A stretch of DNA of 64,000 bases from a virus (IMGVR_UViG_3300017987_000015:4965-68964), one strand, 5' to 3'. Shown: positions 1-64,000, counted from the stretch's first letter. Notes: a model not told the origin generated them from the letters alone. Numbers and translations: made by a program.

Positions 1-607
1 CATCACCCTCCAATTTGGGCTCCGCAATCGCCTGTGCGGTAGTAGTATACAGCGCTGCGTCTGGGTCGCTGTATCCCACGCTATACCCAAGCGTCTGGGT
101 CTGGGGGCCGGCTTCTAATGCCCCCGGCGTCTGAACGATTTCCTCAGGCAGGGCGGCCAGCAGATCCTCCACCCGGAGTGGGCTGCCGCAGATTCCCCGT
201 TTCCTCTTTAGCAGCAGCTCTGCCATCAACAGGCAGGCCTCCTCCAGATCCCACTTGATAGGTCGGTCTGCGAAGTACGGCGGAACGAGCATTTCCCTGT
301 CCGGCTTCCATAGGACGGTTGGCATGTGCTCGATGCCGGCCAAGAACAACTCAACCGGTGTGCCCCAACTGGGGACGGGCTGCACAGCAGCCAAAACCCC
401 AGAGCATTGAAGCATGACTTCCAGATTGATGCTTTTGAGTGTAGCAGGTGCCATTTCGGCCACATCAGGATTGAAAGGCCCAGCAGGGTCGTAGGTGCAG
501 ATGCCCATCTCTCCAAGAAGTCGCTTGGCTTCATGTCTCCAGTCCCTGCAGTCAACGCCGGCGTAATCAATCGGGCCGGCCAGATACACTACGCGCTCGT
601 TATTCAT
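1..607 (-). CDS. Nucleoside 2-deoxyribosyltransferase-like (NDT/DNPH1 family) protein, runs off the window edge; possibly fused to a dUTPase
   Basis: Not in the ORF track. Translated by hand from ATG at 607, abutting the stop of 608..1009: MNNERVVYLAGPIDY...DWRHEA...YDP...SWGTPVELFLA. YLAGP and GTxxE are NDT-family motifs. The frame stays open to base 1 and ends ...EPKLEGD. Confidence 0.7.
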   Translation of the reverse strand, partial: MNNERVVYLAGPIDYAGVDCRDWRHEAKRLLGEMGICTYDPAGPFNPDVAEMAPATLKSINLEVMLQCSGVLAAVQPVPSWGTPVELFLAGIEHMPTVLWKPDREMLVPPYFADRPIKWDLEEACLLMAELLLKRKRGICGSPLRVEDLLAALPEEIVQTPGALEAGPQTQTLGYSVGYSDPDAALYTTTAQAIAEPKLEGD

Positions 608-1009
608 TTAGTGTCCTCCTGTCTCCTCCGATAGGGGCAAAGACCACCAACCAAACTCCAGCAACAGGCAGATGATAAAGTAGTTTGCCCCATCTATTAG
701 GTCATCCTGTAAACTTTCCCCTTCCCCCAGCTCCAGAGGAACCAGCTCGTCGATCGTGCCCTGATTGATGCCCCTTCTAGCCAGGCGCTCTCTGAGGTCC
801 AAGGTCTCTACAGAGCGCTGTATGCGGGCCATTTTGTCTTCGGTGACCCGGGTAACCACCCCGTACAGGCCCTGCCTGCTGATGTTCTCGTGTCCTCTGA
901 GCCTCCGCTTCGACAGCATGATGTCCAAGGTCAGAGAATTCACCAAAGCGATGGCCTCTTCTAGGGTTTTGGGATTGCCCCCAGAGATATCTATGGGCAT
1001 CTGGGTCAC
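608..1009 (-). CDS. DUF1599 / nucleotide-modification-associated domain 1 (Nmad1)-like protein
   Basis: K...G..NI...G..GV..R..DK.AR and ESLQDDLIDGANYFII pattern; lies between the NDT-like and PurA-like genes. Confidence 0.7.
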   Translation of the reverse strand: MTQMPIDISGGNPKTLEEAIALVNSLTLDIMLSKRRLRGHENISRQGLYGVVTRVTEDKMARIQRSVETLDLRERLARRGINQGTIDELVPLELGEGESLQDDLIDGANYFIICLLLEFGWWSLPLSEETGGH

Positions 1010-1143
1010 TCCCCCTCGGCTTGGGCCGGCGTTATGTCCTCGGCCGGCTCGGGAGCCGGGGCATCTCCATCACCATACGCGCTCTCCACGACGTCTTCAC
1101 GCCCATCTACCATGTCCTGGTAGGCATCTCGTTTGCATAGCAT
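1006..1143 (-). CDS. Small acidic hypothetical protein
   Basis: ATG at 1143 with upstream GGAGG; fills the gap between the flanking genes. Confidence 0.45.
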   Translation of the reverse strand: MLCKRDAYQDMVDGREDVVESAYGDGDAPAPEPAEDITPAQAEGE

Positions 1144-1147
1144 CCTA

Positions 1148-2239
1148 TTATCCTCCCGGCATCTTCCGCAGGATGAAATCTGCGTAGTTGGGCCCAGTGC
1201 CGATGAAGAACACAGGGGCCTGACAGGCAGTCTCGACATCCCGAACCAGCATCTTGGATCGATCCGATAGATGGGCCCACGAGGTCTTACCCAGATCGTC
1301 GTACCGCCACCAGTCCAGGAAAGTGAGGGCCACGTGAGTGGCCCCATTGAGCTTGGCCGCGTAGTCCAACTCTCTCAAGGATACGCTGAACGGCCGCTCC
1401 ACACCGCCGGCCCCATCGCCGGCCCCGGCCACACCCCCAGGGGTCTGGTGGATCTCCTCGTACGGGCGGCCGGCCCTCAGGCACACCTCTTCCCAGGTGA
1501 GCTCTTTACCCCCTGTGGGCCCGCTATTGCCCGGTACCCTGGTTGGGACTGCCTTGACGACCATGATCACATTCCGAACGTTGGTGTGGTTCAGACCCGC
1601 GTCGGATATGGCCCCAGGGGCCGTCATATTGCGCGATGTGCAGTGCGGGTAATGCCCATGGTCCAGCGACAGCATGGTACCCTGACTGGACTCGATCAGC
1701 ACGGGGCGGCCGGCATGGACAGTGTGCTGTAGATGCTTCGCTGCGTTGACCGTCCCGACGTGCAGCTCTCTGAGATCCTCTCCCACATCTGCAGCGATAG
1801 GGCAGCCCCCAGCCCGTCTGACTTTGGCTGCCATCGTGGCCCCGACTCCCAAGAAGGTAGACCCGCGTTTCTCTGCAGCCTCCCTGCCGGCTTCGATCAG
1901 TTCCGAAGTCACGATAGCTGCGTTGCGATCAACCATAACCCTGGGAGCTCGACCAACCAGCTCCCTTACCTGTTCGATCTCTCTCTCCAGCATCTCCAGC
2001 CCGAAGGTCATGCCGGCTGTCAAAATGCAGGTTGGGCCTGGGTTCTGAGATACGGAGCCAACGGGCAGAACGTGATGCACACTGGTTCGTCCATCTTCGA
2101 GCTGGACCCGATGCTCCGCATTCTGGCCCCCCACACGGGCGTACTTGGCATACTTGATGTGATTGGCGAGGAATAGGGCAATCCTGCCCTTCCCCTCGTC
2201 TCCATATTGCCCACCCACTACGACATCTACCATTCTCAC
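1148..2239 (-). CDS. Adenylosuccinate synthetase-family (PurA/PurZ-like, short archaeal/phage type) enzyme with a divergent substrate loop
   Basis: GGQYGDEGKG P-loop, NAEH, GSTFLG, ESSQG, YPHCTS, PTRVPGNSGP, ELTWEEV, LTFLD, IGTGP. Confidence 0.9.
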   Translation of the reverse strand: MRMVDVVVGGQYGDEGKGRIALFLANHIKYAKYARVGGQNAEHRVQLEDGRTSVHHVLPVGSVSQNPGPTCILTAGMTFGLEMLEREIEQVRELVGRAPRVMVDRNAAIVTSELIEAGREAAEKRGSTFLGVGATMAAKVRRAGGCPIAADVGEDLRELHVGTVNAAKHLQHTVHAGRPVLIESSQGTMLSLDHGHYPHCTSRNMTAPGAISDAGLNHTNVRNVIMVVKAVPTRVPGNSGPTGGKELTWEEVCLRAGRPYEEIHQTPGGVAGAGDGAGGVERPFSVSLRELDYAAKLNGATHVALTFLDWWRYDDLGKTSWAHLSDRSKMLVRDVETACQAPVFFIGTGPNYADFILRKMPGG

Positions 2240-2270
2240 TTGAGCATTCTCCTTTGGGGTTGCTGTTCCC

Positions 2271-2807
2271 CTATTCGGCCAGAGCGCGTTCGAGCTCTGG
2301 GTGCTGATACAGGACCCATTCCCACACCACAGCGATGGGGATATCCCCCCCGCTTCTGGGCATGGCGCAGACTACGTCCCTCTTGAAATCGTGGTGCATT
2401 TCCCAAGACAGGTCGAAGCAGCTCCCTTCGTAGGTGCCCATCCTGGATCCCTCGAATCCCTTCATCTTTAGAACCTTCTCGATGATATTCAAGGCCAAAT
2501 CGGACGGCCCGCTGCCCCCATAACCCCATTCGAATCCGCTGAGGCTGTGCTCCACACACAGGTGGGGGACATTGGTGTGCGCCCCATCCTGGTCTCTACG
2601 CAGGATAAAGACCCCCTCCTGTTCCACAGGGCGATCGACGATCATCTGGTCTGCAAATCCTTCTGTGGCATCCGGGCCCAATCCCCCTGGATGCAGTTTC
2701 GTCCAACACACAGGCCCGTATCCCCGCTGCATGCTCTCCGGGTTGGACAGTGGGCGGCGGCATCTTTGGCACCGGGTAACTGGAATGTCCCCAAATAACG
2801 TGTTCAT
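2271..2807 (-). CDS. Zn-finger (DUF6011-like) plus DUF6166-like domain protein
   Basis: CQRCRRPLSNPESMQRGYGPVC and HSLSGFEWGYGGSGPSDLA motifs. Confidence 0.65.
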   Translation of the reverse strand: MNTLFGDIPVTRCQRCRRPLSNPESMQRGYGPVCWTKLHPGGLGPDATEGFADQMIVDRPVEQEGVFILRRDQDGAHTNVPHLCVEHSLSGFEWGYGGSGPSDLALNIIEKVLKMKGFEGSRMGTYEGSCFDLSWEMHHDFKRDVVCAMPRSGGDIPIAVVWEWVLYQHPELERALAE

Positions 2808-2823
2808 TCTGTTTCACCTCCTT

Positions 2824-3084
2824 TCAAAAGCGATATAAATGCGTGCATAGACAAAAGGGCGTCTCATAGGTCGTGGCCCACACATGGCCGGCACAAACCG
2901 GCTTACCCTCTATCAGCACAGTGCGGGCCAACAGGCTCTCGGTCTTGATAAACCTCCAGGCGGTGCCGTCTGCAAACCAGAACACCGCGCTATCGTAGTA
3001 CAGCCTAACAGCGACTGCCCTCCTGGTTGCCTCACGGAACACTCGCCCCATCTCCTCGATCGAGCGCCTTTGCTCCTCCAGCAT
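2824..3084 (-). CDS. Hypothetical protein
   Basis: Tightly packed co-oriented ORF. Confidence 0.5.
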   Translation of the reverse strand: MLEEQRRSIEEMGRVFREATRRAVAVRLYYDSAVFWFADGTAWRFIKTESLLARTVLIEGKPVCAGHVWATTYETPFCLCTHLYRF

Positions 3085-3294
3085 CTATGCCGCCCTGGGC
3101 TTCCCCTTTTCGGAGAATGCCCTGACCCGCCACCTTTTATAGCCGGATATGGCTTTATTGGCATAATCGCATTGCGCTCGGGCCACCCCTAGATGGGTAG
3201 TATGAAAGATCTCCCCCGTCCCCAAGCGGAACCACTCCCCGAAACTGGCCGTGGTGCTGTCTGCCCATACTCCGTACATTGCTGCCTTGTCCAA
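3085..3294 (-). CDS. Hypothetical protein
   Basis: Abuts the neighbouring ORF in a co-oriented block. Confidence 0.5.
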   Translation of the reverse strand: MDKAAMYGVWADSTTASFGEWFRLGTGEIFHTTHLGVARAQCDYANKAISGYKRWRVRAFSEKGKPRAA

Positions 3295-3304
3295 ATCTCA
3301 CCCC

Positions 3305-3610
3305 CTATTGCTCTATCCAATACCAACCGGCCGCATTGTGCCAGAGCTTGAAGGATTCGCTGCTGACGATGTTGCGTTGGCGACCGACTACCACCTCCCG
3401 CTCTTGGCCTTCGAACCCATGCCGGTATTCCCGCCTGGTTTCGGTGATGGTCTCCTCCTCAACGGTCTCGACCACCACCACATCCCCCCGGCGGAGCCCG
3501 TAATGCACAAGCCATCGGGGGTCCAAACCCAAGATGCCTTCAACTTCGTGATCGAAGCTGGTCAATATGACGTTTCCCACTACCACTTGCCGGTATCGTT
3601 CGCTGGCCAT
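3305..3610 (-). CDS. Hypothetical protein
   Basis: ATG with strong GGAGG RBS. Confidence 0.55.
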   Translation of the reverse strand: MASERYRQVVVGNVILTSFDHEVEGILGLDPRWLVHYGLRRGDVVVVETVEEETITETRREYRHGFEGQEREVVVGRQRNIVSSESFKLWHNAAGWYWIEQ

Positions 3611-3682
3611 CTAGTCCTCCTCCCCCCATTTCCTCCCCCCAGGCCCTCCACCTGGGGGGAGGATGGTGAATTAGCCAATCCT

Positions 3683-5467
3683 CTACCGATCGAATTCCAG
3701 ACCGTGTGCCTGCAGAATATCGAATACGTTCTGGAGATCCTGCAGCAACGGCTCCTGGTCGATCATTCCTGCCAATTTGCTGAGCTCGTCCCCTCGGTCC
3801 TCCCAGTACACCTCTGAGGCTGCGGTCGTGGCCCGCTGCTCGTCCACCGGCCTCCAGGGGGCCCGCCCATCTGCGACGTGTCTGGCGAAGTCATCCATGT
3901 CGATTTCCTCCGCCTCGTCTGCCAGAGCATCTTGGATGGCCTCGTCCACGTGGGGCTGGGTCCGCCAATAGGATAACTCACTATCAGGCCTCAGGTCCTC
4001 TTTGACCGTGTCTACGATCTGGGCCCGCTGCTCGTAGAGCTGGCCCTTGACCCACTGCTCCATGGTCTGCAGCCGTTGGAGCAATTCGCTGAGTGCGACT
4101 GCGCTTGCAACTGCTTCGCCTTGGACTCCATACCAATCGGGCTCCGCAAACTGCATCAGCTTGTCCCTGAGGACCTCGTCCCCACCAACCGCTTCGATGA
4201 TGGCCGCTACCAGATCCTCCACAAAGCAACTGGGCTCCAGGGCCTCAACCTCGATAGCGTAGCAGGTCTCCCCAACCCAGACGCCGTGGACGTCTGCCCA
4301 TTCTTCGGTGGCTCTGTTGTAGTCCACCTCGAATTCGTACCCCGCCTGAACCGGTGACCGTCCTTGTCCCCTGAGCTGCTCTGGGGTAATGCCCACTCGA
4401 TGCACCACCACCGCTCCTGGGAGATAGCGCTCGAATTGCTGGGCCGCCCCATCCTGGACGGGCACGAATCCATAATAATCGTGGTCGCTGATTACGAACA
4501 AGTGCAGCGGATTCTCTGGGGTGGGGGAGTATCGCCCTTCCCAAGATCTGAACCGATCGTTCAGCACTGCCTCCACTGCCGAGAAGGCGTTGACCCCAGA
4601 CATCGCCATAAGCATCGGAACCCCGGCTGCCTTGCAGATCCCCTGGAAGTGCTCGAACAGGCCCTCCTTCTCCAGAAGGATCACGCCATGGAGATCATCA
4701 ACGATCGGGGAGAATCTGGCCACATCCCTGCTGGCGTCTCGTACCCAGAGCTCATCGTAGGTCAAGCCATCCCGTACGAGATCGGCCAGGATGGAGCTTT
4801 GCGCCTGGGCATAGGATCGGCCCCAACCCGTCTTGGGCCACGTGTGGATTCTGGGTTTGCGCCCCAGCTCCTCCTCCAGGGCCCTCTTCTGGGCCTTGTT
4901 CCAGTCGCTCTTGAACACCACCCTTTGGGCCCCCTGCTCCAACGCTCGATTGGAGGATCTATGCCCATCTACCAGCACCACATCCGCCGATCGAATCAGG
5001 TAGGCTTCCAGTGCCTGGGAGGCGAATTTCCAGCCCATAGCGCCTGGACTCTTGGAGAAGTACCAACGCTGGCGGATGGTTCCCAGCTCACCCGTTCCAA
5101 CCGGGCCATCGAGAGGATTCAAGCAGGCTGTCTGACACAGCGCGTATGCCCGCAAAACCACGCTCTTGTTGGGCGTCGAGCCCCTCCAAATGTGGGGCTT
5201 CAGCCCCTCGGCCAGCTCAATCCCCCGGCTCATTGCCTCACGGAACCGGCCCCCCTCTTCTGGAGTCATCTCTCCAGCAGCGACGGCCCGCTCGATCTCT
5301 TCATCGGATAGCGGGTTCAGCCCTGCCAATGCCTCCCAGACCGGGTTGTGGGAAGTGGAAATCTCGGCTATCCCATTCGGGTCGAGATCCCGAAGAACAG
5401 CCTGTTCTCCCTTCCTCAGGAATTGCCCCAACCTGGTCGGACTCGCTCCCTGCTTTTGCCTGGCCAT
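3683..5467 (-). CDS. Topoisomerase VI subunit A / Spo11-like (Mini-A-type) Toprim protein
   Basis: TIRQRWY (WH tyrosine-like motif), ILLEKEGL, SG, VISDHDYYG (DxD), RVGITPEQ, IEVEALEP; first gene after promoter copy 1. Confidence 0.7.
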   Translation of the reverse strand: MARQKQGASPTRLGQFLRKGEQAVLRDLDPNGIAEISTSHNPVWEALAGLNPLSDEEIERAVAAGEMTPEEGGRFREAMSRGIELAEGLKPHIWRGSTPNKSVVLRAYALCQTACLNPLDGPVGTGELGTIRQRWYFSKSPGAMGWKFASQALEAYLIRSADVVLVDGHRSSNRALEQGAQRVVFKSDWNKAQKRALEEELGRKPRIHTWPKTGWGRSYAQAQSSILADLVRDGLTYDELWVRDASRDVARFSPIVDDLHGVILLEKEGLFEHFQGICKAAGVPMLMAMSGVNAFSAVEAVLNDRFRSWEGRYSPTPENPLHLFVISDHDYYGFVPVQDGAAQQFERYLPGAVVVHRVGITPEQLRGQGRSPVQAGYEFEVDYNRATEEWADVHGVWVGETCYAIEVEALEPSCFVEDLVAAIIEAVGGDEVLRDKLMQFAEPDWYGVQGEAVASAVALSELLQRLQTMEQWVKGQLYEQRAQIVDTVKEDLRPDSELSYWRTQPHVDEAIQDALADEAEEIDMDDFARHVADGRAPWRPVDEQRATTAASEVYWEDRGDELSKLAGMIDQEPLLQDLQNVFDILQAHGLEFDR

Positions 5468-5538
5468 CTCCTGTGCCTCCTCTAATGGCTCTGAGATCGC
5501 TCCGTCTGTTCCCTGGTGGGGATTCCCCCCACACCCTA

Positions 5539-5605
5539 ATTAAACCACATCGGGAGGTTCTGCACAAATGTCGGTCGTCATACGCTTGGGGTGACATTTA
5601 TCATA
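5539..5605 (-). promoter_or_regulatory. Early promoter-operator element, copy 1
   Basis: Minus strand TTGTGC-17bp-TTTAAT with TGTG extension, plus a conserved upstream block shared with 15231 and 23020. Confidence 0.75.
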
Positions 5606-7229
5606 TCCCGGCGAACAGGGGCAGGGAGGACAGGCCGTCTTCCTCTGGGTCTGTCTGTATACCCCCCTCCTTTCCCATCTCCGCCTTTTTAAGGTTCAGC
5701 GTCTTGGCCGCGTGCTCCTGGAGATATTCCTCGCTGAGATCGACGCCTACAAAGGAGATCGGGCCCTTGACTCTGCGGGCGGCTGCACCCGTTCTGGCGG
5801 TTCCGGCGAATGGGTCCAGGACAATTGAGGGAGCAACCGGCCATTCGTCGATGTTGTCCGGCCAGATGTCGCCCTCGATCACCCCTTCACCGCCACATTT
5901 TGGGCAGGGCTCCCCCGTTTCGACAGGTGGGACGTTGCTGAGCCCTCCCCTGCTGTCCCGCTGCGGCTGTCCATCCTTGGCGGTTCCGCTGGTCCAATCC
6001 TGGCCCCCCCGCAAGTACTTCATTCCTTTCCCCGTCCCCCCGCATTTGGTGCAGGGGACAGGGCCCCGCTCGGGATGCCCATAGCACCCACAACCCGGAA
6101 CCCAGCCGGCTGTCTGCGCCTGCCGAATGTCCCCCTGGCGGTACCCGACAAAATTCAGCGCTTGGCCTCTCTTCGGTTGTCCCTCACTGTATGGGGCCGC
6201 CCCCCGCTGGTCCAGCATTTCTCTGGTCGTGGGGCCCCGCTTCTCTACCACTCGTTCCCAGGGAGTGCCGCATTCAGGACAGACCCCCCGTTTGGACAGG
6301 CTAGCTCGCAAACACAGCTCCGGAAGTCCTGTGGGAAAAGACGCGAAATGGGAGCCGGAGTAGGGCTCGGGGGGTATGATCCACACGCTCCTGAGATCGT
6401 GGGACCTGTTGCGCTTTTCCGGGTTCTTTTCGCTCCAGTCGATCCAATGGGCCCGTACCGCCTGCTCGTCATAGTGGTATTGTGGTCTCTTGGTAAGCAT
6501 CAACACCTGCTCGTGGGTGAGGGTGGGGGCATCTGTGCGGCTCATAGGCATAGCGCTGCCGTACCCGTCATCCCCCACATCCCCATCTCTGCCCTTTGCC
6601 CAGATATTGCAAATGCGCAGATACCAACCATCCGCCTGCAGGGCAAAGGCTGCCCTCCAGGGGACGCCCACCAAGTCCTTCTCCTTGAGGCCGGGGGGGA
6701 CGTTTCTTGCTATATCTGAACTCATGGATCTTACATTGGTCTGGGACACTTGATGGCTTCGGTTGGCTGCGTAGGTGTCTCCCAGGTTTAGCCAGTAAAT
6801 GCCATCGTCGCGCAATACTCGCCAGAATTCACGGGAGATGGCTACCAGGTGGGCGATGTACATCTGTGGGGAGGGCTCTTGGCCCAGATGGCCCGACCAT
6901 CCCCAGCACTTTTGGCAAAATCGGCCGGTAGAGACATCCATTACTCTCCCCCGATCGGGCTGGAGGTCCCCCTCCTTCCTGGGCCCCCTCAGATGGAGCT
7001 TGCCCACATCTCCCCATTCGTGCTCGCATTCTGGGTCACAGCCGTGGATGTCGAATCGATCCAGCCCCGGCATCGGGCAGAAGTTCGGAACAGAGGGCCA
7101 GGCCCTGGGAGGCACTAGATACTCTCGGTGGGCCAGATATGGGGGAGAGGTACAAATGGCGTGTACACTTTTGTCGGCCAGGCCCAAGCGCAGGCTGTGG
7201 CCCTGTAGCAGCACTCGGTCAGTTAGCAT
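5601..7229 (-). CDS. DNA N4-cytosine/N6-adenine methyltransferase (beta-type motif order) with Cys-rich insertions
   Basis: TSPPY (motif IV) near the N-terminus, WLNLGD, RSVW, HFASFP, VLDPFAGT (motif I) near the C-terminus. Confidence 0.9.
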   Translation of the reverse strand: MLTDRVLLQGHSLRLGLADKSVHAICTSPPYLAHREYLVPPRAWPSVPNFCPMPGLDRFDIHGCDPECEHEWGDVGKLHLRGPRKEGDLQPDRGRVMDVSTGRFCQKCWGWSGHLGQEPSPQMYIAHLVAISREFWRVLRDDGIYWLNLGDTYAANRSHQVSQTNVRSMSSDIARNVPPGLKEKDLVGVPWRAAFALQADGWYLRICNIWAKGRDGDVGDDGYGSAMPMSRTDAPTLTHEQVLMLTKRPQYHYDEQAVRAHWIDWSEKNPEKRNRSHDLRSVWIIPPEPYSGSHFASFPTGLPELCLRASLSKRGVCPECGTPWERVVEKRGPTTREMLDQRGAAPYSEGQPKRGQALNFVGYRQGDIRQAQTAGWVPGCGCYGHPERGPVPCTKCGGTGKGMKYLRGGQDWTSGTAKDGQPQRDSRGGLSNVPPVETGEPCPKCGGEGVIEGDIWPDNIDEWPVAPSIVLDPFAGTARTGAAARRVKGPISFVGVDLSEEYLQEHAAKTLNLKKAEMGKEGGIQTDPEEDGLSSLPLFAGI

Positions 7230-9021
7230 CTGGTGGGTACCACCTTTCCCAGTCTACAACCATCCTGACCGGTGGGTCTGTTCTCTTGGATAGCCACGCG
7301 GGGTACGCATCGATCATCGCCTGGGCGATCTCCTCCTTGATGCCCCTGTCGAGATCCTCTCTGGATAGCTCGCCCTCTATGCTGTCGTGGATCTGCAAAA
7401 GAAGCCGGCTGCTGGTTCCGGCCATCAACCGATCCACGGCCAACATGGCGTCCTTCATCATCTCTGCCACACCGCCCTGAATCAATTGATTAAAGGCCTT
7501 ATACGCTCGATCCTTCTCATTGCCCCCCAGCCATCTCCTCCTGCCAGATAGCAATTTCAGCCAACCCCTGTCTACCCACACCCTCTCGGTGGTTCTCTGA
7601 GCGTGGGCTATTCCGGGAAAGGCCCGGCGGTGGCGTCTGATCACCTCTTTGGCATCCTCGTACGGCAGCCCCGTGGATACAGACAGGGCCCCGGCCCCTC
7701 CACCGTAAGAAATAGTGTAGTTGGCACCTTTGCCGTATTGTCGTTTTATCCTATCGATCTCCTCACCGGGCCACATCTCTCTGGCGGTTTCCTTGTGGAC
7801 GTCCTTGCCCTTGTGGAAAGATTGTGCCATGACCGCGCTCTGGGCATATGAGGTGAGCATCCGAAGCTCAGCCTGCCCATAATCCACTGCCCACAACTCC
7901 GACCCACCCGGGGCCAGAAACAGGCCCCCCATGCTGCCAAAGCTGGCTCCCCTGTCGCTCATGGGGATAGCCTGGAGATTGGGGCTCCTGCAGCTCAAGC
8001 GTCCGCTGATGGTGCCGGCCGCGTGGAATCGGGGATGCAGCCGGCCATCGTCCGCCACCTTGTCGAGGAACCCCTCCAGCCAAGTGGAGATGGCTTTATC
8101 GAAACCCCTCCACTCCAAAAGAACCCCGGCCAGGGGATCATCCAAAGACACTAAGGAGTCCTCGTCTATGCGGGGATTTCCCTTCTCTGTCAGAGGTAGT
8201 TTGGCTCCCCTGTCACGGAATAGGGAAATCACCTCCGATCGAGAAGCCGGGTTCTGCAATCCTTCCCCTTTTAGTCTGGCAGCCGCCTCCTCCCTCTTTC
8301 GGGTCAGAATGCCCATCTGCTCCTGCACCCATCCGGAATTCAAGAGAATGCCCGTTAACTGCATCCTGGTTAGAAGCTTCCCAAAGGCGGACTCTCTGCG
8401 CAGTAGGTGACTCAAGGTGTCTGGTTCATCGTAGGCCTTGGCCGCCTCCTCCAGGAGAACGAGGCCCAAGCGCAGGGTGTATTCAGCATCTGCCCGTCCG
8501 TAGCGCTCCACCTTCTCAGCGGGCATCATAGCAAATTGCCCTCGATTGTTCTTCATCGAAGCCACATCGGCCGGCATTCCACCCAGGAGCCTGGCAGACA
8601 GATGCTTCAACGAGGTGGACTCTTTGTGATTGAAAGGAACGGCGATACGAGATAGGGTTTGGGTATCCACCAGTTGGCTGTCGGAGGGCCATTCCCCAGG
8701 CTGCATGTAGTCCCAACGGGCCAGACGCTCTAGATCGAATAGCGCGTTGTGCATAAAGAACCGCTCGGGGTTTCTGGCAGCCTGGATTATCGCCCGAATT
8801 CCTTCAAGGGGGTGCCTGGGAAAGAACAGCGATGGGGGATGCCCCGCGTTCAGGTACAGGCTGTCTATCTCCCCCTCTTTCAACCAGCTAATGCCGATGC
8901 CAAGTATCCGATCGTCGAAATCCAGACCCGTGGTTTCTGTGTCTACTGCTACTGCGTCGGCCCCAGAGATTTCAGTTATCAGCTCTGGGGTTATCCCCCT
9001 GTGATCTATGCTCTCTAGCAC
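7219..9021 (-). CDS. polA: Family A DNA polymerase with 3'-5' exonuclease
   Basis: DTETTG, HNALFD, YGRAD exonuclease motifs; SGRLSCRSPNLQ; DYGQAELR (A), RQYGKGANYTISYG (B), QIHDS (C). Confidence 0.95.
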   Translation of the reverse strand: MLESIDHRGITPELITEISGADAVAVDTETTGLDFDDRILGIGISWLKEGEIDSLYLNAGHPPSLFFPRHPLEGIRAIIQAARNPERFFMHNALFDLERLARWDYMQPGEWPSDSQLVDTQTLSRIAVPFNHKESTSLKHLSARLLGGMPADVASMKNNRGQFAMMPAEKVERYGRADAEYTLRLGLVLLEEAAKAYDEPDTLSHLLRRESAFGKLLTRMQLTGILLNSGWVQEQMGILTRKREEAAARLKGEGLQNPASRSEVISLFRDRGAKLPLTEKGNPRIDEDSLVSLDDPLAGVLLEWRGFDKAISTWLEGFLDKVADDGRLHPRFHAAGTISGRLSCRSPNLQAIPMSDRGASFGSMGGLFLAPGGSELWAVDYGQAELRMLTSYAQSAVMAQSFHKGKDVHKETAREMWPGEEIDRIKRQYGKGANYTISYGGGAGALSVSTGLPYEDAKEVIRRHRRAFPGIAHAQRTTERVWVDRGWLKLLSGRRRWLGGNEKDRAYKAFNQLIQGGVAEMMKDAMLAVDRLMAGTSSRLLLQIHDSIEGELSREDLDRGIKEEIAQAMIDAYPAWLSKRTDPPVRMVVDWERWYPPDAN

Positions 9022-9505
9022 CTGTCTCCTCCTCGATATAGCCCTCTAATTCTGCTGCTGCTGCTTTGACTTCCTCAGACCCTCCAGGCAAAATGGTGGG
9101 GAGGTACCACCGTTCCCTCCTCTCCTCCCATTCTTGCACTGCTTGGAGTATGGCCCATACCCTCAAGCTCCCCAATATGGGAGAAGGCCCCACTCCACCT
9201 CCACTGCAGGTTCCCTTCCTCAACCCACCAAGATGGTCGGGCCCACTTGGGTGGGAAGCATCCGATGGCCAAACGTGGATAGTGCAGGAGCATCCATCTG
9301 TGGGGTCTATCCATGTCCCCACAACCTGGAAGGCCCAGCCAATTTCGGCGGATGCACGGCGCACTTGGGCTCTTCTGGCCCTAAATTGGCGGCCCCTAAT
9401 AATGATGCTGGCCCCCGCGTTTGATAGAGGAACCACCGAATCGCCGGGCTGCAGGATTCCCGAGATCTCAATGGGCAGGGGGCCTTTAGTTTGAGAATGA
9501 CCCAT
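8972..9505 (-). CDS. Hypothetical protein
   Basis: Co-oriented ORF overlapping the polymerase start. Confidence 0.5.
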   Translation of the reverse strand: MGHSQTKGPLPIEISGILQPGDSVVPLSNAGASIIIRGRQFRARRAQVRRASAEIGWAFQVVGTWIDPTDGCSCTIHVWPSDASHPSGPDHLGGLRKGTCSGGGVGPSPILGSLRVWAILQAVQEWEERRERWYLPTILPGGSEEVKAAAAELEGYIEEETGAREHRSQGDNPRADN

Positions 9506-9863
9506 CGGCCGCCTCCCATTGGTGTGCTTCCAGATCCGACTGTAGCCGGCCCTGCTCAGCCGAGGCGGCGACCTCGACCATCAACCGTTTCAACCCCGTC
9601 CAATCTCGATGGTTGACCAAGCTGTCGGGGGCTTTGTCCAGAATCTCCCTGGCCCTGATAAATGCCTGCCTGGCCAAGCCATTGAATGATAGAACCCGCA
9701 ACGCATCGTCATCTCTGGCCAGGGCCATGGCCCTCTCTATCTCTCCCTGCAGTCTCTCCGGGCCCGCGACGCGCTCGTGGCCCTCCTCATGCTGCTTCAT
9801 CCAGGCCTCTGATTCCGACAATTCCCCGCACACCCCGCATCGGTATGCCACAATCTGTTTCAT
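9486..9863 (-). CDS. C2H2-like Zn-finger protein
   Basis: MKQIVAYRCGVCG...MKQHEEGH; start overlaps the upstream stop (ATGA). Confidence 0.55.
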   Translation of the reverse strand: MKQIVAYRCGVCGELSESEAWMKQHEEGHERVAGPERLQGEIERAMALARDDDALRVLSFNGLARQAFIRAREILDKAPDSLVNHRDWTGLKRLMVEVAASAEQGRLQSDLEAHQWEAADGSFSN

Positions 9864-10291
9864 CGCTCGGCTCCCTTCCTGCCTCCCATCCCCTTCGGCC
9901 AATCCGGGATGTACTCCACCCTGATGCCCCGGCCGATGGTTCCCCAACGCTTGGCAGTCTCAAAGTCCACCTCCGCCACAATGCCGCCACCTACCATCCA
10001 TTCCCAACCGGATCTGGGGTCCTGCTCACTCTGATGGTCGCTCCTGCTGGCACAATCTATCACCAAGAATCTTTCCCAGGTCTGGGCCCCCTCCGGTCTT
10101 AGAAGCCAAATTCCACCGATGTCGGGGCATTCCCTCACAGCGATGAACCCGTCAACCTCGGGGAGGTTGGCTGGGAGAGTGGCCGCAGTCCTGCCCCCTT
10201 GTCGAACAGCGATAACCCGCTCCGCTACCCCTGGGCCGTATTGGGACGCCCAGCCCGTCAGAATCAGGAAGGCCAGGGCCGCCTCTTTCAC
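9860..10291 (-). CDS. Possibly secreted RlpA/DPBB-like protein
   Basis: Short hydrophobic N-terminus, then GWASQY, DGFIAV, LVIDC and AEVD pattern of double-psi beta-barrels. Confidence 0.45.
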   Translation of the reverse strand: MKEAALAFLILTGWASQYGPGVAERVIAVRQGGRTAATLPANLPEVDGFIAVRECPDIGGIWLLRPEGAQTWERFLVIDCASRSDHQSEQDPRSGWEWMVGGGIVAEVDFETAKRWGTIGRGIRVEYIPDWPKGMGGRKGAER

Positions 10292-10557
10292 CGCTCCAGC
10301 TCCCACAGCAACTCGCTTCCCTTCTCCCATTCTTCAGGCATGTTCGCACTATCTGGGAACTGCCATAGGAATAAACGCACTTGATCCCCCAATCGGCGGA
10401 GCTCTGCCCGTTGCAACCCCCGTGCCCGACCCGCAGTTGGGGTATAAAACGTGGCCTGAATGCCCAGAGCCTCATGGCCCTCGATCGGTTCAATATCCAG
10501 AATAGCCGGCCATCCACTGCCCACCCGGACGTGATCGAAGTCTACATAGCTAGCCAT
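10288..10557 (-). CDS. Hypothetical protein
   Basis: Co-oriented with overlapping start and stop. Confidence 0.5.
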   Translation of the reverse strand: MASYVDFDHVRVGSGWPAILDIEPIEGHEALGIQATFYTPTAGRARGLQRAELRRLGDQVRLFLWQFPDSANMPEEWEKGSELLWELER

Positions 10558-10923
10558 CTTGCGTGTCCTCCTCTATCGTCGCCTCAACAATCTCCGAGAC
10601 TTCCATTATGGCCTCTGCCAGAGCATTGGCATACTCCAGCTCCGCCACGATCTCTTGAACCATTTGCGCCGTCTCCTCCGGAGTGGGGCCCGGAGGATCA
10701 CCGACGGCACAGCATAAAAGCAGCATGGCCGGGTTTGACAAAGGTATTAGCAGAGGTTGGGTGTGGGCGGAAACCCAACTTTTGCAGCCGGGCAAGGACA
10801 AATTCCCTGCTCGTTTGATGCCCCTTTCCCACAACTCTAGTAGTGCGGATGGGGATCTTGCCCAATACGCTAATAGTCTTTTGCTTCCCGGTGGGCAGGC
10901 CCTTCGGCCTCCGTGCCAATTGT

Positions 10924-11166
10924 CTATGCATCGTTTTGCTCCTGTAAGAATGTCAACGTGCTCCCTAGGGCTGCAATCAGGTGAGATTTGCAAACGATAA
11001 TCCCCCCAGACTGCATGGCCAATTGCTCTGCAGTGCGGGCAGCAGCAATCAGCTCCTCCGGCGACAGACCGCCTTCCAGTTTGCTCAGAATCCAGCGGGC
11101 GTCTCTGGTTACGGGAAGGTCTAAGTTATCTATGCCCCCAACAGGCTCTTGATTCTGCTCAGCCAT
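10924..11166 (-). CDS. Hypothetical protein
   Basis: Co-oriented ORF. Confidence 0.45.
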   Translation of the reverse strand: MAEQNQEPVGGIDNLDLPVTRDARWILSKLEGGLSPEELIAAARTAEQLAMQSGGIIVCKSHLIAALGSTLTFLQEQNDA

Positions 11167-11729
11167 TTTGGCCCCCTTGTCTCTTCCTTCGGCAGTAGAG
11201 CGCTTTCGGCCGCCAATTTCCGGATGACTTCTAGCATCAACCTCCCGGTGGATGCCTGCGGAGCGTCTATCTCCAGCTCTTCGCTTAGGGCCAGGCGTTC
11301 AGCGGATGCCTCCTCCGGAACCGGATCGAGGTCTCGATGCTCCCGCCCCATCCGCCTTAGTCCCTCCTCAATGTGGCCCTTAGATACCGCCCCCGACCCA
11401 TCCTCAGCGGATGCCGACGTTGCCCACTCTACAATGGCCATTAGACTATTCCCGGAAAAGTGGCTTCGGATGGTGTCCAGGAGCATCTGGGCAGACCCAG
11501 ACAGTTCCCGCTCCTGGAGCCTTCTGGTGGCCCCCCCTGAGGGAGATACGCGCACTCGTTCTCCCTTGCGGCGGTTTCCATTCTCTTGGGCCATCTGCTC
11601 CATCTCTTTCGACCTGGTAATGGTCCAACGGGCCCCATCATCCGCCACCCATTCCAAAGACACGGCCTCCTGTTTGGCTCTCCGTGCTCCTGTCACCATC
11701 TGTATCACCTCCCGTATGTCTCGAAACAT
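11130..11729 (-). CDS. Hypothetical protein
   Basis: Co-oriented ORF with plausible composition; exact start uncertain. Confidence 0.5.
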   Translation of the reverse strand: MFRDIREVIQMVTGARRAKQEAVSLEWVADDGARWTITRSKEMEQMAQENGNRRKGERVRVSPSGGATRRLQERELSGSAQMLLDTIRSHFSGNSLMAIVEWATSASAEDGSGAVSKGHIEEGLRRMGREHRDLDPVPEEASAERLALSEELEIDAPQASTGRLMLEVIRKLAAESALLPKEETRGPKWLSRIKSLLGA

Positions 11730-11902
11730 CTGTCTATGCAGTCACACCAATCCCATGGCGCGTCATACGCATCGCACGACCCCTTGCACGACTCCAGGTC
11801 ATGCACCCCCGGCGCTCCGGGCCCTCCCCTTGGCACGCCACAGGCAGTCAATAGTGCCAGCAGCGCCAACAGTGTGACCAGGGCCTTAGTCAAAGTTTTC
11901 AT
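11705..11902 (-). CDS. Small Cys-rich lipoprotein
   Basis: MKTLTKALVTLLALLALLTA|C lipobox. Confidence 0.6.
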   Translation of the reverse strand: MKTLTKALVTLLALLALLTACGVPRGGPGAPGVHDLESCKGSCDAYDAPWDWCDCIDRCFETYGR

Positions 11903-12206
11903 TCCAATTTTCCCCCCTCCATCCGTTCAGAGGAACCGAGAGCTTGGCCCCAAGCACCAACAAACAGCACTGCGCCTGGTATCTGTTGCCGTATCCATCG
12001 ACCACCCAATCGAACTGTCCAGGGATGCCCCGATTGATCTCCAAGCTGCACACGATCACATCCTTGATTGGGCCAGCGGCCCCTCTATACTGGCAAACCC
12101 GCTGGTCGTACCCGTCATCATCCAGATATCCGTACACAGCAACGGCATCATATAACCAGATAGCATTCCCGATCAGATCCACGGCGTACTCTCGAAAGAT
12201 GCCCAT
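11886..12206 (-). CDS. Hypothetical protein
   Basis: Co-oriented ORF with AGGTGA RBS. Confidence 0.5.
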   Translation of the reverse strand: MGIFREYAVDLIGNAIWLYDAVAVYGYLDDDGYDQRVCQYRGAAGPIKDVIVCSLEINRGIPGQFDWVVDGYGNRYQAQCCLLVLGAKLSVPLNGWRGENWNENFD

Positions 12207-12209
12207 GTC

Positions 12210-12437
12210 TCACCTTGTGGGAGTCAGATCTCGACGGTAGACATATCCCAGCTTCTCCGCCTGTTGCCTGCACTCTTGGGCAGTTACGCTGTTGCCCTCA
12301 GAGTCTGTCCCGATATGACACACACGAATCCGGTAGGGCTTGACGTTTCCGTCCTCTGCACGGATATCTGCCCCCGGCCCCAAGGTGTAGACGGGCATGG
12401 GGTGATACTGGAATCCACAGAAATAGCACTCATCCAT
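12210..12437 (-). CDS. Small Cys-containing hypothetical protein
   Basis: MDECYFCG start with G-rich RBS. Confidence 0.5.
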   Translation of the reverse strand: MDECYFCGFQYHPMPVYTLGPGADIRAEDGNVKPYRIRVCHIGTDSEGNSVTAQECRQQAEKLGYVYRRDLTPTR

Positions 12438-12450
12438 CGATAATTCCCCC

Positions 12451-12732
12451 CTAACGGTGGCCGTACATCGAATTGGCCACCCTGGCATAATGCTTCAACG
12501 TGCCGGCAATAACCCTGACATCGCTAAAAGCCAGGGTGCCGCGTGGGATGAGAACCACGCCCTTTGCAAAGTCTATGGTGACAGTGCGTATCTCCGGGAG
12601 CCCGGCTGGGGTCGCCGCCCAATCTTGGAGACTGACGCTTGCCTCCCCCAGAATCGGCACTTGTATCTGGCCCCCGTTATCCTCCAGTCTGCGGTGTTGG
12701 GCCTCCAGCTCGAGATCAGTGGGATCCGTCAT
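12451..12732 (-). CDS. Hypothetical protein
   Basis: GAGGAGG RBS. Confidence 0.5.
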   Translation of the reverse strand: MTDPTDLELEAQHRRLEDNGGQIQVPILGEASVSLQDWAATPAGLPEIRTVTIDFAKGVVLIPRGTLAFSDVRVIAGTLKHYARVANSMYGHR

Positions 12733-12870
12733 GATCCTCCTCAGTCAACCAATCCACTATTTGGTCTGCTAATTCCTCCGCCGTCCCGATACCGGCACTG
12801 ACGAAGAAGCCGGCCGCGATCAGGAGGAGTATAATAACAACGAGCCCCAGCCCGAAAGCATCCCCTCCCA

Positions 12871-13065
12871 TCATCGCCCTCCTACGGTTGGCAAATCCGG
12901 GCGACCCCCTGTATTTGCCGATGCCGAAGCGGCTGCAGCTTCCCATTTGCTCCTGGAATCCGGGCGGGACGGGTCGTCAAAATATCCATTGCCCCTCAAC
13001 CTGTCCAGCGTTGCTCTATGCTGGCCGAATTCTGCCAATGCTCTTTTGGCATCCTGAATGTTCAT
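12871..13065 (-). CDS. Hypothetical protein
   Basis: ATGA-coupled to the upstream gene. Confidence 0.45.
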   Translation of the reverse strand: MNIQDAKRALAEFGQHRATLDRLRGNGYFDDPSRPDSRSKWEAAAASASANTGGRPDLPTVGGR

Positions 13066-13559
13066 CTATCTGCTCTCCTCTGTAGATCCTGACACTTCGG
13101 ATAGTCTGCCCCAACCAATGCCATGCCGGCCAGAATCTGCGCGAAATACACGCGGGGGTTGCTGGCCCACCAGGGCGGAAGGTGGCTCCGTTCGATCACA
13201 AGGGGGTGCCTATTCAGGAACGACAATAGCTCTGCGTCTGTCATGCGACGTACCAGCAGACCATTCGTTCTCAGTGGGCCGATTCGCCTAGAGATGGCCG
13301 GCCGCGATGGCCATGCCCCGGCCCGAATCCAACGGAAAGATCGCTCGATCTTGTGCTTGGCCACCACCAGTGAAGCGGCCACGAAGCTGTAGCGCAGGCG
13401 TCCCTTGCGATACACGCGCACTCGATAGCCAATGGGATGGGTTCGCAAATCGAAGCTGAGCTCCCCGCTCCCCCGTGGGGTGACGGTGGCCCGCGCTCCT
13501 TCTGTGGTAACTTCCCAACAGCGGCGCTGTAATGCCAATCTGGTCCACTTGATATCCAC
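13062..13559 (-). CDS. Hypothetical protein, paralogue of the N-terminal domain of 36298..37029
   Basis: GTG start after GGAGG; MDIKWTR...GRLRY...IRAGAWPSRP. Confidence 0.65.
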   Translation of the reverse strand: MDIKWTRLALQRRCWEVTTEGARATVTPRGSGELSFDLRTHPIGYRVRVYRKGRLRYSFVAASLVVAKHKIERSFRWIRAGAWPSRPAISRRIGPLRTNGLLVRRMTDAELLSFLNRHPLVIERSHLPPWWASNPRVYFAQILAGMALVGADYPKCQDLQRRADR

Positions 13560-13561
13560 AG

Positions 13562-13927
13562 TCAATCCTCCTTCATCTCCACCGTATAATGCGGGTCGAA
13601 ATGCGGGGGACACCCATCTGGAGCTTCCGTCACAGACAGCCGGCTCCTCAAGGTGAGGGCCAACACACTGGTGAATTTCCAAGCGAGATACGTCTGCACG
13701 GGCTCCTTGACAAGCTGCGCCCGACGCATTACCACCTGGCCCCGACAGTCCCCCACCTGAGGGTGCCCCCAAGTGAATCGTACCAGGCGGGTGTACGCAC
13801 TAGCGGGGCCTTGCCCATCGTTCAAGAGCACGCTCACCTCCAGGCGTATTTCCGGTGGGGGCAAATGCCAGGTGAACCGGGCCGCCATGCCCCGCTCGAT
13901 CTCTTTAGCTATCTCGTCATCTTTCAT
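13562..13927 (-). CDS. Hypothetical protein
   Basis: Co-oriented ORF. Confidence 0.55.
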   Translation of the reverse strand: MKDDEIAKEIERGMAARFTWHLPPPEIRLEVSVLLNDGQGPASAYTRLVRFTWGHPQVGDCRGQVVMRRAQLVKEPVQTYLAWKFTSVLALTLRSRLSVTEAPDGCPPHFDPHYTVEMKED

Positions 13928-13954
13928 GCTCGTCCCCTACGTGCTGCTCCTCGT

Positions 13955-14206
13955 TTAGATTGTGATAGTCACGGTTGCACCGTTTGCAAGCCTATATTCT
14001 TTTAGCCAATTCAGCATGTGCTTGAGAGTGGAATCGTAGCCGAATCGGCCGAAATTGTGTGCGCTTCGCCCTTTGAGTTTCAAGCAAGGCGTTATTAATC
14101 CCCATCCCGAACAACGACGAAGGCTAAGCGTGTATGTTATGTCATTGTGCTCAACCTTACCAATCACTCTGGTCTGCTGACCGTTAAGTGCCTGTTCGAG
14201 TGTCAT
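13955..14206 (-). CDS. Hypothetical protein, AT-richer than its neighbours
   Basis: AAGGAG RBS; visibly different base composition. Confidence 0.55.
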   Translation of the reverse strand: MTLEQALNGQQTRVIGKVEHNDITYTLSLRRCSGWGLITPCLKLKGRSAHNFGRFGYDSTLKHMLNWLKEYRLANGATVTITI

Positions 14207-14236
14207 TTTCTCCTTAGATGGCTGGGCTCTGCCTTG

Positions 14237-14431
14237 CTAACCCAACGGAACCGTAGCCCGCCGTCTCCACCAGTGCCTGACTGGCCGGCCGGGTACCTCC
14301 ACTGTCTCGCCCATCCCGGCATCGTGGGTCCCGCTACCGCTCCCATGGGCAATCTGGTGGGCATCGCGGGCAGCCTGCTCCTCGTCAGCAGACGCCTGCA
14401 TCTCGTCCAGCATCTCGTCCCAATCCATCAT
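14237..14431 (-). CDS. Small hypothetical protein
   Basis: MMDWDEML start with AGGAGGT RBS. Confidence 0.45.
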   Translation of the reverse strand: MMDWDEMLDEMQASADEEQAARDAHQIAHGSGSGTHDAGMGETVEVPGRPVRHWWRRRATVPLG

Positions 14432-14601
14432 TCCACCTCCTGTGCCCGATCCCGGTGTATTCGGTCCTCCTTGTCCGCCACCCAGGGATTCGAACCCTGA
14501 GCTCCCGGCAACCTGCCTAGCGGATGGGGGGGACCCAATTGGGGAAGCGGGGAAAGGGACAAGCGCCCCCTTCCCTGCTCCCCTTGTGGGATCACCTCCT
14601 T

Positions 14602-15174
14602 CTACTCTTTGATTGTAAATGGCCCGTCTTCCCTGGCCAAGTCCACCCCAAAACGCCCCTCGAAGTGCCTCCGAATGGTTGGCCACCGATCGTCCTCCAG
14701 GATGGCCTTGCAGACCGCTTCGCGCTGCTCGTCGTTCCAGGGCATGTCCCCGACCACCAGGTCGAAGAGGAAGGCCTCCACTTGCCCCCGGCAGGGCTCG
14801 GGCAGCCCGCTCTCGATCACGATCTCCAGTTCGCCCAGGACGAGATCGTGCCAGTTGCGGTGGGGGTCCAATGGATGCAAGCTGGCGGACAACGCGTCGA
14901 TCTTGTCGCTGACGCTGAGCTGGCCGAAGGCGCAATCCGGGCAAACCTCGATGCAATTGATCGCATCATCGACATCGCACTCGCCGTAGGACAGGAAGTC
15001 CACCCGGAGCGTGTCGGTCACCGCCTGGAGCGTGATCTCGAACTCCTCCCCGCACATTCTGCAGCGACCGGTGGGGGGGTCGTTCTTGATCTCCTGGACC
15101 CGTCCATTGAGAGCCGTCGCCACCGCCATGTTGATCCGTCCTTCCAAATTCCGGCTTCTAACGTTCCTATTCAC
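14602..15174 (-). CDS. Zn-ribbon-containing hypothetical protein
   Basis: CRMC...CPDC; first gene after promoter copy 2, GAGGAGG RBS. Confidence 0.6.
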   Translation of the reverse strand: MNRNVRSRNLEGRINMAVATALNGRVQEIKNDPPTGRCRMCGEEFEITLQAVTDTLRVDFLSYGECDVDDAINCIEVCPDCAFGQLSVSDKIDALSASLHPLDPHRNWHDLVLGELEIVIESGLPEPCRGQVEAFLFDLVVGDMPWNDEQREAVCKAILEDDRWPTIRRHFEGRFGVDLAREDGPFTIKE

Positions 15175-15230
15175 TGTGTGCCTCCTCTTAAGGTTCGATC
15201 GTTCTCGATTCCGCCCGTTCCTTCACCCCC

Positions 15231-15297
15231 ATTAAACCACATGGGAAGGCCCCGCGCAAATGTCGGATGTCATATGCTTGGGGTGACATTTGTCATA
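15231..15297 (-). promoter_or_regulatory. Early promoter-operator element, copy 2
   Basis: Minus strand TTGCGC-17bp-TTTAAT with TGTG extension and the shared upstream block. Confidence 0.75.
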
Positions 15298-15338
15298 TGC
15301 TTCCCGTCCGCCCCCGCGCGCCCCCGCGCGCCAGGGGG

Positions 15339-15947
15339 TCATCTAGGAAGGGGCGGGGGTTCCGGTGGGGGCGGACTCTTGGGGCCCTGGGGGAAGGATC
15401 GATCCCCCTCCCGGTTGGGCCTCGGTTGGGCCCCGGGTTTTGGCCTCTTGCCCAGAGCTGCAAGGATAGACTGCGCCCGTAGAAATTCCAGGGCGGCCAT
15501 GCCCATCTCCCGCGCTTGCCATTGCGTAAAGGGGACGTTGATCACGGTGGTTGGTTCCCCGGCGGGTTTGACGGCCCCTTGCCCGATGACCTTCCCAGGC
15601 CCGGATTCCAGGCGGACCCATACCTTCCCATCCTTTCCCGATCGAACCTTGAGCACCCTGCTGACCGGTTTCCCTTCTGGGCCTCGGGGACTGCCCTTGA
15701 ATTCACAGTAGTCGATGGCGGCCTGGCCTGCAGACAGGTCGGAAAACAGAACCCTGGCGCTGTCCAGATCGATGAAGTGGGCGGCTGTCGCTTGGGCCCC
15801 CTCTCCCCGCTGGTATTTCCCAGCGAACACCCGGACTTTGTCGATGTCGAGGGCATCCTCCAGGTGCAGAAATGCGCTCCTCGTCATAAACTGATAGAAT
15901 TGCTCCCTCTGTGGGGCATTGCCGTTACCGTTTGTTCCGTTAGCCAT
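15339..15947 (-). CDS. Hypothetical protein, possibly ssDNA-binding
   Basis: Strong RBS, beta-rich core, Pro-rich tail; the function is a guess. Confidence 0.55.
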   Translation of the reverse strand: MANGTNGNGNAPQREQFYQFMTRSAFLHLEDALDIDKVRVFAGKYQRGEGAQATAAHFIDLDSARVLFSDLSAGQAAIDYCEFKGSPRGPEGKPVSRVLKVRSGKDGKVWVRLESGPGKVIGQGAVKPAGEPTTVINVPFTQWQAREMGMAALEFLRAQSILAALGKRPKPGAQPRPNREGDRSFPQGPKSPPPPEPPPLPR

Positions 15948-15955
15948 CCTTCCTC

Positions 15956-16156
15956 CTATGCCTCCCCAATCTTAGGGAGTCTATAGATGATCAACCAATC
16001 TGTGACAGCCATCCCGCTCATTCTCGGATCAGCAAACCCCTTCAAGGGGGCTATGGTAGAAATCTCGAATCCGGAATCCAGCAAGATCTCCACTGTCTCC
16101 AGCAGCTTGGAGCGATCGGCCATGTACAGCATCTTTATACTCTGCTTGCGCGGCAT
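15956..16156 (-). CDS. Hypothetical protein
   Basis: MPRKQSIK start with GGAGG RBS. Confidence 0.5.
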   Translation of the reverse strand: MPRKQSIKMLYMADRSKLLETVEILLDSGFEISTIAPLKGFADPRMSGMAVTDWLIIYRLPKIGEA

Positions 16157-16160
16157 CGTC

Positions 16161-16583
16161 TTATCCTCCCCCTTCCGTCTGTGTGGCTTTGAGTTTGCCG
16201 TCTGGCATCCGGCCCAGCCAATAACCCCCTCTGTCCCAGCACCGGCATTCGGGCTCTGGTGGAAGGCAATCGGGGCTCTCCTCCCTCCACCCGCATTCCG
16301 GGCAAGCAACCGGATCTCCAGTGAAGTCATTGCTATCCCACACCTGCTGTCCACAGCGGGGGCAAATTCCCCGCTCCAAGCAATCGGGGCAGGGATCACA
16401 AAACACCAGCGAGCCCGATGACAGGCTGATGCCGGCCGGCGATGGGTCCTCTGTCCAGCACGTATTTCCCGCGCCACAGCAGGTTCTACAATAATTGGAC
16501 CAAAGAGAGATATAGGCCCCCCTCCGGGCCAGATGCTCTTCGTGTGTCTGTTTACACCCTTCGGTATGCTCGAAATTCTCCAT
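16161..16583 (-). CDS. Multi-CxxC Zn-binding protein
   Basis: CRTC, CPDC, CPRC, CPEC. Confidence 0.55.
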   Translation of the reverse strand: MENFEHTEGCKQTHEEHLARRGAYISLWSNYCRTCCGAGNTCWTEDPSPAGISLSSGSLVFCDPCPDCLERGICPRCGQQVWDSNDFTGDPVACPECGWREESPDCLPPEPECRCWDRGGYWLGRMPDGKLKATQTEGGG

Positions 16584-16585
16584 CC

Positions 16586-16987
16586 TTATCCTTTCCCGAC
16601 GGGGGTCCAATCCGGGTCTCGCTCGTTCATGAACTCGCGCATGGTGGTGATCATAACCCGGCCGTCCCCGGCAACAGCTAGCATAAAGTCTATGGGAAAC
16701 CCAAACCCTGCATCAGTGGCGCTGAGCATTACCCTCGGCGGTTCTTTAGGTGGGGCCAATGGGTCCTCGATCTCGGAAAGCATGCCGGCCAAGTCCTCTC
16801 TTTCCACAACCAGCAGCCCACCCCCCTTCACCCCAGCAGCCATCACGTCCGCAGGGGGAGCCACCAATAGGTTCCCTTCCGATACCAGGTTGTAAGCTAC
16901 CGAGATGTCCTTCTGCACCAACCACCGCAGGAGGAGGTGCACTAGTCTGGCCCTGACAAGCAGGCAGGCCCGCCTAATCCTCTTCAT
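16586..16987 (-). CDS. Hypothetical protein
   Basis: GAGGAGG RBS. Confidence 0.5.
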   Translation of the reverse strand: MKRIRRACLLVRARLVHLLLRWLVQKDISVAYNLVSEGNLLVAPPADVMAAGVKGGGLLVVEREDLAGMLSEIEDPLAPPKEPPRVMLSATDAGFGFPIDFMLAVAGDGRVMITTMREFMNERDPDWTPVGKG

Positions 16988-17522
16988 TGGGTTCCTCCTC
17001 GAACACGGCCGCCAGCACCCGGTCCCCCAGATCAGTGAGCTCCTCCATGATTGCGTCGAGTCGGCCCCACAGTCTCTCTGTATAATCGGCGTAGATCCAG
17101 ATGCCCGTGTAGTTCTCCAGGACAGCCGGGGTTAGAATAAGCTTGGTCTTTCGATCGATGGATGTCGAGGGCACGTGGGGCCCATTTGACAGAGCAATCC
17201 AGGGCTCCTCTCCTAGGATATCTCTGGTCACCCAGCCCACTCCCTTGATATAGGAGAATTGCTTCCTACTATACATCAACGATGCGGAGCCGGCATAGCC
17301 TGCCACAGCAACCCGGATAGCGATCAGGCTTTGCCAATCCTTCTCTGACAGGGCAAGGGCCTCTTGGGCAGCACGGTTGGCCCTATTTATCACCGTGCAC
17401 CCCTCGGCGTCCCTGATGGTCTTGCCGCAGTATTCGAGTTCGAACTCCAGAGTCTCGTAGTCCAGCTTCAATTCTGCAGGGGTACCATCCACGAGCCCGA
17501 TCTCTTTGACTTTTCTGGCCAT
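16974..17522 (-). CDS. Hypothetical protein
   Basis: GAGGAG RBS, co-oriented. Confidence 0.55.
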   Translation of the reverse strand: MARKVKEIGLVDGTPAELKLDYETLEFELEYCGKTIRDAEGCTVINRANRAAQEALALSEKDWQSLIAIRVAVAGYAGSASLMYSRKQFSYIKGVGWVTRDILGEEPWIALSNGPHVPSTSIDRKTKLILTPAVLENYTGIWIYADYTERLWGRLDAIMEELTDLGDRVLAAVFEEEPNEED

Positions 17523-17525
17523 TGG

Positions 17526-18368
17526 CTATCTCCTCTCCCATTGAATGGCGAATATCTCCTCGGTCTCGAAGAACACTGCCCCCAGTTTGGTGAATCGGGC
17601 AGCATCCAGGTGTCTTCTCCCTGCACGGGCCCGATTGCCCTCGATATTTTTGACGACATGCGCCTTGAGCACTGGCGTCCGTCTATCGCCCCCTCTGGTA
17701 GACATCATATGGACTGCCCGATTGAACACGGCAGAAGCCAATGGGCAATGCCCATATGGGTCTCCAGTTTTTCTGGCCTGTTCCCGCGTGATCCACACGT
17801 CCCCACAGACGATAACCAGGTATCCGCCCTCCTCCAGGTGATAGACCACATTCCAGACGGCATCCTCCCACCTGCAAAGGAAGTTCTTGATGCCGTCCCC
17901 ATTCTCTAGAGCGGATGGGTCCTCCGAGAATTGGATCGTGTTATAGTAAGGCGGGTGCAACACGATCAGATCAAATTGGAAGGGATCGGCATCTTGGGGC
18001 ATTGGGCATTCAAGGGAAGGGGTCAGATGGCTCTTTCCATCGATGCTCAATTTGCGGGCCCAGGGCAGGGCCGTGGTGGCGTCCGCCTCGTAGATCTCCG
18101 GTAGCCGGGGGGAAATGTCGGACAGTAGGCAGTGCCGGCCCAATTCGACGGCTTTCTGACCGGTGGTTCCTGAGCCGGCCATAGGATCCCAGACCCAATC
18201 CCCTGGTTTGGACCATCTGCGGAGGATGCCCTCGGCCACCTCCGGGATGAATGCCCCGTGAAAATCCAGGGCCCCGGCGCTTTCCCCTCGTTCTAGCAAC
18301 CACAGGGATGACAACCACCCCCCCTCCAGCAAGTCCATCCATCCGCTTGATTCAGTCTGTATCATCAT
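17526..18368 (-). CDS. Second DNA amino-methyltransferase
   Basis: FHGAFIPEV, WDPMAGSGTT (motif I) followed by LHPPY (motif IV); start reassigned to ATG 18368 after GGAGG. Confidence 0.85.
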   Translation of the reverse strand: MMIQTESSGWMDLLEGGWLSSLWLLERGESAGALDFHGAFIPEVAEGILRRWSKPGDWVWDPMAGSGTTGQKAVELGRHCLLSDISPRLPEIYEADATTALPWARKLSIDGKSHLTPSLECPMPQDADPFQFDLIVLHPPYYNTIQFSEDPSALENGDGIKNFLCRWEDAVWNVVYHLEEGGYLVIVCGDVWITREQARKTGDPYGHCPLASAVFNRAVHMMSTRGGDRRTPVLKAHVVKNIEGNRARAGRRHLDAARFTKLGAVFFETEEIFAIQWERR

Positions 18369-18801
18369 CCCCTCCATATGGATATTTGTCTTCGTCCGCC
18401 CAGTCTGACTGCAACACCGGTTCCCCTCTTCGCCACCGGCAATAACTACACTGACACTCGGCCTCCAGCCATGCCTCAACCTCTCCCCCATCCACTGGAG
18501 AGAACCAATGGGGGATGTCCCCAGCGCCATTGCAGGTCGGGCAGGGAGAATAGAGACAGTGGCATCCGGGCCATTCCCGATCCAGCCCTCGATATAGCTG
18601 GGGCAGGGGGGCATCCGCAGGAAGTTTGCAGCGCTCTCGATCCCAAACTTCCATCCCATAGGTGCTGCCGCAATGCTTGCAGGTATGCCGGCCCAGAGTC
18701 AGACACGAGTCCAATGCGGCCAGTCTCCCCTCCAGGCTGTCGAGCTCTTCTCTCAGCATTCCTTCCCTACGGTAGACATGGCCACAATCCAGATTAGGCA
18801 T
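18352..18801 (-). CDS. Cys-rich Zn-binding hypothetical protein
   Basis: Multiple CxxC motifs including CPTCNG. Confidence 0.5.
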   Translation of the reverse strand: MPNLDCGHVYRREGMLREELDSLEGRLAALDSCLTLGRHTCKHCGSTYGMEVWDRERCKLPADAPLPQLYRGLDREWPGCHCLYSPCPTCNGAGDIPHWFSPVDGGEVEAWLEAECQCSYCRWRRGEPVLQSDWADEDKYPYGGDDDTD

Positions 18802-19101
18802 CGTCACCCTCCTTTTCCCACACCACACGGCCGCGGCACCCATCCCATTCGATATCCCCCTCTGCCATAGCCCCGCCGGGGCCGAGTATGGTAATGCGAT
18901 CAGGCCTGAATTCCAATGGGGGGGAAAATTGGATGGCGACCACTGCCCCCTCCGGGATTTCGTCAGACACGATTATTGGGTAACCCAGCGGGGTCTCCGT
19001 CTCCGGCAAAACGGGCTGGGGCCTATACTTCACACGGTCACGGTCTATCCCTCTCTCCAGAGCTAGGGCGATCTGCATTAGCTCGATGTTGTCGTTATCG
19101 T

Positions 19102-19524
19102 TCACTGCAGATATGCCCCCGAGATATCCGCCGTGTCTGGGAGCACAAACAAGCCCCACCCAGTGCAGCTCTCTCCCGGCTCGATGTAGGGGCTGCAGGT
19201 TTTGGCAAATCTGGCACGCCCAGGATGCCCGGCCCAGCCGGCATATTTGTCGGGATATAGCCGCCCTCCCACAGCCAATTTGGGGAGTGCGGCAGGGCAG
19301 CGGCGTTCTGTGTTACTGCAATAAATGTGCACTTGAACCCATACGAGCTTCGACCCGCCCTGAGCGACCTTGGCCTTGCCGGCGGTATCAATGTAGCTGC
19401 GGCCCTCTTCGATGCCCGCGATGCTCAGCTCCACACCTTCCCTGGGTGTACTTTCACAGGCTGTTAGCGCCAAAAGGACGGCCAGTAGCGTTACTAATGC
19501 TGCACGTTTTCCCGAGTTCCTCAT
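19102..19524 (-). CDS. Lipoprotein
   Basis: MRNSGKRAALVTLLAVLLALTA|C lipobox followed by a beta-rich domain. Confidence 0.65.
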   Translation of the reverse strand: MRNSGKRAALVTLLAVLLALTACESTPREGVELSIAGIEEGRSYIDTAGKAKVAQGGSKLVWVQVHIYCSNTERRCPAALPKLAVGGRLYPDKYAGWAGHPGRARFAKTCSPYIEPGESCTGWGLFVLPDTADISGAYLQ

Positions 19525-19574
19525 TTGACTCCTCTCCTTCCGGCTCTTCGGCCGGGTGCTCGATCTCAGTTGTG

Positions 19575-19814
19575 CTATCCCCGATAGTGCCTTCCCGAAT
19601 GCCGCATCACACAGAACAGCGGCTCAGCCTGTTTCTTCAGCAGTTTGTCCCCACTCCGTGCAACCCGTTCATCGCTCCAATCGGACGGCCCGATATAGGC
19701 TGCCCAATCGCCACCGTATCCGGCCACCGCTATGATCTTGACCGCAAAGGCGTCGTTGTCTTGCACATCACTGGGGGCTGTCGTAACGGGATTCCTGAAT
19801 TTATATGTGGGCAT
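19575..19814 (-). CDS. Small hypothetical protein
   Basis: AGGAGG RBS; DWAAYIG...GDKL...A..LF...YR pattern. Confidence 0.55.
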   Translation of the reverse strand: MPTYKFRNPVTTAPSDVQDNDAFAVKIIAVAGYGGDWAAYIGPSDWSDERVARSGDKLLKKQAEPLFCVMRHSGRHYRG

Positions 19815-20145
19815 CGCTATCCTCCTGGGGGCCCAGAACGACACGGACCCATTTACTTCTGTTTTCTCGTATCCCCTGGATTTGATCAGGGTCCAGGTAC
19901 CCGCACTTCCGGCACCACGGCCCCCCCGATGTCTCTTCGATGGGATTCCCCGCACAGTGGGGGCATATGTCCGGCATGCTCTGGATTGCAACCCCGGAGT
20001 GCAGGGTTCCGCCCATTTGAAGCAGTCTCTCTGCAAGCCCCGGATCGAATCCCTGTGTGGGCAGCAGAGTTTTCCCGAATTCTGCCAGCACGTCCTTGAG
20101 TAGCCTTGCGCTCTCCTCGACGAATTCAGCCCCTGTCATCATCAT
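19801..20145 (-). CDS. Zn-ribbon hypothetical protein
   Basis: CPHC...WCRKCGY. Confidence 0.5.
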   Translation of the reverse strand: MMMTGAEFVEESARLLKDVLAEFGKTLLPTQGFDPGLAERLLQMGGTLHSGVAIQSMPDICPHCAGNPIEETSGGPWCRKCGYLDPDQIQGIRENRSKWVRVVLGPQEDSDAHI

Positions 20146-20572
20146 CCTCCTCAGATGGGCCGGCCCCAGCGCGCTCCGCTTGCAGAATCTGGTGGATCTC
20201 TTCGCCCTTCCTCTTACATTCCTCCAGAAAGCTCGGCCTATCGTGCAGTACCAGCACAGCGACAAGATCCCCGGCCAACTCCCTGGCCGCTTCCGGACTG
20301 AACACGATCGCGCCGATGGGCCCCTCCTCGGGGGTAATCGCCACATTGTTCCCGTAGTGGCAAGTGATGATGTCTTCTTTGTCCAATTTGATGATTACAA
20401 GCATTGGTTCTTTTGCCTCCTCGTCTACAATTAGGGAGACCACCAGCAGCCCCCCTACCACGAAGAGCAGCAGGGCTGCCTCTGCGGGGCCGAATCTCTC
20501 CAGGATCCCCCCTACCAGAAACCCGGCAAGCACTAGGGCTATACGAATAAAAATGTCCCAAGCTCTGCACAT
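20126..20572 (-). CDS. Membrane protein with two TM segments
   Basis: Two hydrophobic N-terminal stretches. Confidence 0.45.
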   Translation of the reverse strand: MCRAWDIFIRIALVLAGFLVGGILERFGPAEAALLLFVVGGLLVVSLIVDEEAKEPMLVIIKLDKEDIITCHYGNNVAITPEEGPIGAIVFSPEAARELAGDLVAVLVLHDRPSFLEECKRKGEEIHQILQAERAGAGPSEEDDDDRG

Positions 20573-20838
20573 AAGCGCTCCTCTGTATCCCACGCCTCGG
20601 CGGCCCGGATCCTGGCCCGGTCCAGACGCAATCGAGCATCGATGGCCCCTATCGGATCGTCCAAAATACGGGCATTCTCCACGGCCAACATCTCCTCGAC
20701 AGTGCGGCCAGCAATGAACCGGGCATACTTGGCATCCAGCCGGCACCGCTTGTCTATTTCCATAACAGTCTGGAGCTCTCCCCCATTTAGGCAGGGCTCG
20801 ACCAGACGATCGACCCATTCCCTCAAACCGCCATTCAT
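20539..20838 (-). CDS. Hypothetical protein
   Basis: Co-oriented ORF. Confidence 0.45.
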   Translation of the reverse strand: MNGGLREWVDRLVEPCLNGGELQTVMEIDKRCRLDAKYARFIAGRTVEEMLAVENARILDDPIGAIDARLRLDRARIRAAEAWDTEERLCAELGTFLFV

Positions 20839-20954
20839 CTTAGCATTCCCCCTCCAAATAACAACACAGCTAGGAGGCCCAGGGTGAGACCGGCCAGCAC
20901 CACAAGTGCCAAGGGCCCGCAACCGCAACCAGAATAGCCCTGCTGTGCCATATC

Positions 20955-21314
20955 TCATAACCCCACTTCTGTTCCCGATTTAGCCGATGTGGGCTCTCCC
21001 ACCAGCTCCCTCAAAGCACACCAAGGGCAGTTCATGCCAACGCACACGCTACGCCCACAGACCGGGCAGGTCTGGATGCCCCCGCCTGGGTGCAGCATCT
21101 CTTTTATGGCCTCTTGAATTGCGGGGCAGTCGTCATCAGGCTCGGCCAGACAGATAAAGATGGTCTGTGTCCTCCTGGTGATCCGGCCGCTTTCCAGCTT
21201 TGTGATTTCACACCTGCAGAGATGCGGGCAGTTTTCGCAGGGCGGCATCCGGTCTGGGTCCGGCCCTCCCACATCGGTTGCCTCTGGGGGGCTCAGTGGC
21301 TGTGGCTTGCACAT
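20955..21314 (-). CDS. Cys-rich hypothetical protein
   Basis: CENC, CPVC, CPWC; GAGGAGG RBS. Confidence 0.5.
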   Translation of the reverse strand: MCKPQPLSPPEATDVGGPDPDRMPPCENCPHLCRCEITKLESGRITRRTQTIFICLAEPDDDCPAIQEAIKEMLHPGGGIQTCPVCGRSVCVGMNCPWCALRELVGEPTSAKSGTEVGL

Positions 21315-21327
21315 TTATCCGCCCTCC

Positions 21328-21603
21328 TCAAATTGGGGCGTACTCCCGATCCACCTGTCCACCAGACACATCCTCCGATTTGGTGAATCCCCTGGAATTG
21401 GATTCCAGAACCTCGGCCCCATCCACCGACTCGAGGATAGCATCTTTGCACTCGCGGCACACGGGGATGGTGGCCTCATACCCATTGTCGTCGAAGAAAT
21501 GGACAATGTGCTTGGCTACCCGCCCGCAAATCTTCTTGTTCCTATAGTGCCGGCATCTCGCTTTTCGATGGGGACGTCTGCGCCCAATGGTATTCATACG
21601 CAC
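21328..21603 (-). CDS. Hypothetical protein
   Basis: Co-oriented ORF. Confidence 0.45.
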   Translation of the reverse strand: MRMNTIGRRRPHRKARCRHYRNKKICGRVAKHIVHFFDDNGYEATIPVCRECKDAILESVDGAEVLESNSRGFTKSEDVSGGQVDREYAPI

Positions 21604-21887
21604 TTCCTATCTAGTTGTAGGGCCAGAGTGCTGGCCGTAATCAAAGCCACCCCGAGTTGGGCAGCCTCGTCCGCCGGCATCGGTCCAAAGGCATAGTAGT
21701 TGACTTCCGCCGGGGGCTGCTCCTTCCCGGCTATCGCTTCGGAGAGATTCTCCCGCTTGCGGACCCAGATGTGCTCCTTGAACCCTTCATCCTCGGGCTC
21801 CCGGTAGGCGTCGATCGAAATAAGGGTAATACGGAGGGAGCTCCCTTCCCTATCTGTGCCTAGGTTTTCGGTTTTTTGCACCTTCAT
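21594..21887 (-). CDS. Hypothetical protein
   Basis: AGGAGGAG RBS. Confidence 0.55.
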   Translation of the reverse strand: MKVQKTENLGTDREGSSLRITLISIDAYREPEDEGFKEHIWVRKRENLSEAIAGKEQPPAEVNYYAFGPMPADEAAQLGVALITASTLALQLDRKCV

Positions 21888-22027
21888 CTGTGCTCCTCCT
21901 GGATGGTGTTCCTTTAGTCGTCGTCGTCGTCGCTTCCAAACATCGCCTCGTCGGCCGCGGCAATGGTCTCTTCGGCTGACTAGATCTCAGCCTGTAGCTC
22001 GTCATTTGTTGGTGGATCCGGCAGCAC

Positions 22028-22399
22028 CTATATCACCCCCTTTCCTAACCCCTCTTTGGATCGATCCTTCACCTGCAGGCACTTGTACAGAAGCTTGGGG
22101 ATATCGTATCCCACCTCCTGTCCGCCGATGCGGAACCAGAGGGCATACTCGTCTTTGGGATTCTTAAGTTTGGCGTAGCAGCCCCCGCGCTTGCGTCTGG
22201 AGAAATGCCTCACGCTGTGGCGTTTGTAGAGGATGTCATCAATGTGGCGATCAATGAATGCCCGCAAGGCCATGGTGCCTTCTGAGAAGACATAGAATCT
22301 GAGCAATGCCTTCTTCAGTTGGCCGGCCTGACGGGCACTCAGTACATCCAGATCCAGCAGGGCGTCCAGGCCCCTAGGTGTTCCGTTGGGATCACTCAC
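22028..22399 (-). CDS. Hypothetical protein
   Basis: GTGA-coupled to the upstream gene. Confidence 0.55.
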   Translation of the reverse strand: MSDPNGTPRGLDALLDLDVLSARQAGQLKKALLRFYVFSEGTMALRAFIDRHIDDILYKRHSVRHFSRRKRGGCYAKLKNPKDEYALWFRIGGQEVGYDIPKLLYKCLQVKDRSKEGLGKGVI

Positions 22400-22950
22400 A
22401 GCAGCGGCCCGTAACCCGAGTCGTTCAGATCGTCCATTACGTCGTCGTAGGCGCTAATGGCCCATTTTTGGGTTCGTCCTCGATCGGTCACGGTCCTCAA
22501 AACCCGGTCGCGGGCAATGCCCAGACCGATAGCCGCAGTGATCCATCCGTAGATGGCATCCCACTTCGCACGCTTGACTGCGGGCAGGGTGCCTCCGGAG
22601 CACTCCGGGCAGGTGTCTACGCTCAACACGGCCCCGATGACATCAACTGTGGGGCGGTTCTCCTTCAGGAAGGCATCACACAAAGCGCTGAGTGCATGAT
22701 CGTGGTCGAGCACGAACTCACGCCCGCACTCTTTGCACTGGCACTCAATGCCCTCCTCCCTCGACTGCCGCAAGAAGTCCACGGCGTTGACGAATTCGCC
22801 TACCGTGTCTGCCATAGAGCGGGTCTCCTCGTCGAACTCGGCAGCGTCGCCCCGAAACCCGCAAGTACCACAAGCCCAATCCTGGTGGAGATTGTTGGTC
22901 TCTCTGACGTTCGCGCTCTTGCACTTCGGGCAGCTTATCTTGCTCATCAT
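22396..22950 (-). CDS. Zn-ribbon protein, first gene of the early arm
   Basis: CPKC...CGTC, CKEC, CPEC; follows promoter copy 3. Confidence 0.6.
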   Translation of the reverse strand: MMSKISCPKCKSANVRETNNLHQDWACGTCGFRGDAAEFDEETRSMADTVGEFVNAVDFLRQSREEGIECQCKECGREFVLDHDHALSALCDAFLKENRPTVDVIGAVLSVDTCPECSGGTLPAVKRAKWDAIYGWITAAIGLGIARDRVLRTVTDRGRTQKWAISAYDDVMDDLNDSGYGPLL

Positions 22951-23019
22951 GTGCCTCCTCAGGGCCGTGCTCTAGATCGTGCAGCCCAATCCTCGATGCG
23001 GGATCTCTCCCACACCCCT

Positions 23020-23086
23020 ATTAAACCACACCGGAGGGCCCCGCACAAATGTCGGGTGTCATACGCTGGACATAACAGGTATCATA
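23020..23086 (-). promoter_or_regulatory. Early promoter-operator element, copy 3
   Basis: Minus strand TTGTGC-17bp-TTTAAT with TGTG extension and the shared upstream block. Confidence 0.75.
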
Positions 23087-23109
23087 TGTGCCATGTTATG
23101 GTTGGAAGG

Positions 23110-23152
23110 GTGTCATGTGACACTTGCGCTTCGAGTTGGGCTGTGGTTTAAT
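23110..23152 (+). promoter_or_regulatory. Divergent rightward promoter with a palindromic operator
   Basis: GTGTCA-TG-TGACAC palindrome (23110-23123) abutting TTGCGC-17bp-TTTAAT with TGTG extension. Confidence 0.7.
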
Positions 23153-23207
23153 GGGGGGGAGCAACCCCCCGGCCCTGATCGGGCCCAAAATGAACAAGGA
23201 GGAGGCT

Positions 23208-23582
23208 GTGGCATCTGACGAGTTTAATTTCACCTGGGGTCTACACCTCCTGGACGAGCTGGGGTACGTGCAGCTATTTGTATTCATGCTGCGGGCATAC
23301 TCTCAGCTCGGGATTACCAGGACGGAGATGCTGCTCTTGAGCCATCTTGCCAGTTATCACTACAACAGTCCGGCGGGAGAGAGCCGGCCGTCGCTGACGA
23401 CGGTAGCAAGGGAGATGGGCTACAGGAGCAGGGTTTCCGTTTCCAGGTTAGTGTCATCCCTGAAGGAGAAGGGAATGCTAGTGGTACACGAACGACCGGG
23501 GAAGCCGTCGATCTATGATGCCTCCCCGTTCGCCAGAGCAGCGTTGCGCAAATTTCTCAGGCTGCACAAGGAGGAGCTATGA
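23208..23582 (+). CDS. Winged-HTH protein resembling a replication initiator N-terminal domain
   Basis: PSLTTVAREMG...SVSRLVSSLKEKGML...RPGKPSIYD; GTG start after GGAGGAGG. Confidence 0.7.
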   Translation: MASDEFNFTWGLHLLDELGYVQLFVFMLRAYSQLGITRTEMLLLSHLASYHYNSPAGESRPSLTTVAREMGYRSRVSVSRLVSSLKEKGMLVVHERPGKPSIYDASPFARAALRKFLRLHKEEL

Positions 23583-24205
23583 CCGAAGATACCGCGAGTA
23601 CCAAGGAGAGGGCGGCAAAGGTTCTGCGCGTTTTGGCCCGATCGATGAAGCAGGGGACCCTCTGCCTATCGGTGTGCAATAGTGTCTCCCCCCTGAACCA
23701 ATTGGGAGAAACCGCCGGGGGCATAGAAGAAATAGCCGGCTTGCTGGAGGAAGGATGCCCCCACAAGGACGAGACGGCCGCACTGCTGCACGAAGCTGCC
23801 GATCTCCTAAATGTGCTCATCCTAAAGGAACGAGTGGAGGAGGGGGATCAGGAGAACAGGGCCCGATCCCTGATGTACCGGCTCCGGAAAAGGGCAAAGC
23901 GCGGGGGAGGGCGAGATCACGGAACTATTTCCAAGACCACCGGGCAGGGGCAGCCTGTTGCGTCGATGGAGCGGGTGCTATCGCTGGTTCGCGAGGAGCG
24001 GGCCAGACAGGTGCACCTATGGGGCGATGAAGACCGATCGGACGGTTGGTGGAGGATGATTCTGGACGAGGAACTGGGGGAGGCGGCTAGGATATGGCTG
24101 GAGGAAACCTATGATGCCCAGCCGGCCGCGTGGTTCAGGGAGATGGTCCAGGCAGCGGCTGTCCTGGTGGCGTGGTTGGAGCACAGACTCAATCGGGCTG
24201 GATAG
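23579..24205 (+). CDS. Protein with a C-terminal MazG-like nucleotide pyrophosphohydrolase domain
   Basis: ERARQVHLWG...W..IL.EELGEA...EMVQAAAVLVAW. Confidence 0.6.
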   Translation: MTEDTASTKERAAKVLRVLARSMKQGTLCLSVCNSVSPLNQLGETAGGIEEIAGLLEEGCPHKDETAALLHEAADLLNVLILKERVEEGDQENRARSLMYRLRKRAKRGGGRDHGTISKTTGQGQPVASMERVLSLVREERARQVHLWGDEDRSDGWWRMILDEELGEAARIWLEETYDAQPAAWFREMVQAAAVLVAWLEHRLNRAG

Positions 24206-24249
24206 AGGTGTATACTCCCGTATACAATAGGTGTATACTCCCGTATACA
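24206..24249. repeat. Two 21-bp direct repeats, each internally palindromic (iteron/operator-like)
   Basis: AGGTGTATACTCCCGTATACA at 24206-24226 and 24229-24249. Confidence 0.85.
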
Positions 24250-24566
24250 CGAAGAACATGAAAAAGAATCCGATTCTTCACCGAAGAAATCGCCCCCTTA
24301 CGGGGGAATCTTTCCAAGCGCTGCCCCTGCTGGAGATAGATATAGAGCTTGCAGACCGGTTTGGGCCGATGGCCTTGCAGATGGCCAAACTGGCCGGTGG
24401 GTGTGGCCTATCAGAGGAGGGCCGGCAAGCAGTCCTGGAGATCGTAGACGGCTTACACCCTGGTACAGCGGCCGCCGCTCAGCTCCTCGTTGAGTGGGTC
24501 GGCTCCTCTAAGGAAATCCTCCCGCTGCCTCTGGAGGACCAGAAGGAGGGGTATCTGAATACTTGA
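24231..24566 (+). CDS. Hypothetical protein
   Basis: ORF beginning within the repeats; start uncertain. Confidence 0.35.
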   Translation: MYTPVYTKNMKKNPILHRRNRPLTGESFQALPLLEIDIELADRFGPMALQMAKLAGGCGLSEEGRQAVLEIVDGLHPGTAAAAQLLVEWVGSSKEILPLPLEDQKEGYLNT

Positions 24567-24591
24567 CAAAGAGGCCGAGCTGTGGTATAAT
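24563..24591 (+). promoter_or_regulatory. Consensus sigma70 promoter upstream of the virion operon
   Basis: TTGACA (24563-68), 17-bp spacer ending TGTGG, TATAAT (24586-91). Confidence 0.9.
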
Positions 24592-24857
24592 GGGGGTACC
24601 CTGAGGCCGGCCCGTCCTCAGGGTGGCTCGGAGAAGCTTCGCGCTTGATTCCGTGTCTCCTCCTGGACGGGGGCCCGGGGCCTTTAAACCGTCCCGGGCC
24701 CCTGACAGAGCGGATGGGCGAGGACTTTTTTGAAAAGAGTGTGGGTGCGCTGCGATAGACAAAGGGTGCAGCGTTTGGCAGGTCTGGTGGGAAGGCCAGC
24801 CGGGAAGTAACACCTCGTGGCGGATTCGGCCCTGATCGTTGGGGAAATGGAGACTCG

Positions 24858-25460
24858 GTGGCCCTTTGGAGGGAAGACCGGCCCCTAGATCGGATACGGG
24901 GAACAGATGAGCGCAGAGGGGAGACAAGGAGAGCCAACGCGGCGCTCCGTGAGTATGCGCTTATGGGTCCCGGCAGGTCTCTACTGAAGCTGCATGCCAG
25001 ATTCCGGGCTATCCCCAAGAAGAATGCCCCTCAACCGCCCACGCGTCGTCTGTCAACTCTCAAACTGTGGTCAACCAAATATGACTGGGTTGCCAGGGTC
25101 AACCGGTGGGGCAAAATCCGCTGGGAGACCCGGCGTCGTGCTATACTCGAATCCGATTGGGAGGATGGGAGGGCCCTGAGGGAGAAGGCCCTGAAACTGT
25201 TAGAGGGTATAGATGGGAGCTCCCTTTCCCAGGTTGTGGAAGCGATCCAGGTTGCCAGCAAACTGCAGCGCATGGCCACCGATGAGCCGACAGACAAGGT
25301 GGAGGTGGCCCTGACTGGGCAGGCCCTGGATGGGGTGATTGAGAGAGAGATAGCCCGGCTTCTGGAGGAAATGGGTGATGGATTGGGTGTAGAGGTGAGC
25401 CTAGAGGATGTCTTACCAGGGGGGAACAACCGCGATATCTCCAAACTATCGACCGGGTGA
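24858..25460 (+). CDS. terS: Terminase small subunit (putative)
   Basis: Directly upstream of terL; Y..MGP.RSL...W...Y.W..R HTH-like pattern. Confidence 0.65.
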   Translation: MALWREDRPLDRIRGTDERRGETRRANAALREYALMGPGRSLLKLHARFRAIPKKNAPQPPTRRLSTLKLWSTKYDWVARVNRWGKIRWETRRRAILESDWEDGRALREKALKLLEGIDGSSLSQVVEAIQVASKLQRMATDEPTDKVEVALTGQALDGVIEREIARLLEEMGDGLGVEVSLEDVLPGGNNRDISKLSTG

Positions 25461-27039
25461 TTGGCATCGATGGCCGACAGAGGATAAGCGGGCGCTACTG
25501 CAGAGACTCAGAGAGATAAGGAGGGCCGGACGGGCTGGATTTAGACGGGGGACCCTTCAAGCACGAGGGAATTTTCTGTCCTTTATCAATTACACATTCC
25601 CTAACTATGTGCCAGATCCGGCTCACGAGCTGATCACAGACGTGCTGACCGAGGTTTTGCGCGGGAACCTGAAGCGGGTGATGCTATTTGCTCCCCCACA
25701 GCATGGAAAGAGCGAGATCGTTTCCGTTCGGTTTCCTGCTTTCTGGTTTGCGCACAGGCCCAATGATCCGGTTATCTTGTGTAGCTATGCTGCGTCTTTG
25801 GCCACGAGCAAATCCTGGGAGGCCCGATCGGTTGTGGAGAGCCCAGAGTATCGGGCTCTATTTCCGGGCATCGATACCGATCGATCTAGCAGGGCCAAGG
25901 ATGAATGGAGAATCAAGGGGTATCGGGGAGAGCTGGTGGCTGCGGGTGTTAGGGGCCCGATTGCTGGTCACGGCGCACTGTGTGGAATCATCGATGATCC
26001 GTTCAAGAATCGCCAGGAGGCCTTCTCCAGGGTTCGTAGGGAGGAGGTCTGGAATTGGTGGCGCTCGACATTCCGCCCGCGAATCTGGGAGGGCGGGGCA
26101 GTTGTTATCGTCACGACCCGGTGGCACGAGGACGATCTGGCCGGCCGGCTGCTGCAAGGACAGCGGGATAAATGGAAGGTGATCCGGCTCCCTGCACTGG
26201 CGGAATCCCAGGAGGACCGGGACAAGGCCAATACTCGTATTGGGCTGGAATCTGGTGTGCCCGATCCGTTGGGAAGGGAACCCGGAGAGGCCCTTTGCCC
26301 TCAGCGCTTTAGCCGGGCGGCGCTCCATGAGACTAAGGAGGACGTCGGGAATTATGTCTGGTTCTCCCAGTTTCAGGGCTCCCCCAAGCCTCCAGAAGGG
26401 GGCAGGATTAAGCGGGTCTGGTTTGAGATCGTGGACCGGGTTCCGGATATCGAGGGGGTCTTGTGGTGCAGGTATTGGGATAAAGCTGGCACTGAGGGAG
26501 GCGGGGCCTTCTCTTGTGGCACGAGAATGGCGGCCGTCCCTCTGGAGGGCAGCGCGTCTTACGGGAATCCCACCAAGTGGCACTTTTACGTTGCAGACAT
26601 TCGCAGAGGCCAATGGTCTTCTGGTACCAGGGAAGCTAGGATCATCCAGGCAGCCAAAGACGATGCGATCTTGGATTGGAAGGATGAGGGGGAGTATGAG
26701 ATTCTCGATCCGGGCCCCCCGATTTGGGTGGAGCAGGAGCCGGGCAGTGGGGGCAAGGAGTCTGCCGAGGCCACGATTTCCCGTCTTATTGGATTCGATG
26801 CCCACCTTGACAGGGTAACTGGGGCAAAGGAGCTGAGATGGGAGCCGTTTATTGCGGCTTCCGAGAATGGGCGGGTGTTTCTGGTTCGGGGGCCCTGGGT
26901 GTGGGATTGGCTGGACGAGGTATGCGCTGTCCCATTCGGGACATTCAGAGACCAAATAGACTCAGGGTCTGGGGCTTTTGCAAAGCTGGTGGCCAAGACT
27001 AGGCGTAAGAAGAAAAAGGCCTACCACGGCCTGGTGTGA
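25408..27039 (+). CDS. terL: Terminase large subunit
   Basis: PPQHGKS Walker A, IIDDP Walker B, TRWHEDDL, RYWDKA, EQEPGSGGK, DQID nuclease motifs. Confidence 0.95.
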   Translation: MSYQGGTTAISPNYRPGDWHRWPTEDKRALLQRLREIRRAGRAGFRRGTLQARGNFLSFINYTFPNYVPDPAHELITDVLTEVLRGNLKRVMLFAPPQHGKSEIVSVRFPAFWFAHRPNDPVILCSYAASLATSKSWEARSVVESPEYRALFPGIDTDRSSRAKDEWRIKGYRGELVAAGVRGPIAGHGALCGIIDDPFKNRQEAFSRVRREEVWNWWRSTFRPRIWEGGAVVIVTTRWHEDDLAGRLLQGQRDKWKVIRLPALAESQEDRDKANTRIGLESGVPDPLGREPGEALCPQRFSRAALHETKEDVGNYVWFSQFQGSPKPPEGGRIKRVWFEIVDRVPDIEGVLWCRYWDKAGTEGGGAFSCGTRMAAVPLEGSASYGNPTKWHFYVADIRRGQWSSGTREARIIQAAKDDAILDWKDEGEYEILDPGPPIWVEQEPGSGGKESAEATISRLIGFDAHLDRVTGAKELRWEPFIAASENGRVFLVRGPWVWDWLDEVCAVPFGTFRDQIDSGSGAFAKLVAKTRRKKKKAYHGLV

Positions 27040-27049
27040 AGGGGGACGG

Positions 27050-27385
27050 ATGTCGGAATTGTATCAAGCTCTAGTGGATGGGCGGGTGACGCTGGATGGT
27101 CTTAAGGCGGAGGCCGACCCGGAGCCCAAGCAGCGGGGGAGCCAGAATCAGCAAGGGGCTCCCAAAAGTGGGGGCATGCGCAGGTTCCGCTTGAACCGCA
27201 AGCAGGACGAGAGCGGAGTTTCGGGGGAGGGCATTGTCGCCGAGGGAGTGGCGTTCTCCAATGGGCAGTGCGCCCTGCATTGGCTGGGGGATCTCTCCTC
27301 GATTGTTCTGTACGACGATATGCAGACGTTAGAATCGGTACACGGCCACGGCGGGAAAACCGAAGTGCTGTGGATGGACAATTAA
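27050..27385 (+). CDS. Candidate capsid cargo protein (leader type B plus small domain)
   Basis: MSELYQALVDGRVTLDGLKA leader; C-terminal SGVSGEGIVAEG...HGHGGKT domain. Confidence 0.65.
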   Translation: MSELYQALVDGRVTLDGLKAEADPEPKQRGSQNQQGAPKSGGMRRFRLNRKQDESGVSGEGIVAEGVAFSNGQCALHWLGDLSSIVLYDDMQTLESVHGHGGKTEVLWMDN

Positions 27386-27395
27386 GGAGTGTAGC

Positions 27396-28022
27396 ATGAA
27401 GATGAGTTCCAGAGTGGCGCAGAGGATAGCCGATCGAATCACGGACGGTCTGCTGGTATCCGGACGGGGGCGAGCAGCCAATGCCAAGGCCGGTGGCGAT
27501 GACTTTACCGATTTCGTCCGGACTCTAACGAGAGACCTGAGCCGGTTTCAGAGAGAGATATTTAGCACCGTTGACCGGGTGTGTAAAAGATTCGGTGTCG
27601 AGACCCCATCTGCTATCCGCGGCATAATTGTGGAGGATCTCGGCGAGCTCGTTGCTTACGTTCAGGCAGCAGCGGCCCGGGGCTCTTATCGATCAATTGC
27701 CGGGTTGGCGACTAACCCGGTTGCTCCTATCAGATATCTTGCTGATGACCCTGAGGAGCTGTTGGAGGAGATAGATGCAGCGACCACTTATCTGGAGAGA
27801 CGGAGGGGTGAGCTGGTGAAGCTGAGTGGGGGTATCGCCCTGTCGAGCCGCACTTTCAAGCGCCTGTTGCATGTGACGGCCGGGGGGCGGGACGAGGCAT
27901 CTAGGGAGCTGGCCAGGCATATAAAAGGGATATCGGAGGAGGTGGCCGCGGCATTCTCTGCAACCCATGAGGCTCTGGATAGGGTAGAGCGGGCGTTGTC
28001 CTCTCTGGAAAGGATTCGATGA
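27396..28022 (+). CDS. Candidate capsid cargo protein (leader type A), helical
   Basis: VAQRIADRITDGL...AKAGGD. Confidence 0.65.
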   Translation: MKMSSRVAQRIADRITDGLLVSGRGRAANAKAGGDDFTDFVRTLTRDLSRFQREIFSTVDRVCKRFGVETPSAIRGIIVEDLGELVAYVQAAAARGSYRSIAGLATNPVAPIRYLADDPEELLEEIDAATTYLERRRGELVKLSGGIALSSRTFKRLLHVTAGGRDEASRELARHIKGISEEVAAAFSATHEALDRVERALSSLERIR

Positions 28023-28387
28023 TGAGTGGGGCACTACAGCAATTTCTGAAGAGTGGGGGCGCGTTCGATGATCTGAAAGGCAACGATGGTTCCTCTCCCC
28101 CCGTTAAGGCAGGGGGAGATTTGGATTGGCTACAGGGCCGGCTGCAGGGTTCCCAGCGCGAATTGGGTGGGCTGATGCGCAGGGTACATAACCTGTCCGG
28201 GGATGTGGTCCAAGTCGGTCTGGACTTGGCCCCTGTCGGGCAGCGGGCAGAGCGGGCGGGATTCGACGATATCTTCAGTACAGCCGCCGATGCCTTCGAC
28301 CACATCGCCGATGCCAGGGAGCTTCTGGACTCCGCCGAGAAGGCCCTCAAGCAGGCGGAGAGGGTGTTGAATAGGGGAACTAGATGA
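28019..28387 (+). CDS. Candidate capsid cargo protein, helical
   Basis: ALQQFLKSGGAFDDLKG...PVKAGGD. Confidence 0.65.
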   Translation: MMSGALQQFLKSGGAFDDLKGNDGSSPPVKAGGDLDWLQGRLQGSQRELGGLMRRVHNLSGDVVQVGLDLAPVGQRAERAGFDDIFSTAADAFDHIADARELLDSAEKALKQAERVLNRGTR

Positions 28388-28899
28388 GCAACCGACCAGT
28401 AGCACAAGAGATCGCCTCCCGTATTGCCGAGGGACTAGCGGGTGGGCCAATCAAGGCCGGCGGTGACGTTGCCAGATTAGAGAGGGAGCTGGAGACCGAG
28501 TTTGGTGCATTGGCCCGTCAGGTGAAGAGCCGGGTGGAGAATGTGTGTGGCCGGTTCGGCATTTCTTTGGGGCCCAAACTGCAGCGGTGGATAGACAGAG
28601 CATTCAGAGATTTGCATATTCGGATTTCAGACACCGTTGGGTATATGATGGAGGAAGCCGGCATGCTGTCCTTGCCCGACTCCCGGCTTCCGGCTGTCAA
28701 GTTCGGCTCCAATGAGAAGCTCCTCAAAGAGGCCTCCCAGCATCTGGAGCGGGCCTACCGGGTGGCGGACATGGCGTCCAAGTCACTCAGGCGGACTGAT
28801 CCCTCTACTTCGGATCTAATCGATCGAGCTACTCGCAAGATGGCTGCTGCCAATGGAGAGATCCGGGGGGCGAAAGACCGGTTGGGAGGATACCCGTGA
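28384..28899 (+). CDS. Candidate capsid cargo protein (leader type A), paralogue of 27396
   Basis: VAQEIASRIAEGL...IKAGGD...VCGRFGI. Confidence 0.65.
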   Translation: MSNRPVAQEIASRIAEGLAGGPIKAGGDVARLERELETEFGALARQVKSRVENVCGRFGISLGPKLQRWIDRAFRDLHIRISDTVGYMMEEAGMLSLPDSRLPAVKFGSNEKLLKEASQHLERAYRVADMASKSLRRTDPSTSDLIDRATRKMAAANGEIRGAKDRLGGYP

Positions 28900-29510
28900 G
28901 CACCTATCGGCACAGGCCGTATCGAGCAGCAACCAGCGTCCCACGCCTCGTCCGACAGGTGGACGATGCAATCAAGGAGATCGACGGCATCAAGAAGGAA
29001 CTAGACACGGCCGGTACTCATTCGGCCAGGCTCAAAACCAAATTGCTAGCACTGGCCAGAGATGCCGCCGAATTCGGGGCCGAAGAAATCGCTGTTGCTG
29101 CGCGGTTCCTGTCCAAAAATGTTTTGCGCGACATGAACAGCGCAGATTCCAACCTGATCGAGGCCAAACACCAACTGGAGCAAGCGGCGCGCCGGCTGGA
29201 ATCCCGTGAAGAGAAGGCATATCCGCATATCCCGTCACCGGTCAAGGCAGGGCCTCTGGAGCCGTTCCCTACAGTGCTGAAGAACCATTGGAGATCGGTG
29301 TCCAGGATATTGAATGGGGATCTCAGCAGACAGCCCGGTGCTCTTAGGGCCAGAGCATCTGAGATAAAGAATGAGAACGGTGGGGCCCCCGATCGGCATA
29401 CTGAGGCCCTATACCAGGCGGCCGACAAGGTGGACGATGCCTTGAAGGCTCTGGATAATGCCCGGTCGGTTCTGGGCAGGGCCGGGACCATCCTGCAGCG
29501 GGCGGGATAG
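28896..29510 (+). CDS. Candidate capsid cargo protein with two helical domains
   Basis: Internal EKAY and PVKAG sites separate two amphipathic helical blocks. Confidence 0.6.
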   Translation: MSTYRHRPYRAATSVPRLVRQVDDAIKEIDGIKKELDTAGTHSARLKTKLLALARDAAEFGAEEIAVAARFLSKNVLRDMNSADSNLIEAKHQLEQAARRLESREEKAYPHIPSPVKAGPLEPFPTVLKNHWRSVSRILNGDLSRQPGALRARASEIKNENGGAPDRHTEALYQAADKVDDALKALDNARSVLGRAGTILQRAG

Positions 29511-29584
29511 GAGGTAACGGGGGGGGAGATTTCTGGGTAAAAGAGGGCGGCGGCATCTGAGCTGGCACGATTTCAACCATATAC

Positions 29585-30142
29585 TTGAGGAGAAAACCAA
29601 TGACTTCTGAAGGAATGAGTGGTACGCGCAACAAAATGACGGGGGCCCTGATCGTTGGGGCCCTGCTTCCGGTTTTGCTTCCAGCGCTTCTGGTGATCCC
29701 GGTGGGCACGAGCCCAGAGGAAGTTTGGGAGGCCATCCTGGCCTTCCTCACCATGGTCTGGACCTATGATGGGGTCAAGTGGATCGTGTTTCATGTCCTG
29801 CTGAACACCGTTGCAGCTTTGGCGGTTTCGATCTACACCGGTGAGTTCATCTTGGGGAAGTTCTTCGAGTTTCTGTATCGGAAACTCCTGCCCTACGTGT
29901 TGCTCTACTATGTGGCCAAGCTGGTGGGGATGGAAGTTGGCCAGGAGTGGATCGCCCCTGCTTGTTGGGCCATCATCGGGGCTACCCTGCTGGGCGATCT
30001 GGCCGACAATGCCCTGAAGCTGAACCTCCCATTACCAGAGAAGGTCAAGATGGCTCTGTCCTGGTTCGTGAAGATGGTCAAGGCCAATCCCAGCATGCAG
30101 GCCAGGGAGGCCTACCTCCGGCACTACAGGAGCAAGTTCTAG
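29585..30142 (+). CDS. Holin-like multi-TM membrane protein
   Basis: Several hydrophobic segments; upstream of the putative lysin. Confidence 0.55.
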   Translation: MRRKPMTSEGMSGTRNKMTGALIVGALLPVLLPALLVIPVGTSPEEVWEAILAFLTMVWTYDGVKWIVFHVLLNTVAALAVSIYTGEFILGKFFEFLYRKLLPYVLLYYVAKLVGMEVGQEWIAPACWAIIGATLLGDLADNALKLNLPLPEKVKMALSWFVKMVKANPSMQAREAYLRHYRSKF

Positions 30143-30178
30143 AGCCGAAGCCGGCCAGATAGGAGCGCACACTGATGA

Positions 30179-30658
30179 ATGGGCCAAACGGTGAATAGCA
30201 CTTTAACAACCATCTTGATATCTCTGATCTCGGGGAGCGCCCCGTCTATTGTCTTGTGGCTGCTTACCAGACGCAAATACGAGGCAGAAGTTGGCAAGCT
30301 GAAGGCGGAAACAGAGAAGCTGGAAAGCGACGCTGCAGCGCTACTGACGGAGGCTGCATCCGGATTGGTGGGGGATCTTCGCTCCGAGGTGGATGCGCTC
30401 AAAGAGGACAAGCGGGGCCTGGAGAAGCGGGTTTCCCAGTTGGAGGAATTGGGCGGTAGACAATCAGCCACCATTGCCAATCTGAAAATAGCTCTATCCA
30501 GGGCGGAGGGCAAGATCTATCAGTTGGAGTGTGAGAACAGGACTCTGAGAGAGACCAATCACCGTTTGGCCCAGCATTTGGCAGATATGACGGGGGGAGA
30601 CACAGGCCCCCTAGACATACTGGGAGAGGAGCCTTGTGAAGGCGAGGACGAGAGCTGA
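30179..30658 (+). CDS. TM plus coiled-coil protein (lysis accessory)
   Basis: N-terminal TM followed by a long heptad-rich region. Confidence 0.55.
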   Translation: MGQTVNSTLTTILISLISGSAPSIVLWLLTRRKYEAEVGKLKAETEKLESDAAALLTEAASGLVGDLRSEVDALKEDKRGLEKRVSQLEELGGRQSATIANLKIALSRAEGKIYQLECENRTLRETNHRLAQHLADMTGGDTGPLDILGEEPCEGEDES

Positions 30659-32622
30659 TGACTGAGCGCGACTACCTTGAAAATCCAGGGTTCAATGTGC
30701 CGTGGGAGGCAGAGGAAAGCCACAGGTACCTGGTCGTCCCGCTGGAGGACGGGCGGCCGCCGTTTTTCACGCAGGCCGGCATTATTCACGCTCCCCCACG
30801 CTGGACACCCTGGTGTATAGTGGACGAGGAGAGTGGGTGGGACCACCCAGAGGTTCATCTCAGATCGAGGGAGCAATTTCCGGAGCGAGTGTGCGAAGGA
30901 GAGCGGTCTGCTATGCTGTTTACCTTCTTCAGGCGGCATGATGCAGGATTCCAGCAGACGCTTCGGGTCCCGGCAGGGACTCTGATCAGACTCACTGCTA
31001 GAGCCCATGCCTGGAGCAACCATCTGGATGGGGAGCACCCGGACGATCCGAGGTGGAGTGAGGGGGCGGGGTACGGAGCCGGGTTCTTGTCGGCCGGCTT
31101 GGCCCCCAACGATGAATGGGCAAATTTCACCTTCTGGGTGGGCATAGACCCAACTGGGGGGAACGACCCACTATCCGATTCGGTGGTCTGGGGACACGGG
31201 GCCCACATCTATAACGAGTTTGCGGATGTCCCCCCAGTGGAGGTGATGGCCGGCGACAGTCCGATCACGGTGTTTCTGAGATCGAGAACGGCCTATCCTT
31301 TCAAGCATAATGATGCCTATTGGGATGATGCCCATCTTCTGGAGGTCCCCGTTGAGCCGGAGATCGAGGGGGGATCGACAAAGCTTGGGGCCCATGTTCT
31401 GAGGACAGCAGCGGATTTGGGAGGGTATATCGATGCCGGCCCGGCTGTGGTCAAATTCGTGGGAGATTGGGGGATGGCGGAGCAGGTCCCGGAGGGGGTC
31501 CTGGTTGTCGGCAGAAAGCACATGTCGGAGTATGATGCCCAGCAGCAGCGGGCATCCGGTCAGGGCCCGGACGATGCAGCCCGGCAATTCATTGAGGATC
31601 AGAGGGGAGTTTATCAGTCCAATCCTGGTATCAAGTACTGGGAGGGGCACAATGAGCCTGTGTGGAACTCTGTGGAGGATATGACCTGGTATGCCCGGTT
31701 CGAGATCGAACGGATGCGCCTGATGGCGGATCTAGGCCTCAAGTGTGTGATTGGCAATTTTGCCACAGGCACCCCTGCACTCAACCTCTGGCCGGCATTC
31801 GTTCCGGCTTGTAGGGTGGGCAAACAGAGAGGGGCCCTGCTGGGCCTGCACGAGTATAGTTGCCCCTGGATGTGGTGGATGACTGGAGCGTATCAGATAG
31901 ACCCGACCGAGGATGAGGGGGACGAGGGCTGGACTACATTGCGATACAGAAAGGTCTATCGGCAGCACCTAATACCAAGCGATGCTGTTATCCCTTTGGT
32001 GATCACCGAGTGCGGGATAGACGGACTCGTTAGGCCGTTGCCACCCGGAGTAGATGGGGGGGCCTGGAGCGACCTGGGGGACTTTTGGCGCGACCACGAC
32101 CAGGAGCCGGACAAGGAGGACTACTACTTCAGGCAGCTTGTCTGGTATGATCGGGAATTGCAGAAGGATGAGTATGTGGTGGGTGCTACGGTGTTCGCTT
32201 GGGGAAATTTCGGGCCGCCATGGGATGCATTCGATATAGCGGGAACGGGGGTATCCGAGAAATTGACTCAGTATACCATAGAGCATCCGGCTGAGGGGTT
32301 CGATCCAGGAGGTTCGGGCAGGGGGACCCCACGAATCCAGTACAATAGGACCTATGTTCTTTTGCCCCCCGATTGTGGGGCCGAGTGGGCTGCGGCCGTG
32401 ATTGCTGCAACCTGGGAGGAACACCGCTTCACGATCGGTGGAAGTGCGGATGATGCTGGCATCGGGGATCTCGACTATCGCCGAGTCGTTGCGGTCAACC
32501 CGGAGCAGTGGCGCTCCGATCTGGAAGGATTCTATCAGCGGCATTACCCGAAGGTGATTTTCCGGCCGATAACGGCGGAATCCCCTGAAGAACTGGGGGT
32601 GGCGCTTCGTGCTCTGGAGTGA
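30658..32622 (+). CDS. Putative endolysin: clan GH-A-like glycoside hydrolase with flanking binding domains
   Basis: HNEP, LHEY, VITECG motifs; N-terminal GIDPTGG...YWDD domain; follows the holin-like genes. Confidence 0.6.
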   Translation: MTERDYLENPGFNVPWEAEESHRYLVVPLEDGRPPFFTQAGIIHAPPRWTPWCIVDEESGWDHPEVHLRSREQFPERVCEGERSAMLFTFFRRHDAGFQQTLRVPAGTLIRLTARAHAWSNHLDGEHPDDPRWSEGAGYGAGFLSAGLAPNDEWANFTFWVGIDPTGGNDPLSDSVVWGHGAHIYNEFADVPPVEVMAGDSPITVFLRSRTAYPFKHNDAYWDDAHLLEVPVEPEIEGGSTKLGAHVLRTAADLGGYIDAGPAVVKFVGDWGMAEQVPEGVLVVGRKHMSEYDAQQQRASGQGPDDAARQFIEDQRGVYQSNPGIKYWEGHNEPVWNSVEDMTWYARFEIERMRLMADLGLKCVIGNFATGTPALNLWPAFVPACRVGKQRGALLGLHEYSCPWMWWMTGAYQIDPTEDEGDEGWTTLRYRKVYRQHLIPSDAVIPLVITECGIDGLVRPLPPGVDGGAWSDLGDFWRDHDQEPDKEDYYFRQLVWYDRELQKDEYVVGATVFAWGNFGPPWDAFDIAGTGVSEKLTQYTIEHPAEGFDPGGSGRGTPRIQYNRTYVLLPPDCGAEWAAAVIAATWEEHRFTIGGSADDAGIGDLDYRRVVAVNPEQWRSDLEGFYQRHYPKVIFRPITAESPEELGVALRALE

Positions 32623-32625
32623 GAG

Positions 32626-32823
32626 ATGGCCCGCGATAATAGGTGCTATCTGCGCGGCTGGACACCTCTAGGGCTGTTCAACTCGTTGGTGGGGTGTCTG
32701 TTCAATCGGGTGCTGGTGAAAGTTGAGGACAGCAGAACCGGGAGGACAGTGCGACGATATTGGGATAGGGCGTCAGCCCACCCAGGGGGAAAAGATGGCC
32801 AGTATACAACCAACCGAGAGTAA
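32626..32823 (+). CDS. Small hypothetical protein
   Basis: Co-oriented, GGAG RBS. Confidence 0.4.
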   Translation: MARDNRCYLRGWTPLGLFNSLVGCLFNRVLVKVEDSRTGRTVRRYWDRASAHPGGKDGQYTTNRE

Positions 32824-33091
32824 TGGGTCTTCTACCCCCCCACTGACCCCCCTGCCGGATAGTCAGGCGTGGGCGGCCCTGAGAGAGTGGAACCGCAGAG
32901 CCATTGCCGGGGCCCTGAGCGTTCCGGTGGAGGTCTTGTGGGGCAAGGACCTCTGGGATGCCATCAGGGATGGTTTGGATCGGGCAGACCGGGCAATCGA
33001 CGATGTCTGCGAAAAGTGCAATATCGATAGGACAGAGATCGAGAAAGAGGCCCAGAAAGCAGACGCCGATGCCGGGGAGGATGGGGAATGA
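32795..33091 (+). CDS. Hypothetical protein
   Basis: ATG 32795, co-oriented. Confidence 0.45.
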   Translation: MASIQPTESNGSSTPPLTPLPDSQAWAALREWNRRAIAGALSVPVEVLWGKDLWDAIRDGLDRADRAIDDVCEKCNIDRTEIEKEAQKADADAGEDGE

Positions 33092-33474
33092 GCACTATGG
33101 CACTGGTTGACCGGATAGCCGAGAGGGTGGCGGCCGGCCTGAAGGGATACGGAAGTCAGTGGCGGGTATGCGATTACAAGGGGAAGCTGGCAATCACGCT
33201 TCCGGCAGCCCCAGACTGGAATGAGCCGTTTATGGTCAAGCCGTACCACGTCTCTAATATCCCGGTCAGTCAATATCGGGAGCTGCTAGATTGCCCGGTT
33301 CGTAACCTCCGTGGGAATGTGGGGACGGTTGCCCCGATCGGTGGGAGACCCAAACGCCTGGATACTTCGGGGTGGAAAAGAATCGAGGAGAAGAAACGAG
33401 TACGCAAGCCCCCCAAGGGCAGGGATTACGACTATGTGTGGGAGCGGGGGGAATGGAGGAAAGAGTGGGTATAG
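33088..33474 (+). CDS. Candidate capsid cargo protein (leader type A)
   Basis: ALVDRIAERVAAGLK|G. Confidence 0.6.
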   Translation: MSTMALVDRIAERVAAGLKGYGSQWRVCDYKGKLAITLPAAPDWNEPFMVKPYHVSNIPVSQYRELLDCPVRNLRGNVGTVAPIGGRPKRLDTSGWKRIEEKKRVRKPPKGRDYDYVWERGEWRKEWV

Positions 33475-33494
33475 GAGGAGACAGGCCGGATCTG

Positions 33495-33701
33495 ATGCAG
33501 GATGTCCTGGACTCGCTTGAGAAGCTGGCAGAACAGAAGCAGGAGGCTGTGGCCCTTTGTAGAGAGCTGCTTGGTGTGCTCGAGCGGATCCATGAGGGAT
33601 TCGATGAGAGGGATTCAGAGAAGGCATCGAGCGTCCTGGGACGGAGCTTAATCGATGCCTGGTCAAAGAAGATCGAGGGGCTGAGTCATGCGAAAGATTG
33701 A
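33495..33701 (+). CDS. Small helical hypothetical protein
   Basis: Co-oriented; overlaps the start of the next gene. Confidence 0.4.
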   Translation: MQDVLDSLEKLAEQKQEAVALCRELLGVLERIHEGFDERDSEKASSVLGRSLIDAWSKKIEGLSHAKD

Positions 33702-34506
33702 CCGGGTTCTGGAGGAGATGAATGGCGGCCTGGTGGGGTTCCGTGTTAGAGACCAGCGGGTGCTGTTCAAAGCGGTAGCAAGGACTGTCACGCCGGCTTC
33801 TGGGTGGATCTCGGACGATGGTACCGATGTGGATTTCATCATCCTCACCCGCAAATGGAGGGCCCAAGTGCAGGAGGTGGGAACCCGGATTCCTCCAGTG
33901 TTCCTGCAGACCGATGAGCGGTGGGCCGATCTAAGGTACTCGCCAGAGAGCCGGCTGACCTTCGACCAGGCCGGCTGTCTGGTATGCACTGCAGCTTCAT
34001 TGGCGGCCTGGGCAGGGTATGACGTGGACCCGGTATCCTTTGCTGGGGCCATTGCTGAGAAGGGGGCTTTCTCTGGCGGGAATTTGGGGCATCCCTCAGC
34101 AGTGGCGCGGGCGTTTCCGAAGTTGACATGGCATTTGGCAGGGGATCGGGTGTACTGGTCTCCCAAATATCAACAAAGGGAGACCAGTCGCATTGATTGG
34201 GGGGACAGACCGGCGGACGTTGGGTGCTTGGGGCCCATCCTGGAAGCCCAGCCCGTTCCGATCAAGGTGGACTACAAGCCGAATACCAGACCGATCGATC
34301 AGCACTTTGTCTTGGCGTATTGTTATATTCCAGACCCAAACGGAGGGCTGAACGATGATCTGTTGGTGATGGACCCAATGTCTGGGAGGACGTCTGCACT
34401 GACGTATTTCAACCCAGATTGGTTGAACGATTGGATGAAACGGGAAGGCGTAACGCGTGTGGAGCGGCTCCTGATGGGGGCCAGGGTTTGGGACATACAA
34501 GACTAG
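33688..34506 (+). CDS. Peptidase C39-like (papain-fold) protein with an N-terminal extension
   Basis: QTDERW...GCLVCTAASL (Cys), QHFVL (His), MDP (Asp). Confidence 0.7.
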   Translation: MRKIDRVLEEMNGGLVGFRVRDQRVLFKAVARTVTPASGWISDDGTDVDFIILTRKWRAQVQEVGTRIPPVFLQTDERWADLRYSPESRLTFDQAGCLVCTAASLAAWAGYDVDPVSFAGAIAEKGAFSGGNLGHPSAVARAFPKLTWHLAGDRVYWSPKYQQRETSRIDWGDRPADVGCLGPILEAQPVPIKVDYKPNTRPIDQHFVLAYCYIPDPNGGLNDDLLVMDPMSGRTSALTYFNPDWLNDWMKREGVTRVERLLMGARVWDIQD

Positions 34507-34547
34507 GGGCCCCATAGAGAGGGCCAATCCAAGTGGAGGGATGAAAG

Positions 34548-36215
34548 ATGAATAGCAAGATCAGCAGGGTTTTCAGTGTTCTGGCGCTCGTTTCCTTGTT
34601 GCTGGTGCTGGCGGGATGCGAAGAAGGGACCCCGTGGGATATCGGCATTGGGGGAGAACCGGCGGACGAGGAAATGCCGGCCGCGCGGTCAACCTACCAG
34701 TGCGCTGTTCATACAGAGCAGGGATGCGCTAAGCTCGTCGTCGAATCCGGCGGTGAGATCGAGGTCCAATCTGGCGGCACGGTTGACTTTCAGGATGGGG
34801 TCACCGTTGATCTCTCCAGCGGTGTTGACCTGGACGGGTCCACTCTGACTTGGGACGCAGATGGGGACACAACCGCTGTGGCGTCAGACGACGATGTGGT
34901 CAGCATGACTGTCGGGGCAAGCACCGGCTACTTTAACGTTCTCACTGGGAATCTCAAGGTGGGGGACGGCAGCCCGGATACCTCCCTCAACGGGGAGGAT
35001 CTTTATGTGGAGGGTACCATCGAGGTCGATGGGGCAGCAGATTTCGATGGGGCTGTCGATATGGCCAGCACTCTCAACCTGCTTGGGGCCCTCAGTGACA
35101 GTGGGGGGGCGCTCACTTTCGAGGACAACACGCTGATCGATGGCCAGTCAGATGCCGTCCAACTGACAATTCAGGGCCATACTACCCAGACGTCCAGTTC
35201 GTTTGTCGTGGAACAAAGCGACGGCACCGACAAATTCACCATTAACGACTTTGGGCAGGTAACGATCTCCCCAGAGATGGACGACGATGGGGCAAACTAT
35301 GACACGTGGGTCGGAATCGATGGCACTGTCACTGGAACCGGAACCAAAGATCGGGTTCGAGCCCTGGAGGTCGAGTTTGAGCGCCCGGCCGGCCAAGAGC
35401 TTACCAGTGGGGACCATGATGACGTGGGCATCAAGGTGGCTGTTAAAACCAAAGCCATTACCACGACCACCGGCACAGTGCTCCGAGGGATTGACTGTGA
35501 GGCGAAGGCCGACAATCCCAGCGGGACGGTCACCAACCTCTATGGTGGTCTGTTCACGTCCAAGAGCGATACCGGCGCTGGCGATGTCTCCGAGATGATC
35601 GCCCTGAGCAGCAACGTCCACAATAACGCGGCTGTGAACACGACGCTCCTATCTGCGGATTTCCGTCTGTATAGGCAAGCGGCTACAGAGCCCACTACGG
35701 AGGGGGTCGTCAGGGTTCGCAACGGCAGCACGTCTGGGACGGGATGCGATTACGGTGTGGGGATTGTCTCGGATGGCAGCGGGGAGACTGACGATTTCGA
35801 CTATGGGCTGGATATGTCCGGCGCTGATATCGACGATGCCGACATCCGGTTCTCCAATGGAACGACTCTTTATGAGACAACCGATACCGTACTGACTTTC
35901 GGCGAATTTCTGGCTGCCGAGGAGCAGTCTGCAGTCACCCTGGGCGATGGTGAGACGATCACGGCGACCGGCACTTTCCAGCCAATCACCTCGTCCGGAA
36001 ATGTCACCTGCAGCACTTCAACGTGTATTGTGGACGGCGTGGTCGATGGCCAGTTGCTGATTCTACAAAACGTGGGGTCCGACAACATCGTCATCGACGG
36101 CACGGGGGGCAATGTTGAATGCAAGAACGACGTCACCCTGGACGACAATGACACCTTGATGTTGCTCTGGAACGGCTCGGACTGGTTCTGCATCGCCAAT
36201 TACGATAACAGCTAG
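34548..36215 (+). CDS. Head-fibre-like acidic beta-rich protein with a lipoprotein signal peptide
   Basis: LLLVLAG|C lipobox; Y...HTEQG...VVESGGEIEV; Gly/Asp/Thr-rich beta repeats. Confidence 0.65.
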   Translation: MNSKISRVFSVLALVSLLLVLAGCEEGTPWDIGIGGEPADEEMPAARSTYQCAVHTEQGCAKLVVESGGEIEVQSGGTVDFQDGVTVDLSSGVDLDGSTLTWDADGDTTAVASDDDVVSMTVGASTGYFNVLTGNLKVGDGSPDTSLNGEDLYVEGTIEVDGAADFDGAVDMASTLNLLGALSDSGGALTFEDNTLIDGQSDAVQLTIQGHTTQTSSSFVVEQSDGTDKFTINDFGQVTISPEMDDDGANYDTWVGIDGTVTGTGTKDRVRALEVEFERPAGQELTSGDHDDVGIKVAVKTKAITTTTGTVLRGIDCEAKADNPSGTVTNLYGGLFTSKSDTGAGDVSEMIALSSNVHNNAAVNTTLLSADFRLYRQAATEPTTEGVVRVRNGSTSGTGCDYGVGIVSDGSGETDDFDYGLDMSGADIDDADIRFSNGTTLYETTDTVLTFGEFLAAEEQSAVTLGDGETITATGTFQPITSSGNVTCSTSTCIVDGVVDGQLLILQNVGSDNIVIDGTGGNVECKNDVTLDDNDTLMLLWNGSDWFCIANYDNS

Positions 36216-36246
36216 GCTTCATCTCCTTACTCTCCTTGTGGTGTGG

Positions 36247-36273
36247 GGGGAGGGATTGTCGGGATCCCTCCCC
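36247..36273 (+). terminator. GC-rich hairpin without a U-tract
   Basis: GGGGAGGGAT-7nt-ATCCCTCCCC. Confidence 0.45.
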
Positions 36274-36297
36274 CTGAGGGGAGATTGAAGGGATACT

Positions 36298-37029
36298 ATG
36301 GATATTCGGTGGACCAGAGCAGGGCCCAGGGGCGAGTACTGGACGGTTGAGGCGGAGCGTGTCGGTGTGTCTGCCCAAATAACCCCGATGGAAGGTGGGG
36401 GGTTCCGTCTGCAGATCAAGCGCAATGGGCGGCTCAGATACGACGAGCCGGTCAGGGGGACTCTTAGGGACGCCAAGCAGGCGTTTGCTGGGTTTCTGCG
36501 GAGGATACAGGCCGGCGTTTTGCCATCCAGACCTGTATTTGCCCGGTCTTTGGCTGCAGGGGCCGTCTGGACCGGGAACCAGGGAGACTACGCCGAAGGC
36601 ACCTGGCCGCAGGGCTGGGCTAAGGTCGAGTGGGTGAGTTCTCTGGGGGCCTGGAGGATTCAAGTTCGTTTGTTCCGTCGCCCGATTCAACGGGCGCAGG
36701 TGGAGGGCCTGGATAATCTGGATATGGCCAAGCAAAAGGCAGAGGAAATGTACAGGAAGGAACAACAGCGGATGGGCAAAAGATCGATGCCCCTTTGGAG
36801 GCTGCCGGCCCAATGGAAAGCGGTAGTATCTGGGGCCCGTGAGGTCTCTGTGGGCCTGTCTGAAATCGCTAGAGGTGTGGGCAAGGTCCAACGAGGGGTG
36901 CTGGCGGCTGTGCAGGAAACGGATCTGGTGGATTTGAACAGGGCTTTCACCAAATTCCAGAAGGCTGTTCTCAAGGCCATGGATGACTTCCAGGGGGACA
37001 GCTCCCGTATCTTAGAGGGAGGGGCTTGA
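36298..37029 (+). CDS. Candidate cargo polyprotein with three small domains
   Basis: Domains separated by FARS and GKRS; first domain paralogous to 13062..13559. Confidence 0.6.
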   Translation: MDIRWTRAGPRGEYWTVEAERVGVSAQITPMEGGGFRLQIKRNGRLRYDEPVRGTLRDAKQAFAGFLRRIQAGVLPSRPVFARSLAAGAVWTGNQGDYAEGTWPQGWAKVEWVSSLGAWRIQVRLFRRPIQRAQVEGLDNLDMAKQKAEEMYRKEQQRMGKRSMPLWRLPAQWKAVVSGAREVSVGLSEIARGVGKVQRGVLAAVQETDLVDLNRAFTKFQKAVLKAMDDFQGDSSRILEGGA

Positions 37030-37385
37030 TGGGGAACAAGGTTCAGGCTTTCGAGCATACCTTTCATAGCGGAACCAAGACAACAGGGAACGGCACCGCC
37101 ATGGATGTTGGGGGTCTATCTGGCGTGGCTGTCCAGATCAGCGGCATTTCTAGCGACACCATTACCTGGGAGGCTACCATTGACGGCAGCAATTGGGTTG
37201 CAGTGCGGGCGATGAATGCTAACGATGGGGCGGTTGCAACCACTGCCACCGCCGACGGGATCTACATCGTCCCGGTTGCCGGCCTCGACCAGCTCAGGGC
37301 CCGTGTAAGTACCCATGGATCCGGCACGATCAATGCTGTGGGGAAGGGCGTCACCAATGCGGTATCTGTGGGGTTGAAGACATGA
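37026..37385 (+). CDS. Small beta-sandwich virion (decoration-like) protein
   Basis: VQISG...TITWEATIDGSNW...LRARVS pattern. Confidence 0.55.
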   Translation: MMGNKVQAFEHTFHSGTKTTGNGTAMDVGGLSGVAVQISGISSDTITWEATIDGSNWVAVRAMNANDGAVATTATADGIYIVPVAGLDQLRARVSTHGSGTINAVGKGVTNAVSVGLKT

Positions 37386-37538
37386 CGGAATGGGAAAGCG
37401 ATCCGGCTTTCATATTGTACTCGGCATTCGGGTGTGTAGTGGGATTCATTCTGCTTGTGCTATTGATTCGCTGGGGCGTCGAGTGGGCCATAAAGATTCT
37501 GGCTCGGCTAATAAGCGGGTGGTAGGGGGAGACAGCCT

Positions 37539-40205
37539 GTGGCCAATAGACTGGCAAAGATAGCCGGCCAACTCGGCGCGGCTGTCGGCACCTTTCAAAA
37601 GAATAGGATGCAAGCTGTGCGGGGGAAACGGGCCCCGTTTCTGGCATCTATGGCTCAGCAGGGCAAATGGCGGGGGAGCGGCAGCGGATCAACCCGCCAA
37701 GCCCAGCGTCGGGCAGTCCAGAACAGTTGGGTGTTTGTGGCTTGCTCCTTCATATCTCGACAGGTCAGTGCTGCGGAATTCCAGGTATTCAAGCACCAGA
37801 AGGGGAAAAAGGACCCGGTGCGGGTGCCCGGCCATCCTCTGGAGGTTGTACTGCGCAGGCCCAACCCCTGGATGGGTAGCTCGTATATGTGGCAATACTC
37901 GGCCTGGTGGCAGCAACTGAATGGAAACTCCTATTGGTATTTGGGGCTGGACCGGGGAGGGGAGCTGGCAGAAATCTGGCCCATGCCGTCGGAGGATGTG
38001 GAACCGTTCCCAGGAGACGAAGAACGGTTTGTGGACTTCTATCGTTACACGGTGGGGGGGCATGCCTATGATATCCCGGCCGAGTATGTGGTTCACACTA
38101 AGCTGGTTAACCCCTTCGATGTCTTTCGGGGGATGAGCCCCCTGAAAGCAGCCATTTTGCCATCGGACGTGGATCTGTTCATGTCGAGGTGGAATGCGGC
38201 ATTTTTCGGTAGAGACAACACTATGCCCTCTGCCATTATCAACATTTCGAGTGAGGACCCAGAACATCCTCTGGAAGATTCGGACATAGCGGCCCTGAAG
38301 GAGGATCTTAGGCAGGATTACCACAGCATCAAGCGCAAGGCCGCCATCGTCAGCGCGGCCAAGCTGGAGGTGGAGCTCCTGGGGTGGAATCCCAAGGATT
38401 TAGATTTTATCCAGGGCAGACAGTTTACCAGAGAGGAAATTTATGAGATATACGGCATTCCCCCTGGATTGCTGGACAAGAATGCCACCTATGCCAATAG
38501 CGCTAATGCTCGAATGGTCTTTAACAATTACACACTTTGGCCCCTGCTGGTTCTGACAGCGGAGCAGCTAACGGCGGAGCTCGTTTGGCCCTTATACGGG
38601 GAATCGTTCTCGGCCGGGTTCATCGATGTTAGGGAGACCAATAGGGAAACAGAGCTTCAAGAATTGGGCTCAGCCGGCCCCTACCTAACAATCGACGAGA
38701 TCCGGGCCAAATTCTGGAAATTGCCCCCTCTACCCGATGGCCGGGGAGAGATCACTGCCGATGAATCACAGCGCGGGGATCTGGGCGGGGGCGGGGACAA
38801 CCTGTTCGGCAGGGAACCGCCGGCGGGGCGGCCACCCGAAGGCCCCCCATCTGAGAGCCCACCGCCCAGCGATAAAGATCGGAGCCTGCCCCTTCGGGAG
38901 CCGCCAGCAGGGCAGCCCCTCCTCGAACCCGGGCCCGCAGATGAGCCCCCCAAGGGCAGCGCCAGCAATGAGCTGAGAGAGAGAATCGGCCGGCAGGATC
39001 TCCGGAATTGGAGAACCAAGGCAATTCGCAGTGTATCTAATGGGGAACCACTGCCAGTGGGCTTTCGTAGCAAGTTCCTGCCGGGGGAAGCCAAGACTGC
39101 AGTCTCCTCTGGGCTAAGGGCGCTGCAGGCCGTGCGCGGGGCTGCCGCGGACGATGTGGTGTTGAATTCTGTGAAGGCCCTATTTCAGGAGGTCAAGGTA
39201 AAACACTACCCTTTTGATCGGGGGGGTGCAACGGCCCCCATGAAGGCAGGGAGCAGCCGCCCATGGGATAGATTGGAAAGAACCGTACGCAAGCAAGTCA
39301 AGGAGGCGTTGGAGAGACAGGTTGGGCGTATCCTGGACCGAATTACAAAGGACGGGGAGGCCGTCGTAAATGATGAGGCCTTCTGGACCGAGCATCGACA
39401 ATCTATCCTGGATTCTTTAATGAACAGCCTGTCCAGGATCACCGAATTGGGGGTTGATAAAGCCCGCAGTAAGGTGAGGAGGGATGTAAGGGATTCGATC
39501 GATTGGGACCTTGTCAATAAGAGAGCCGAGGATTGGGCCAGGCAGCATGCCGCCGATCTGGTGACCCAGGTCACAGAGACTACCAGGGAGGAAATGCGCA
39601 GGGCTGTGGGGGATTGGATCAACTACGGGGAAGCCCTCCCAGACCTACAGAGGCGCATAGAGGGCATCCTGAAGGAGGCCGAGGGGGACGCAAGAGAGGT
39701 TGCCGACAGGATCAAGAGGATGGTAGAGGAGCTGAAGGATAGGCTCCCAGATGAGACAGAAGAGGCTATCCTCCAGGCCATCCAGAGGGCGGGTGGTGAT
39801 GTGGCCAGGTTGCGACGGGAATTGGGCAAAGTGGTAGGCAAGCTGGATGTGCCGTCATTGGTGGAGGTCCTAAAGCCCAGGGTAGCAGACCCAGCCAAGA
39901 TCAAAGAACGGGCCCGCTTGATTGCGCAGACCGAATCGACGGGGGCGTATGCCTCGGGGAATGCGGAGGCGTGGCAAGAGGCTGGAGCGAAACCGGCTGT
40001 ATTCAAACCGCCGGCCCATCCGGGATGCCGCTGCTATCTGCAACCAAAGAAGCTGGGGGATATTTGGGTGATGGTTTGGTACACTGCCCGTGATGAGCTG
40101 GTATGCGAAGCTCCGATCGATACGCCTTGGGGCAAGGTCAATGGGTGCAAAGCACTGCACCGAGTGGTGGTGTCTGAGGGGCCCAAATTGGGCCGAAGGG
40201 TGTGA
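37539..40205 (+). CDS. Portal protein (HK97 family) fused to a MuF-like minor head domain
   Basis: HPL..L.RPNP, GNSYW, FRGMSPL, IYGIPPGLL, ATYAN, TIDEIR; C-terminal RARLIAQTE...PPAHPGCRC. Confidence 0.9.
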   Translation: MANRLAKIAGQLGAAVGTFQKNRMQAVRGKRAPFLASMAQQGKWRGSGSGSTRQAQRRAVQNSWVFVACSFISRQVSAAEFQVFKHQKGKKDPVRVPGHPLEVVLRRPNPWMGSSYMWQYSAWWQQLNGNSYWYLGLDRGGELAEIWPMPSEDVEPFPGDEERFVDFYRYTVGGHAYDIPAEYVVHTKLVNPFDVFRGMSPLKAAILPSDVDLFMSRWNAAFFGRDNTMPSAIINISSEDPEHPLEDSDIAALKEDLRQDYHSIKRKAAIVSAAKLEVELLGWNPKDLDFIQGRQFTREEIYEIYGIPPGLLDKNATYANSANARMVFNNYTLWPLLVLTAEQLTAELVWPLYGESFSAGFIDVRETNRETELQELGSAGPYLTIDEIRAKFWKLPPLPDGRGEITADESQRGDLGGGGDNLFGREPPAGRPPEGPPSESPPPSDKDRSLPLREPPAGQPLLEPGPADEPPKGSASNELRERIGRQDLRNWRTKAIRSVSNGEPLPVGFRSKFLPGEAKTAVSSGLRALQAVRGAAADDVVLNSVKALFQEVKVKHYPFDRGGATAPMKAGSSRPWDRLERTVRKQVKEALERQVGRILDRITKDGEAVVNDEAFWTEHRQSILDSLMNSLSRITELGVDKARSKVRRDVRDSIDWDLVNKRAEDWARQHAADLVTQVTETTREEMRRAVGDWINYGEALPDLQRRIEGILKEAEGDAREVADRIKRMVEELKDRLPDETEEAILQAIQRAGGDVARLRRELGKVVGKLDVPSLVEVLKPRVADPAKIKERARLIAQTESTGAYASGNAEAWQEAGAKPAVFKPPAHPGCRCYLQPKKLGDIWVMVWYTARDELVCEAPIDTPWGKVNGCKALHRVVVSEGPKLGRRV

Positions 40206-40732
40206 TGCCTGACGCTTTCGAGATCCATGGCGTAGACGAGCTGAAGCAGTTCGTGGACCATTTTGTCAGCACTGCGTATCTGACAGCAGCCAAGATGGGA
40301 ATGGAACACGCCTTGATGTTGCTGCACGGCCGGCTCCCTGAGTATCCTCCGCCCCCAGAGAAGGGGGAAGCATCGAAGCACTGGACAGATAAGCAGCGGC
40401 GGTGGTTTTTCTGGGCCCTGAAGAAGGGCTTAATAGAGGCGGAATACAAACGGACTGGGACTCTGGGCAGGAAATTCACGACCGAGGTCCGGGTCGAGGG
40501 GGTGGACATCAGTGGGTCTTTTGGCAATGACTGCCCGTACGCCCCGTGGGTAGTGGGTCCGCCGGAATCCGAGCCCCTAACGTTTGGTGGGGTGATAATG
40601 TTTCAGGCCCCTATCCATCGGGGGAGATGGTGGCAATTCTTCGACGAGGTGAAGAAGAACCTGCCGGACGCAGAGAAGGAGCTCGTATCTGTGGTGTGGA
40701 CGGAGATCGGAAAAGCCTGGGAGACCGCGTGA
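40202..40732 (+). CDS. Neck/head-completion-like protein
   Basis: YKRTGTLGR...YAPWVVG...QAPIH.GRW pattern next to the portal. Confidence 0.5.
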   Translation: MMPDAFEIHGVDELKQFVDHFVSTAYLTAAKMGMEHALMLLHGRLPEYPPPPEKGEASKHWTDKQRRWFFWALKKGLIEAEYKRTGTLGRKFTTEVRVEGVDISGSFGNDCPYAPWVVGPPESEPLTFGGVIMFQAPIHRGRWWQFFDEVKKNLPDAEKELVSVVWTEIGKAWETA

Positions 40733-41526
40733 TGGCAGGGATGGCGGCGATTCGACTCCCTGGGTCTTTAATAGCGGCCTGCAGGGCCTATGTCCGGGAA
40801 ATAAAGAGAATAGAGCGCGAATTCGAGCGCTACTACCCCAAATTGCCGGCGGGATCTCTCACGGTGATAGAGAGGGATCGACGCAGATTGCACGATCGGG
40901 TCATCGCTGAGTTGCGAAAGATCGGGGCCAGATCCCTGGAGAGAGCAGACGCTACTCTATTGGCATACGCCATAGTCGACGGCCAGTACACGGGGCAAGA
41001 AGACCCAAAAGAGTGGCTGAAGAGGGAGGGCTGGTTGGTGGATGCCCCACAGCATTCCAAGGCCGCATTATTGGAGGACATCATCGTTGACGAAGTTGCC
41101 CGATCTCTGAAAGCCCTGGGGATCCGAGTTGTCTCGGTCAAGGCCAGGGGCCAATTGTTTCGGGAGCTCCAGGCTTTGCGGGGGAGAATGGCCAGGGCGG
41201 CCCAACGGGTCTATGACCGGTGGCAGCCTGGAGACTATGGCGGTGGCGGTGCCTGTGACGACATAGCGGGCGCGCTCCTCGATGTGGCCCTAGATGCTAG
41301 GAGTGCGGACGGGGGGCGGGTAGCCGGTTGGGCAGCAGATCACGCTTTCGCTCTGGTCTGGAGCGATGAATTGGGAGAGGCATGCAGAGTTGACATCTCA
41401 CCCTACACCTACGAGACCGGTGGAGGTTACAATTGGGACAAGATCGAGGGGGTTCGATTCTCTTCAGGCGATGTCTATGTCGAGGACATCTCTGAGGATA
41501 TCGAGCACATAAAAGGGGGGCATTGA
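40732..41526 (+). CDS. Candidate cargo polyprotein with a C-terminal Cys-His-Asp domain
   Basis: Internal ARS, SKA, LKA, VKA sites; GACDDIA...HAFALV...RVDI. Confidence 0.6.
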   Translation: MAGMAAIRLPGSLIAACRAYVREIKRIEREFERYYPKLPAGSLTVIERDRRRLHDRVIAELRKIGARSLERADATLLAYAIVDGQYTGQEDPKEWLKREGWLVDAPQHSKAALLEDIIVDEVARSLKALGIRVVSVKARGQLFRELQALRGRMARAAQRVYDRWQPGDYGGGGACDDIAGALLDVALDARSADGGRVAGWAADHAFALVWSDELGEACRVDISPYTYETGGGYNWDKIEGVRFSSGDVYVEDISEDIEHIKGGH

Positions 41527-41527
41527 G

Positions 41528-41893
41528 ATGGGAAGGAATCGAATGGCCGAAGGATTGGTCAACAGGATAACTGCCCAAATTGTTGGCGTACGCTACCCGG
41601 CCAGTGGGCTAAAGGCCGGATTTGGGTCTGTGGAGGGCCTAATCCAGGCGATGAAGCGGGCCGGCTGGAGAAACGTGACAGAATCTGGGGACGCGGTTAT
41701 TGGAGAGGCCCGCACTTCTGCCGGCGAATTCAGCATAGAGGCTGTGCAAGCGGTGAACAATGGCGGTGAACCCAACTTCTGGAGTGTGTTCGGCATCATC
41801 GATGACCTTGATGCTGAGGTTCACATGCGATACTCCTTGGGGCGGGTTCCCGGGCCCAGGGATGTGGAGAGAGTGATCGAGCGGGAGCTGTAG
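41528..41893 (+). CDS. Candidate capsid cargo protein (leader type A)
   Basis: GLVNRITAQIVG...GLKAG. Confidence 0.6.
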   Translation: MGRNRMAEGLVNRITAQIVGVRYPASGLKAGFGSVEGLIQAMKRAGWRNVTESGDAVIGEARTSAGEFSIEAVQAVNNGGEPNFWSVFGIIDDLDAEVHMRYSLGRVPGPRDVERVIEREL

Positions 41894-41905
41894 AGGGAAC
41901 GGCCG

Positions 41906-44722
41906 ATGCCATATGGTGTATTCAAAACCGGTTCCGGAAGTGACCCCTACTGTGTCTACAAGACTGATGGTGACGGGCACAGAATGGGGGAGGCATTCGG
42001 GTGTCACCCCTCAGAAGAAGAAGCAAGGGGGCAGATTATGGCTATAGGGGCTAGATCCCATACCAGGGCGTCGGTTGGGGATTTTCTGTTATCGGTTAAG
42101 GCCAATGTGGGCGGCCTGATGGAGGGCCAAATCCATCAGGTGTTTTCCGTCATCGCCGATCAGCTCTTGCAATTGGGCGTGATTGACAGAGACCAGCGTA
42201 TAGAGCTGTCGTCAGCCATTGGGGATTCATTGGACAGCTTGCACAAGGTCATCGAGAAGCACGGCCTGGACAACACCGAACTGTCTGCTGAGGCAGTGGA
42301 AACCCTGATGGGCGGCCGGCTCCTGGGGGGTGGGGAGGATAAGGGAGCTCCTCCTCCAGCCGAACGACAGCCCCAGCCGTCAGCACAGCGTCCCCAAGAA
42401 GAGCAGGCGGCTAGGGCCCTGACGCTTGAGGAAACCCTGGTTTCATCGGGTAGCGGTCTTAAGGCTGTGGGCGATGGCTGGGTAGAGGGATATCTAGTAG
42501 TTTGGTCTCCCAACAAGCAGCGGGATCTGGGAGGCGACTATTTCGATGACAAAACAGATCTCGGCTGGGAAGGGCGGGAAAGCAGAACCGCACTTTACCA
42601 CCACGGCCTGGATCACACGATGGGCAAGAAATCTCTAGGAAGCGGCTGGGAATTTGTGCGGCGCGACGATGTGGGCTTGTGGGTTCGCACACAGTTGGAC
42701 ATGCGCGATCGTTACGAGAGTGCTATCTACAAACTGTGCGAGATGGGCAAGATGGGGCTCAGTAGTGGAACGGCATCGCACATGATAGTCCGTGAGGACG
42801 ACGGCCGCATGGCTAGATGGCCGATCGTTGAGGGCAGCTTTACCCCTGCCCCGATGGAACCACGAACGATGGTCTCCCCTCTGGGTGAAATCGCGGGTAG
42901 AGCGGTTCCGTTTAAGTCTTTGCTGTCAGAACTCGAAGGCGGTGTTATAGGGGCACCTAACGCTAGAGGGCCCGAGAACACTCGCGGGGGGATGGGCAAT
43001 GACGATTGGATTAGTTGGTACCTTGGCATACTGGATCGGGAGGTAAAAGCGATGACAGTAGATGAATTGATTGGGACCCTCAGAGAGTTGGTCCCGGAAC
43101 TGAACGATGACCAGCTACAGCAGATCCAGTCTATCCTCCAGTTGGGAATGGGCGAGACCCCAGTGGGGGGAGACGAGGAAATGCGAGCGTGGACGGGCGG
43201 CGGCTACATCGACCCATGGAAAGCCGCTGCTGAGCTGGACACTATCCTGGACACTATCCAGAGCGTGGTTCAGCTCGATGACGACAAGCTGGCCAAGATC
43301 ACTTCTGTTCTTCAGTTGGCCCTGCAGGGAGCGGCCGAGGAGGCTGGAGAAGGGAGCTATATGGAGGACTACGAGGACGAGGTCGTGGCTCCCATGGCTG
43401 AAGAGGTGGTCGCTGGTGAGGAGGTAACAGAGGAGGAAATTCGATCGATCGTCAGTGATGCGGTGTATGGAGCGATGGGCAGCGGCCCGAGAGTGAGACC
43501 CCGCCGTCGGGCAGTCTCTCGTCCCCCGTATGCTTTCACTCCGTCCGCACGCGTTGGAGGTAACGATATGTCAGCAGGCAAAGCGGCCCAGGTTCTTCGC
43601 TATGGGCATCCGGATGCGGCGGTCAAGGCCATCGCCACAGACTTGTACGGCGGCAATTACGAAGCGCTGCGGTATAAACAGCACAAGGCCTTCGGGGCAT
43701 TCTTGAGACACGGTGAGCGGGCCCTGAGTGATGACTACCAGCGGGCTATGAAGACCGTTGTACTCACTCCTACCCAGTTGAAGGCATTCGCCTTGAGTGG
43801 GGTCGATGTTTCGTCCTTCAAGACCGAGATGTCGGAAGTCGTGGACGATCTGGGTGGGTGGTTGGCCCCAGAGGATTTCCGCACGGACATGATCGAGCGG
43901 CTGCCCGGCTTGACAGTGGTTCGGCGTCGGGCGGATGTGCTGCAGACTGGGTCAGACATGATGTCCCGCGTCAAGGTGACCGGTGGGGGTGATCGATATA
44001 CCTCCGCAGTCCGGGTGACTTGGGTTGGAGATGTGCCTTCCGAGGGAGACGCTGATACCAATCCCACCTTCGGCGTTGAGCGCACGCCGATCCACATTGC
44101 CAAAGCAGTTGTGTACGTCCCCATGTCCTTGCTGGAGGATACGCCCTTCCCGCTGGTGGAGAAGATCAACCAGTGGGTTTCTGAGGCGTATGCCCTCGAC
44201 GAGGATGAGCAGTTTCTGGTGGGCGATGGCATCGCCAAGCCCGAGGGCATCCTGCCCGACGAGGGCAACGGCAACGATCTGGAAAGCGTGGCCTCTGGGG
44301 ATGCCGACACTGTCACGTTCGACGGATTGGTAGGCATGCGCTATGGGATTGGCCGCCAGTATCGGCAAGGTGCATGCTGGACCATGAACGACTCTACCGC
44401 CAGCGTGATCGCCAAACTGAAAGATGGAGACGGGCGGTACCTGTGGCAAACCAGCAATCAGGAAGGCGAGCCGGACCGCATGCTGGGCTACCCGGTGGAA
44501 ACCTCCGAGGCCATGCCAGATGTAGCGGCCGGTGCCTTCCCCGTTACCTTTGGGAATTACAACCAGGGCTACCAGATTGCCGATCGTATCGGCATGAGCG
44601 TGGTTCGGGATGATGTCACCAAGGCGGAGGAGGATCTGGTCAAATTCATCTTCCGGCGTCGGCTCGGTGGTCAGCTCAAGGCTGAGTGGGCCTTCTGCGT
44701 GATGGAGATTTCGGCCAGCTAG
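41906..44722 (+). CDS. Fused prohead protease - scaffold - HK97-fold major capsid protein
   Basis: Protease: VEGY, DLGGDYF, LYHH, GLWV, GLSSG, EGSFTPAPMEP. Acidic scaffold. MCP: GGWLAPEDF, EDEQFLVGDG...PEGIL, MN, LKDGDGRYLW, MLGYPV, FGNY. Confidence 0.92.
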   Translation: MPYGVFKTGSGSDPYCVYKTDGDGHRMGEAFGCHPSEEEARGQIMAIGARSHTRASVGDFLLSVKANVGGLMEGQIHQVFSVIADQLLQLGVIDRDQRIELSSAIGDSLDSLHKVIEKHGLDNTELSAEAVETLMGGRLLGGGEDKGAPPPAERQPQPSAQRPQEEQAARALTLEETLVSSGSGLKAVGDGWVEGYLVVWSPNKQRDLGGDYFDDKTDLGWEGRESRTALYHHGLDHTMGKKSLGSGWEFVRRDDVGLWVRTQLDMRDRYESAIYKLCEMGKMGLSSGTASHMIVREDDGRMARWPIVEGSFTPAPMEPRTMVSPLGEIAGRAVPFKSLLSELEGGVIGAPNARGPENTRGGMGNDDWISWYLGILDREVKAMTVDELIGTLRELVPELNDDQLQQIQSILQLGMGETPVGGDEEMRAWTGGGYIDPWKAAAELDTILDTIQSVVQLDDDKLAKITSVLQLALQGAAEEAGEGSYMEDYEDEVVAPMAEEVVAGEEVTEEEIRSIVSDAVYGAMGSGPRVRPRRRAVSRPPYAFTPSARVGGNDMSAGKAAQVLRYGHPDAAVKAIATDLYGGNYEALRYKQHKAFGAFLRHGERALSDDYQRAMKTVVLTPTQLKAFALSGVDVSSFKTEMSEVVDDLGGWLAPEDFRTDMIERLPGLTVVRRRADVLQTGSDMMSRVKVTGGGDRYTSAVRVTWVGDVPSEGDADTNPTFGVERTPIHIAKAVVYVPMSLLEDTPFPLVEKINQWVSEAYALDEDEQFLVGDGIAKPEGILPDEGNGNDLESVASGDADTVTFDGLVGMRYGIGRQYRQGACWTMNDSTASVIAKLKDGDGRYLWQTSNQEGEPDRMLGYPVETSEAMPDVAAGAFPVTFGNYNQGYQIADRIGMSVVRDDVTKAEEDLVKFIFRRRLGGQLKAEWAFCVMEISAS

Positions 44723-44736
44723 TTTGGAGAAACCCC

Positions 44737-44771
44737 TGCTGGGGGGATGGCCAGCACTTCTCCCCCCAGCA
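44737..44771 (+). terminator. Hairpin downstream of the capsid gene
   Basis: TGCTGGGGGGA...TCCCCCCAGCA inverted repeat. Confidence 0.5.
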
Positions 44772-44797
44772 TACGATAGATAAATGGAGGATAAACG

Positions 44798-45241
44798 ATG
44801 AACGTTCACACACCGAGTGATAGCGTACTCACCAAGCAGGCCCTGGCCCCACAGGACATTGGCACGGGCGCTACCGTCAACGGAACCGGCGTTGATTGTC
44901 TGGGGCATGAGGTGGCCGTGCTAGAAGTCAACGCGGGGGCCATCGATTCTGGGGCCAACAAGAGCGTGACGGTCAAGCTGCAGGAGAGCTCAGATGACGG
45001 AGACTCCGATGCCTATGCGGACGTCACCGACGCCACGACGGGGGCCATCGACAACGACGGGCAGAACGAGCCCTATCTGATCGAGGTCAACCTGTCTGAG
45101 CGCGAGCGGTATCTGCGTGCTGTGGCCACCGGGGGCAGCGCCGATGGCGGCCTGGTCGGGGCAGTTCTCAACCTGTATCGATCTCGTCACAATCCGCCCA
45201 CCCAGGATAATACCGTGGTTCAGATCGGCTTCTCTTCGTAG
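44798..45241 (+). CDS. Capsid decoration/cement protein
   Basis: Directly after the MCP; VKLQESSD...YAD...RYLRAV pattern. Confidence 0.65.
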   Translation: MNVHTPSDSVLTKQALAPQDIGTGATVNGTGVDCLGHEVAVLEVNAGAIDSGANKSVTVKLQESSDDGDSDAYADVTDATTGAIDNDGQNEPYLIEVNLSERERYLRAVATGGSADGGLVGAVLNLYRSRHNPPTQDNTVVQIGFSS

Positions 45242-45310
45242 GGCCTGTCAACACGAATAATCGTGGGCACACGGGGGGCATCGCTCCCCGTGTGCTCCTG
45301 GAGAACAACC

Positions 45311-46162
45311 ATGAATCGTGCACGGCTTATGCTAGAGGCCAGCAGGATGCCCGCACATATGAAGGCTGTAACCAGGGAGGGCCCCTTTCTCAGAAGGGTT
45401 ACTAGAACCAGGGGTATCCTCAGTGCTCAGATTCGCGGGGATCTGGTAGATGTGGCTTTCGATCCCCGCGAGATAAGGATCGGGACAGTTGACAATCTCC
45501 TGTTTAACGCGGCGGGGGACCAGGGCCTGTCTTCTGAACGCGTATCCGGGCCGAAGAGATCTGCTAGAGCATATCAGCTAACTGCCACGTACCGGGTAGA
45601 AGCTGGGGGGAAGGCGATCAATGAGGATCTGACACTCCACGATGCCCGCACTCTGTCCAGCGGAACTATCGCCACCTTGACCGGGCTGAACAAATACAGC
45701 GATCTGGATAAAGTGCAGGGGGCATTCGTGGATTTTGTGGAGGAAAGTGGGCCCGGGAAATTTCCCAATTGGCAAGCGGCGTGGCGGGCTTTCGAGGTGG
45801 AATTAAAGCGTGGCAAAGCCGGTAGAGCGCTCAGCAGAGAGTTGAGCCAACCGATGCGCCTGAAAGCCTCGCGGCTTCTGCTATCTGACTCGGCCCGGAT
45901 TTCCCCGCTGAAGTATGAGATCACCCCAGAGATCGAGGGGTGGATGCAAGATGCTGTGGACGATCTGGACGGCATTTGCAGAACGTTTGCTGCCCTGGTT
46001 AGGGAGTTGACCCACTTACAATCTGCAGCCCCCATATCCGCCCGAAGAATCGGGCATTACGAAGGATTGGCCGAGGCGGTGCAGAAGGCCGCCGAAGCCA
46101 TCAGGCTTCTTCGCAGGGAGCAGCGCCATATGGGGGAGGACCTGCAGACATACGGCAAATGA
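45311..46162 (+). CDS. Candidate cargo polyprotein
   Basis: MKA, GKA (twice) and LKA sites delimit small domains. Confidence 0.55.
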   Translation: MNRARLMLEASRMPAHMKAVTREGPFLRRVTRTRGILSAQIRGDLVDVAFDPREIRIGTVDNLLFNAAGDQGLSSERVSGPKRSARAYQLTATYRVEAGGKAINEDLTLHDARTLSSGTIATLTGLNKYSDLDKVQGAFVDFVEESGPGKFPNWQAAWRAFEVELKRGKAGRALSRELSQPMRLKASRLLLSDSARISPLKYEITPEIEGWMQDAVDDLDGICRTFAALVRELTHLQSAAPISARRIGHYEGLAEAVQKAAEAIRLLRREQRHMGEDLQTYGK

Positions 46163-46233
46163 TGCGCCCGATCCACCAGAGGTCTCTCGGAGGATTGCCG
46201 CAGTCGTGTTATGGGAGATGGGAGACACAATTA

Positions 46234-46539
46234 ATGCCCAATTTGGACTACGCTTTAGCATCCGGATGGGTGACATTTGACCAGCTAAAGGCAGGCGGAG
46301 ACGTCAATGTCAAGCCTCAGATCGATAGATTGGTTAGGGCAGAATACCAGAAGTACAATGCCCTGCTTGCCGATATGCAGATCGCCCGTGGGGCCCGGCT
46401 CAGGAAGTTGGAAAGGCTGCAGGGGCAATGGTCCAGACACATGGGTGAGGTGGACAAGATCGGGAGGAAGGAAAGGCCGGAGTATGTGGATCTGCGGATG
46501 CTGCAGGGCTTGATCAGAGGTCGTCCCCCAACCGCATAG
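46234..46539 (+). CDS. Candidate capsid cargo protein (leader type B)
   Basis: MPNLDYALASGWVTFDQLKAGGD; GGAG RBS. Confidence 0.6.
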   Translation: MPNLDYALASGWVTFDQLKAGGDVNVKPQIDRLVRAEYQKYNALLADMQIARGARLRKLERLQGQWSRHMGEVDKIGRKERPEYVDLRMLQGLIRGRPPTA

Positions 46540-46558
46540 AGAAACAAGGAGGGAAACG

Positions 46559-47014
46559 GTGGCAAAAGGGACTAAGGTTGCGGTGTTGGTTCCGGGAAAA
46601 TACAACGACCAGCATGGCTGCGCGATGAAAAGGAATGTGGGAGATGTTTTCTCCACCCGGCACTGGTATGCCCTCAAGCTGGAGGAGCGGGGATTGGTGG
46701 AGGTCCAGCGGGTCGGGGAGAGCGGGAAATCGCCCTCAGCTCTGGCGACTGCATTGGCGGAAAGGAAAACCGAAGAGCCGGAACCGGAGCCGGAGGAGAC
46801 TACAGAGGAGGACCCGGGGCCCAGGGGTTTGTCGTCTGAGCTATTGGAGGACGCCGGCCTTTCGCCCAAATTGCTGTATGAGGTGATGCAGCGGTGGTCT
46901 ACTCTAGGAGATGTGGCTGATGCCACAGACAGCCGGCTGTGCAGCATTCGTGGGATTGGCCGGGCCACAGTATCTGATATCCGTCAGTTCTTGGAGGAGC
47001 AGGGGATAGAATAA
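46559..47014 (+). CDS. Head-region protein with a C-terminal helix-hairpin-helix motif
   Basis: LCSIRGIGRATVSDI. Confidence 0.6.
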   Translation: MAKGTKVAVLVPGKYNDQHGCAMKRNVGDVFSTRHWYALKLEERGLVEVQRVGESGKSPSALATALAERKTEEPEPEPEETTEEDPGPRGLSSELLEDAGLSPKLLYEVMQRWSTLGDVADATDSRLCSIRGIGRATVSDIRQFLEEQGIE

Positions 47015-47015
47015 G

Positions 47016-47942
47016 GTGCACTACGCAACCCTATATCAAGTCAGGCAATATCTGAAGCTTGCGGATTCGGAAACTGGGGACGACGAACTGCTGAAGCGGT
47101 TTGTTCGTGAAGCTGTCAACGCAATCGACGAACGATGCCGGCGCAGATTCGATATTCGGTATGACACGCTAAGCTTTGACTATCCCCTGCCCAGACGGGA
47201 CCGGGTAGGGGTCTATAGGGTCGATGACTTTGTGACCCAAATGACTGCGGTGGCGGATTGGACCAAGCAGCTATTGCGCCTGGACAAAGACCTGCTGGAG
47301 GCCACGACCATCACCAATGGCGACGATACTTCCGTATCGTTGGATGATGTGGTTTTCAAACCGCCCAATTCCTACCCCAAGATCTCGGTGGAGATCAAGC
47401 CCGGATCTGGAGAGAGATGGGAGTATGAGGATGACGGCAATAGGCTGCAGGTGATCCAAATTGCAGGGTATTGGGGGTACCATACCAGATATGGGGATGC
47501 CTGGAGCGATTCCCTGGATTCGGTGCAGGATAATCCATTGACCGATAGCGCCACATCATTGACCGTGAGTGACGTCGGTGGCACAGACAGTGACGCACTC
47601 TCCCCCAGGTTCCAGGTAGGGCAGATGCTGAAGATCGAGGATGAGTTTTTATTTGTCGTGGCCAGGAATACTACCACAGATGTTATGACGGTGGTTAGAG
47701 GGTACAACGGAACCACAGCGGCACAGCACGCCAAGAGCACGACGGTCTACGTATACCGCCCCATGGATAAAATAGTGCGGGCTTGTTCCCGATTAGTGGT
47801 GTGGGCCTACCGCCAGAAGGACACAGACGCCTTCGATAAAGCCACCATTTTGGGCTCCGGTGTGGCCATCACCCCGTCCACGATGCCGGCTGACGTCCGA
47901 GAGCTGTTGCCCAAGCCCAAACCGCCGAGACTAAACGATTAG
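47016..47942 (+). CDS. Head-tail connector (gp6/gp15-like) with an inserted beta domain
   Basis: YATLYQVRQYL...D..L...A...ID..C.RRF; G.WGY; C-terminal MPADVRELL. Confidence 0.75.
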   Translation: MHYATLYQVRQYLKLADSETGDDELLKRFVREAVNAIDERCRRRFDIRYDTLSFDYPLPRRDRVGVYRVDDFVTQMTAVADWTKQLLRLDKDLLEATTITNGDDTSVSLDDVVFKPPNSYPKISVEIKPGSGERWEYEDDGNRLQVIQIAGYWGYHTRYGDAWSDSLDSVQDNPLTDSATSLTVSDVGGTDSDALSPRFQVGQMLKIEDEFLFVVARNTTTDVMTVVRGYNGTTAAQHAKSTTVYVYRPMDKIVRACSRLVVWAYRQKDTDAFDKATILGSGVAITPSTMPADVRELLPKPKPPRLND

Positions 47943-47952
47943 GGGGAGAATA

Positions 47953-49152
47953 ATGGCCAAAGAGCCGTGGCAAAGACAAGCGGGAACCATAACCCGGAAT
48001 CTCGTTAGGACTCTTCGTGATTGCAGGAAGGACATAGAGGCAGCTATCAAGCTCATTCCAGGCAGCCGCAGTAAGGACACTATGTCACAGATACTGGCCG
48101 AGGGAGATTTGCATCTGGCTAGGTGTATCAGAAGCATCGAGGATGTGGCCTATGTCATGGCCAGTGGGCCCTACACTCCTGTTCGATCAGCCGGGCAGGG
48201 GGGGCTGTTGGGGGCTCTGAACTCGGGGGAGGTCTCGTTTGATAGCCTGAAATACGAACGTGACGGGCCCACTATGACCCACTGGCAGGATTCAGCGGGC
48301 AATCGTATCACGATCGGGGATGTGGTCTCCTTTAGACACCACGGCAAGGATTTCCAAGGCGAGATCATCGACTCTGGGCATTACAACCCGATAGTGCGGG
48401 TTGGTCTGACTGCTTACGAGGTCTCTCCCAGGGCATTGGCCTTGAAGAGGCGGGGTGTGGGAAAGGCCATCCCTGGGAAAGCGAGAATCAGGCCGGGCGG
48501 CAGGGTTCGGGTACTGCAGGGCAGGCACGCCGGCGAATCCGGACGGGTAACGGCGGTAATGTCCGGCGGCATTCCCGAGGCGAATGTGGAGTTAGACAGC
48601 GGTCTGCGCAGGACATTCCGGCTCGATGATCTGACTACCGATATGGAGGCCTCACTGGGTAAGGCTGCCCCCGTGGGATCGATGAGGATCAAACCGGGCC
48701 AACCGGTGGTGATAAAGCGAGGAAGGTTTGCCGGCCAACCGGGCAGGGTTGTGGCAGTGTGGAGAAGGACCGGGGATGCCACAGTACGCCTGCACAGGGG
48801 AGGACAGGAGATCTTCTGTTTTGACAATCTGGACACCAACGTGGCCCCGCAGAGATCCTTGAGCACGGGGAGAATGTCCAGGGAGCAAGCCAGAGGAACA
48901 GCCGAAGAGCTGCTAGGACAATATCGGTGGCGGTTGGGCCACATCGATCGAGCAGGGAGGGGTTGGGCCGTCACCTCGGAGGGGGTGGGTATAGGCAGGG
49001 GGGTAGTTGTCTCGATATCCTTCCAGATGGATGACACCGGAGAGCCCAGCAGCCCGATAACTATTTATGGGTTCGATGCCAACGGCAACGAAATGAGCGG
49101 CACGTCGCATTCCATGCTAAGCCCAAGCCGGGCGGCCAAGCAGGTAAGGTAG
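47953..49152 (+). CDS. Candidate cargo polyprotein with KOW/SH3-like repeats
   Basis: Internal leader B (LLGALNSGEVSFDSLK); two PG..V....GR.AG..GRV..V repeats. Confidence 0.65.
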   Translation: MAKEPWQRQAGTITRNLVRTLRDCRKDIEAAIKLIPGSRSKDTMSQILAEGDLHLARCIRSIEDVAYVMASGPYTPVRSAGQGGLLGALNSGEVSFDSLKYERDGPTMTHWQDSAGNRITIGDVVSFRHHGKDFQGEIIDSGHYNPIVRVGLTAYEVSPRALALKRRGVGKAIPGKARIRPGGRVRVLQGRHAGESGRVTAVMSGGIPEANVELDSGLRRTFRLDDLTTDMEASLGKAAPVGSMRIKPGQPVVIKRGRFAGQPGRVVAVWRRTGDATVRLHRGGQEIFCFDNLDTNVAPQRSLSTGRMSREQARGTAEELLGQYRWRLGHIDRAGRGWAVTSEGVGIGRGVVVSISFQMDDTGEPSSPITIYGFDANGNEMSGTSHSMLSPSRAAKQVR

Positions 49153-49169
49153 AAATCGGGAGATTGCGA

Positions 49170-49565
49170 ATGGCGATGCGGCAGAGTGCCCTTATAGACA
49201 GAATCTCGGGGGGCATAATCAAGTCCTTAACCGGAAAAGAGTGGGACACTCCCAAGAATTATGGCCCGGAAGCGGAAGCCGCCAAGCGGGCGATCCGTGA
49301 GGGATGGAACAGCCCAGCCCGATTCTCTGTGAAGGAGCAGAGATGGAAGCCGAGGATGAGCACTAGTCAGGACGTCGCCATGAAGCTCATGGCAGAAGCT
49401 TGGGCCCACCATCGATCCGGTGGGCTTCGAGAGATACCTCTGCGGCCAATTAACAGATCCACGCTTAGAAGTCTGCAATCTAGAGGATGGGTGGATAGCA
49501 GACTGCCAAAGCTGACGGCTCTGGGACTGGCCGTAGTGCGGGAATTCTGGCCGGCATACTTGTGA
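49170..49565 (+). CDS. Candidate capsid cargo protein (leader type A) with a wHTH-like C-terminus
   Basis: ALIDRISGGIIK|S; STLRSLQSRGWV...LTALG. Confidence 0.55.
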   Translation: MAMRQSALIDRISGGIIKSLTGKEWDTPKNYGPEAEAAKRAIREGWNSPARFSVKEQRWKPRMSTSQDVAMKLMAEAWAHHRSGGLREIPLRPINRSTLRSLQSRGWVDSRLPKLTALGLAVVREFWPAYL

Positions 49566-49575
49566 TGATGGGTCG

Positions 49576-50022
49576 ATGAGTGTATCAACAGTTCCCCCAG
49601 CGATCGTGGCTTTGGATTGGTCATCTGCTGGTATCACTACAGCAGAGGACCCGCCCCCGCCATCCATCGAGACAGCCCAAATACCGATGCTGTATGTCCT
49701 GACCGGTGAAGCGGACTTTGACTGGGCAGACATCGATCAGGGTTGGGAGACCAGAATATACCGGGTCCAGGTGGCTGTAATACCTACTACGTTGGCAACA
49801 CCGGAAACTAGGGAAACCAGGTGCCGGCCCGTCCTGGTTGGGGTACGTGGGGTGCTCGATTCGGCCCCCCAGTTGGGCCAGACGCGCTATATTCAGAGTG
49901 CGACGATCGTGGGGGATAGCGGGATAGCCATCTTGCCGGAGTATAACAGCAAGTATGTCGGATTCGAAATCCGCTTGCAGGTGATAGAGGTATTCGCCCG
50001 CGATTTTTCCAGCGGAGAATGA
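49576..50022 (+). CDS. Tail terminator/neck-like protein
   Basis: Position before the tail tube, size and composition. Confidence 0.5.
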   Translation: MSVSTVPPAIVALDWSSAGITTAEDPPPPSIETAQIPMLYVLTGEADFDWADIDQGWETRIYRVQVAVIPTTLATPETRETRCRPVLVGVRGVLDSAPQLGQTRYIQSATIVGDSGIAILPEYNSKYVGFEIRLQVIEVFARDFSSGE

Positions 50023-50031
50023 GGAGGAAAC

Positions 50032-50316
50032 ATGAAGGCAATCGACCCAGTTGGAGTGGACGGTGGGGGGGGCATCCCCGAGATCACGGTTCTATGCCCG
50101 TACTGTGGGGAACCGGTGCTGATGAAACGGCACCCGGATAGGCCGTGGAGATTGGTGGCGGCAGCGGGCTGCAAGGGCAGCAAGCCCCTGCCATTCCTAG
50201 AAACCAACATTCCTGTGGACATCGAAGAAGGGGAGGAGGAACCGGTAGGTCTTTCAGTGGGGGAGCCGCTTGAGGAGCAGCCTGAGGAGGGGGAAGCAGA
50301 GAGTGAAACTATATAG
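50032..50316 (+). CDS. Zn-ribbon hypothetical protein with an acidic tail
   Basis: CPYCG; GAGGAGG RBS. Confidence 0.5.
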   Translation: MKAIDPVGVDGGGGIPEITVLCPYCGEPVLMKRHPDRPWRLVAAAGCKGSKPLPFLETNIPVDIEEGEEEPVGLSVGEPLEEQPEEGEAESETI

Positions 50317-51709
50317 CATTATTACGGGCACTGGCAGGTGCGGCACATCCTATGCTGCCAAATTGCTGACCGAGGCCGGCATGCAGTGTACGCATGAACG
50401 AGTATGGGGGTTCCACGATGCCGATTGGGAAAACCCTGAGGAACCGGCGGAGTCTAGCTGGGTGGCTGCCCCATTCCTGAATGGGCCGCTGGCCAAGGAT
50501 GCCAGGGTGATCCACCTGGTACGGCATCCTAAGCATGTTATTGAATCCTTGGTGAGGACCAACTTCTTTGATGAGAATACGGGGCGTAGGGATTGGCCGT
50601 ACACCCAGTTCGTGTACGACAGAATGCCGGACCTGCTGAACATGGAATCGCAGATCGACCGAGCTGCAGCGTTTTACGTTCGATGGAACCGGATGATCGA
50701 GGATTCAAGGCCGGACGCGACCAGGGTACCCGTGGAAGCCGCGGAGCCGGTCTGGGAACAACTACCAAACCCCGATTGGCGCATTGATGAGTTGGGAATG
50801 GAGCAGGGCAAGAGGTATCTCTTGACCGGTGATCCTGGGGCCCTGCTGAAGGAGTACGGTCTCGAAGCCCCAGAAGACATTCGGGTCTCTAATAGAGAGA
50901 ACCGGCATGGGGGCGTTTGGAGAAAAGTCCCGCTGAACCAGATACCGGATGTGGAGATCCGGAGTGATGTAGTAGAGATGTGTAAGGAGTACGGATACGA
51001 TCCCTGTCTCGGAGAGGACCCCAGGGCATTTTGGGCGGTATTGCTAGAGCGGAACGTGCAATGGAATTCGATCGATGCCCTGTTCGATCTGGCTAATGGG
51101 GCTACAATGGGGGGGCATACCAGAATATCAATCCCGTATGGCAGGACGGATACTTCCAGGAACCACATCGTCCGCTGTTTCCAGGAATTGGCCCAGAGCC
51201 CGAACGACATGATCATCATGTTGGATTGCGATCATGTTCATCCTCCCAATACGATAGACCGGCTGTTCAGACACGACCCAACGTTGGGAGTAGTGGCAGC
51301 TCTGGCCTTCAGAAGGGGGCCTCCCTACGACCCGATGTTTTTTGTTTGGGAGGAGAATGGGAGGAGAAGCAGGTTTGTTGCTCCCGCAGAGTGGAGACGG
51401 GGGGCCCTATATGAGTGTGATGCGATAGCCACCTGTGCTATAGGCATTCGCCAGTGGGTGTTTGTGGAGCTGGACGAAGCGGGATCTCCATTCCCGTATT
51501 TTCGATACTCATATGAGCGCGGCTATCAGATGACGGAGGACATCTTCTTTGCCATGAGCTGTATGCGGGCCGGCATTTCGCAGTACTGTGATACCTCCCT
51601 GGTGACCCCACATCTATCCACGATTGGTGTGGACGAGAACACGTGGGAGGAATTCAAGCAGAAGAACCCCTCTATCCTGAGTTCTCAGGGAAAGGAAATC
51701 GATCGATGA
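50303..51709 (+). CDS. Sulfotransferase-like / GT-A glycosyltransferase fusion
   Basis: ITGTGRCGT...HE and IHLVRHP (PAPS-binding-like); RNHIV...MLDCDH and TEDIFF...CDT...H (GT2-like). Confidence 0.7.
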   Translation: MKLYSIITGTGRCGTSYAAKLLTEAGMQCTHERVWGFHDADWENPEEPAESSWVAAPFLNGPLAKDARVIHLVRHPKHVIESLVRTNFFDENTGRRDWPYTQFVYDRMPDLLNMESQIDRAAAFYVRWNRMIEDSRPDATRVPVEAAEPVWEQLPNPDWRIDELGMEQGKRYLLTGDPGALLKEYGLEAPEDIRVSNRENRHGGVWRKVPLNQIPDVEIRSDVVEMCKEYGYDPCLGEDPRAFWAVLLERNVQWNSIDALFDLANGATMGGHTRISIPYGRTDTSRNHIVRCFQELAQSPNDMIIMLDCDHVHPPNTIDRLFRHDPTLGVVAALAFRRGPPYDPMFFVWEENGRRSRFVAPAEWRRGALYECDAIATCAIGIRQWVFVELDEAGSPFPYFRYSYERGYQMTEDIFFAMSCMRAGISQYCDTSLVTPHLSTIGVDENTWEEFKQKNPSILSSQGKEIDR

Positions 51710-52533
51710 CAGCACCAAATGCAGCGCGTAGTGGAGTTGGCTTTAGATCCATTCGGGTGTTCGCTTTAAACTCTGACGGCTACCTCGATGCAGAAAGCAC
51801 CAACGTGGCGTACGAGGGTGTGGCCATCACCGGAGCCCGGGCCCTCACCTTGAATGATCCAGAGCCCCAGCAGATTGTCCATCGCGGCGATGATCGGGTG
51901 TTCGCCCTGGATACCCTGCCCCCAACCGATCCAATCAGTGGAGAGATGCGGGTCGGCAAGACCAGTGACACCGTAGATGCCGTCCTCACCGATGATAAGG
52001 CCTTCTATGTCAAGAGTGGTGCAGCACGTCTGTTCGGCATCGGCACAGACAATCGGGGGGACGAAAGTCAGGTTGGTGTGCTGGCCTATCGGCAAGCCCT
52101 GGATACAGACCCGGACGGCACCGATTTCGGTGTCAGGCGTTGGGAATTCCGCATATTCCCCAAGGCCTACATTATCCCCAGGGAGGGAGGTCTAGTAGAT
52201 ACCCCAGAGGAACGGGCATATACTGTCCGCCCGTTGTTCGTCAAGGAGCATCTGTGGGGTGTGGCCTTCTCGACCAGCACTGAGGGATTCGAGCAAGCGC
52301 AGGGCCTACGGGGCATAGCCAAGAACAAGCCCAAGGTCATCGCCTATCAAGGAGACAACACCGTCACGACTTTTGCCCTGGACCCGGTGGCTGTCAATAC
52401 AGACAATATCGGGGTATGGGTGAACGGGGTGGATTATTCTGGCACGGCCACCCTAGCCACAAACCAGGTCGACTTTGGTACCTCTCCCCCAACCACCAGT
52501 GCCAACATCACCATTTTCTACGAACATGCATAG
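51706..52533 (+). CDS. Major tail tube protein with a C-terminal beta domain
   Basis: Position upstream of the chaperone and tape measure; size and composition. Confidence 0.6.
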   Translation: MTAPNAARSGVGFRSIRVFALNSDGYLDAESTNVAYEGVAITGARALTLNDPEPQQIVHRGDDRVFALDTLPPTDPISGEMRVGKTSDTVDAVLTDDKAFYVKSGAARLFGIGTDNRGDESQVGVLAYRQALDTDPDGTDFGVRRWEFRIFPKAYIIPREGGLVDTPEERAYTVRPLFVKEHLWGVAFSTSTEGFEQAQGLRGIAKNKPKVIAYQGDNTVTTFALDPVAVNTDNIGVWVNGVDYSGTATLATNQVDFGTSPPTTSANITIFYEHA

Positions 52534-52589
52534 CAGAGAGGGCATATGACGAAGTAAAGGGGGTCATGAGACCCCCAGGAGGCAAATCG

Positions 52590-52886
52590 ATGTTAGTGAG
52601 AGCGAGAGACCGCAGGGGCCGGCCGCGGCTGGTTCGGGTGTCCCCGATAAAAGCCGGGCGCGCATACAGTTCGCGTAGTGGGCTCAGGGCCCAAAAGGAA
52701 AAGGCCCCAAAGGAGCTCAGTGATGCGGCCAAGTCTGTTCATCAGGCAGAGCGGGGGATCAGCAGCCTGGCCGGCAGCGCCACCAGCAAAGAAGGGGCCC
52801 GGTATTATAAGGATCTGGAGAAAGCCCTGCAGGATGCCAACCGCGCCATCATTCAGATCTTGAGAGTCAACGGTTGGAGGATATGA
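52590..52886 (+). CDS. Candidate capsid cargo protein (Arg-rich leader type C)
   Basis: AGGAGG RBS; MLVRARDRRGRPRLVRVSPIKAG then a helical hairpin. Confidence 0.6.
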   Translation: MLVRARDRRGRPRLVRVSPIKAGRAYSSRSGLRAQKEKAPKELSDAAKSVHQAERGISSLAGSATSKEGARYYKDLEKALQDANRAIIQILRVNGWRI

Positions 52887-53158
52887 TGCCAATGAGAAGA
52901 GGGCGCAGAGTTTTGGTTCGGATACGCCGGCCGGCGCTGAAGGACTGGCGGCAGGATCAAACATACGGGCCCAGAACCAAGGACCTGGTGCACAGTCTTG
53001 GTCAATCGAAACGGCACATAGAGCGAGCGTGGGCTCAGGCCAATGCCCTGGGTGCGGCAGTTCGCAGAGAGGGAGTGGTCCCAAGCGGGTTGCCCGGCGA
53101 ATTGCTGTCTGCCCTACAGACGGCCATTCGTATCATCGAGGAGTTGGAGGGCTTCTGA
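52883..53158 (+). CDS. Candidate capsid cargo protein (Arg-rich leader type C)
   Basis: MMPMRRGRRVLVRIRRPALK then a helical hairpin. Confidence 0.55.
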   Translation: MMPMRRGRRVLVRIRRPALKDWRQDQTYGPRTKDLVHSLGQSKRHIERAWAQANALGAAVRREGVVPSGLPGELLSALQTAIRIIEELEGF

Positions 53159-53169
53159 CAGGAGGGACG

Positions 53170-53544
53170 ATGGCTCTCAAAGAGGGGACGGTAGTATACG
53201 AGAAGGGCGAAATCCGGATAGAGCTGTTGGTTGGGGAGGCTTCTGTCCTAATGGGCATGCGCAGAACCAGGCTCAGGATGGAGGGCCGCAGGGCAGAGGA
53301 GGAGGACCCCGATCGGGCCCTGCTGCGGGTATTTTCCTACCCGGACATGCTGGCCGCCACCAAGACAGCGGAGGGCATCCCGTGGCCCCTGGGCTTCGAG
53401 GAATTTCTGGCTCTGCCTGAGGGACTACTAGTCATGTGGGAAGAAGCCGTATACGAGCTGAACCCCAATTGGCTGATTACCGATCAAGTGGGGGGAGATG
53501 AGGAGCAGACAAAAAAAGTAGCGCAGAGCTCTACCGACGATTAA
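53170..53544 (+). CDS. Tail assembly chaperone (gpG-like)
   Basis: Precedes the tape measure; slippery A AAA AAA near the 3' end. Confidence 0.7.
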   Translation: MALKEGTVVYEKGEIRIELLVGEASVLMGMRRTRLRMEGRRAEEEDPDRALLRVFSYPDMLAATKTAEGIPWPLGFEEFLALPEGLLVMWEEAVYELNPNWLITDQVGGDEEQTKKVAQSSTDD

Positions 53545-53759
53545 CATGCTGGCACAAGAGGGAATCCCCCGGCGAGGAGGACTTCCCAGACATCCCCCTG
53601 CACGACCCGGACGAAAGCTGGAGAGTCTGGACCCTCCTTGAAGCAATAAGCTGGAGATGGCCCCCAGACGTTCTGCTGAGGCAGCCGGAGCAGCTTATGG
53701 AGGATCTGGTGGCAATATCGTTTGCGTCATCCCGAGTGAGGGAGCGATTGAGTGAATAA
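53511..53759 (+). CDS. -1 frameshift extension of the tail chaperone (gpGT-like)
   Basis: The -1 frame is open from the A7 run to TAA 53757-59: SSAELYRRL...WRVWTLLEAISWRWPPDVLLRQPEQLMEDL. Confidence 0.7.
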   Translation, partial: KKSSAELYRRLTCWHKRESPGEEDFPDIPLHDPDESWRVWTLLEAISWRWPPDVLLRQPEQLMEDLVAISFASSRVRERLSE

Positions 53760-53803
53760 AGTGGGGGGCCAAACCGGCCCCCCTCTTTGCTTTAGGAGAA
53801 CCG

Positions 53804-56101
53804 ATGGCGAGAGAGAAACTTCTGCAGGCAATTCTGCGGTTGTCATTCGACAAGAGGACAGCCACAGAGGCCAAGCAGGGGGTGGTTTCAATAGAAGATG
53901 CCCTGGCCCGTCTTGAAGATAGGGCCAGCGCTACCCGCGATGCTCTGATAGAACTGCAGGAGGGGACGGAAATCCTGGCCGTGGCCGGGGAGCAGTTGGA
54001 GCAACTGGGACGGGGCATCGCCACACCCCTGAGGCAAGCCGCCGAAGAGTACGTGATGTACGCCGGCAGGGCGGATTCTGTGTCCAGAGAATGGCTGGAC
54101 ACGAGCAATGATCTGGCCAGCTCCCAGAGGAAGATTGGCAGGGCAGCAGCTCAGGCAGTCTTGCCCACGATGGATCGGGCAGCCAGACTGGCGGAGAAAG
54201 CATCTCGGTTTGCCGAAAGACACCCCGGCGTAGTCAGAGCGGCACTGAACGTCGGCACTGCCATGGCCACGCTGGGTGCCGTGGGGATGGCAGTAAGCAG
54301 GGGCATCCGCATATATGCAGATGTGAAAACTGCAGCAATGGCTGCCCAGCAGTTGCTGGCCGGCAAGCTGATGCAGAAGGCAGCCAAACAGCAGTTGGCT
54401 GCGGCAGGGGGAATGGCTGCAGGGAAGGGGGCCGGGGCGGCAGCGGGTGCTGGCGGGGCGGCAGCAGGTGCCGGTGGAGGAGCAGCAGCAGGTGGCCTGA
54501 CCGTGGCCGGGGTTGGGGCAACGGTCTTGGGGGGGCTGCTGCTTGGCGGCGGCGTCAATGAACTGATAGCCCGATCGGACGTGGGGCAGAGGGCCGGCTT
54601 CCAGACATTCGGGAAATGGGCCAGTGTGGGAGCGTACGGTGCCGGCAAGCTGGTAGGGGGAGAGGAGAAGGGGCAGGAGTGGCTTATGAAAGCGGCGGTG
54701 GCTCTCGGTGAAATCGAGGGCCAAGCTGAGGGCACAACCGCTGCCCTGAATGAACAGACCTCTATGAGCAGAGATGCCCTGGAGGCTTACATCGAGCATA
54801 CCCGATCGATGGCAGAGATGGAGGACCAGAGACAGAGAGAACTGGCCCGCATGCAGCAAGAGTATGGGCGGGAAGATACAATGATGGAGGAGCAGTACAA
54901 TCGGCAGCGCATGCTGATGGCCAGAGACTTTGAGCGTGGCAGAGAGGAAATGGAACGGCAATACGCCAGACAGCGCCAGATAGAGGCGAAAGAGACTGCC
55001 CGCGAGGAAGCCCAAATAGACCAAGAGCATAATCGTGGTATGCTTAGGGAAGCCAAGGACTTTGTACGAGAAGAACGGGCGGAGATCGAGGCGTATTACC
55101 GTGAACGGGCCCAAATGGCTGCGGATTTCGGGCAGGAAATGGCCAGGGCCGAAGAGGACCATCAGCGCGAAATGCGCAGAATGCAGGAGGACCACGATCT
55201 GAGAATGCAGGAGCACATCCGATCGAGAGATGCTCTGGCCATGGTGGAGGAGGAGCGACAATACGAAACCGAGAGAGGCAGAGCAGAAGAGGACTACGGG
55301 GTCGACATGCAGCGCAGGAATGAAGACTTTGCAAAGCAGATGGCCCAAATGGAGGAGCAGTTTGCCCGTCAGAGGGAGCTCCGCCAAGAAGAACGAGAAC
55401 GGATGATGGAGGAGCAGCAAGAAGACTTCGAATACCAGCGCCAGCTAAGGGAAGAGGAACGGCAATGGCGTATGGAGCAAGACCAGAAGGAATTCGAATA
55501 CGAGCAAGAGCAGGAGGACAGAAGGTTCCAGAGAGAGATGGGAGATCTCCAAGAGGAGGAGCAATACGAGCGCAGTCTGAGAATGCAGGAAAGAACCTTC
55601 CGTGAAGAGATGGAACAGCAGATGTTTGAGGAGGAGCGGCAGTTAGCAGAGGAGAGATTGGCAGATCAGTTGCGCAGAATAGATGAGGACGCCGGCATCC
55701 TGGGAGAACGTGAGCGGCAAAAGAGGAACCAGTATTACGATTTGATGATAGCGGATGCAGAGACATTTGTGGCCCGTTTGCGCAATACCCATCTCGGGTT
55801 CTATTACTCTATGCCCGGCATGCAGACTGGTGGATATGTGGGCCCGGGGGTGTACAAGATGGGCGAACAAGGGCGGGAATTCGTTCTCAGCAATAGGACG
55901 ACGGAAGCCCTGGAGAGGATGGCAGGCAGCCGCTTGACACAGGAGAAGATGCTGGCGATAGCATCCACCGGGAGCAGGGGCCCAATGACATTGCAGCAGA
56001 ATTTTACCTTTCACGGATCGATGAACGAATCCGAAAGACAGTGGTTCCGCCAAGAGGCTCATGATCAAGCATTGGCCGCTTTCGATCAAATAACGAGGTA
56101 A
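53804..56101 (+). CDS. Tape measure protein
   Basis: Long helical protein after the chaperone, with an Ala/Gly-rich hydrophobic part and an E/R/Q-rich coiled region. Confidence 0.85.
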   Translation: MAREKLLQAILRLSFDKRTATEAKQGVVSIEDALARLEDRASATRDALIELQEGTEILAVAGEQLEQLGRGIATPLRQAAEEYVMYAGRADSVSREWLDTSNDLASSQRKIGRAAAQAVLPTMDRAARLAEKASRFAERHPGVVRAALNVGTAMATLGAVGMAVSRGIRIYADVKTAAMAAQQLLAGKLMQKAAKQQLAAAGGMAAGKGAGAAAGAGGAAAGAGGGAAAGGLTVAGVGATVLGGLLLGGGVNELIARSDVGQRAGFQTFGKWASVGAYGAGKLVGGEEKGQEWLMKAAVALGEIEGQAEGTTAALNEQTSMSRDALEAYIEHTRSMAEMEDQRQRELARMQQEYGREDTMMEEQYNRQRMLMARDFERGREEMERQYARQRQIEAKETAREEAQIDQEHNRGMLREAKDFVREERAEIEAYYRERAQMAADFGQEMARAEEDHQREMRRMQEDHDLRMQEHIRSRDALAMVEEERQYETERGRAEEDYGVDMQRRNEDFAKQMAQMEEQFARQRELRQEERERMMEEQQEDFEYQRQLREEERQWRMEQDQKEFEYEQEQEDRRFQREMGDLQEEEQYERSLRMQERTFREEMEQQMFEEERQLAEERLADQLRRIDEDAGILGERERQKRNQYYDLMIADAETFVARLRNTHLGFYYSMPGMQTGGYVGPGVYKMGEQGREFVLSNRTTEALERMAGSRLTQEKMLAIASTGSRGPMTLQQNFTFHGSMNESERQWFRQEAHDQALAAFDQITR

Positions 56102-56103
56102 AG

Positions 56104-56694
56104 ATGCCCATCTACTCGTATGAGATTGGAGAGGAATTCTCGGCCACAGGGCAAGCCACGTCCTCAGCCGCTTCCAAGGCTGTGGTTGGAAATGGCTCAT
56201 CTTTTGAATCGGAATTCGCGGCCGGCTACTTGATAATCATCTCTGGAGAGACCAGGGTTGTGGATGCTGTAACGGACGACACCCACCTGTCAGTCACAGA
56301 GAATTTCACTACGGGCTCGGGGGGAGATGTTAGTTTCACCGGTGCCAATCTGGTAAATCTGGAATCTCTGAGCACTGCGGTCAATCCCCCCAGGTCATCA
56401 TTTAAGGAATACTCGCAGAGGGTAGGCCTGGGGGATGGGAAGATCAGAGGGTTGGGGTGGGCCACGGCCAATTGGCGGTGGGGATTCCTATCCCAGGCGG
56501 AAAGGAACAAATTGAGGACCTTCTGCACCGGAGCATCGAACCGGGTGTACATCCGTACCAGAAAGAACGACTCCAGCGATGCATACAATTACTATGAAGC
56601 TGTGATGGTCTGGGGCGAGGAGGAGAGGGACCACAGCATCAGATTGGACTTCGAGCTTGTGTTCAGGGATTTGTCTTTGGTGGAGGTGTCCTGA
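56104..56694 (+). CDS. Distal tail protein-like
   Basis: Directly after the tape measure. Confidence 0.55.
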   Translation: MPIYSYEIGEEFSATGQATSSAASKAVVGNGSSFESEFAAGYLIIISGETRVVDAVTDDTHLSVTENFTTGSGGDVSFTGANLVNLESLSTAVNPPRSSFKEYSQRVGLGDGKIRGLGWATANWRWGFLSQAERNKLRTFCTGASNRVYIRTRKNDSSDAYNYYEAVMVWGEEERDHSIRLDFELVFRDLSLVEVS

Positions 56695-59600
56695 TGGCGC
56701 GGGCTCTCACAGCAGGGGAGTTGGCCAGTCTGCGATCGGACGGGCAGCACTCTCGGCTATATCTAGCAGTCCCGGACTTCGAGACTGTGCTTGAAAGAAG
56801 GCTGAACGGCACTCCCTCGTCTGATGATAAGGCTGTGCAAATTACCTATGACGACCCAGACGGGGGGACTGGGGCATACGGCGATGTTGAGGCCGGCATG
56901 ACACTCCTAGTAAGTGCTGAGGGCTACGGGGAATGGGAGAAGGGGATCTGTCGGATCCGAAAATCCCCAACTTCGGATACGATCTATATTGGGGAGATCT
57001 CGGACGTAGACTGGGCAGATAACGACTACCTGACTGTTCTTAGAGAGTTTGGGCTGTGGCCGCGTCACAACTACATCGACTCTGGCGGCACCAACTATAT
57101 GGATTATGATGTGGCCTTTGATGATCCCTCAGAGAACCCGCATGAGTATCCAGAACCGGTGCCCATCCTCGGCCCTGATGCTGTGGGTTGGTTGGAATCG
57201 GGAACCGTTGATATCCGCCTGGATGCCACAGACAGCTATTCGGTTGGTGGAGGCTCCATCAGCAGCTACTCTTGGTCGATAGAGCCATCTGCCAATACCT
57301 CTTTCGACAACTCCTCCTCTGGAACTCCAGTGCTGACGATCACTGCAGCCGGCACGTACATCGTAAAATGCACTGTCACCTGGGACTACGGTGGGGGGCA
57401 TACCGTATCGAAATCTGGATACCGGACGGCGTTCATAGATGACCCTCTATCTATACAATCAACCACTTATTTCAATCTGAGCAACTGTTCAGGCGATTAC
57501 AGCGCCGGGGGTTGGAGCTTTAGTGTAACCCTGTACGATGAGGCCCTGACATCTGAGATCAGAGACCGGGGGCGCATCATTCTCTTCGCCAGAGACTGGT
57601 ACGGCGATACAGAAGAGAGCATCGGCCCCATTAAGCCGGGCAGCTACACCCTGAGGGAAAACGTAATAGCGATGGGCTGGGTAGCCGGAGAATCGATTGA
57701 ATGGAACCCGGAACAGGGCAGTGTCAGCTTCGATGTTCAGGGCCCCCATTATTGGTTGGGAAAGATGGAAGGATTTCCCGGAGGAATAGAGGATGCTGCC
57801 TCTACCCCCGCTGCCTGGACAGAGATGTCGGATCTGACTGTACAGAAAGGGGCGTGGCATTTCCTAAACTGGCGCACTACCCTGTTGGCAGTCACCGATG
57901 CCTTTATCTTCCCTGACGCTCAGCTAGATGGGTCGGCTTTTTCTACAGAAGAGCGCCAAATAGCAGTCTATGATTCATCTCCAGGGACCCTGTGGAGCAA
58001 ACTAAACACAGAGCCGTGGAATGCGGTCAGAGCTAAGCCCTGCTTCGATCGATACGGCCGTCTATTCCTTCAGAGGGATGCCAATGAATTGCCCTCAGCA
58101 GACAGGTCATCGATCCCAACGGTACAAACATTGAGCACTCAAGATTGGAGGGGTAAAGTAGACATAGAGCGGGTGACTATACCTCCGGTCGGCCTGCTGG
58201 ACTTGTCTGGGGTGGGATACAAAGACGCCTCGGGGAGTGCACTGTTTAGCCTATCCCCAGGCCATGTGTTCAAACGATACGGGCGCACAGAGACTATAGA
58301 CAGATTGGCCCTATGGCCGGGGGCGTCCGCCCAGACTCTAGCCAATGCTCTTTGTGGCGTGATATTGGGAAAGATGAACAATGAGTATCCCAGGCTGACC
58401 TTCCCATTGGCTAGCAATCACAGGTGCTTCGATATATGCCCTTGGCAGTACGCCTCTGTTACTCTGTCTGCCAATGACACGCCGCGGGGAGTTTCTTGGT
58501 CTGCTGAACTGATCCCCCGACGAGTAACCTTCCAGTACGATGCCGGTACGGGCATGCTACTAACAGATGTAGACTTCGAGGCAAGTACAGAAGTAGCGAG
58601 TGGAATAGACGGAGACCCTCCGCCTGATCCGCCTGATCCGCCTGATCCGCCTGATCCGCCTGATCCGCCTGATATTCCTACTCCACCCGATGCCACACAC
58701 GCAGTTCTGGCATATGTTCACGACATGCTTGGGCTAAGTACAGATTTCTTCGACGAAACAGACCCATCCTGGACGGACGTGTCATCTGGGATCACCGGTG
58801 ACGTCAAAAAAGTAGTAGTAGGATCAGAAGGCCAGGCCTACGCAACCAGCTCCGATGGGGTATGGTACTGTTCTGATATTCTAGGAGTTAGCCCATCCTG
58901 GTCCCAGATCAAATCGCGAGCGTCGATGAGAAGCGAGACAGGGGATGCTGCTGGCGATTGTCTGTCTCTGGAGTTGAGCTCTTCTGGAACGATATACCTG
59001 GCATGGCATATTGGTTCGTATGCCCTAGGCGGCTATTGGTACGGCGGGTCTGGCGGCATTTCCTTTGAGAGATGGGCGGCTTACGATCCCCCAGGACCCG
59101 CAAGCAATTGTCAGATGAGTACCTCGAACAATCGCTCTACTTGGGGTATCTACCCTGATGCAGAGAATGTCTGGATAGCATGCGGGGGCGGCAGCTGCGG
59201 CTATGCGGCCTATTGGAAAGAAGGCGGCGGGTACACCCAAATAGACCCAAACCACGATCTTGGGTCCCAGACAGCGGCGAGTGTTTTAGATGGGTATGCG
59301 GTTACTTGGGAGGGATGGATCTGGACAGAGGCATCGGGGTACCTGACCAGATGGTCGGAATCTATCCAGTGTAAGCCCGCATACCGAGTGGACCAAGCAG
59401 GCGGATCTCTACTGTTTGCAAGTCCTGACACTGGGAAACTATATCTAGACACCTCAGAGATAGCCACAGCTTCAAGTCTATTCGACTATGATTACGGTGG
59501 TGTCCCGGCCTTTGTGAGGGGTGGTGATGAGATCATCTGGGTGGCCCGGGATAGTCGAACTGATGGAGACACCTTGATCGTGTGGTCAGACGACCAATTC

Positions 59601-59717
59601 ACTACGTACGTAGACAAGACAGGAGATTGGTGGACCTCTTGTGGAGCATGGGGTGGGGCCACCGGGTCCAGTGGGGACCAGGGGAATGCCGTGGCAATAG
59701 CGATTGAGATTCAATGA
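56694..59717 (+). CDS. Tail tip/baseplate hub protein with a PKD-like domain, Pro-Pro-Asp linker and beta-propeller-like C-terminus
   Basis: LDATDSY...ISSYSW...AGTYIVKCTVT; position in the tail module. Confidence 0.7.
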   Translation: MARALTAGELASLRSDGQHSRLYLAVPDFETVLERRLNGTPSSDDKAVQITYDDPDGGTGAYGDVEAGMTLLVSAEGYGEWEKGICRIRKSPTSDTIYIGEISDVDWADNDYLTVLREFGLWPRHNYIDSGGTNYMDYDVAFDDPSENPHEYPEPVPILGPDAVGWLESGTVDIRLDATDSYSVGGGSISSYSWSIEPSANTSFDNSSSGTPVLTITAAGTYIVKCTVTWDYGGGHTVSKSGYRTAFIDDPLSIQSTTYFNLSNCSGDYSAGGWSFSVTLYDEALTSEIRDRGRIILFARDWYGDTEESIGPIKPGSYTLRENVIAMGWVAGESIEWNPEQGSVSFDVQGPHYWLGKMEGFPGGIEDAASTPAAWTEMSDLTVQKGAWHFLNWRTTLLAVTDAFIFPDAQLDGSAFSTEERQIAVYDSSPGTLWSKLNTEPWNAVRAKPCFDRYGRLFLQRDANELPSADRSSIPTVQTLSTQDWRGKVDIERVTIPPVGLLDLSGVGYKDASGSALFSLSPGHVFKRYGRTETIDRLALWPGASAQTLANALCGVILGKMNNEYPRLTFPLASNHRCFDICPWQYASVTLSANDTPRGVSWSAELIPRRVTFQYDAGTGMLLTDVDFEASTEVASGIDGDPPPDPPDPPDPPDPPDPPDIPTPPDATHAVLAYVHDMLGLSTDFFDETDPSWTDVSSGITGDVKKVVVGSEGQAYATSSDGVWYCSDILGVSPSWSQIKSRASMRSETGDAAGDCLSLELSSSGTIYLAWHIGSYALGGYWYGGSGGISFERWAAYDPPGPASNCQMSTSNNRSTWGIYPDAENVWIACGGGSCGYAAYWKEGGGYTQIDPNHDLGSQTAASVLDGYAVTWEGWIWTEASGYLTRWSESIQCKPAYRVDQAGGSLLFASPDTGKLYLDTSEIATASSLFDYDYGGVPAFVRGGDEIIWVARDSRTDGDTLIVWSDDQFTTYVDKTGDWWTSCGAWGGATGSSGDQGNAVAIAIEIQ
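58620..58673 (+). repeat. Perfect tandem repeat (CCGCCTGAT)x6 encoding (PPD)6
   Basis: Read directly from the sequence. Confidence 0.95.
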
Positions 59718-59727
59718 AGGTGATTGG

Positions 59728-60657
59728 ATGCCCATTACTGTAGGATCATTGAGAGAGCGTCTAGCAGCCATGCTGGACGAGAAGCAGCCGAGGCAGAGGG
59801 CGATGGCCGGTCTTTTAGGCCGTGTATCCGATGAGCAAGTAGAGGTCACTACCCGACCGGGATATGTCTATGTCAGGATGGGTAATGCAGAAACACTGGG
59901 GCAGGTGAGGAATAAGCGGGTCCCTAATACTTACAATCTGCCTGTCTACGTTGGAGTGGATCCGGTATCCAGGGAGGTCGAGATCCTGGGCATCCGACAG
60001 GGGGCATACATCAAGGCTGGGTATGATGCGATACCAGAGATCGAGCCCCACGCTTCCACTCACCAATGGCCATCAGTCGGGGACAGCAGTGCAAATGGAA
60101 GTGATGCAGTACACATCCATTGGCGTCAGATACGTGGTCTGCGGGTCACGATCGTCAGTGGATTCACTGTAAAGGCCGGAGGGGCTCCTCTGTACAGAGA
60201 GGGAACCGGTTGGACGTGGATACCTGAACAGAATCTCGACTTAACCGACCTAAAGCCGACAACTGGGGCTAAGTATGCGCTGGTATACCTGGATGCGGAC
60301 GGCGTGCTGCAGTACAGAGAGGGAACCCGGGTTTTCCCATCAACTGATATCGACATATCTGATTGTCCATCCCCCACCACTGATGAGATTCCTCTTGCCG
60401 CGGTAATGCTCACTGGGGCTCAATCGCAAATCAGAGAAACTAGAGACGCCCAGGACATCGTGGACCTTCGATTTCCGCAGACTACCTTGGCCCAGTCAAT
60501 AGTGACAGTCGGCCAGCTAGCTGCGGTAGAGAGTGAACTCGATTATGATATCACCCGGCTGCTGATGGATGCTCTACCCAAAGCTGTCACGGCACTTCAG
60601 GCAGAAGTAGAAGCGGAATTGGATTATGCATTGACCAGGCACGTAGTGGAGGGATAA
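59728..60657 (+). CDS. Minor tail protein
   Basis: Tail module position; IPLAAV...I.D.R motif. Confidence 0.55.
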   Translation: MPITVGSLRERLAAMLDEKQPRQRAMAGLLGRVSDEQVEVTTRPGYVYVRMGNAETLGQVRNKRVPNTYNLPVYVGVDPVSREVEILGIRQGAYIKAGYDAIPEIEPHASTHQWPSVGDSSANGSDAVHIHWRQIRGLRVTIVSGFTVKAGGAPLYREGTGWTWIPEQNLDLTDLKPTTGAKYALVYLDADGVLQYREGTRVFPSTDIDISDCPSPTTDEIPLAAVMLTGAQSQIRETRDAQDIVDLRFPQTTLAQSIVTVGQLAAVESELDYDITRLLMDALPKAVTALQAEVEAELDYALTRHVVEG

Positions 60658-60661
60658 AGCA

Positions 60662-61294
60662 ATGTCTTTTGGCAACACACAGAAAGATGGGAGTGGCACC
60701 TCGTATTGGCTCCTGCAGGATAGCGACGGCCGGCTGTTGGTCTCGGGGGCTGCGGCCGAGGATGCCGCTGTCGACGGATACCCAGTGCTGACCGGTGGCA
60801 GATACGACTCAACCAACCGTGATCTCGATGATGGGGATGTGGGGGCCATGGCTCTGAACGCTGACGCCCAAATAATTGTGGATGACGGCTGGAGCCCCAG
60901 CTTGCAGGCGGATGAAACCGAAGACGATAGCGACAAAACGTTCACCGTTCCTGCCAGCACCCGTTGGCGCATCCAATCTATCTGGGTGGAGTATGCCTCC
61001 TCAGCGGACGCCGGAGATCGACAGCTCTGTATCGAGATCCAAGATGACAGCTCCGATGTCATCTTGCAAGTCCGACCCGGTCAGACCCAGGCAGCCTCTG
61101 AAACCAGGTACTATGCCCTCGCCCCCCACATCACTGAGTTGGCCGCTTTCAGGGATACCGATTACCTATCTACCATCCTCCCGAGTCTGGAGCTCGGGGC
61201 AGGCTATGTCGTTCGAGTTTACGACAATAACGCAGTTGCGGCTGCAGCGGACGACATGGTAATTCAGATGCTGGTGGAGGCCAGGACTGTCTAA
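60662..61294 (+). CDS. Minor tail/virion protein
   Basis: Acidic, beta-rich, in the tail module. Confidence 0.5.
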   Translation: MSFGNTQKDGSGTSYWLLQDSDGRLLVSGAAAEDAAVDGYPVLTGGRYDSTNRDLDDGDVGAMALNADAQIIVDDGWSPSLQADETEDDSDKTFTVPASTRWRIQSIWVEYASSADAGDRQLCIEIQDDSSDVILQVRPGQTQAASETRYYALAPHITELAAFRDTDYLSTILPSLELGAGYVVRVYDNNAVAAAADDMVIQMLVEARTV

Positions 61295-61297
61295 ACA

Positions 61298-62896
61298 ATG
61301 ACCACCAACCACCACCCACGCAGGTATTACATCGGCACTACAGCAGAACGCACTGCGCTGTCTCCCCCATCCGATGCACAGGGGACCCACTTCTTTGATA
61401 CCGATCTTAGTGTCCAGTTTTATTGGACGGGCTCCACCTGGAAATCGTATGGGACATCGGTACCCAATCACGATCACAGTGGGGACGCGGGGGATGGCGG
61501 CCAGTTTGCTGGCATCGATGCCCTAACAGACCTGACAACCGGAGATGGCGCAAACGGCGTAGTAAGGACGGATGCCAACAAGGGGATCCACCCGGCCCGT
61601 CTTGGAGTGGGGGCTGCCGTTCCGGACAGAGATGGGGTTGTCGCCATGGCGGAGACCTCCGACCCCACATCTGGCGGTGCTGGGTTGGCCAGGCTGTTCT
61701 TCAAGAATGCCGGCGGCCAGACCCAGCTCTATTTCATGGGGGACCAGGGTTCTGTCTACCAAATCCAGGGCATTGCCGAAGACGTTACTGTCACAGTTGG
61801 CGGCACTGGTGACTTCGCCACGATCCAGGGTGCCGTTGATTGGTTCAAGTCCTGGGTTATCAAGGGCGATTGCGTCATTGATGCGGACGCGGGTGCCTAC
61901 GACGAGGCTGTCAGCTTTGCCGACCTGCTTATTTGTCCTGGCTCGACGCTCACGCTGCAAGGCGATGATGAGCACGCCTTAGCTGGAATCACCTACGTCG
62001 ATGGCGCTGAAATGAACCAGTCAGGTGTTGCCAATGGTGGCGATGGCACATGCGCGCTTGCCACCAATGGCGCGCGCGACCAGATTACCATCACTGGCAC
62101 GGTTGCCAACCCGGACTTTGATGCAGACGGCTGGGCCAATGGTGACGAGATTATAGTCTATGCAGATGATGGCAACATTTATGAAAGGACAATTAACAGC
62201 ATTGACCCAGGAGGCGCAGGCACCAATGTTATAGAAGTCACAGCCGCGCTTCCAGTTGGGGCAACACTTGGCAACGATGCTACAGCGGTTGGACTAAAGC
62301 CGAGTTGGGGAATTGAGCGAACGGCAGCAGGCTATTGCGTCACGGCAACGGGTAACGGTGTCATCCTAAGCGGATGGTATCTGGAGCCGCACACTGGCGC
62401 TGATTGCACGGGGATTCACATCACGACTCGCGGCTCACTGACAATTGAAAACACTCTAATCTATGCAGAGGACCATGGCATCAGAATTGAGCCTGAATGC
62501 AGTTGTGTGCAACCATCTGACAGAGAGGGGCCAATTTCGGTATGGTCGGGCGATCGTGGCATGTATGTGGTTGGTGGCGCATTCGAGCTTTATTATCTCA
62601 TCTGCATTGGCGGCAATTATGGCATTCGCGCGCAGAACTTCGCAAACGCCATTACCTACAAAGCAATTTTTGCGAATCAGGCCAGTTATGGCATTTACTG
62701 TCAGTATCATACAAATGGTTATGTAGTCAATGGCACAGCAAGGCAGATCGCTGGCACGGCGTACTATGCGCATGGCAATAGTGCCATTGCTGCGAACAAC
62801 ACAAACGCGAACAATAATAATCCTGCTGGTACAGACTACAATCCAGCGGTATCTTGCACGCCTGGCAACTGTGGCGCTGTGATTCAGTGGAGCTAG
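61298..62896 (+). CDS. Tail fibre/spike with a beta-helix-like C-terminus
   Basis: HDH motif, TVGGTGDFATIQGAVD...GAYDE, GI/YGI repeats. Confidence 0.75.
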   Translation: MTTNHHPRRYYIGTTAERTALSPPSDAQGTHFFDTDLSVQFYWTGSTWKSYGTSVPNHDHSGDAGDGGQFAGIDALTDLTTGDGANGVVRTDANKGIHPARLGVGAAVPDRDGVVAMAETSDPTSGGAGLARLFFKNAGGQTQLYFMGDQGSVYQIQGIAEDVTVTVGGTGDFATIQGAVDWFKSWVIKGDCVIDADAGAYDEAVSFADLLICPGSTLTLQGDDEHALAGITYVDGAEMNQSGVANGGDGTCALATNGARDQITITGTVANPDFDADGWANGDEIIVYADDGNIYERTINSIDPGGAGTNVIEVTAALPVGATLGNDATAVGLKPSWGIERTAAGYCVTATGNGVILSGWYLEPHTGADCTGIHITTRGSLTIENTLIYAEDHGIRIEPECSCVQPSDREGPISVWSGDRGMYVVGGAFELYYLICIGGNYGIRAQNFANAITYKAIFANQASYGIYCQYHTNGYVVNGTARQIAGTAYYAHGNSAIAANNTNANNNNPAGTDYNPAVSCTPGNCGAVIQWS

Positions 62897-62899
62897 TCA

Positions 62900-63259
62900 A
62901 TGTGGATTATTGTGCGCAAGTCAGATAATATTGTGGTTGGCACGCAGAGAGAGATTGACCCCACGCCATATTGGGACGCTGAGAAATTCGAGGTTAAAGA
63001 GTATCATGGTTGCTGTGCCAAGATTGGCGAAATTGACCCAACGCTTGACGACCCCGATTGGCAAATCTTGGCAAATTCACGTGTAGATTTTGACGCACTG
63101 GCAGACAAAGCAGACAATGAAGTGGCGCGGCTTGAGAACGCTATACCGCAAATTGAGGCTGCCAGCCTAGATGAACTGCGCACGCTGCTACAAAGACTGG
63201 CGCGCCAGAACCTAGAGCAAATCAAGGCCTGGCGCTATTTATTTAGGAGATTGACATGA
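62900..63259 (+). CDS. Tail fibre-associated chaperone-like protein
   Basis: Small ORF directly after the fibre with the same composition. Confidence 0.5.
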   Translation: MWIIVRKSDNIVVGTQREIDPTPYWDAEKFEVKEYHGCCAKIGEIDPTLDDPDWQILANSRVDFDALADKADNEVARLENAIPQIEAASLDELRTLLQRLARQNLEQIKAWRYLFRRLT

Positions 63260-63330
63260 ACTTACTAGAGAATGGCAGATTTGAGACAGATTGGTCAGAA
63301 GAAAAAAGCCACGATTGTGCCGCCAACTAG
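63256..63330 (+). pseudogene. Truncated remnant resembling the N-terminus of the 30658 lysin-like gene
   Basis: AGGAGA RBS; MNLLENGRFETDWSEEKSHDCAAN* versus DYLENPGFNVPWEAEESHRY. Confidence 0.5.
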
Positions 63331-63468
63331 ACAATCAATCTGCTTGCACTGCAATAGCACTTGTGCCCGGCGGAGGCAATGATGCACAACTGCGAGGATT
63401 TTCTCTCCAATTTTCCACTACCAGGGCAGTCTACACCAGAAGAAGCAGGCACTGCGGGCAGTGGGACG

Positions 63469-63963
63469 TCATTGTGATCCGATGCCGTCTTTAGGTCCCC
63501 ATGCCGACACCCAGCCGGCCGTCTCTCTTCTGGCAATCGTTCTGAGCATAGGGGCCAGACTGTCCCAAGGATCGTCTGTTAGCATCCTGGGGTGCACCCG
63601 GAAAAAGACCCACCCCTGCATCTGGGCCGCATTGGCCTTTCGGATATCGTTGAGTATTCCTCGGATTGAGCCGTGCGCTTGACCGGTGAAGATGCCCCCC
63701 TCACATTCGACAATTACTCCGGATAAAGGCCAGGCGAAGTCGGCTAAATATCTGCGGGTGGGAATAAAAGGAAACTGCGACAGGGGGCCTCTGGGGGCCC
63801 ATCCCTTTACAACTAGGGTGCTGGATGTCAGTTTCCAGATGGTCCAGAAGTGTGCCTCTAGATTGGTCTGCTGGCCAGCCGGCCTGGGCCGGGGTTCTCT
63901 CAACGGGGGCAGTTTGTGCATATTGCGCGCCAAGGCCAACTGCAGGTGGTTCCTTCCTACCAC
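63469..63963 (-). CDS. PD-(D/E)xK endonuclease (DUF559/Vsr-like)
   Basis: RRYLADFAW...VECEGG...H...D..KANAAQ..GW.FFR; start uncertain. Confidence 0.75.
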   Translation of the reverse strand: MVGRNHLQLALARNMHKLPPLREPRPRPAGQQTNLEAHFWTIWKLTSSTLVVKGWAPRGPLSQFPFIPTRRYLADFAWPLSGVIVECEGGIFTGQAHGSIRGILNDIRKANAAQMQGWVFFRVHPRMLTDDPWDSLAPMLRTIARRETAGWVSAWGPKDGIGSQ

Positions 63964-64000
63964 TCTGGCATTGCTCTCAAGGGAGACCTCTTCGGCTTTA

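Follow-up and report, generated by a model that had tools for sequence, protein, structure and literature searches.

Leader-directed loading of proteins into the phage head has already been documented in T4, in phiKZ-like giant phages and in P1. In T4, several internal head proteins have a common short N-terminal leader (CTS), which is removed by the prohead protease gp21, and the prohead cleavage site follows Glu. HK97-type proteases have Lys specificity. In HK97 itself, the N-terminal scaffold-like region is presumably removed at a Lys-small bond approximately 11-12 residues before a conserved G-x-L-x-P element, and we know of no further cargo loading by leader peptides in this phage. Most targeting peptides of encapsulins are C-terminal. 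In published work, the T4 leader suffices to target a protein and is cleaved off at a site of the kind used in capsid maturation (PMC9024508), the first 30 residues of DarB send a reporter into the P1 capsid (PMC9024508), 14 sites in nine proteins are cut in SPN3US (PMC10052503), and the encapsulin targeting peptide, for example EKRLTVGSLR of M. xanthus, docks cargo inside the HK97-fold shell via three hydrophobic residues and one basic residue (PMC10402063).

The present analysis concerns a window of 64,000 nucleotides (positions are counted from its first nucleotide) of an uncultured 69-kb phage, which is known from metagenomic contigs alone, has siphovirus-like tail genes and was binned with a Chloroflexota (Dehalococcoidales) MAG. 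As in T4, several late proteins of this phage share a short N-terminal leader, and its protease has the gp21 fold (Z 9.7); the differences are that the putative cleavage site follows Lys, that the protease, which is part of the capsid polyprotein, groups by transitive homology with S78 (HK97) rather than T4 enzymes, and that there are two or three leader classes instead of one; there is no similarity in sequence. The giant phages phiKZ and SPN3US are comparable in having many sequence-unrelated head proteins with N-terminal propeptides and one prohead protease; however, they are 240-kb myoviruses, their cleavage motif is different from that of the window phage, and to our knowledge their propeptides do not share leader sequences as those of the window phage do. 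The Dar system of P1 provides a parallel for cargo that is carried inside the head and delivered together with the DNA, a route proposed here, but the window cargo has no homology to the Dar proteins. With HK97 gp4/gp5 the phage has in common an HK97-family capsid protein and, by transitive homology, an S78-type protease, with a putative Lys-small maturation bond at a corresponding distance ahead of the capsid core; it differs from HK97 in that protease, scaffold and capsid protein are one ORF. A literature search returned no leader-directed loading in phages of medium size whose protease is Lys-directed and of HK97/S78 type, and no case in which two or three leader classes are exchanged between small unrelated proteins. 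If confirmed, the system would imply that head-cargo systems are more widespread and modular than now known, and it would provide a sequence rule for predicting packaged or injected proteins in uncultured phages as well as short tags with which foreign proteins could be loaded into HK97-type capsids.

Inventory and distribution of the leaders

Small late genes of this phage have leaders that are modular and conserved at the protein level. Eleven ORFs bear such leaders (four of type B, five of type A and two of type C; Table 1), fewer than the approximately 15 genes of the original prediction; each of the peptides quoted there was found at its position in a + strand ORF. The ORFs are scattered across the head, neck and tail modules, not just next to the head genes, and leader matches are confined to late + strand coding frames, with none in the early arm or in other frames (10,160 segments). 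The leader residues are conserved as protein, not as DNA, the conserved positions being mostly encoded by different codons. Two internal leaders occur in longer ORFs (g47953 and L003:16261).

Table 1. Leaders and head-related features of the window (a slash marks the putative cleavage position)
Feature	Position	Strand	Remarks
Type B leader, g27050 (ORF 27050-27385)	27050..27106	+	MSELYQALVDGRVTLDGLK/A; leave-one-out rank 1
Type A leader, g27396 (ORF 27396-28022)	27396..27488	+	ends AK/AGGD at K31; window-only leave-one-out rank 2
Type B leader, g28019 (ORF 28019-28387)	28019..28078	+	ends DLK/G at K20; leave-one-out rank 4
Type A leader, g28384 (ORF 28384-28899)	28384..28455	+	ends IK/AGGD at K24
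g28896	28896..29510	+	helical protein, internal VK/AG at K117; C-terminus weakly similar to g28019
Type A leader, g33088 (ORF 33088-33474)	33088..33144	+	LVDRIAERVAAGLK/G; window-only leave-one-out rank 1
Portal-MuF fusion	37539..40205	+	Pfam portal, residues 64-391, E 5.4e-52
Type A leader, g41528 (ORF 41528-41893)	41528..41614	+	LVNRITAQIVG...GLK/A at K29; regex match; poor rank 509
938-aa polyprotein: N-terminal region, prohead protease, scaffold-like region, HK97-fold major capsid protein	41906..44722	+	Pfam and alignment of relatives
Prohead protease domain, residues 171-382	42416..43051	+	transitive Peptidase_S78 homology and AF2 fold
Putative capsid maturation site F638-K639/T640	43817..43825	+	12 residues ahead of LGGWLAPED
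Type B leader, g46234 (ORF 46234-46539)	46234..46290	+	LDYALASGWVTFDQLK/AGGD; leave-one-out rank 1, E 0.0094
Internal type B leader, g47953 (ORF 47953-49152)	48187..48252	+	...LLGALNSGEVSFDSLK/Y at K100; leave-one-out rank 1
Type A leader, g49170 (ORF 49170-49565)	49170..49223	+	LIDRISGGIIK/S; regex match; poor rank 187
Type C Arg-rich leader, g52590 (ORF 52590-52886)	52590..52652	+	...RRGRPRLVRVSPIK/A
Type C Arg-rich leader, g52883 (ORF 52883-53158)	52883..52942	+	...RRGRRVLVRIRRPALK/D; P1' Asp off-motif

The late enrichment anticipated by the original prediction was found: of 41 late ORFs, 11 have [LVIMF]K[AGST] within residues 8-45, as against none of 36 early ORFs (Fisher p 5e-4), with the reservation that the early gene calls are crude and that the motif set, like the regexes and the enrichment windows, was chosen after the data were seen. 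In seven of ten N-terminal leaders the Lys lies at residues 18-21; by the stricter count, the Lys of hK[AGST] lies at residue 16-21 in 6/41 late ORFs (0.83 expected). KAGGD occurs four times in the six-frame translation, each copy being located 20-31 residues into a + strand ORF. In some leader copies P1' is Tyr, Asp or Met, and hydrophobic-K-small is also present where cleavage is implausible, for instance in the conserved first strand of the protease domain and, within the capsid core, at residue 924. An HMM of 10 capsid maturation sites retrieved the sites of other relatives and no leader (best unrelated matches at most 6 bits); therefore, the resemblance between leaders and capsid sites is limited to hydrophobic-K-small.

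Type B leaders and their occurrence in relatives

Type B (consensus L..L..G.h[ST]F[DE].LK[AGT]) is a statistically robust family with six copies in two phages, four of which are in the window. The leave-one-out HMM ranked these copies 1, 1, 4, 1, 1 and 1 among approximately 10,150 non-training six-frame segments (five of six top-ranked), and a model of the window copies alone gave the two copies of the relative G001 as its best two non-self matches, with E values of 0.022 and 0.14. The N-terminal similarity between g27050 and g46234 has a score expected in 0.15 pairs in an all-against-all comparison of 2,926 pairs. In the AF2 model of g27050, the leader is predicted to form two short helices (residues 3-9 and 15-20), followed by a low-confidence linker (21-42) and then a compact domain (43-108). 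In g28019, whose ATGA start overlaps the stop of g27396, an additional site, VK/AGGD, is present at K30. g46234 occupies the slot of L003:13953, immediately upstream of the g46559 homologue, and g47953 has an in-frame ATG at 48157 and KOW motifs downstream of its internal leader.

G001 is the sole close relative, and its structural proteins are approximately 40-63% identical to those of the window. The type B leader is appended there to non-homologous proteins, and the modularity originally claimed, i.e., the same leader on non-homologous proteins, holds both in the window and in G001. G001 also has a basic leader of its own, MSKR..RAIxKRLK[GA], on five ORFs that resemble one another only over the first 20-45 residues. 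Between the two phages the structural genes are conserved, whereas the cargo of the leader ORFs is not, implying that the leaders are located on variable genes between conserved ones; the sole exception is the cargo of L003:13416, which matches residues 140-250 of g40732 (E 6e-27). The expectation that related phages would have the same leaders on different proteins was borne out for type B in G001 and failed in approximately 170 other related loci, as none turned up in 48 other capsid-related viral loci (except one type-A-like ORF in L002), in 45 genome loci or in 79 terminase-related loci. A search of 5.8 billion proteins revealed no leaders among the 8,000 candidates scored.

Type A and type C leaders

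The type A leader family is moderately supported and does poorly when tested blind. Its five copies, two of which are in paralogues, ranked 2, 11, 1, 509 and 187 in the window-only leave-one-out analysis, and the regex L[VI][DN]RI[AST] has three occurrences in 969,051 six-frame residues, each at the N-terminus of a window ORF. When all N-termini were compared with one another without prior selection, the paralogue pair and g27050/g46234 were the only ones to exceed shuffles clearly. The leader of g33088 is 54% identical to that of L003:4641 over 13 aa, and the coding score of g49170 is the weakest of the leader set. The adjacent type C ORFs g52590 and g52883, which align weakly lengthwise (27% over 92 aa, E 0.087), are probably a tandem paralogue pair; the coding score of g52883 is weak.

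Capsid polyprotein, prohead protease and portal-MuF fusion

Residues 650-934 of the polyprotein match Pfam Phage_capsid (PF05065) with E 8e-58 and 196.5 bits (gathering cut-off 24.2), and there are PDB sequence matches to HK97-family capsid proteins. The window protease domain alone matches no Pfam family at E<=0.1. Since Peptidase_S78 (PF04586) is matched by 20 of the 24 sequences aligned with this domain (28-50% identical, best E 3.2e-9), the family membership of the window copy is one of transitive homology. The AF2 model of the domain (pLDDT 75.7) has T4 gp21 as its best match among 48,161 PDB chains (Z 9.7, rmsd 3.0, 131 residues aligned), followed by herpesvirus proteases (Z 5.8 and 5.0), with unrelated rows at 4.3 or below. 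H62, H63, S116 and S141 of the domain are invariant in the 24 sequences, and S117 is nearly so; these are candidates for the catalytic His and Ser. By homology and modelled fold, the prohead protease domain in the polyprotein is genuine, and the relatives with Peptidase_S78 together with the gp21 fold bear out the premise of an HK97-type prohead protease.

The hydrophobic-K-small motifs reported for the capsid precursor were found at V64-K, L185-K, F336-K, V380-K, W438-K and F638-K/T, the last of these ahead of GGWLAP. The LKA ahead of the protease domain, which had been counted among them, belongs to the conserved domain in all relatives and therefore need not be a cleavage site. At the junction between the protease end and the scaffold lies VK/AM (VK/A being residues 380-382), at the very position of the stop codon and following new ATG of G001 and L002. 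At the capsid maturation position, h-K/[TAS] is conserved in eight of 10 relatives, with R instead in L010 and L007, and by analogy with HK97 F638-K639/T640 would be cut during capsid maturation. The C-terminal part of the portal-MuF fusion matches PHROG 'head morphogenesis' families, and the fusion contains a window-specific insertion with RAGGDVARLRREL. The motif expected in its linker is M568-K-A-G (residues 568-571, nt 39240-39251). All three fused forms (window, G001 and L002) have hK/A in the portal-MuF linker, and hK/A is found at both fusion junctions, protease/scaffold and portal/MuF linker.

Proposed explanation and alternatives

The leaders may be N-terminal propeptides that target the capsid and are then cleaved off, a Lys-type counterpart of the systems of T4, phiKZ and P1; this is our preferred explanation, held with somewhat less than even confidence. 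For the leader proteins we infer docking, cleavage and a location in the head. A short helical leader (16-31 residues) would dock its protein inside the shell while the procapsid is being assembled, the docking partner being either the scaffold-like region or the HK97-fold capsid protein at its inner face. The prohead protease in the same 938-aa polyprotein would cut after the Lys of the hydrophobic-Lys-small site at the leader end, and the same protease would also have to cut the polyprotein itself. Once mature, the proteins would remain inside the head, several of them with AGGD at the N-terminus.

It is unlikely, yet by no means far-fetched, that the leaders are uncleaved docking or oligomerisation helices for a common partner (chaperone, portal/neck, DNA or host factor), with no link to head cargo or proteolysis and with Lys-small as the helix end. 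The predicted helicity of the leaders and their amphipathic or basic character, the spread of the leader ORFs over head, neck and tail modules and the failure of the capsid-site profile to find the leaders all agree with such helices; against them stand the regular position of the Lys, the recurrence of K/AGGD behind two leader types and the presence of hK/A at two polyprotein junctions that must be processed or are recently fused. Uncleaved docking helices would still mark approximately ten orphan proteins with a common interaction partner. That the leaders are left over from gene duplication and N-terminal exon shuffling in one phage lineage, with no shared present-day function, is distinctly unlikely. 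The motif residues are retained despite diverged codons, and type B is kept on non-homologous cargo in G001, whose structural proteins have diverged to the identities given above, so that purifying selection on the peptide would be needed; relics would nevertheless fit the three paralogous window ORFs and the type C pair, probably paralogous as well, the restriction of the AGGD family and the leaders to these phages in the searches made, and the g28384-like piece inserted into MuF. Chance resemblance combined with the selection made in the original prediction is hardly credible and is already largely refuted for type B, which passes the leave-one-out and cross-genome tests. Type A pairs do score where 1-9 of 2,926 pairs are expected by chance, and the regexes and enrichment windows are post hoc; against chance stand the score of g27050/g46234, expected in 0.15 pairs, the four occurrences of KAGGD, always in the same N-terminal context, and the restriction of L[VI][DN]RI[AST] to window ORF N-termini.

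Two further explanations concern type B. By analogy with encapsulins, the peptide V-[TS]-F-[DE]-x-L-K might dock diverse proteins in inner-face pockets of the HK97-fold shell, its Lys doubling as P1 and the built-in protease releasing the cargo. This idea, which we regard as a long shot, derives from the spacing h-T-h-x-x-L-[KR] of EKRLTVGSLR, which equals that of the type B core, a likeness of a seven-residue pattern only; encapsulin peptides differ in that they are not cleaved off. If true, the phage would represent a living intermediate between phage capsids and encapsulin nanocompartments, with naturally programmable multi-tag loading by at least two orthogonal tags. We consider it very improbable that type B leaders imitate the N-terminal motif found in gp6-like head-tail connectors and dock at the portal/neck rather than inside the shell. 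The best type B HMM matches in the 45 genome loci are the first residues of three ORFs (L098, L096 and L100; 7.1, 6.1 and 4.5 bits) that are bona fide Phage_connect_1 (E 2e-14 to 9e-11), but these matches are non-significant (E 2.9-20), and a reciprocal HMM of 11 connector N-termini has no type B leader in its top 30 matches. Likewise, g47016 and its G001 homologue, whose genes are flanked by type B ORFs in both phages, weakly match the N-terminal third of Phage_connect_1 (E 0.019 and 0.053), but PF05135 has no match in g27050, g28019, g46234, L003:13953 or L003:14669, and g47953 matched KOW families only (E<=0.01; from residue 69 on, likewise at E<=1). Moreover, g27050 and g28019 adjoin the terminase gene, not the neck genes.

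Cargo proteins

A family of cargo proteins, designated 'AGGD-helical', has a type A or type B leader ahead of K/AGGD. As g27396, g28019 and g28384 are paralogous over their whole length (E ~1e-7), the description of the cargo as mostly unrelated was overstated. The suggested role of the cargo as anti-defence or takeover effectors is without support, every cargo domain being without an assigned function, and the four 'AGGD-helical' paralogues resemble a prohead-core or scaffold-like component more closely than an injected effector. The cargo of g27050 is a widespread 68-aa beta domain, and the phrog_7499 match in this protein is limited to residues 37-111. Because most of the 3,277 representatives of this domain family start at a Met equivalent to residue 42-43, and the leader is missing from all 20 homologues inspected, the leaders are, as judged from these sequence comparisons, add-ons to the cargo. 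Residues 24-52 of g28384 are 58% identical to residues 750-776 of the portal-MuF fusion.

Leader peptides of the late genes

The leaders are short N-terminal peptides ending in a hydrophobic residue and lysine before a small residue (hK↓A/G/S/T, the arrow marking the putative cut). All of the leader peptides quoted in the original prediction are present in the window, and 11 leader-bearing ORFs were recognised where about 15 genes had been claimed: four of type B, five of type A and two of type C (Table; ORFs are named gNNNNN after their first nucleotide). Codon usage is frame-specific and typical of the phage's genes in all 11, the weakest cases being g49170 and g52883. In most of them the start follows a Shine-Dalgarno-like motif or overlaps the gene before it as ATGA/GTGA.

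Positions of the main structural genes and of the leader-bearing ORFs in the window and in its closest relative, G001 (locus L003)
Feature	Coordinates or ORF	Strand	Remark
Large terminase	25408-27039	+	Terminase_6N
Portal fused to MuF-like head-morphogenesis domain	37539-40205	+	
Capsid polyprotein	41906-44722	+	938 aa
Type B leaders	g27050, g28019, g46234, g47953		internal copy in g47953
Type A leaders	g27396, g28384, g33088, g41528, g49170		
Type C leaders	g52590, g52883		
G001 type B leaders	L003:13953, L003:14669		flank the g46559 homologue
G001 basic leader	L003:4641, 9494, 13476, 18760, 16591		MSKR..RAIxKRLK[GA]; five ORFs; internal at 16591

The type B leader, with the core V-[TS]-F-[DE]-x-L-K, is real. 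Leave-one-out HMMs ranked the left-out copy 1, 1, 4, 1, 1 and 1 among about 10,150 six-frame segments taken from the window, G001 and 48 other loci. With an HMM built from the four window copies, the best two non-self matches were the G001 pair, and the top three matches of an HMM built from that pair were three window copies. The type A leader is moderately supported. In the window-only test its left-out copies ranked 2, 11, 1, 509 and 187. A search of 969,051 six-frame residues with the pattern L[VI][DN]RI[AST], defined post hoc, gave three matches, all of them 6-10 residues from the start of unrelated window ORFs, and a slightly wider, likewise post hoc pattern selects exactly the five type A ORFs. 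A type-A-like leader, MNERQIDQITGKVVRQLK followed by A, opens the ORF directly after the portal-MuF gene in L002, a fragment of the second close relative. Support for type C is weak, and a leader on unrelated cargo was not borne out for it: g52590 and g52883 lie side by side and show weak similarity along their full length.

The expected enrichment of the motif in late genes was found: [LVIMF]K[AGST], as defined post hoc, is present between residues 8 and 45 in 11 of the 41 late ORFs and in none of the 36 early ORFs, the early gene calls being crude (p 5e-4). The leader lysine falls at residue 16-21 in six of the 41 late ORFs (0.83 expected), and KAGGD occurs four times, each at a leader end. 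Eight of the nine identical leader residues of g27396 and g28384 use different codons, as do most other identical residues, so selection is on the peptide and not on a DNA or RNA element; this divergence rules out a DNA-level repeat as the source of the leaders.

Exchange of leaders between cargo proteins

Comparison with G001 revealed no detectable homologues of the window leader ORFs; the leader ORFs of G001 occupy gaps between conserved genes, and the similarity among them ends after 20-45 residues. The protein following the basic leader of L003:13476 is homologous to residues 140-250 of g40732, which is without that N-terminal leader. A beta domain of 68 residues forms the cargo of g27050. 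It occurs in 3,277 representative clusters, most of them starting at the Met that corresponds to residue 42, and the 20 inspected all lack the leader. Within the window, the paralogues g27396, g28019 and g28384 carry leaders of type A, B and A, respectively, before K↓AGGD, and in g46234 a type B leader immediately precedes K↓AGGD. As cargo differs in G001, the inspected g27050 homologues are without the leader and the AGGD paralogues carry different leader types, the leaders behave as exchangeable modules.

The idea that related phages carry the same leaders on different domains thus held for G001 but not for more distant loci. Leaders were absent from 48 capsid loci except for the type-A-like L002 ORF, and none was found in 45 distant prophage loci from a genome scan or in 79 terminase-related loci. 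A type B profile search of the longer class of 5.8 billion proteins, with only 8,000 candidates scored, returned five proteins, all from the window or G001. A degenerate type B DNA pattern gave six loci in viral contigs, all chance matches inside unrelated frames; as Leu was fixed to CTN, this is a weak negative.

Two ORFs have internal leader-like segments. In g40732 (40732-41526), the stretch ..VDEVARSLKALG..SVKA.. sits just upstream of the domain that follows the N-terminal basic leader in G001. In g47953 (47953-49152), two KOW motifs lie downstream of the internal type B leader, and the G001 counterpart after the connector gene is an analogous ORF whose internal leader is of the basic kind. 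Upstream of the g47953 leader and of this G001 one are in-frame ATGs with SD-like motifs, where nested starts are possible.

Prohead protease and putative cleavage sites

The polyprotein consists of an N-terminal region, a prohead protease, a scaffold-like region and an HK97-fold major capsid protein. Residues 171-382 alone gave no Pfam or PHROG match, and Peptidase_S78 was matched by 20 of the 24 relatives aligned with them. Among 48,161 PDB chains, the AlphaFold model of the protease domain matched T4 gp21, a prohead protease, best (Z 9.7); herpesvirus proteases came next.

The putative capsid maturation site, 12 residues before the start of the LGG[FW]L.PED core, reads hydrophobic-K then T/A/S in eight of ten relatives, with R in place of K in L010 and L007. 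HK97 itself is cut after Lys at this position; the HK97 PDB alignment for the mature N-terminus stops short of the N-terminal region. G001 and L002 encode the protease and the scaffold-capsid part in two separate ORFs. In the window the two are fused at a junction that reads V-K↓A-M, and M383 lines up with the initiator Met of the G001 ORF. The portal-MuF linker has hK↓A in all three phages with the fusion, near the start of the separate MuF genes of distant relatives. These placements fit a protease that cleaves behind a hydrophobic-Lys pair when a small residue follows; the leaders have the same kind of ending. The LKA before the protease domain, listed originally among the recurrences of the motif, proved to be a conserved part of the domain's first strand in all relatives; therefore, not every listed motif instance need be a site.

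Regarding the layout of this locus, the single window ORF corresponds to two ORFs split by a stop at L003:10001-12782 and L002:5292-8375. The distant relatives L004-L010 have shorter protease-capsid fusions of 680-780 aa, with the first ~170 residues missing or in short form only. In the N-terminal region of two protein relatives, P0002 and P0003, a Cys-rich module of ~60 residues (..CP.C...M......L.L..LK.MP..LL..LC..FG.DEGFFTRC) lies at different positions; it is absent from the window.

Cargo proteins

For 10 of the 11 leader ORFs, Pfam and PHROGs searches for function returned only phrog_7499 (unknown function; g27050) and weak DUF4398/coiled-coil matches of g52590 below the cut-offs; g47953 has KOW motifs. 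The g27050 model had no Foldseek match in the PDB at E<=0.001, only uncharacterized proteins in BFVD, and a best VIA-align Z of 6.0, within noise. An Atlas search with g27396 gave generic long-helix look-alikes only. The proposed anti-defence or takeover role of the cargo thus drew no supporting evidence from Pfam, PHROGs or structure searches. The AGGD-helical paralogues, with no homologues found outside the window, are long-helix proteins and may serve in the prohead core or in a scaffold-like role rather than as effectors.

A window-specific MuF insertion at portal-MuF residues ~690-765 (39600-39830) contains RAGGDVARLRRELGKV, a stretch that shares 58% identity across 29 residues with the beginning of the putative mature part of g28384. 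This resemblance points to recombination of the leader-cargo family with a head protein.

Proposed mechanism and alternative explanations

The best-supported explanation, plausible and partly supported, is a capsid-targeting propeptide system of the T4/phiKZ/P1 kind adapted to an HK97/S78 protease. The leader would dock its protein in the assembling procapsid, the protease, delivered within the capsid polyprotein, would remove the leader, and the mature protein would remain in the head; we infer loading, cleavage and injection as its central steps. The layout of the g27050 model fits such a propeptide, with two short helices at 3-9 and 15-20, the second having Lys19 at its end. A linker of low confidence then extends to residue 42, ahead of a compact domain. 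[quoted passage not shown] In a limited search of open-access text, no account was found that links leader-tagged cargo to an HK97-type protease.

Alternatively, the leaders could be docking helices that stay uncleaved. On this point, the shared hK-small motif recurs at the capsid site, the fusion junction and the portal-MuF linker, but an HMM of ten capsid maturation sites retrieved other capsid sites and no leader. A complex prediction for g46234 with the scaffold-capsid part (383-938, 11-row alignment), run without controls, scored 0.00, a value from which no conclusion is drawn. The leaders could also be relics of shuffling, or their resemblances could be due to chance. In all-against-all comparisons of the N-termini of 77 ORFs (residues 2-32), 0.15 pairs were expected at the score of the g27050/g46234 pair, and type A pair scores were mostly within the chance range. 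Another explanation, that type B mimics a connector N-terminus, draws on weak matches to the first residues of genuine Phage_connect_1 proteins of alphaproteobacterial prophages; however, the reciprocal connector N-terminus profile does not find the leaders, and this reading was rejected. In addition, the type B core resembles in pattern the M. xanthus encapsulin targeting peptide (PMC10402063), a resemblance that serves as a lead only.

Phage genome, relatives and possible host

The virus record (68,964 bp, direct terminal repeats, rated complete) is mostly covered by the window. The GC skew changes sign near 22 kb, where the genes also switch from the minus to the plus strand; the plus arm also encodes connector-like, tail, tape-measure and distal tail genes. 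The polyprotein had 751 matches in known phage records, in the capsid third only and none covering 80%. As a query it found five protein relatives, the closer being P0002 and P0003, whose polyproteins are 43-47% identical. Scanning viral contigs with a single protein found no lineage members; an alignment scan yielded 49 loci, L003 and L002 being the only close ones. Among the polyprotein relatives and these loci, G001 alone (40.4 kb) is syntenic with the window; a metagenome scan with a connector alignment returned solely a longer, 61-kb contig identical to it. Genes common to both, at 29-63% identity, are the terminase, portal-MuF, g40202, polyprotein, g44798, g46559, connector-like g47016, g49576, g50270, major tail, chaperone and tape measure.

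A genome scan also located the window sequence on a contig of 68,896 bp that is binned in a MAG with the title uncultured Dehalococcoidales bacterium. The next-best matches are in Chloroflexota MAGs (35-39% identity), so that a Chloroflexota host is no more than a lead. Of the capsid relatives carried by genomes, the nearest (L062, L063 and L064) are in Herpetosiphonaceae and Dehalococcoidia MAGs.

Several further features were observed. Between the terminase and portal genes, a lysis-like, envelope-acting block (29585-36215) encodes a holin-like protein with four TM segments (Phage_holin_4_1, E 0.0015, below cut-off), another protein that combines TM and coiled-coil regions, 654-aa and 272-aa orphans, and a protein that has a lipoprotein signal and, at its C-terminus, a phage depolymerase domain (E 3.2e-9). 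The MuF-like domain at L002:1446-3428 has a ~280-residue insertion exactly within the conserved PPAHP-CRC motif, which starts with Cys, ends ...VKN before Cys and looks like an intein. Among the neck/tail genes, a 479-aa protein (50270-51709) weakly matches sulfotransferase and glycosyltransferase-2 families and is also conserved in G001, at 40% identity. In the early arm, the minus-strand ORFs 19524-19102 and 11902-11705 share a near-identical lipoprotein-type signal peptide (..LLALLALLTAC..) and form the highest-scoring N-terminal pair in the whole window.
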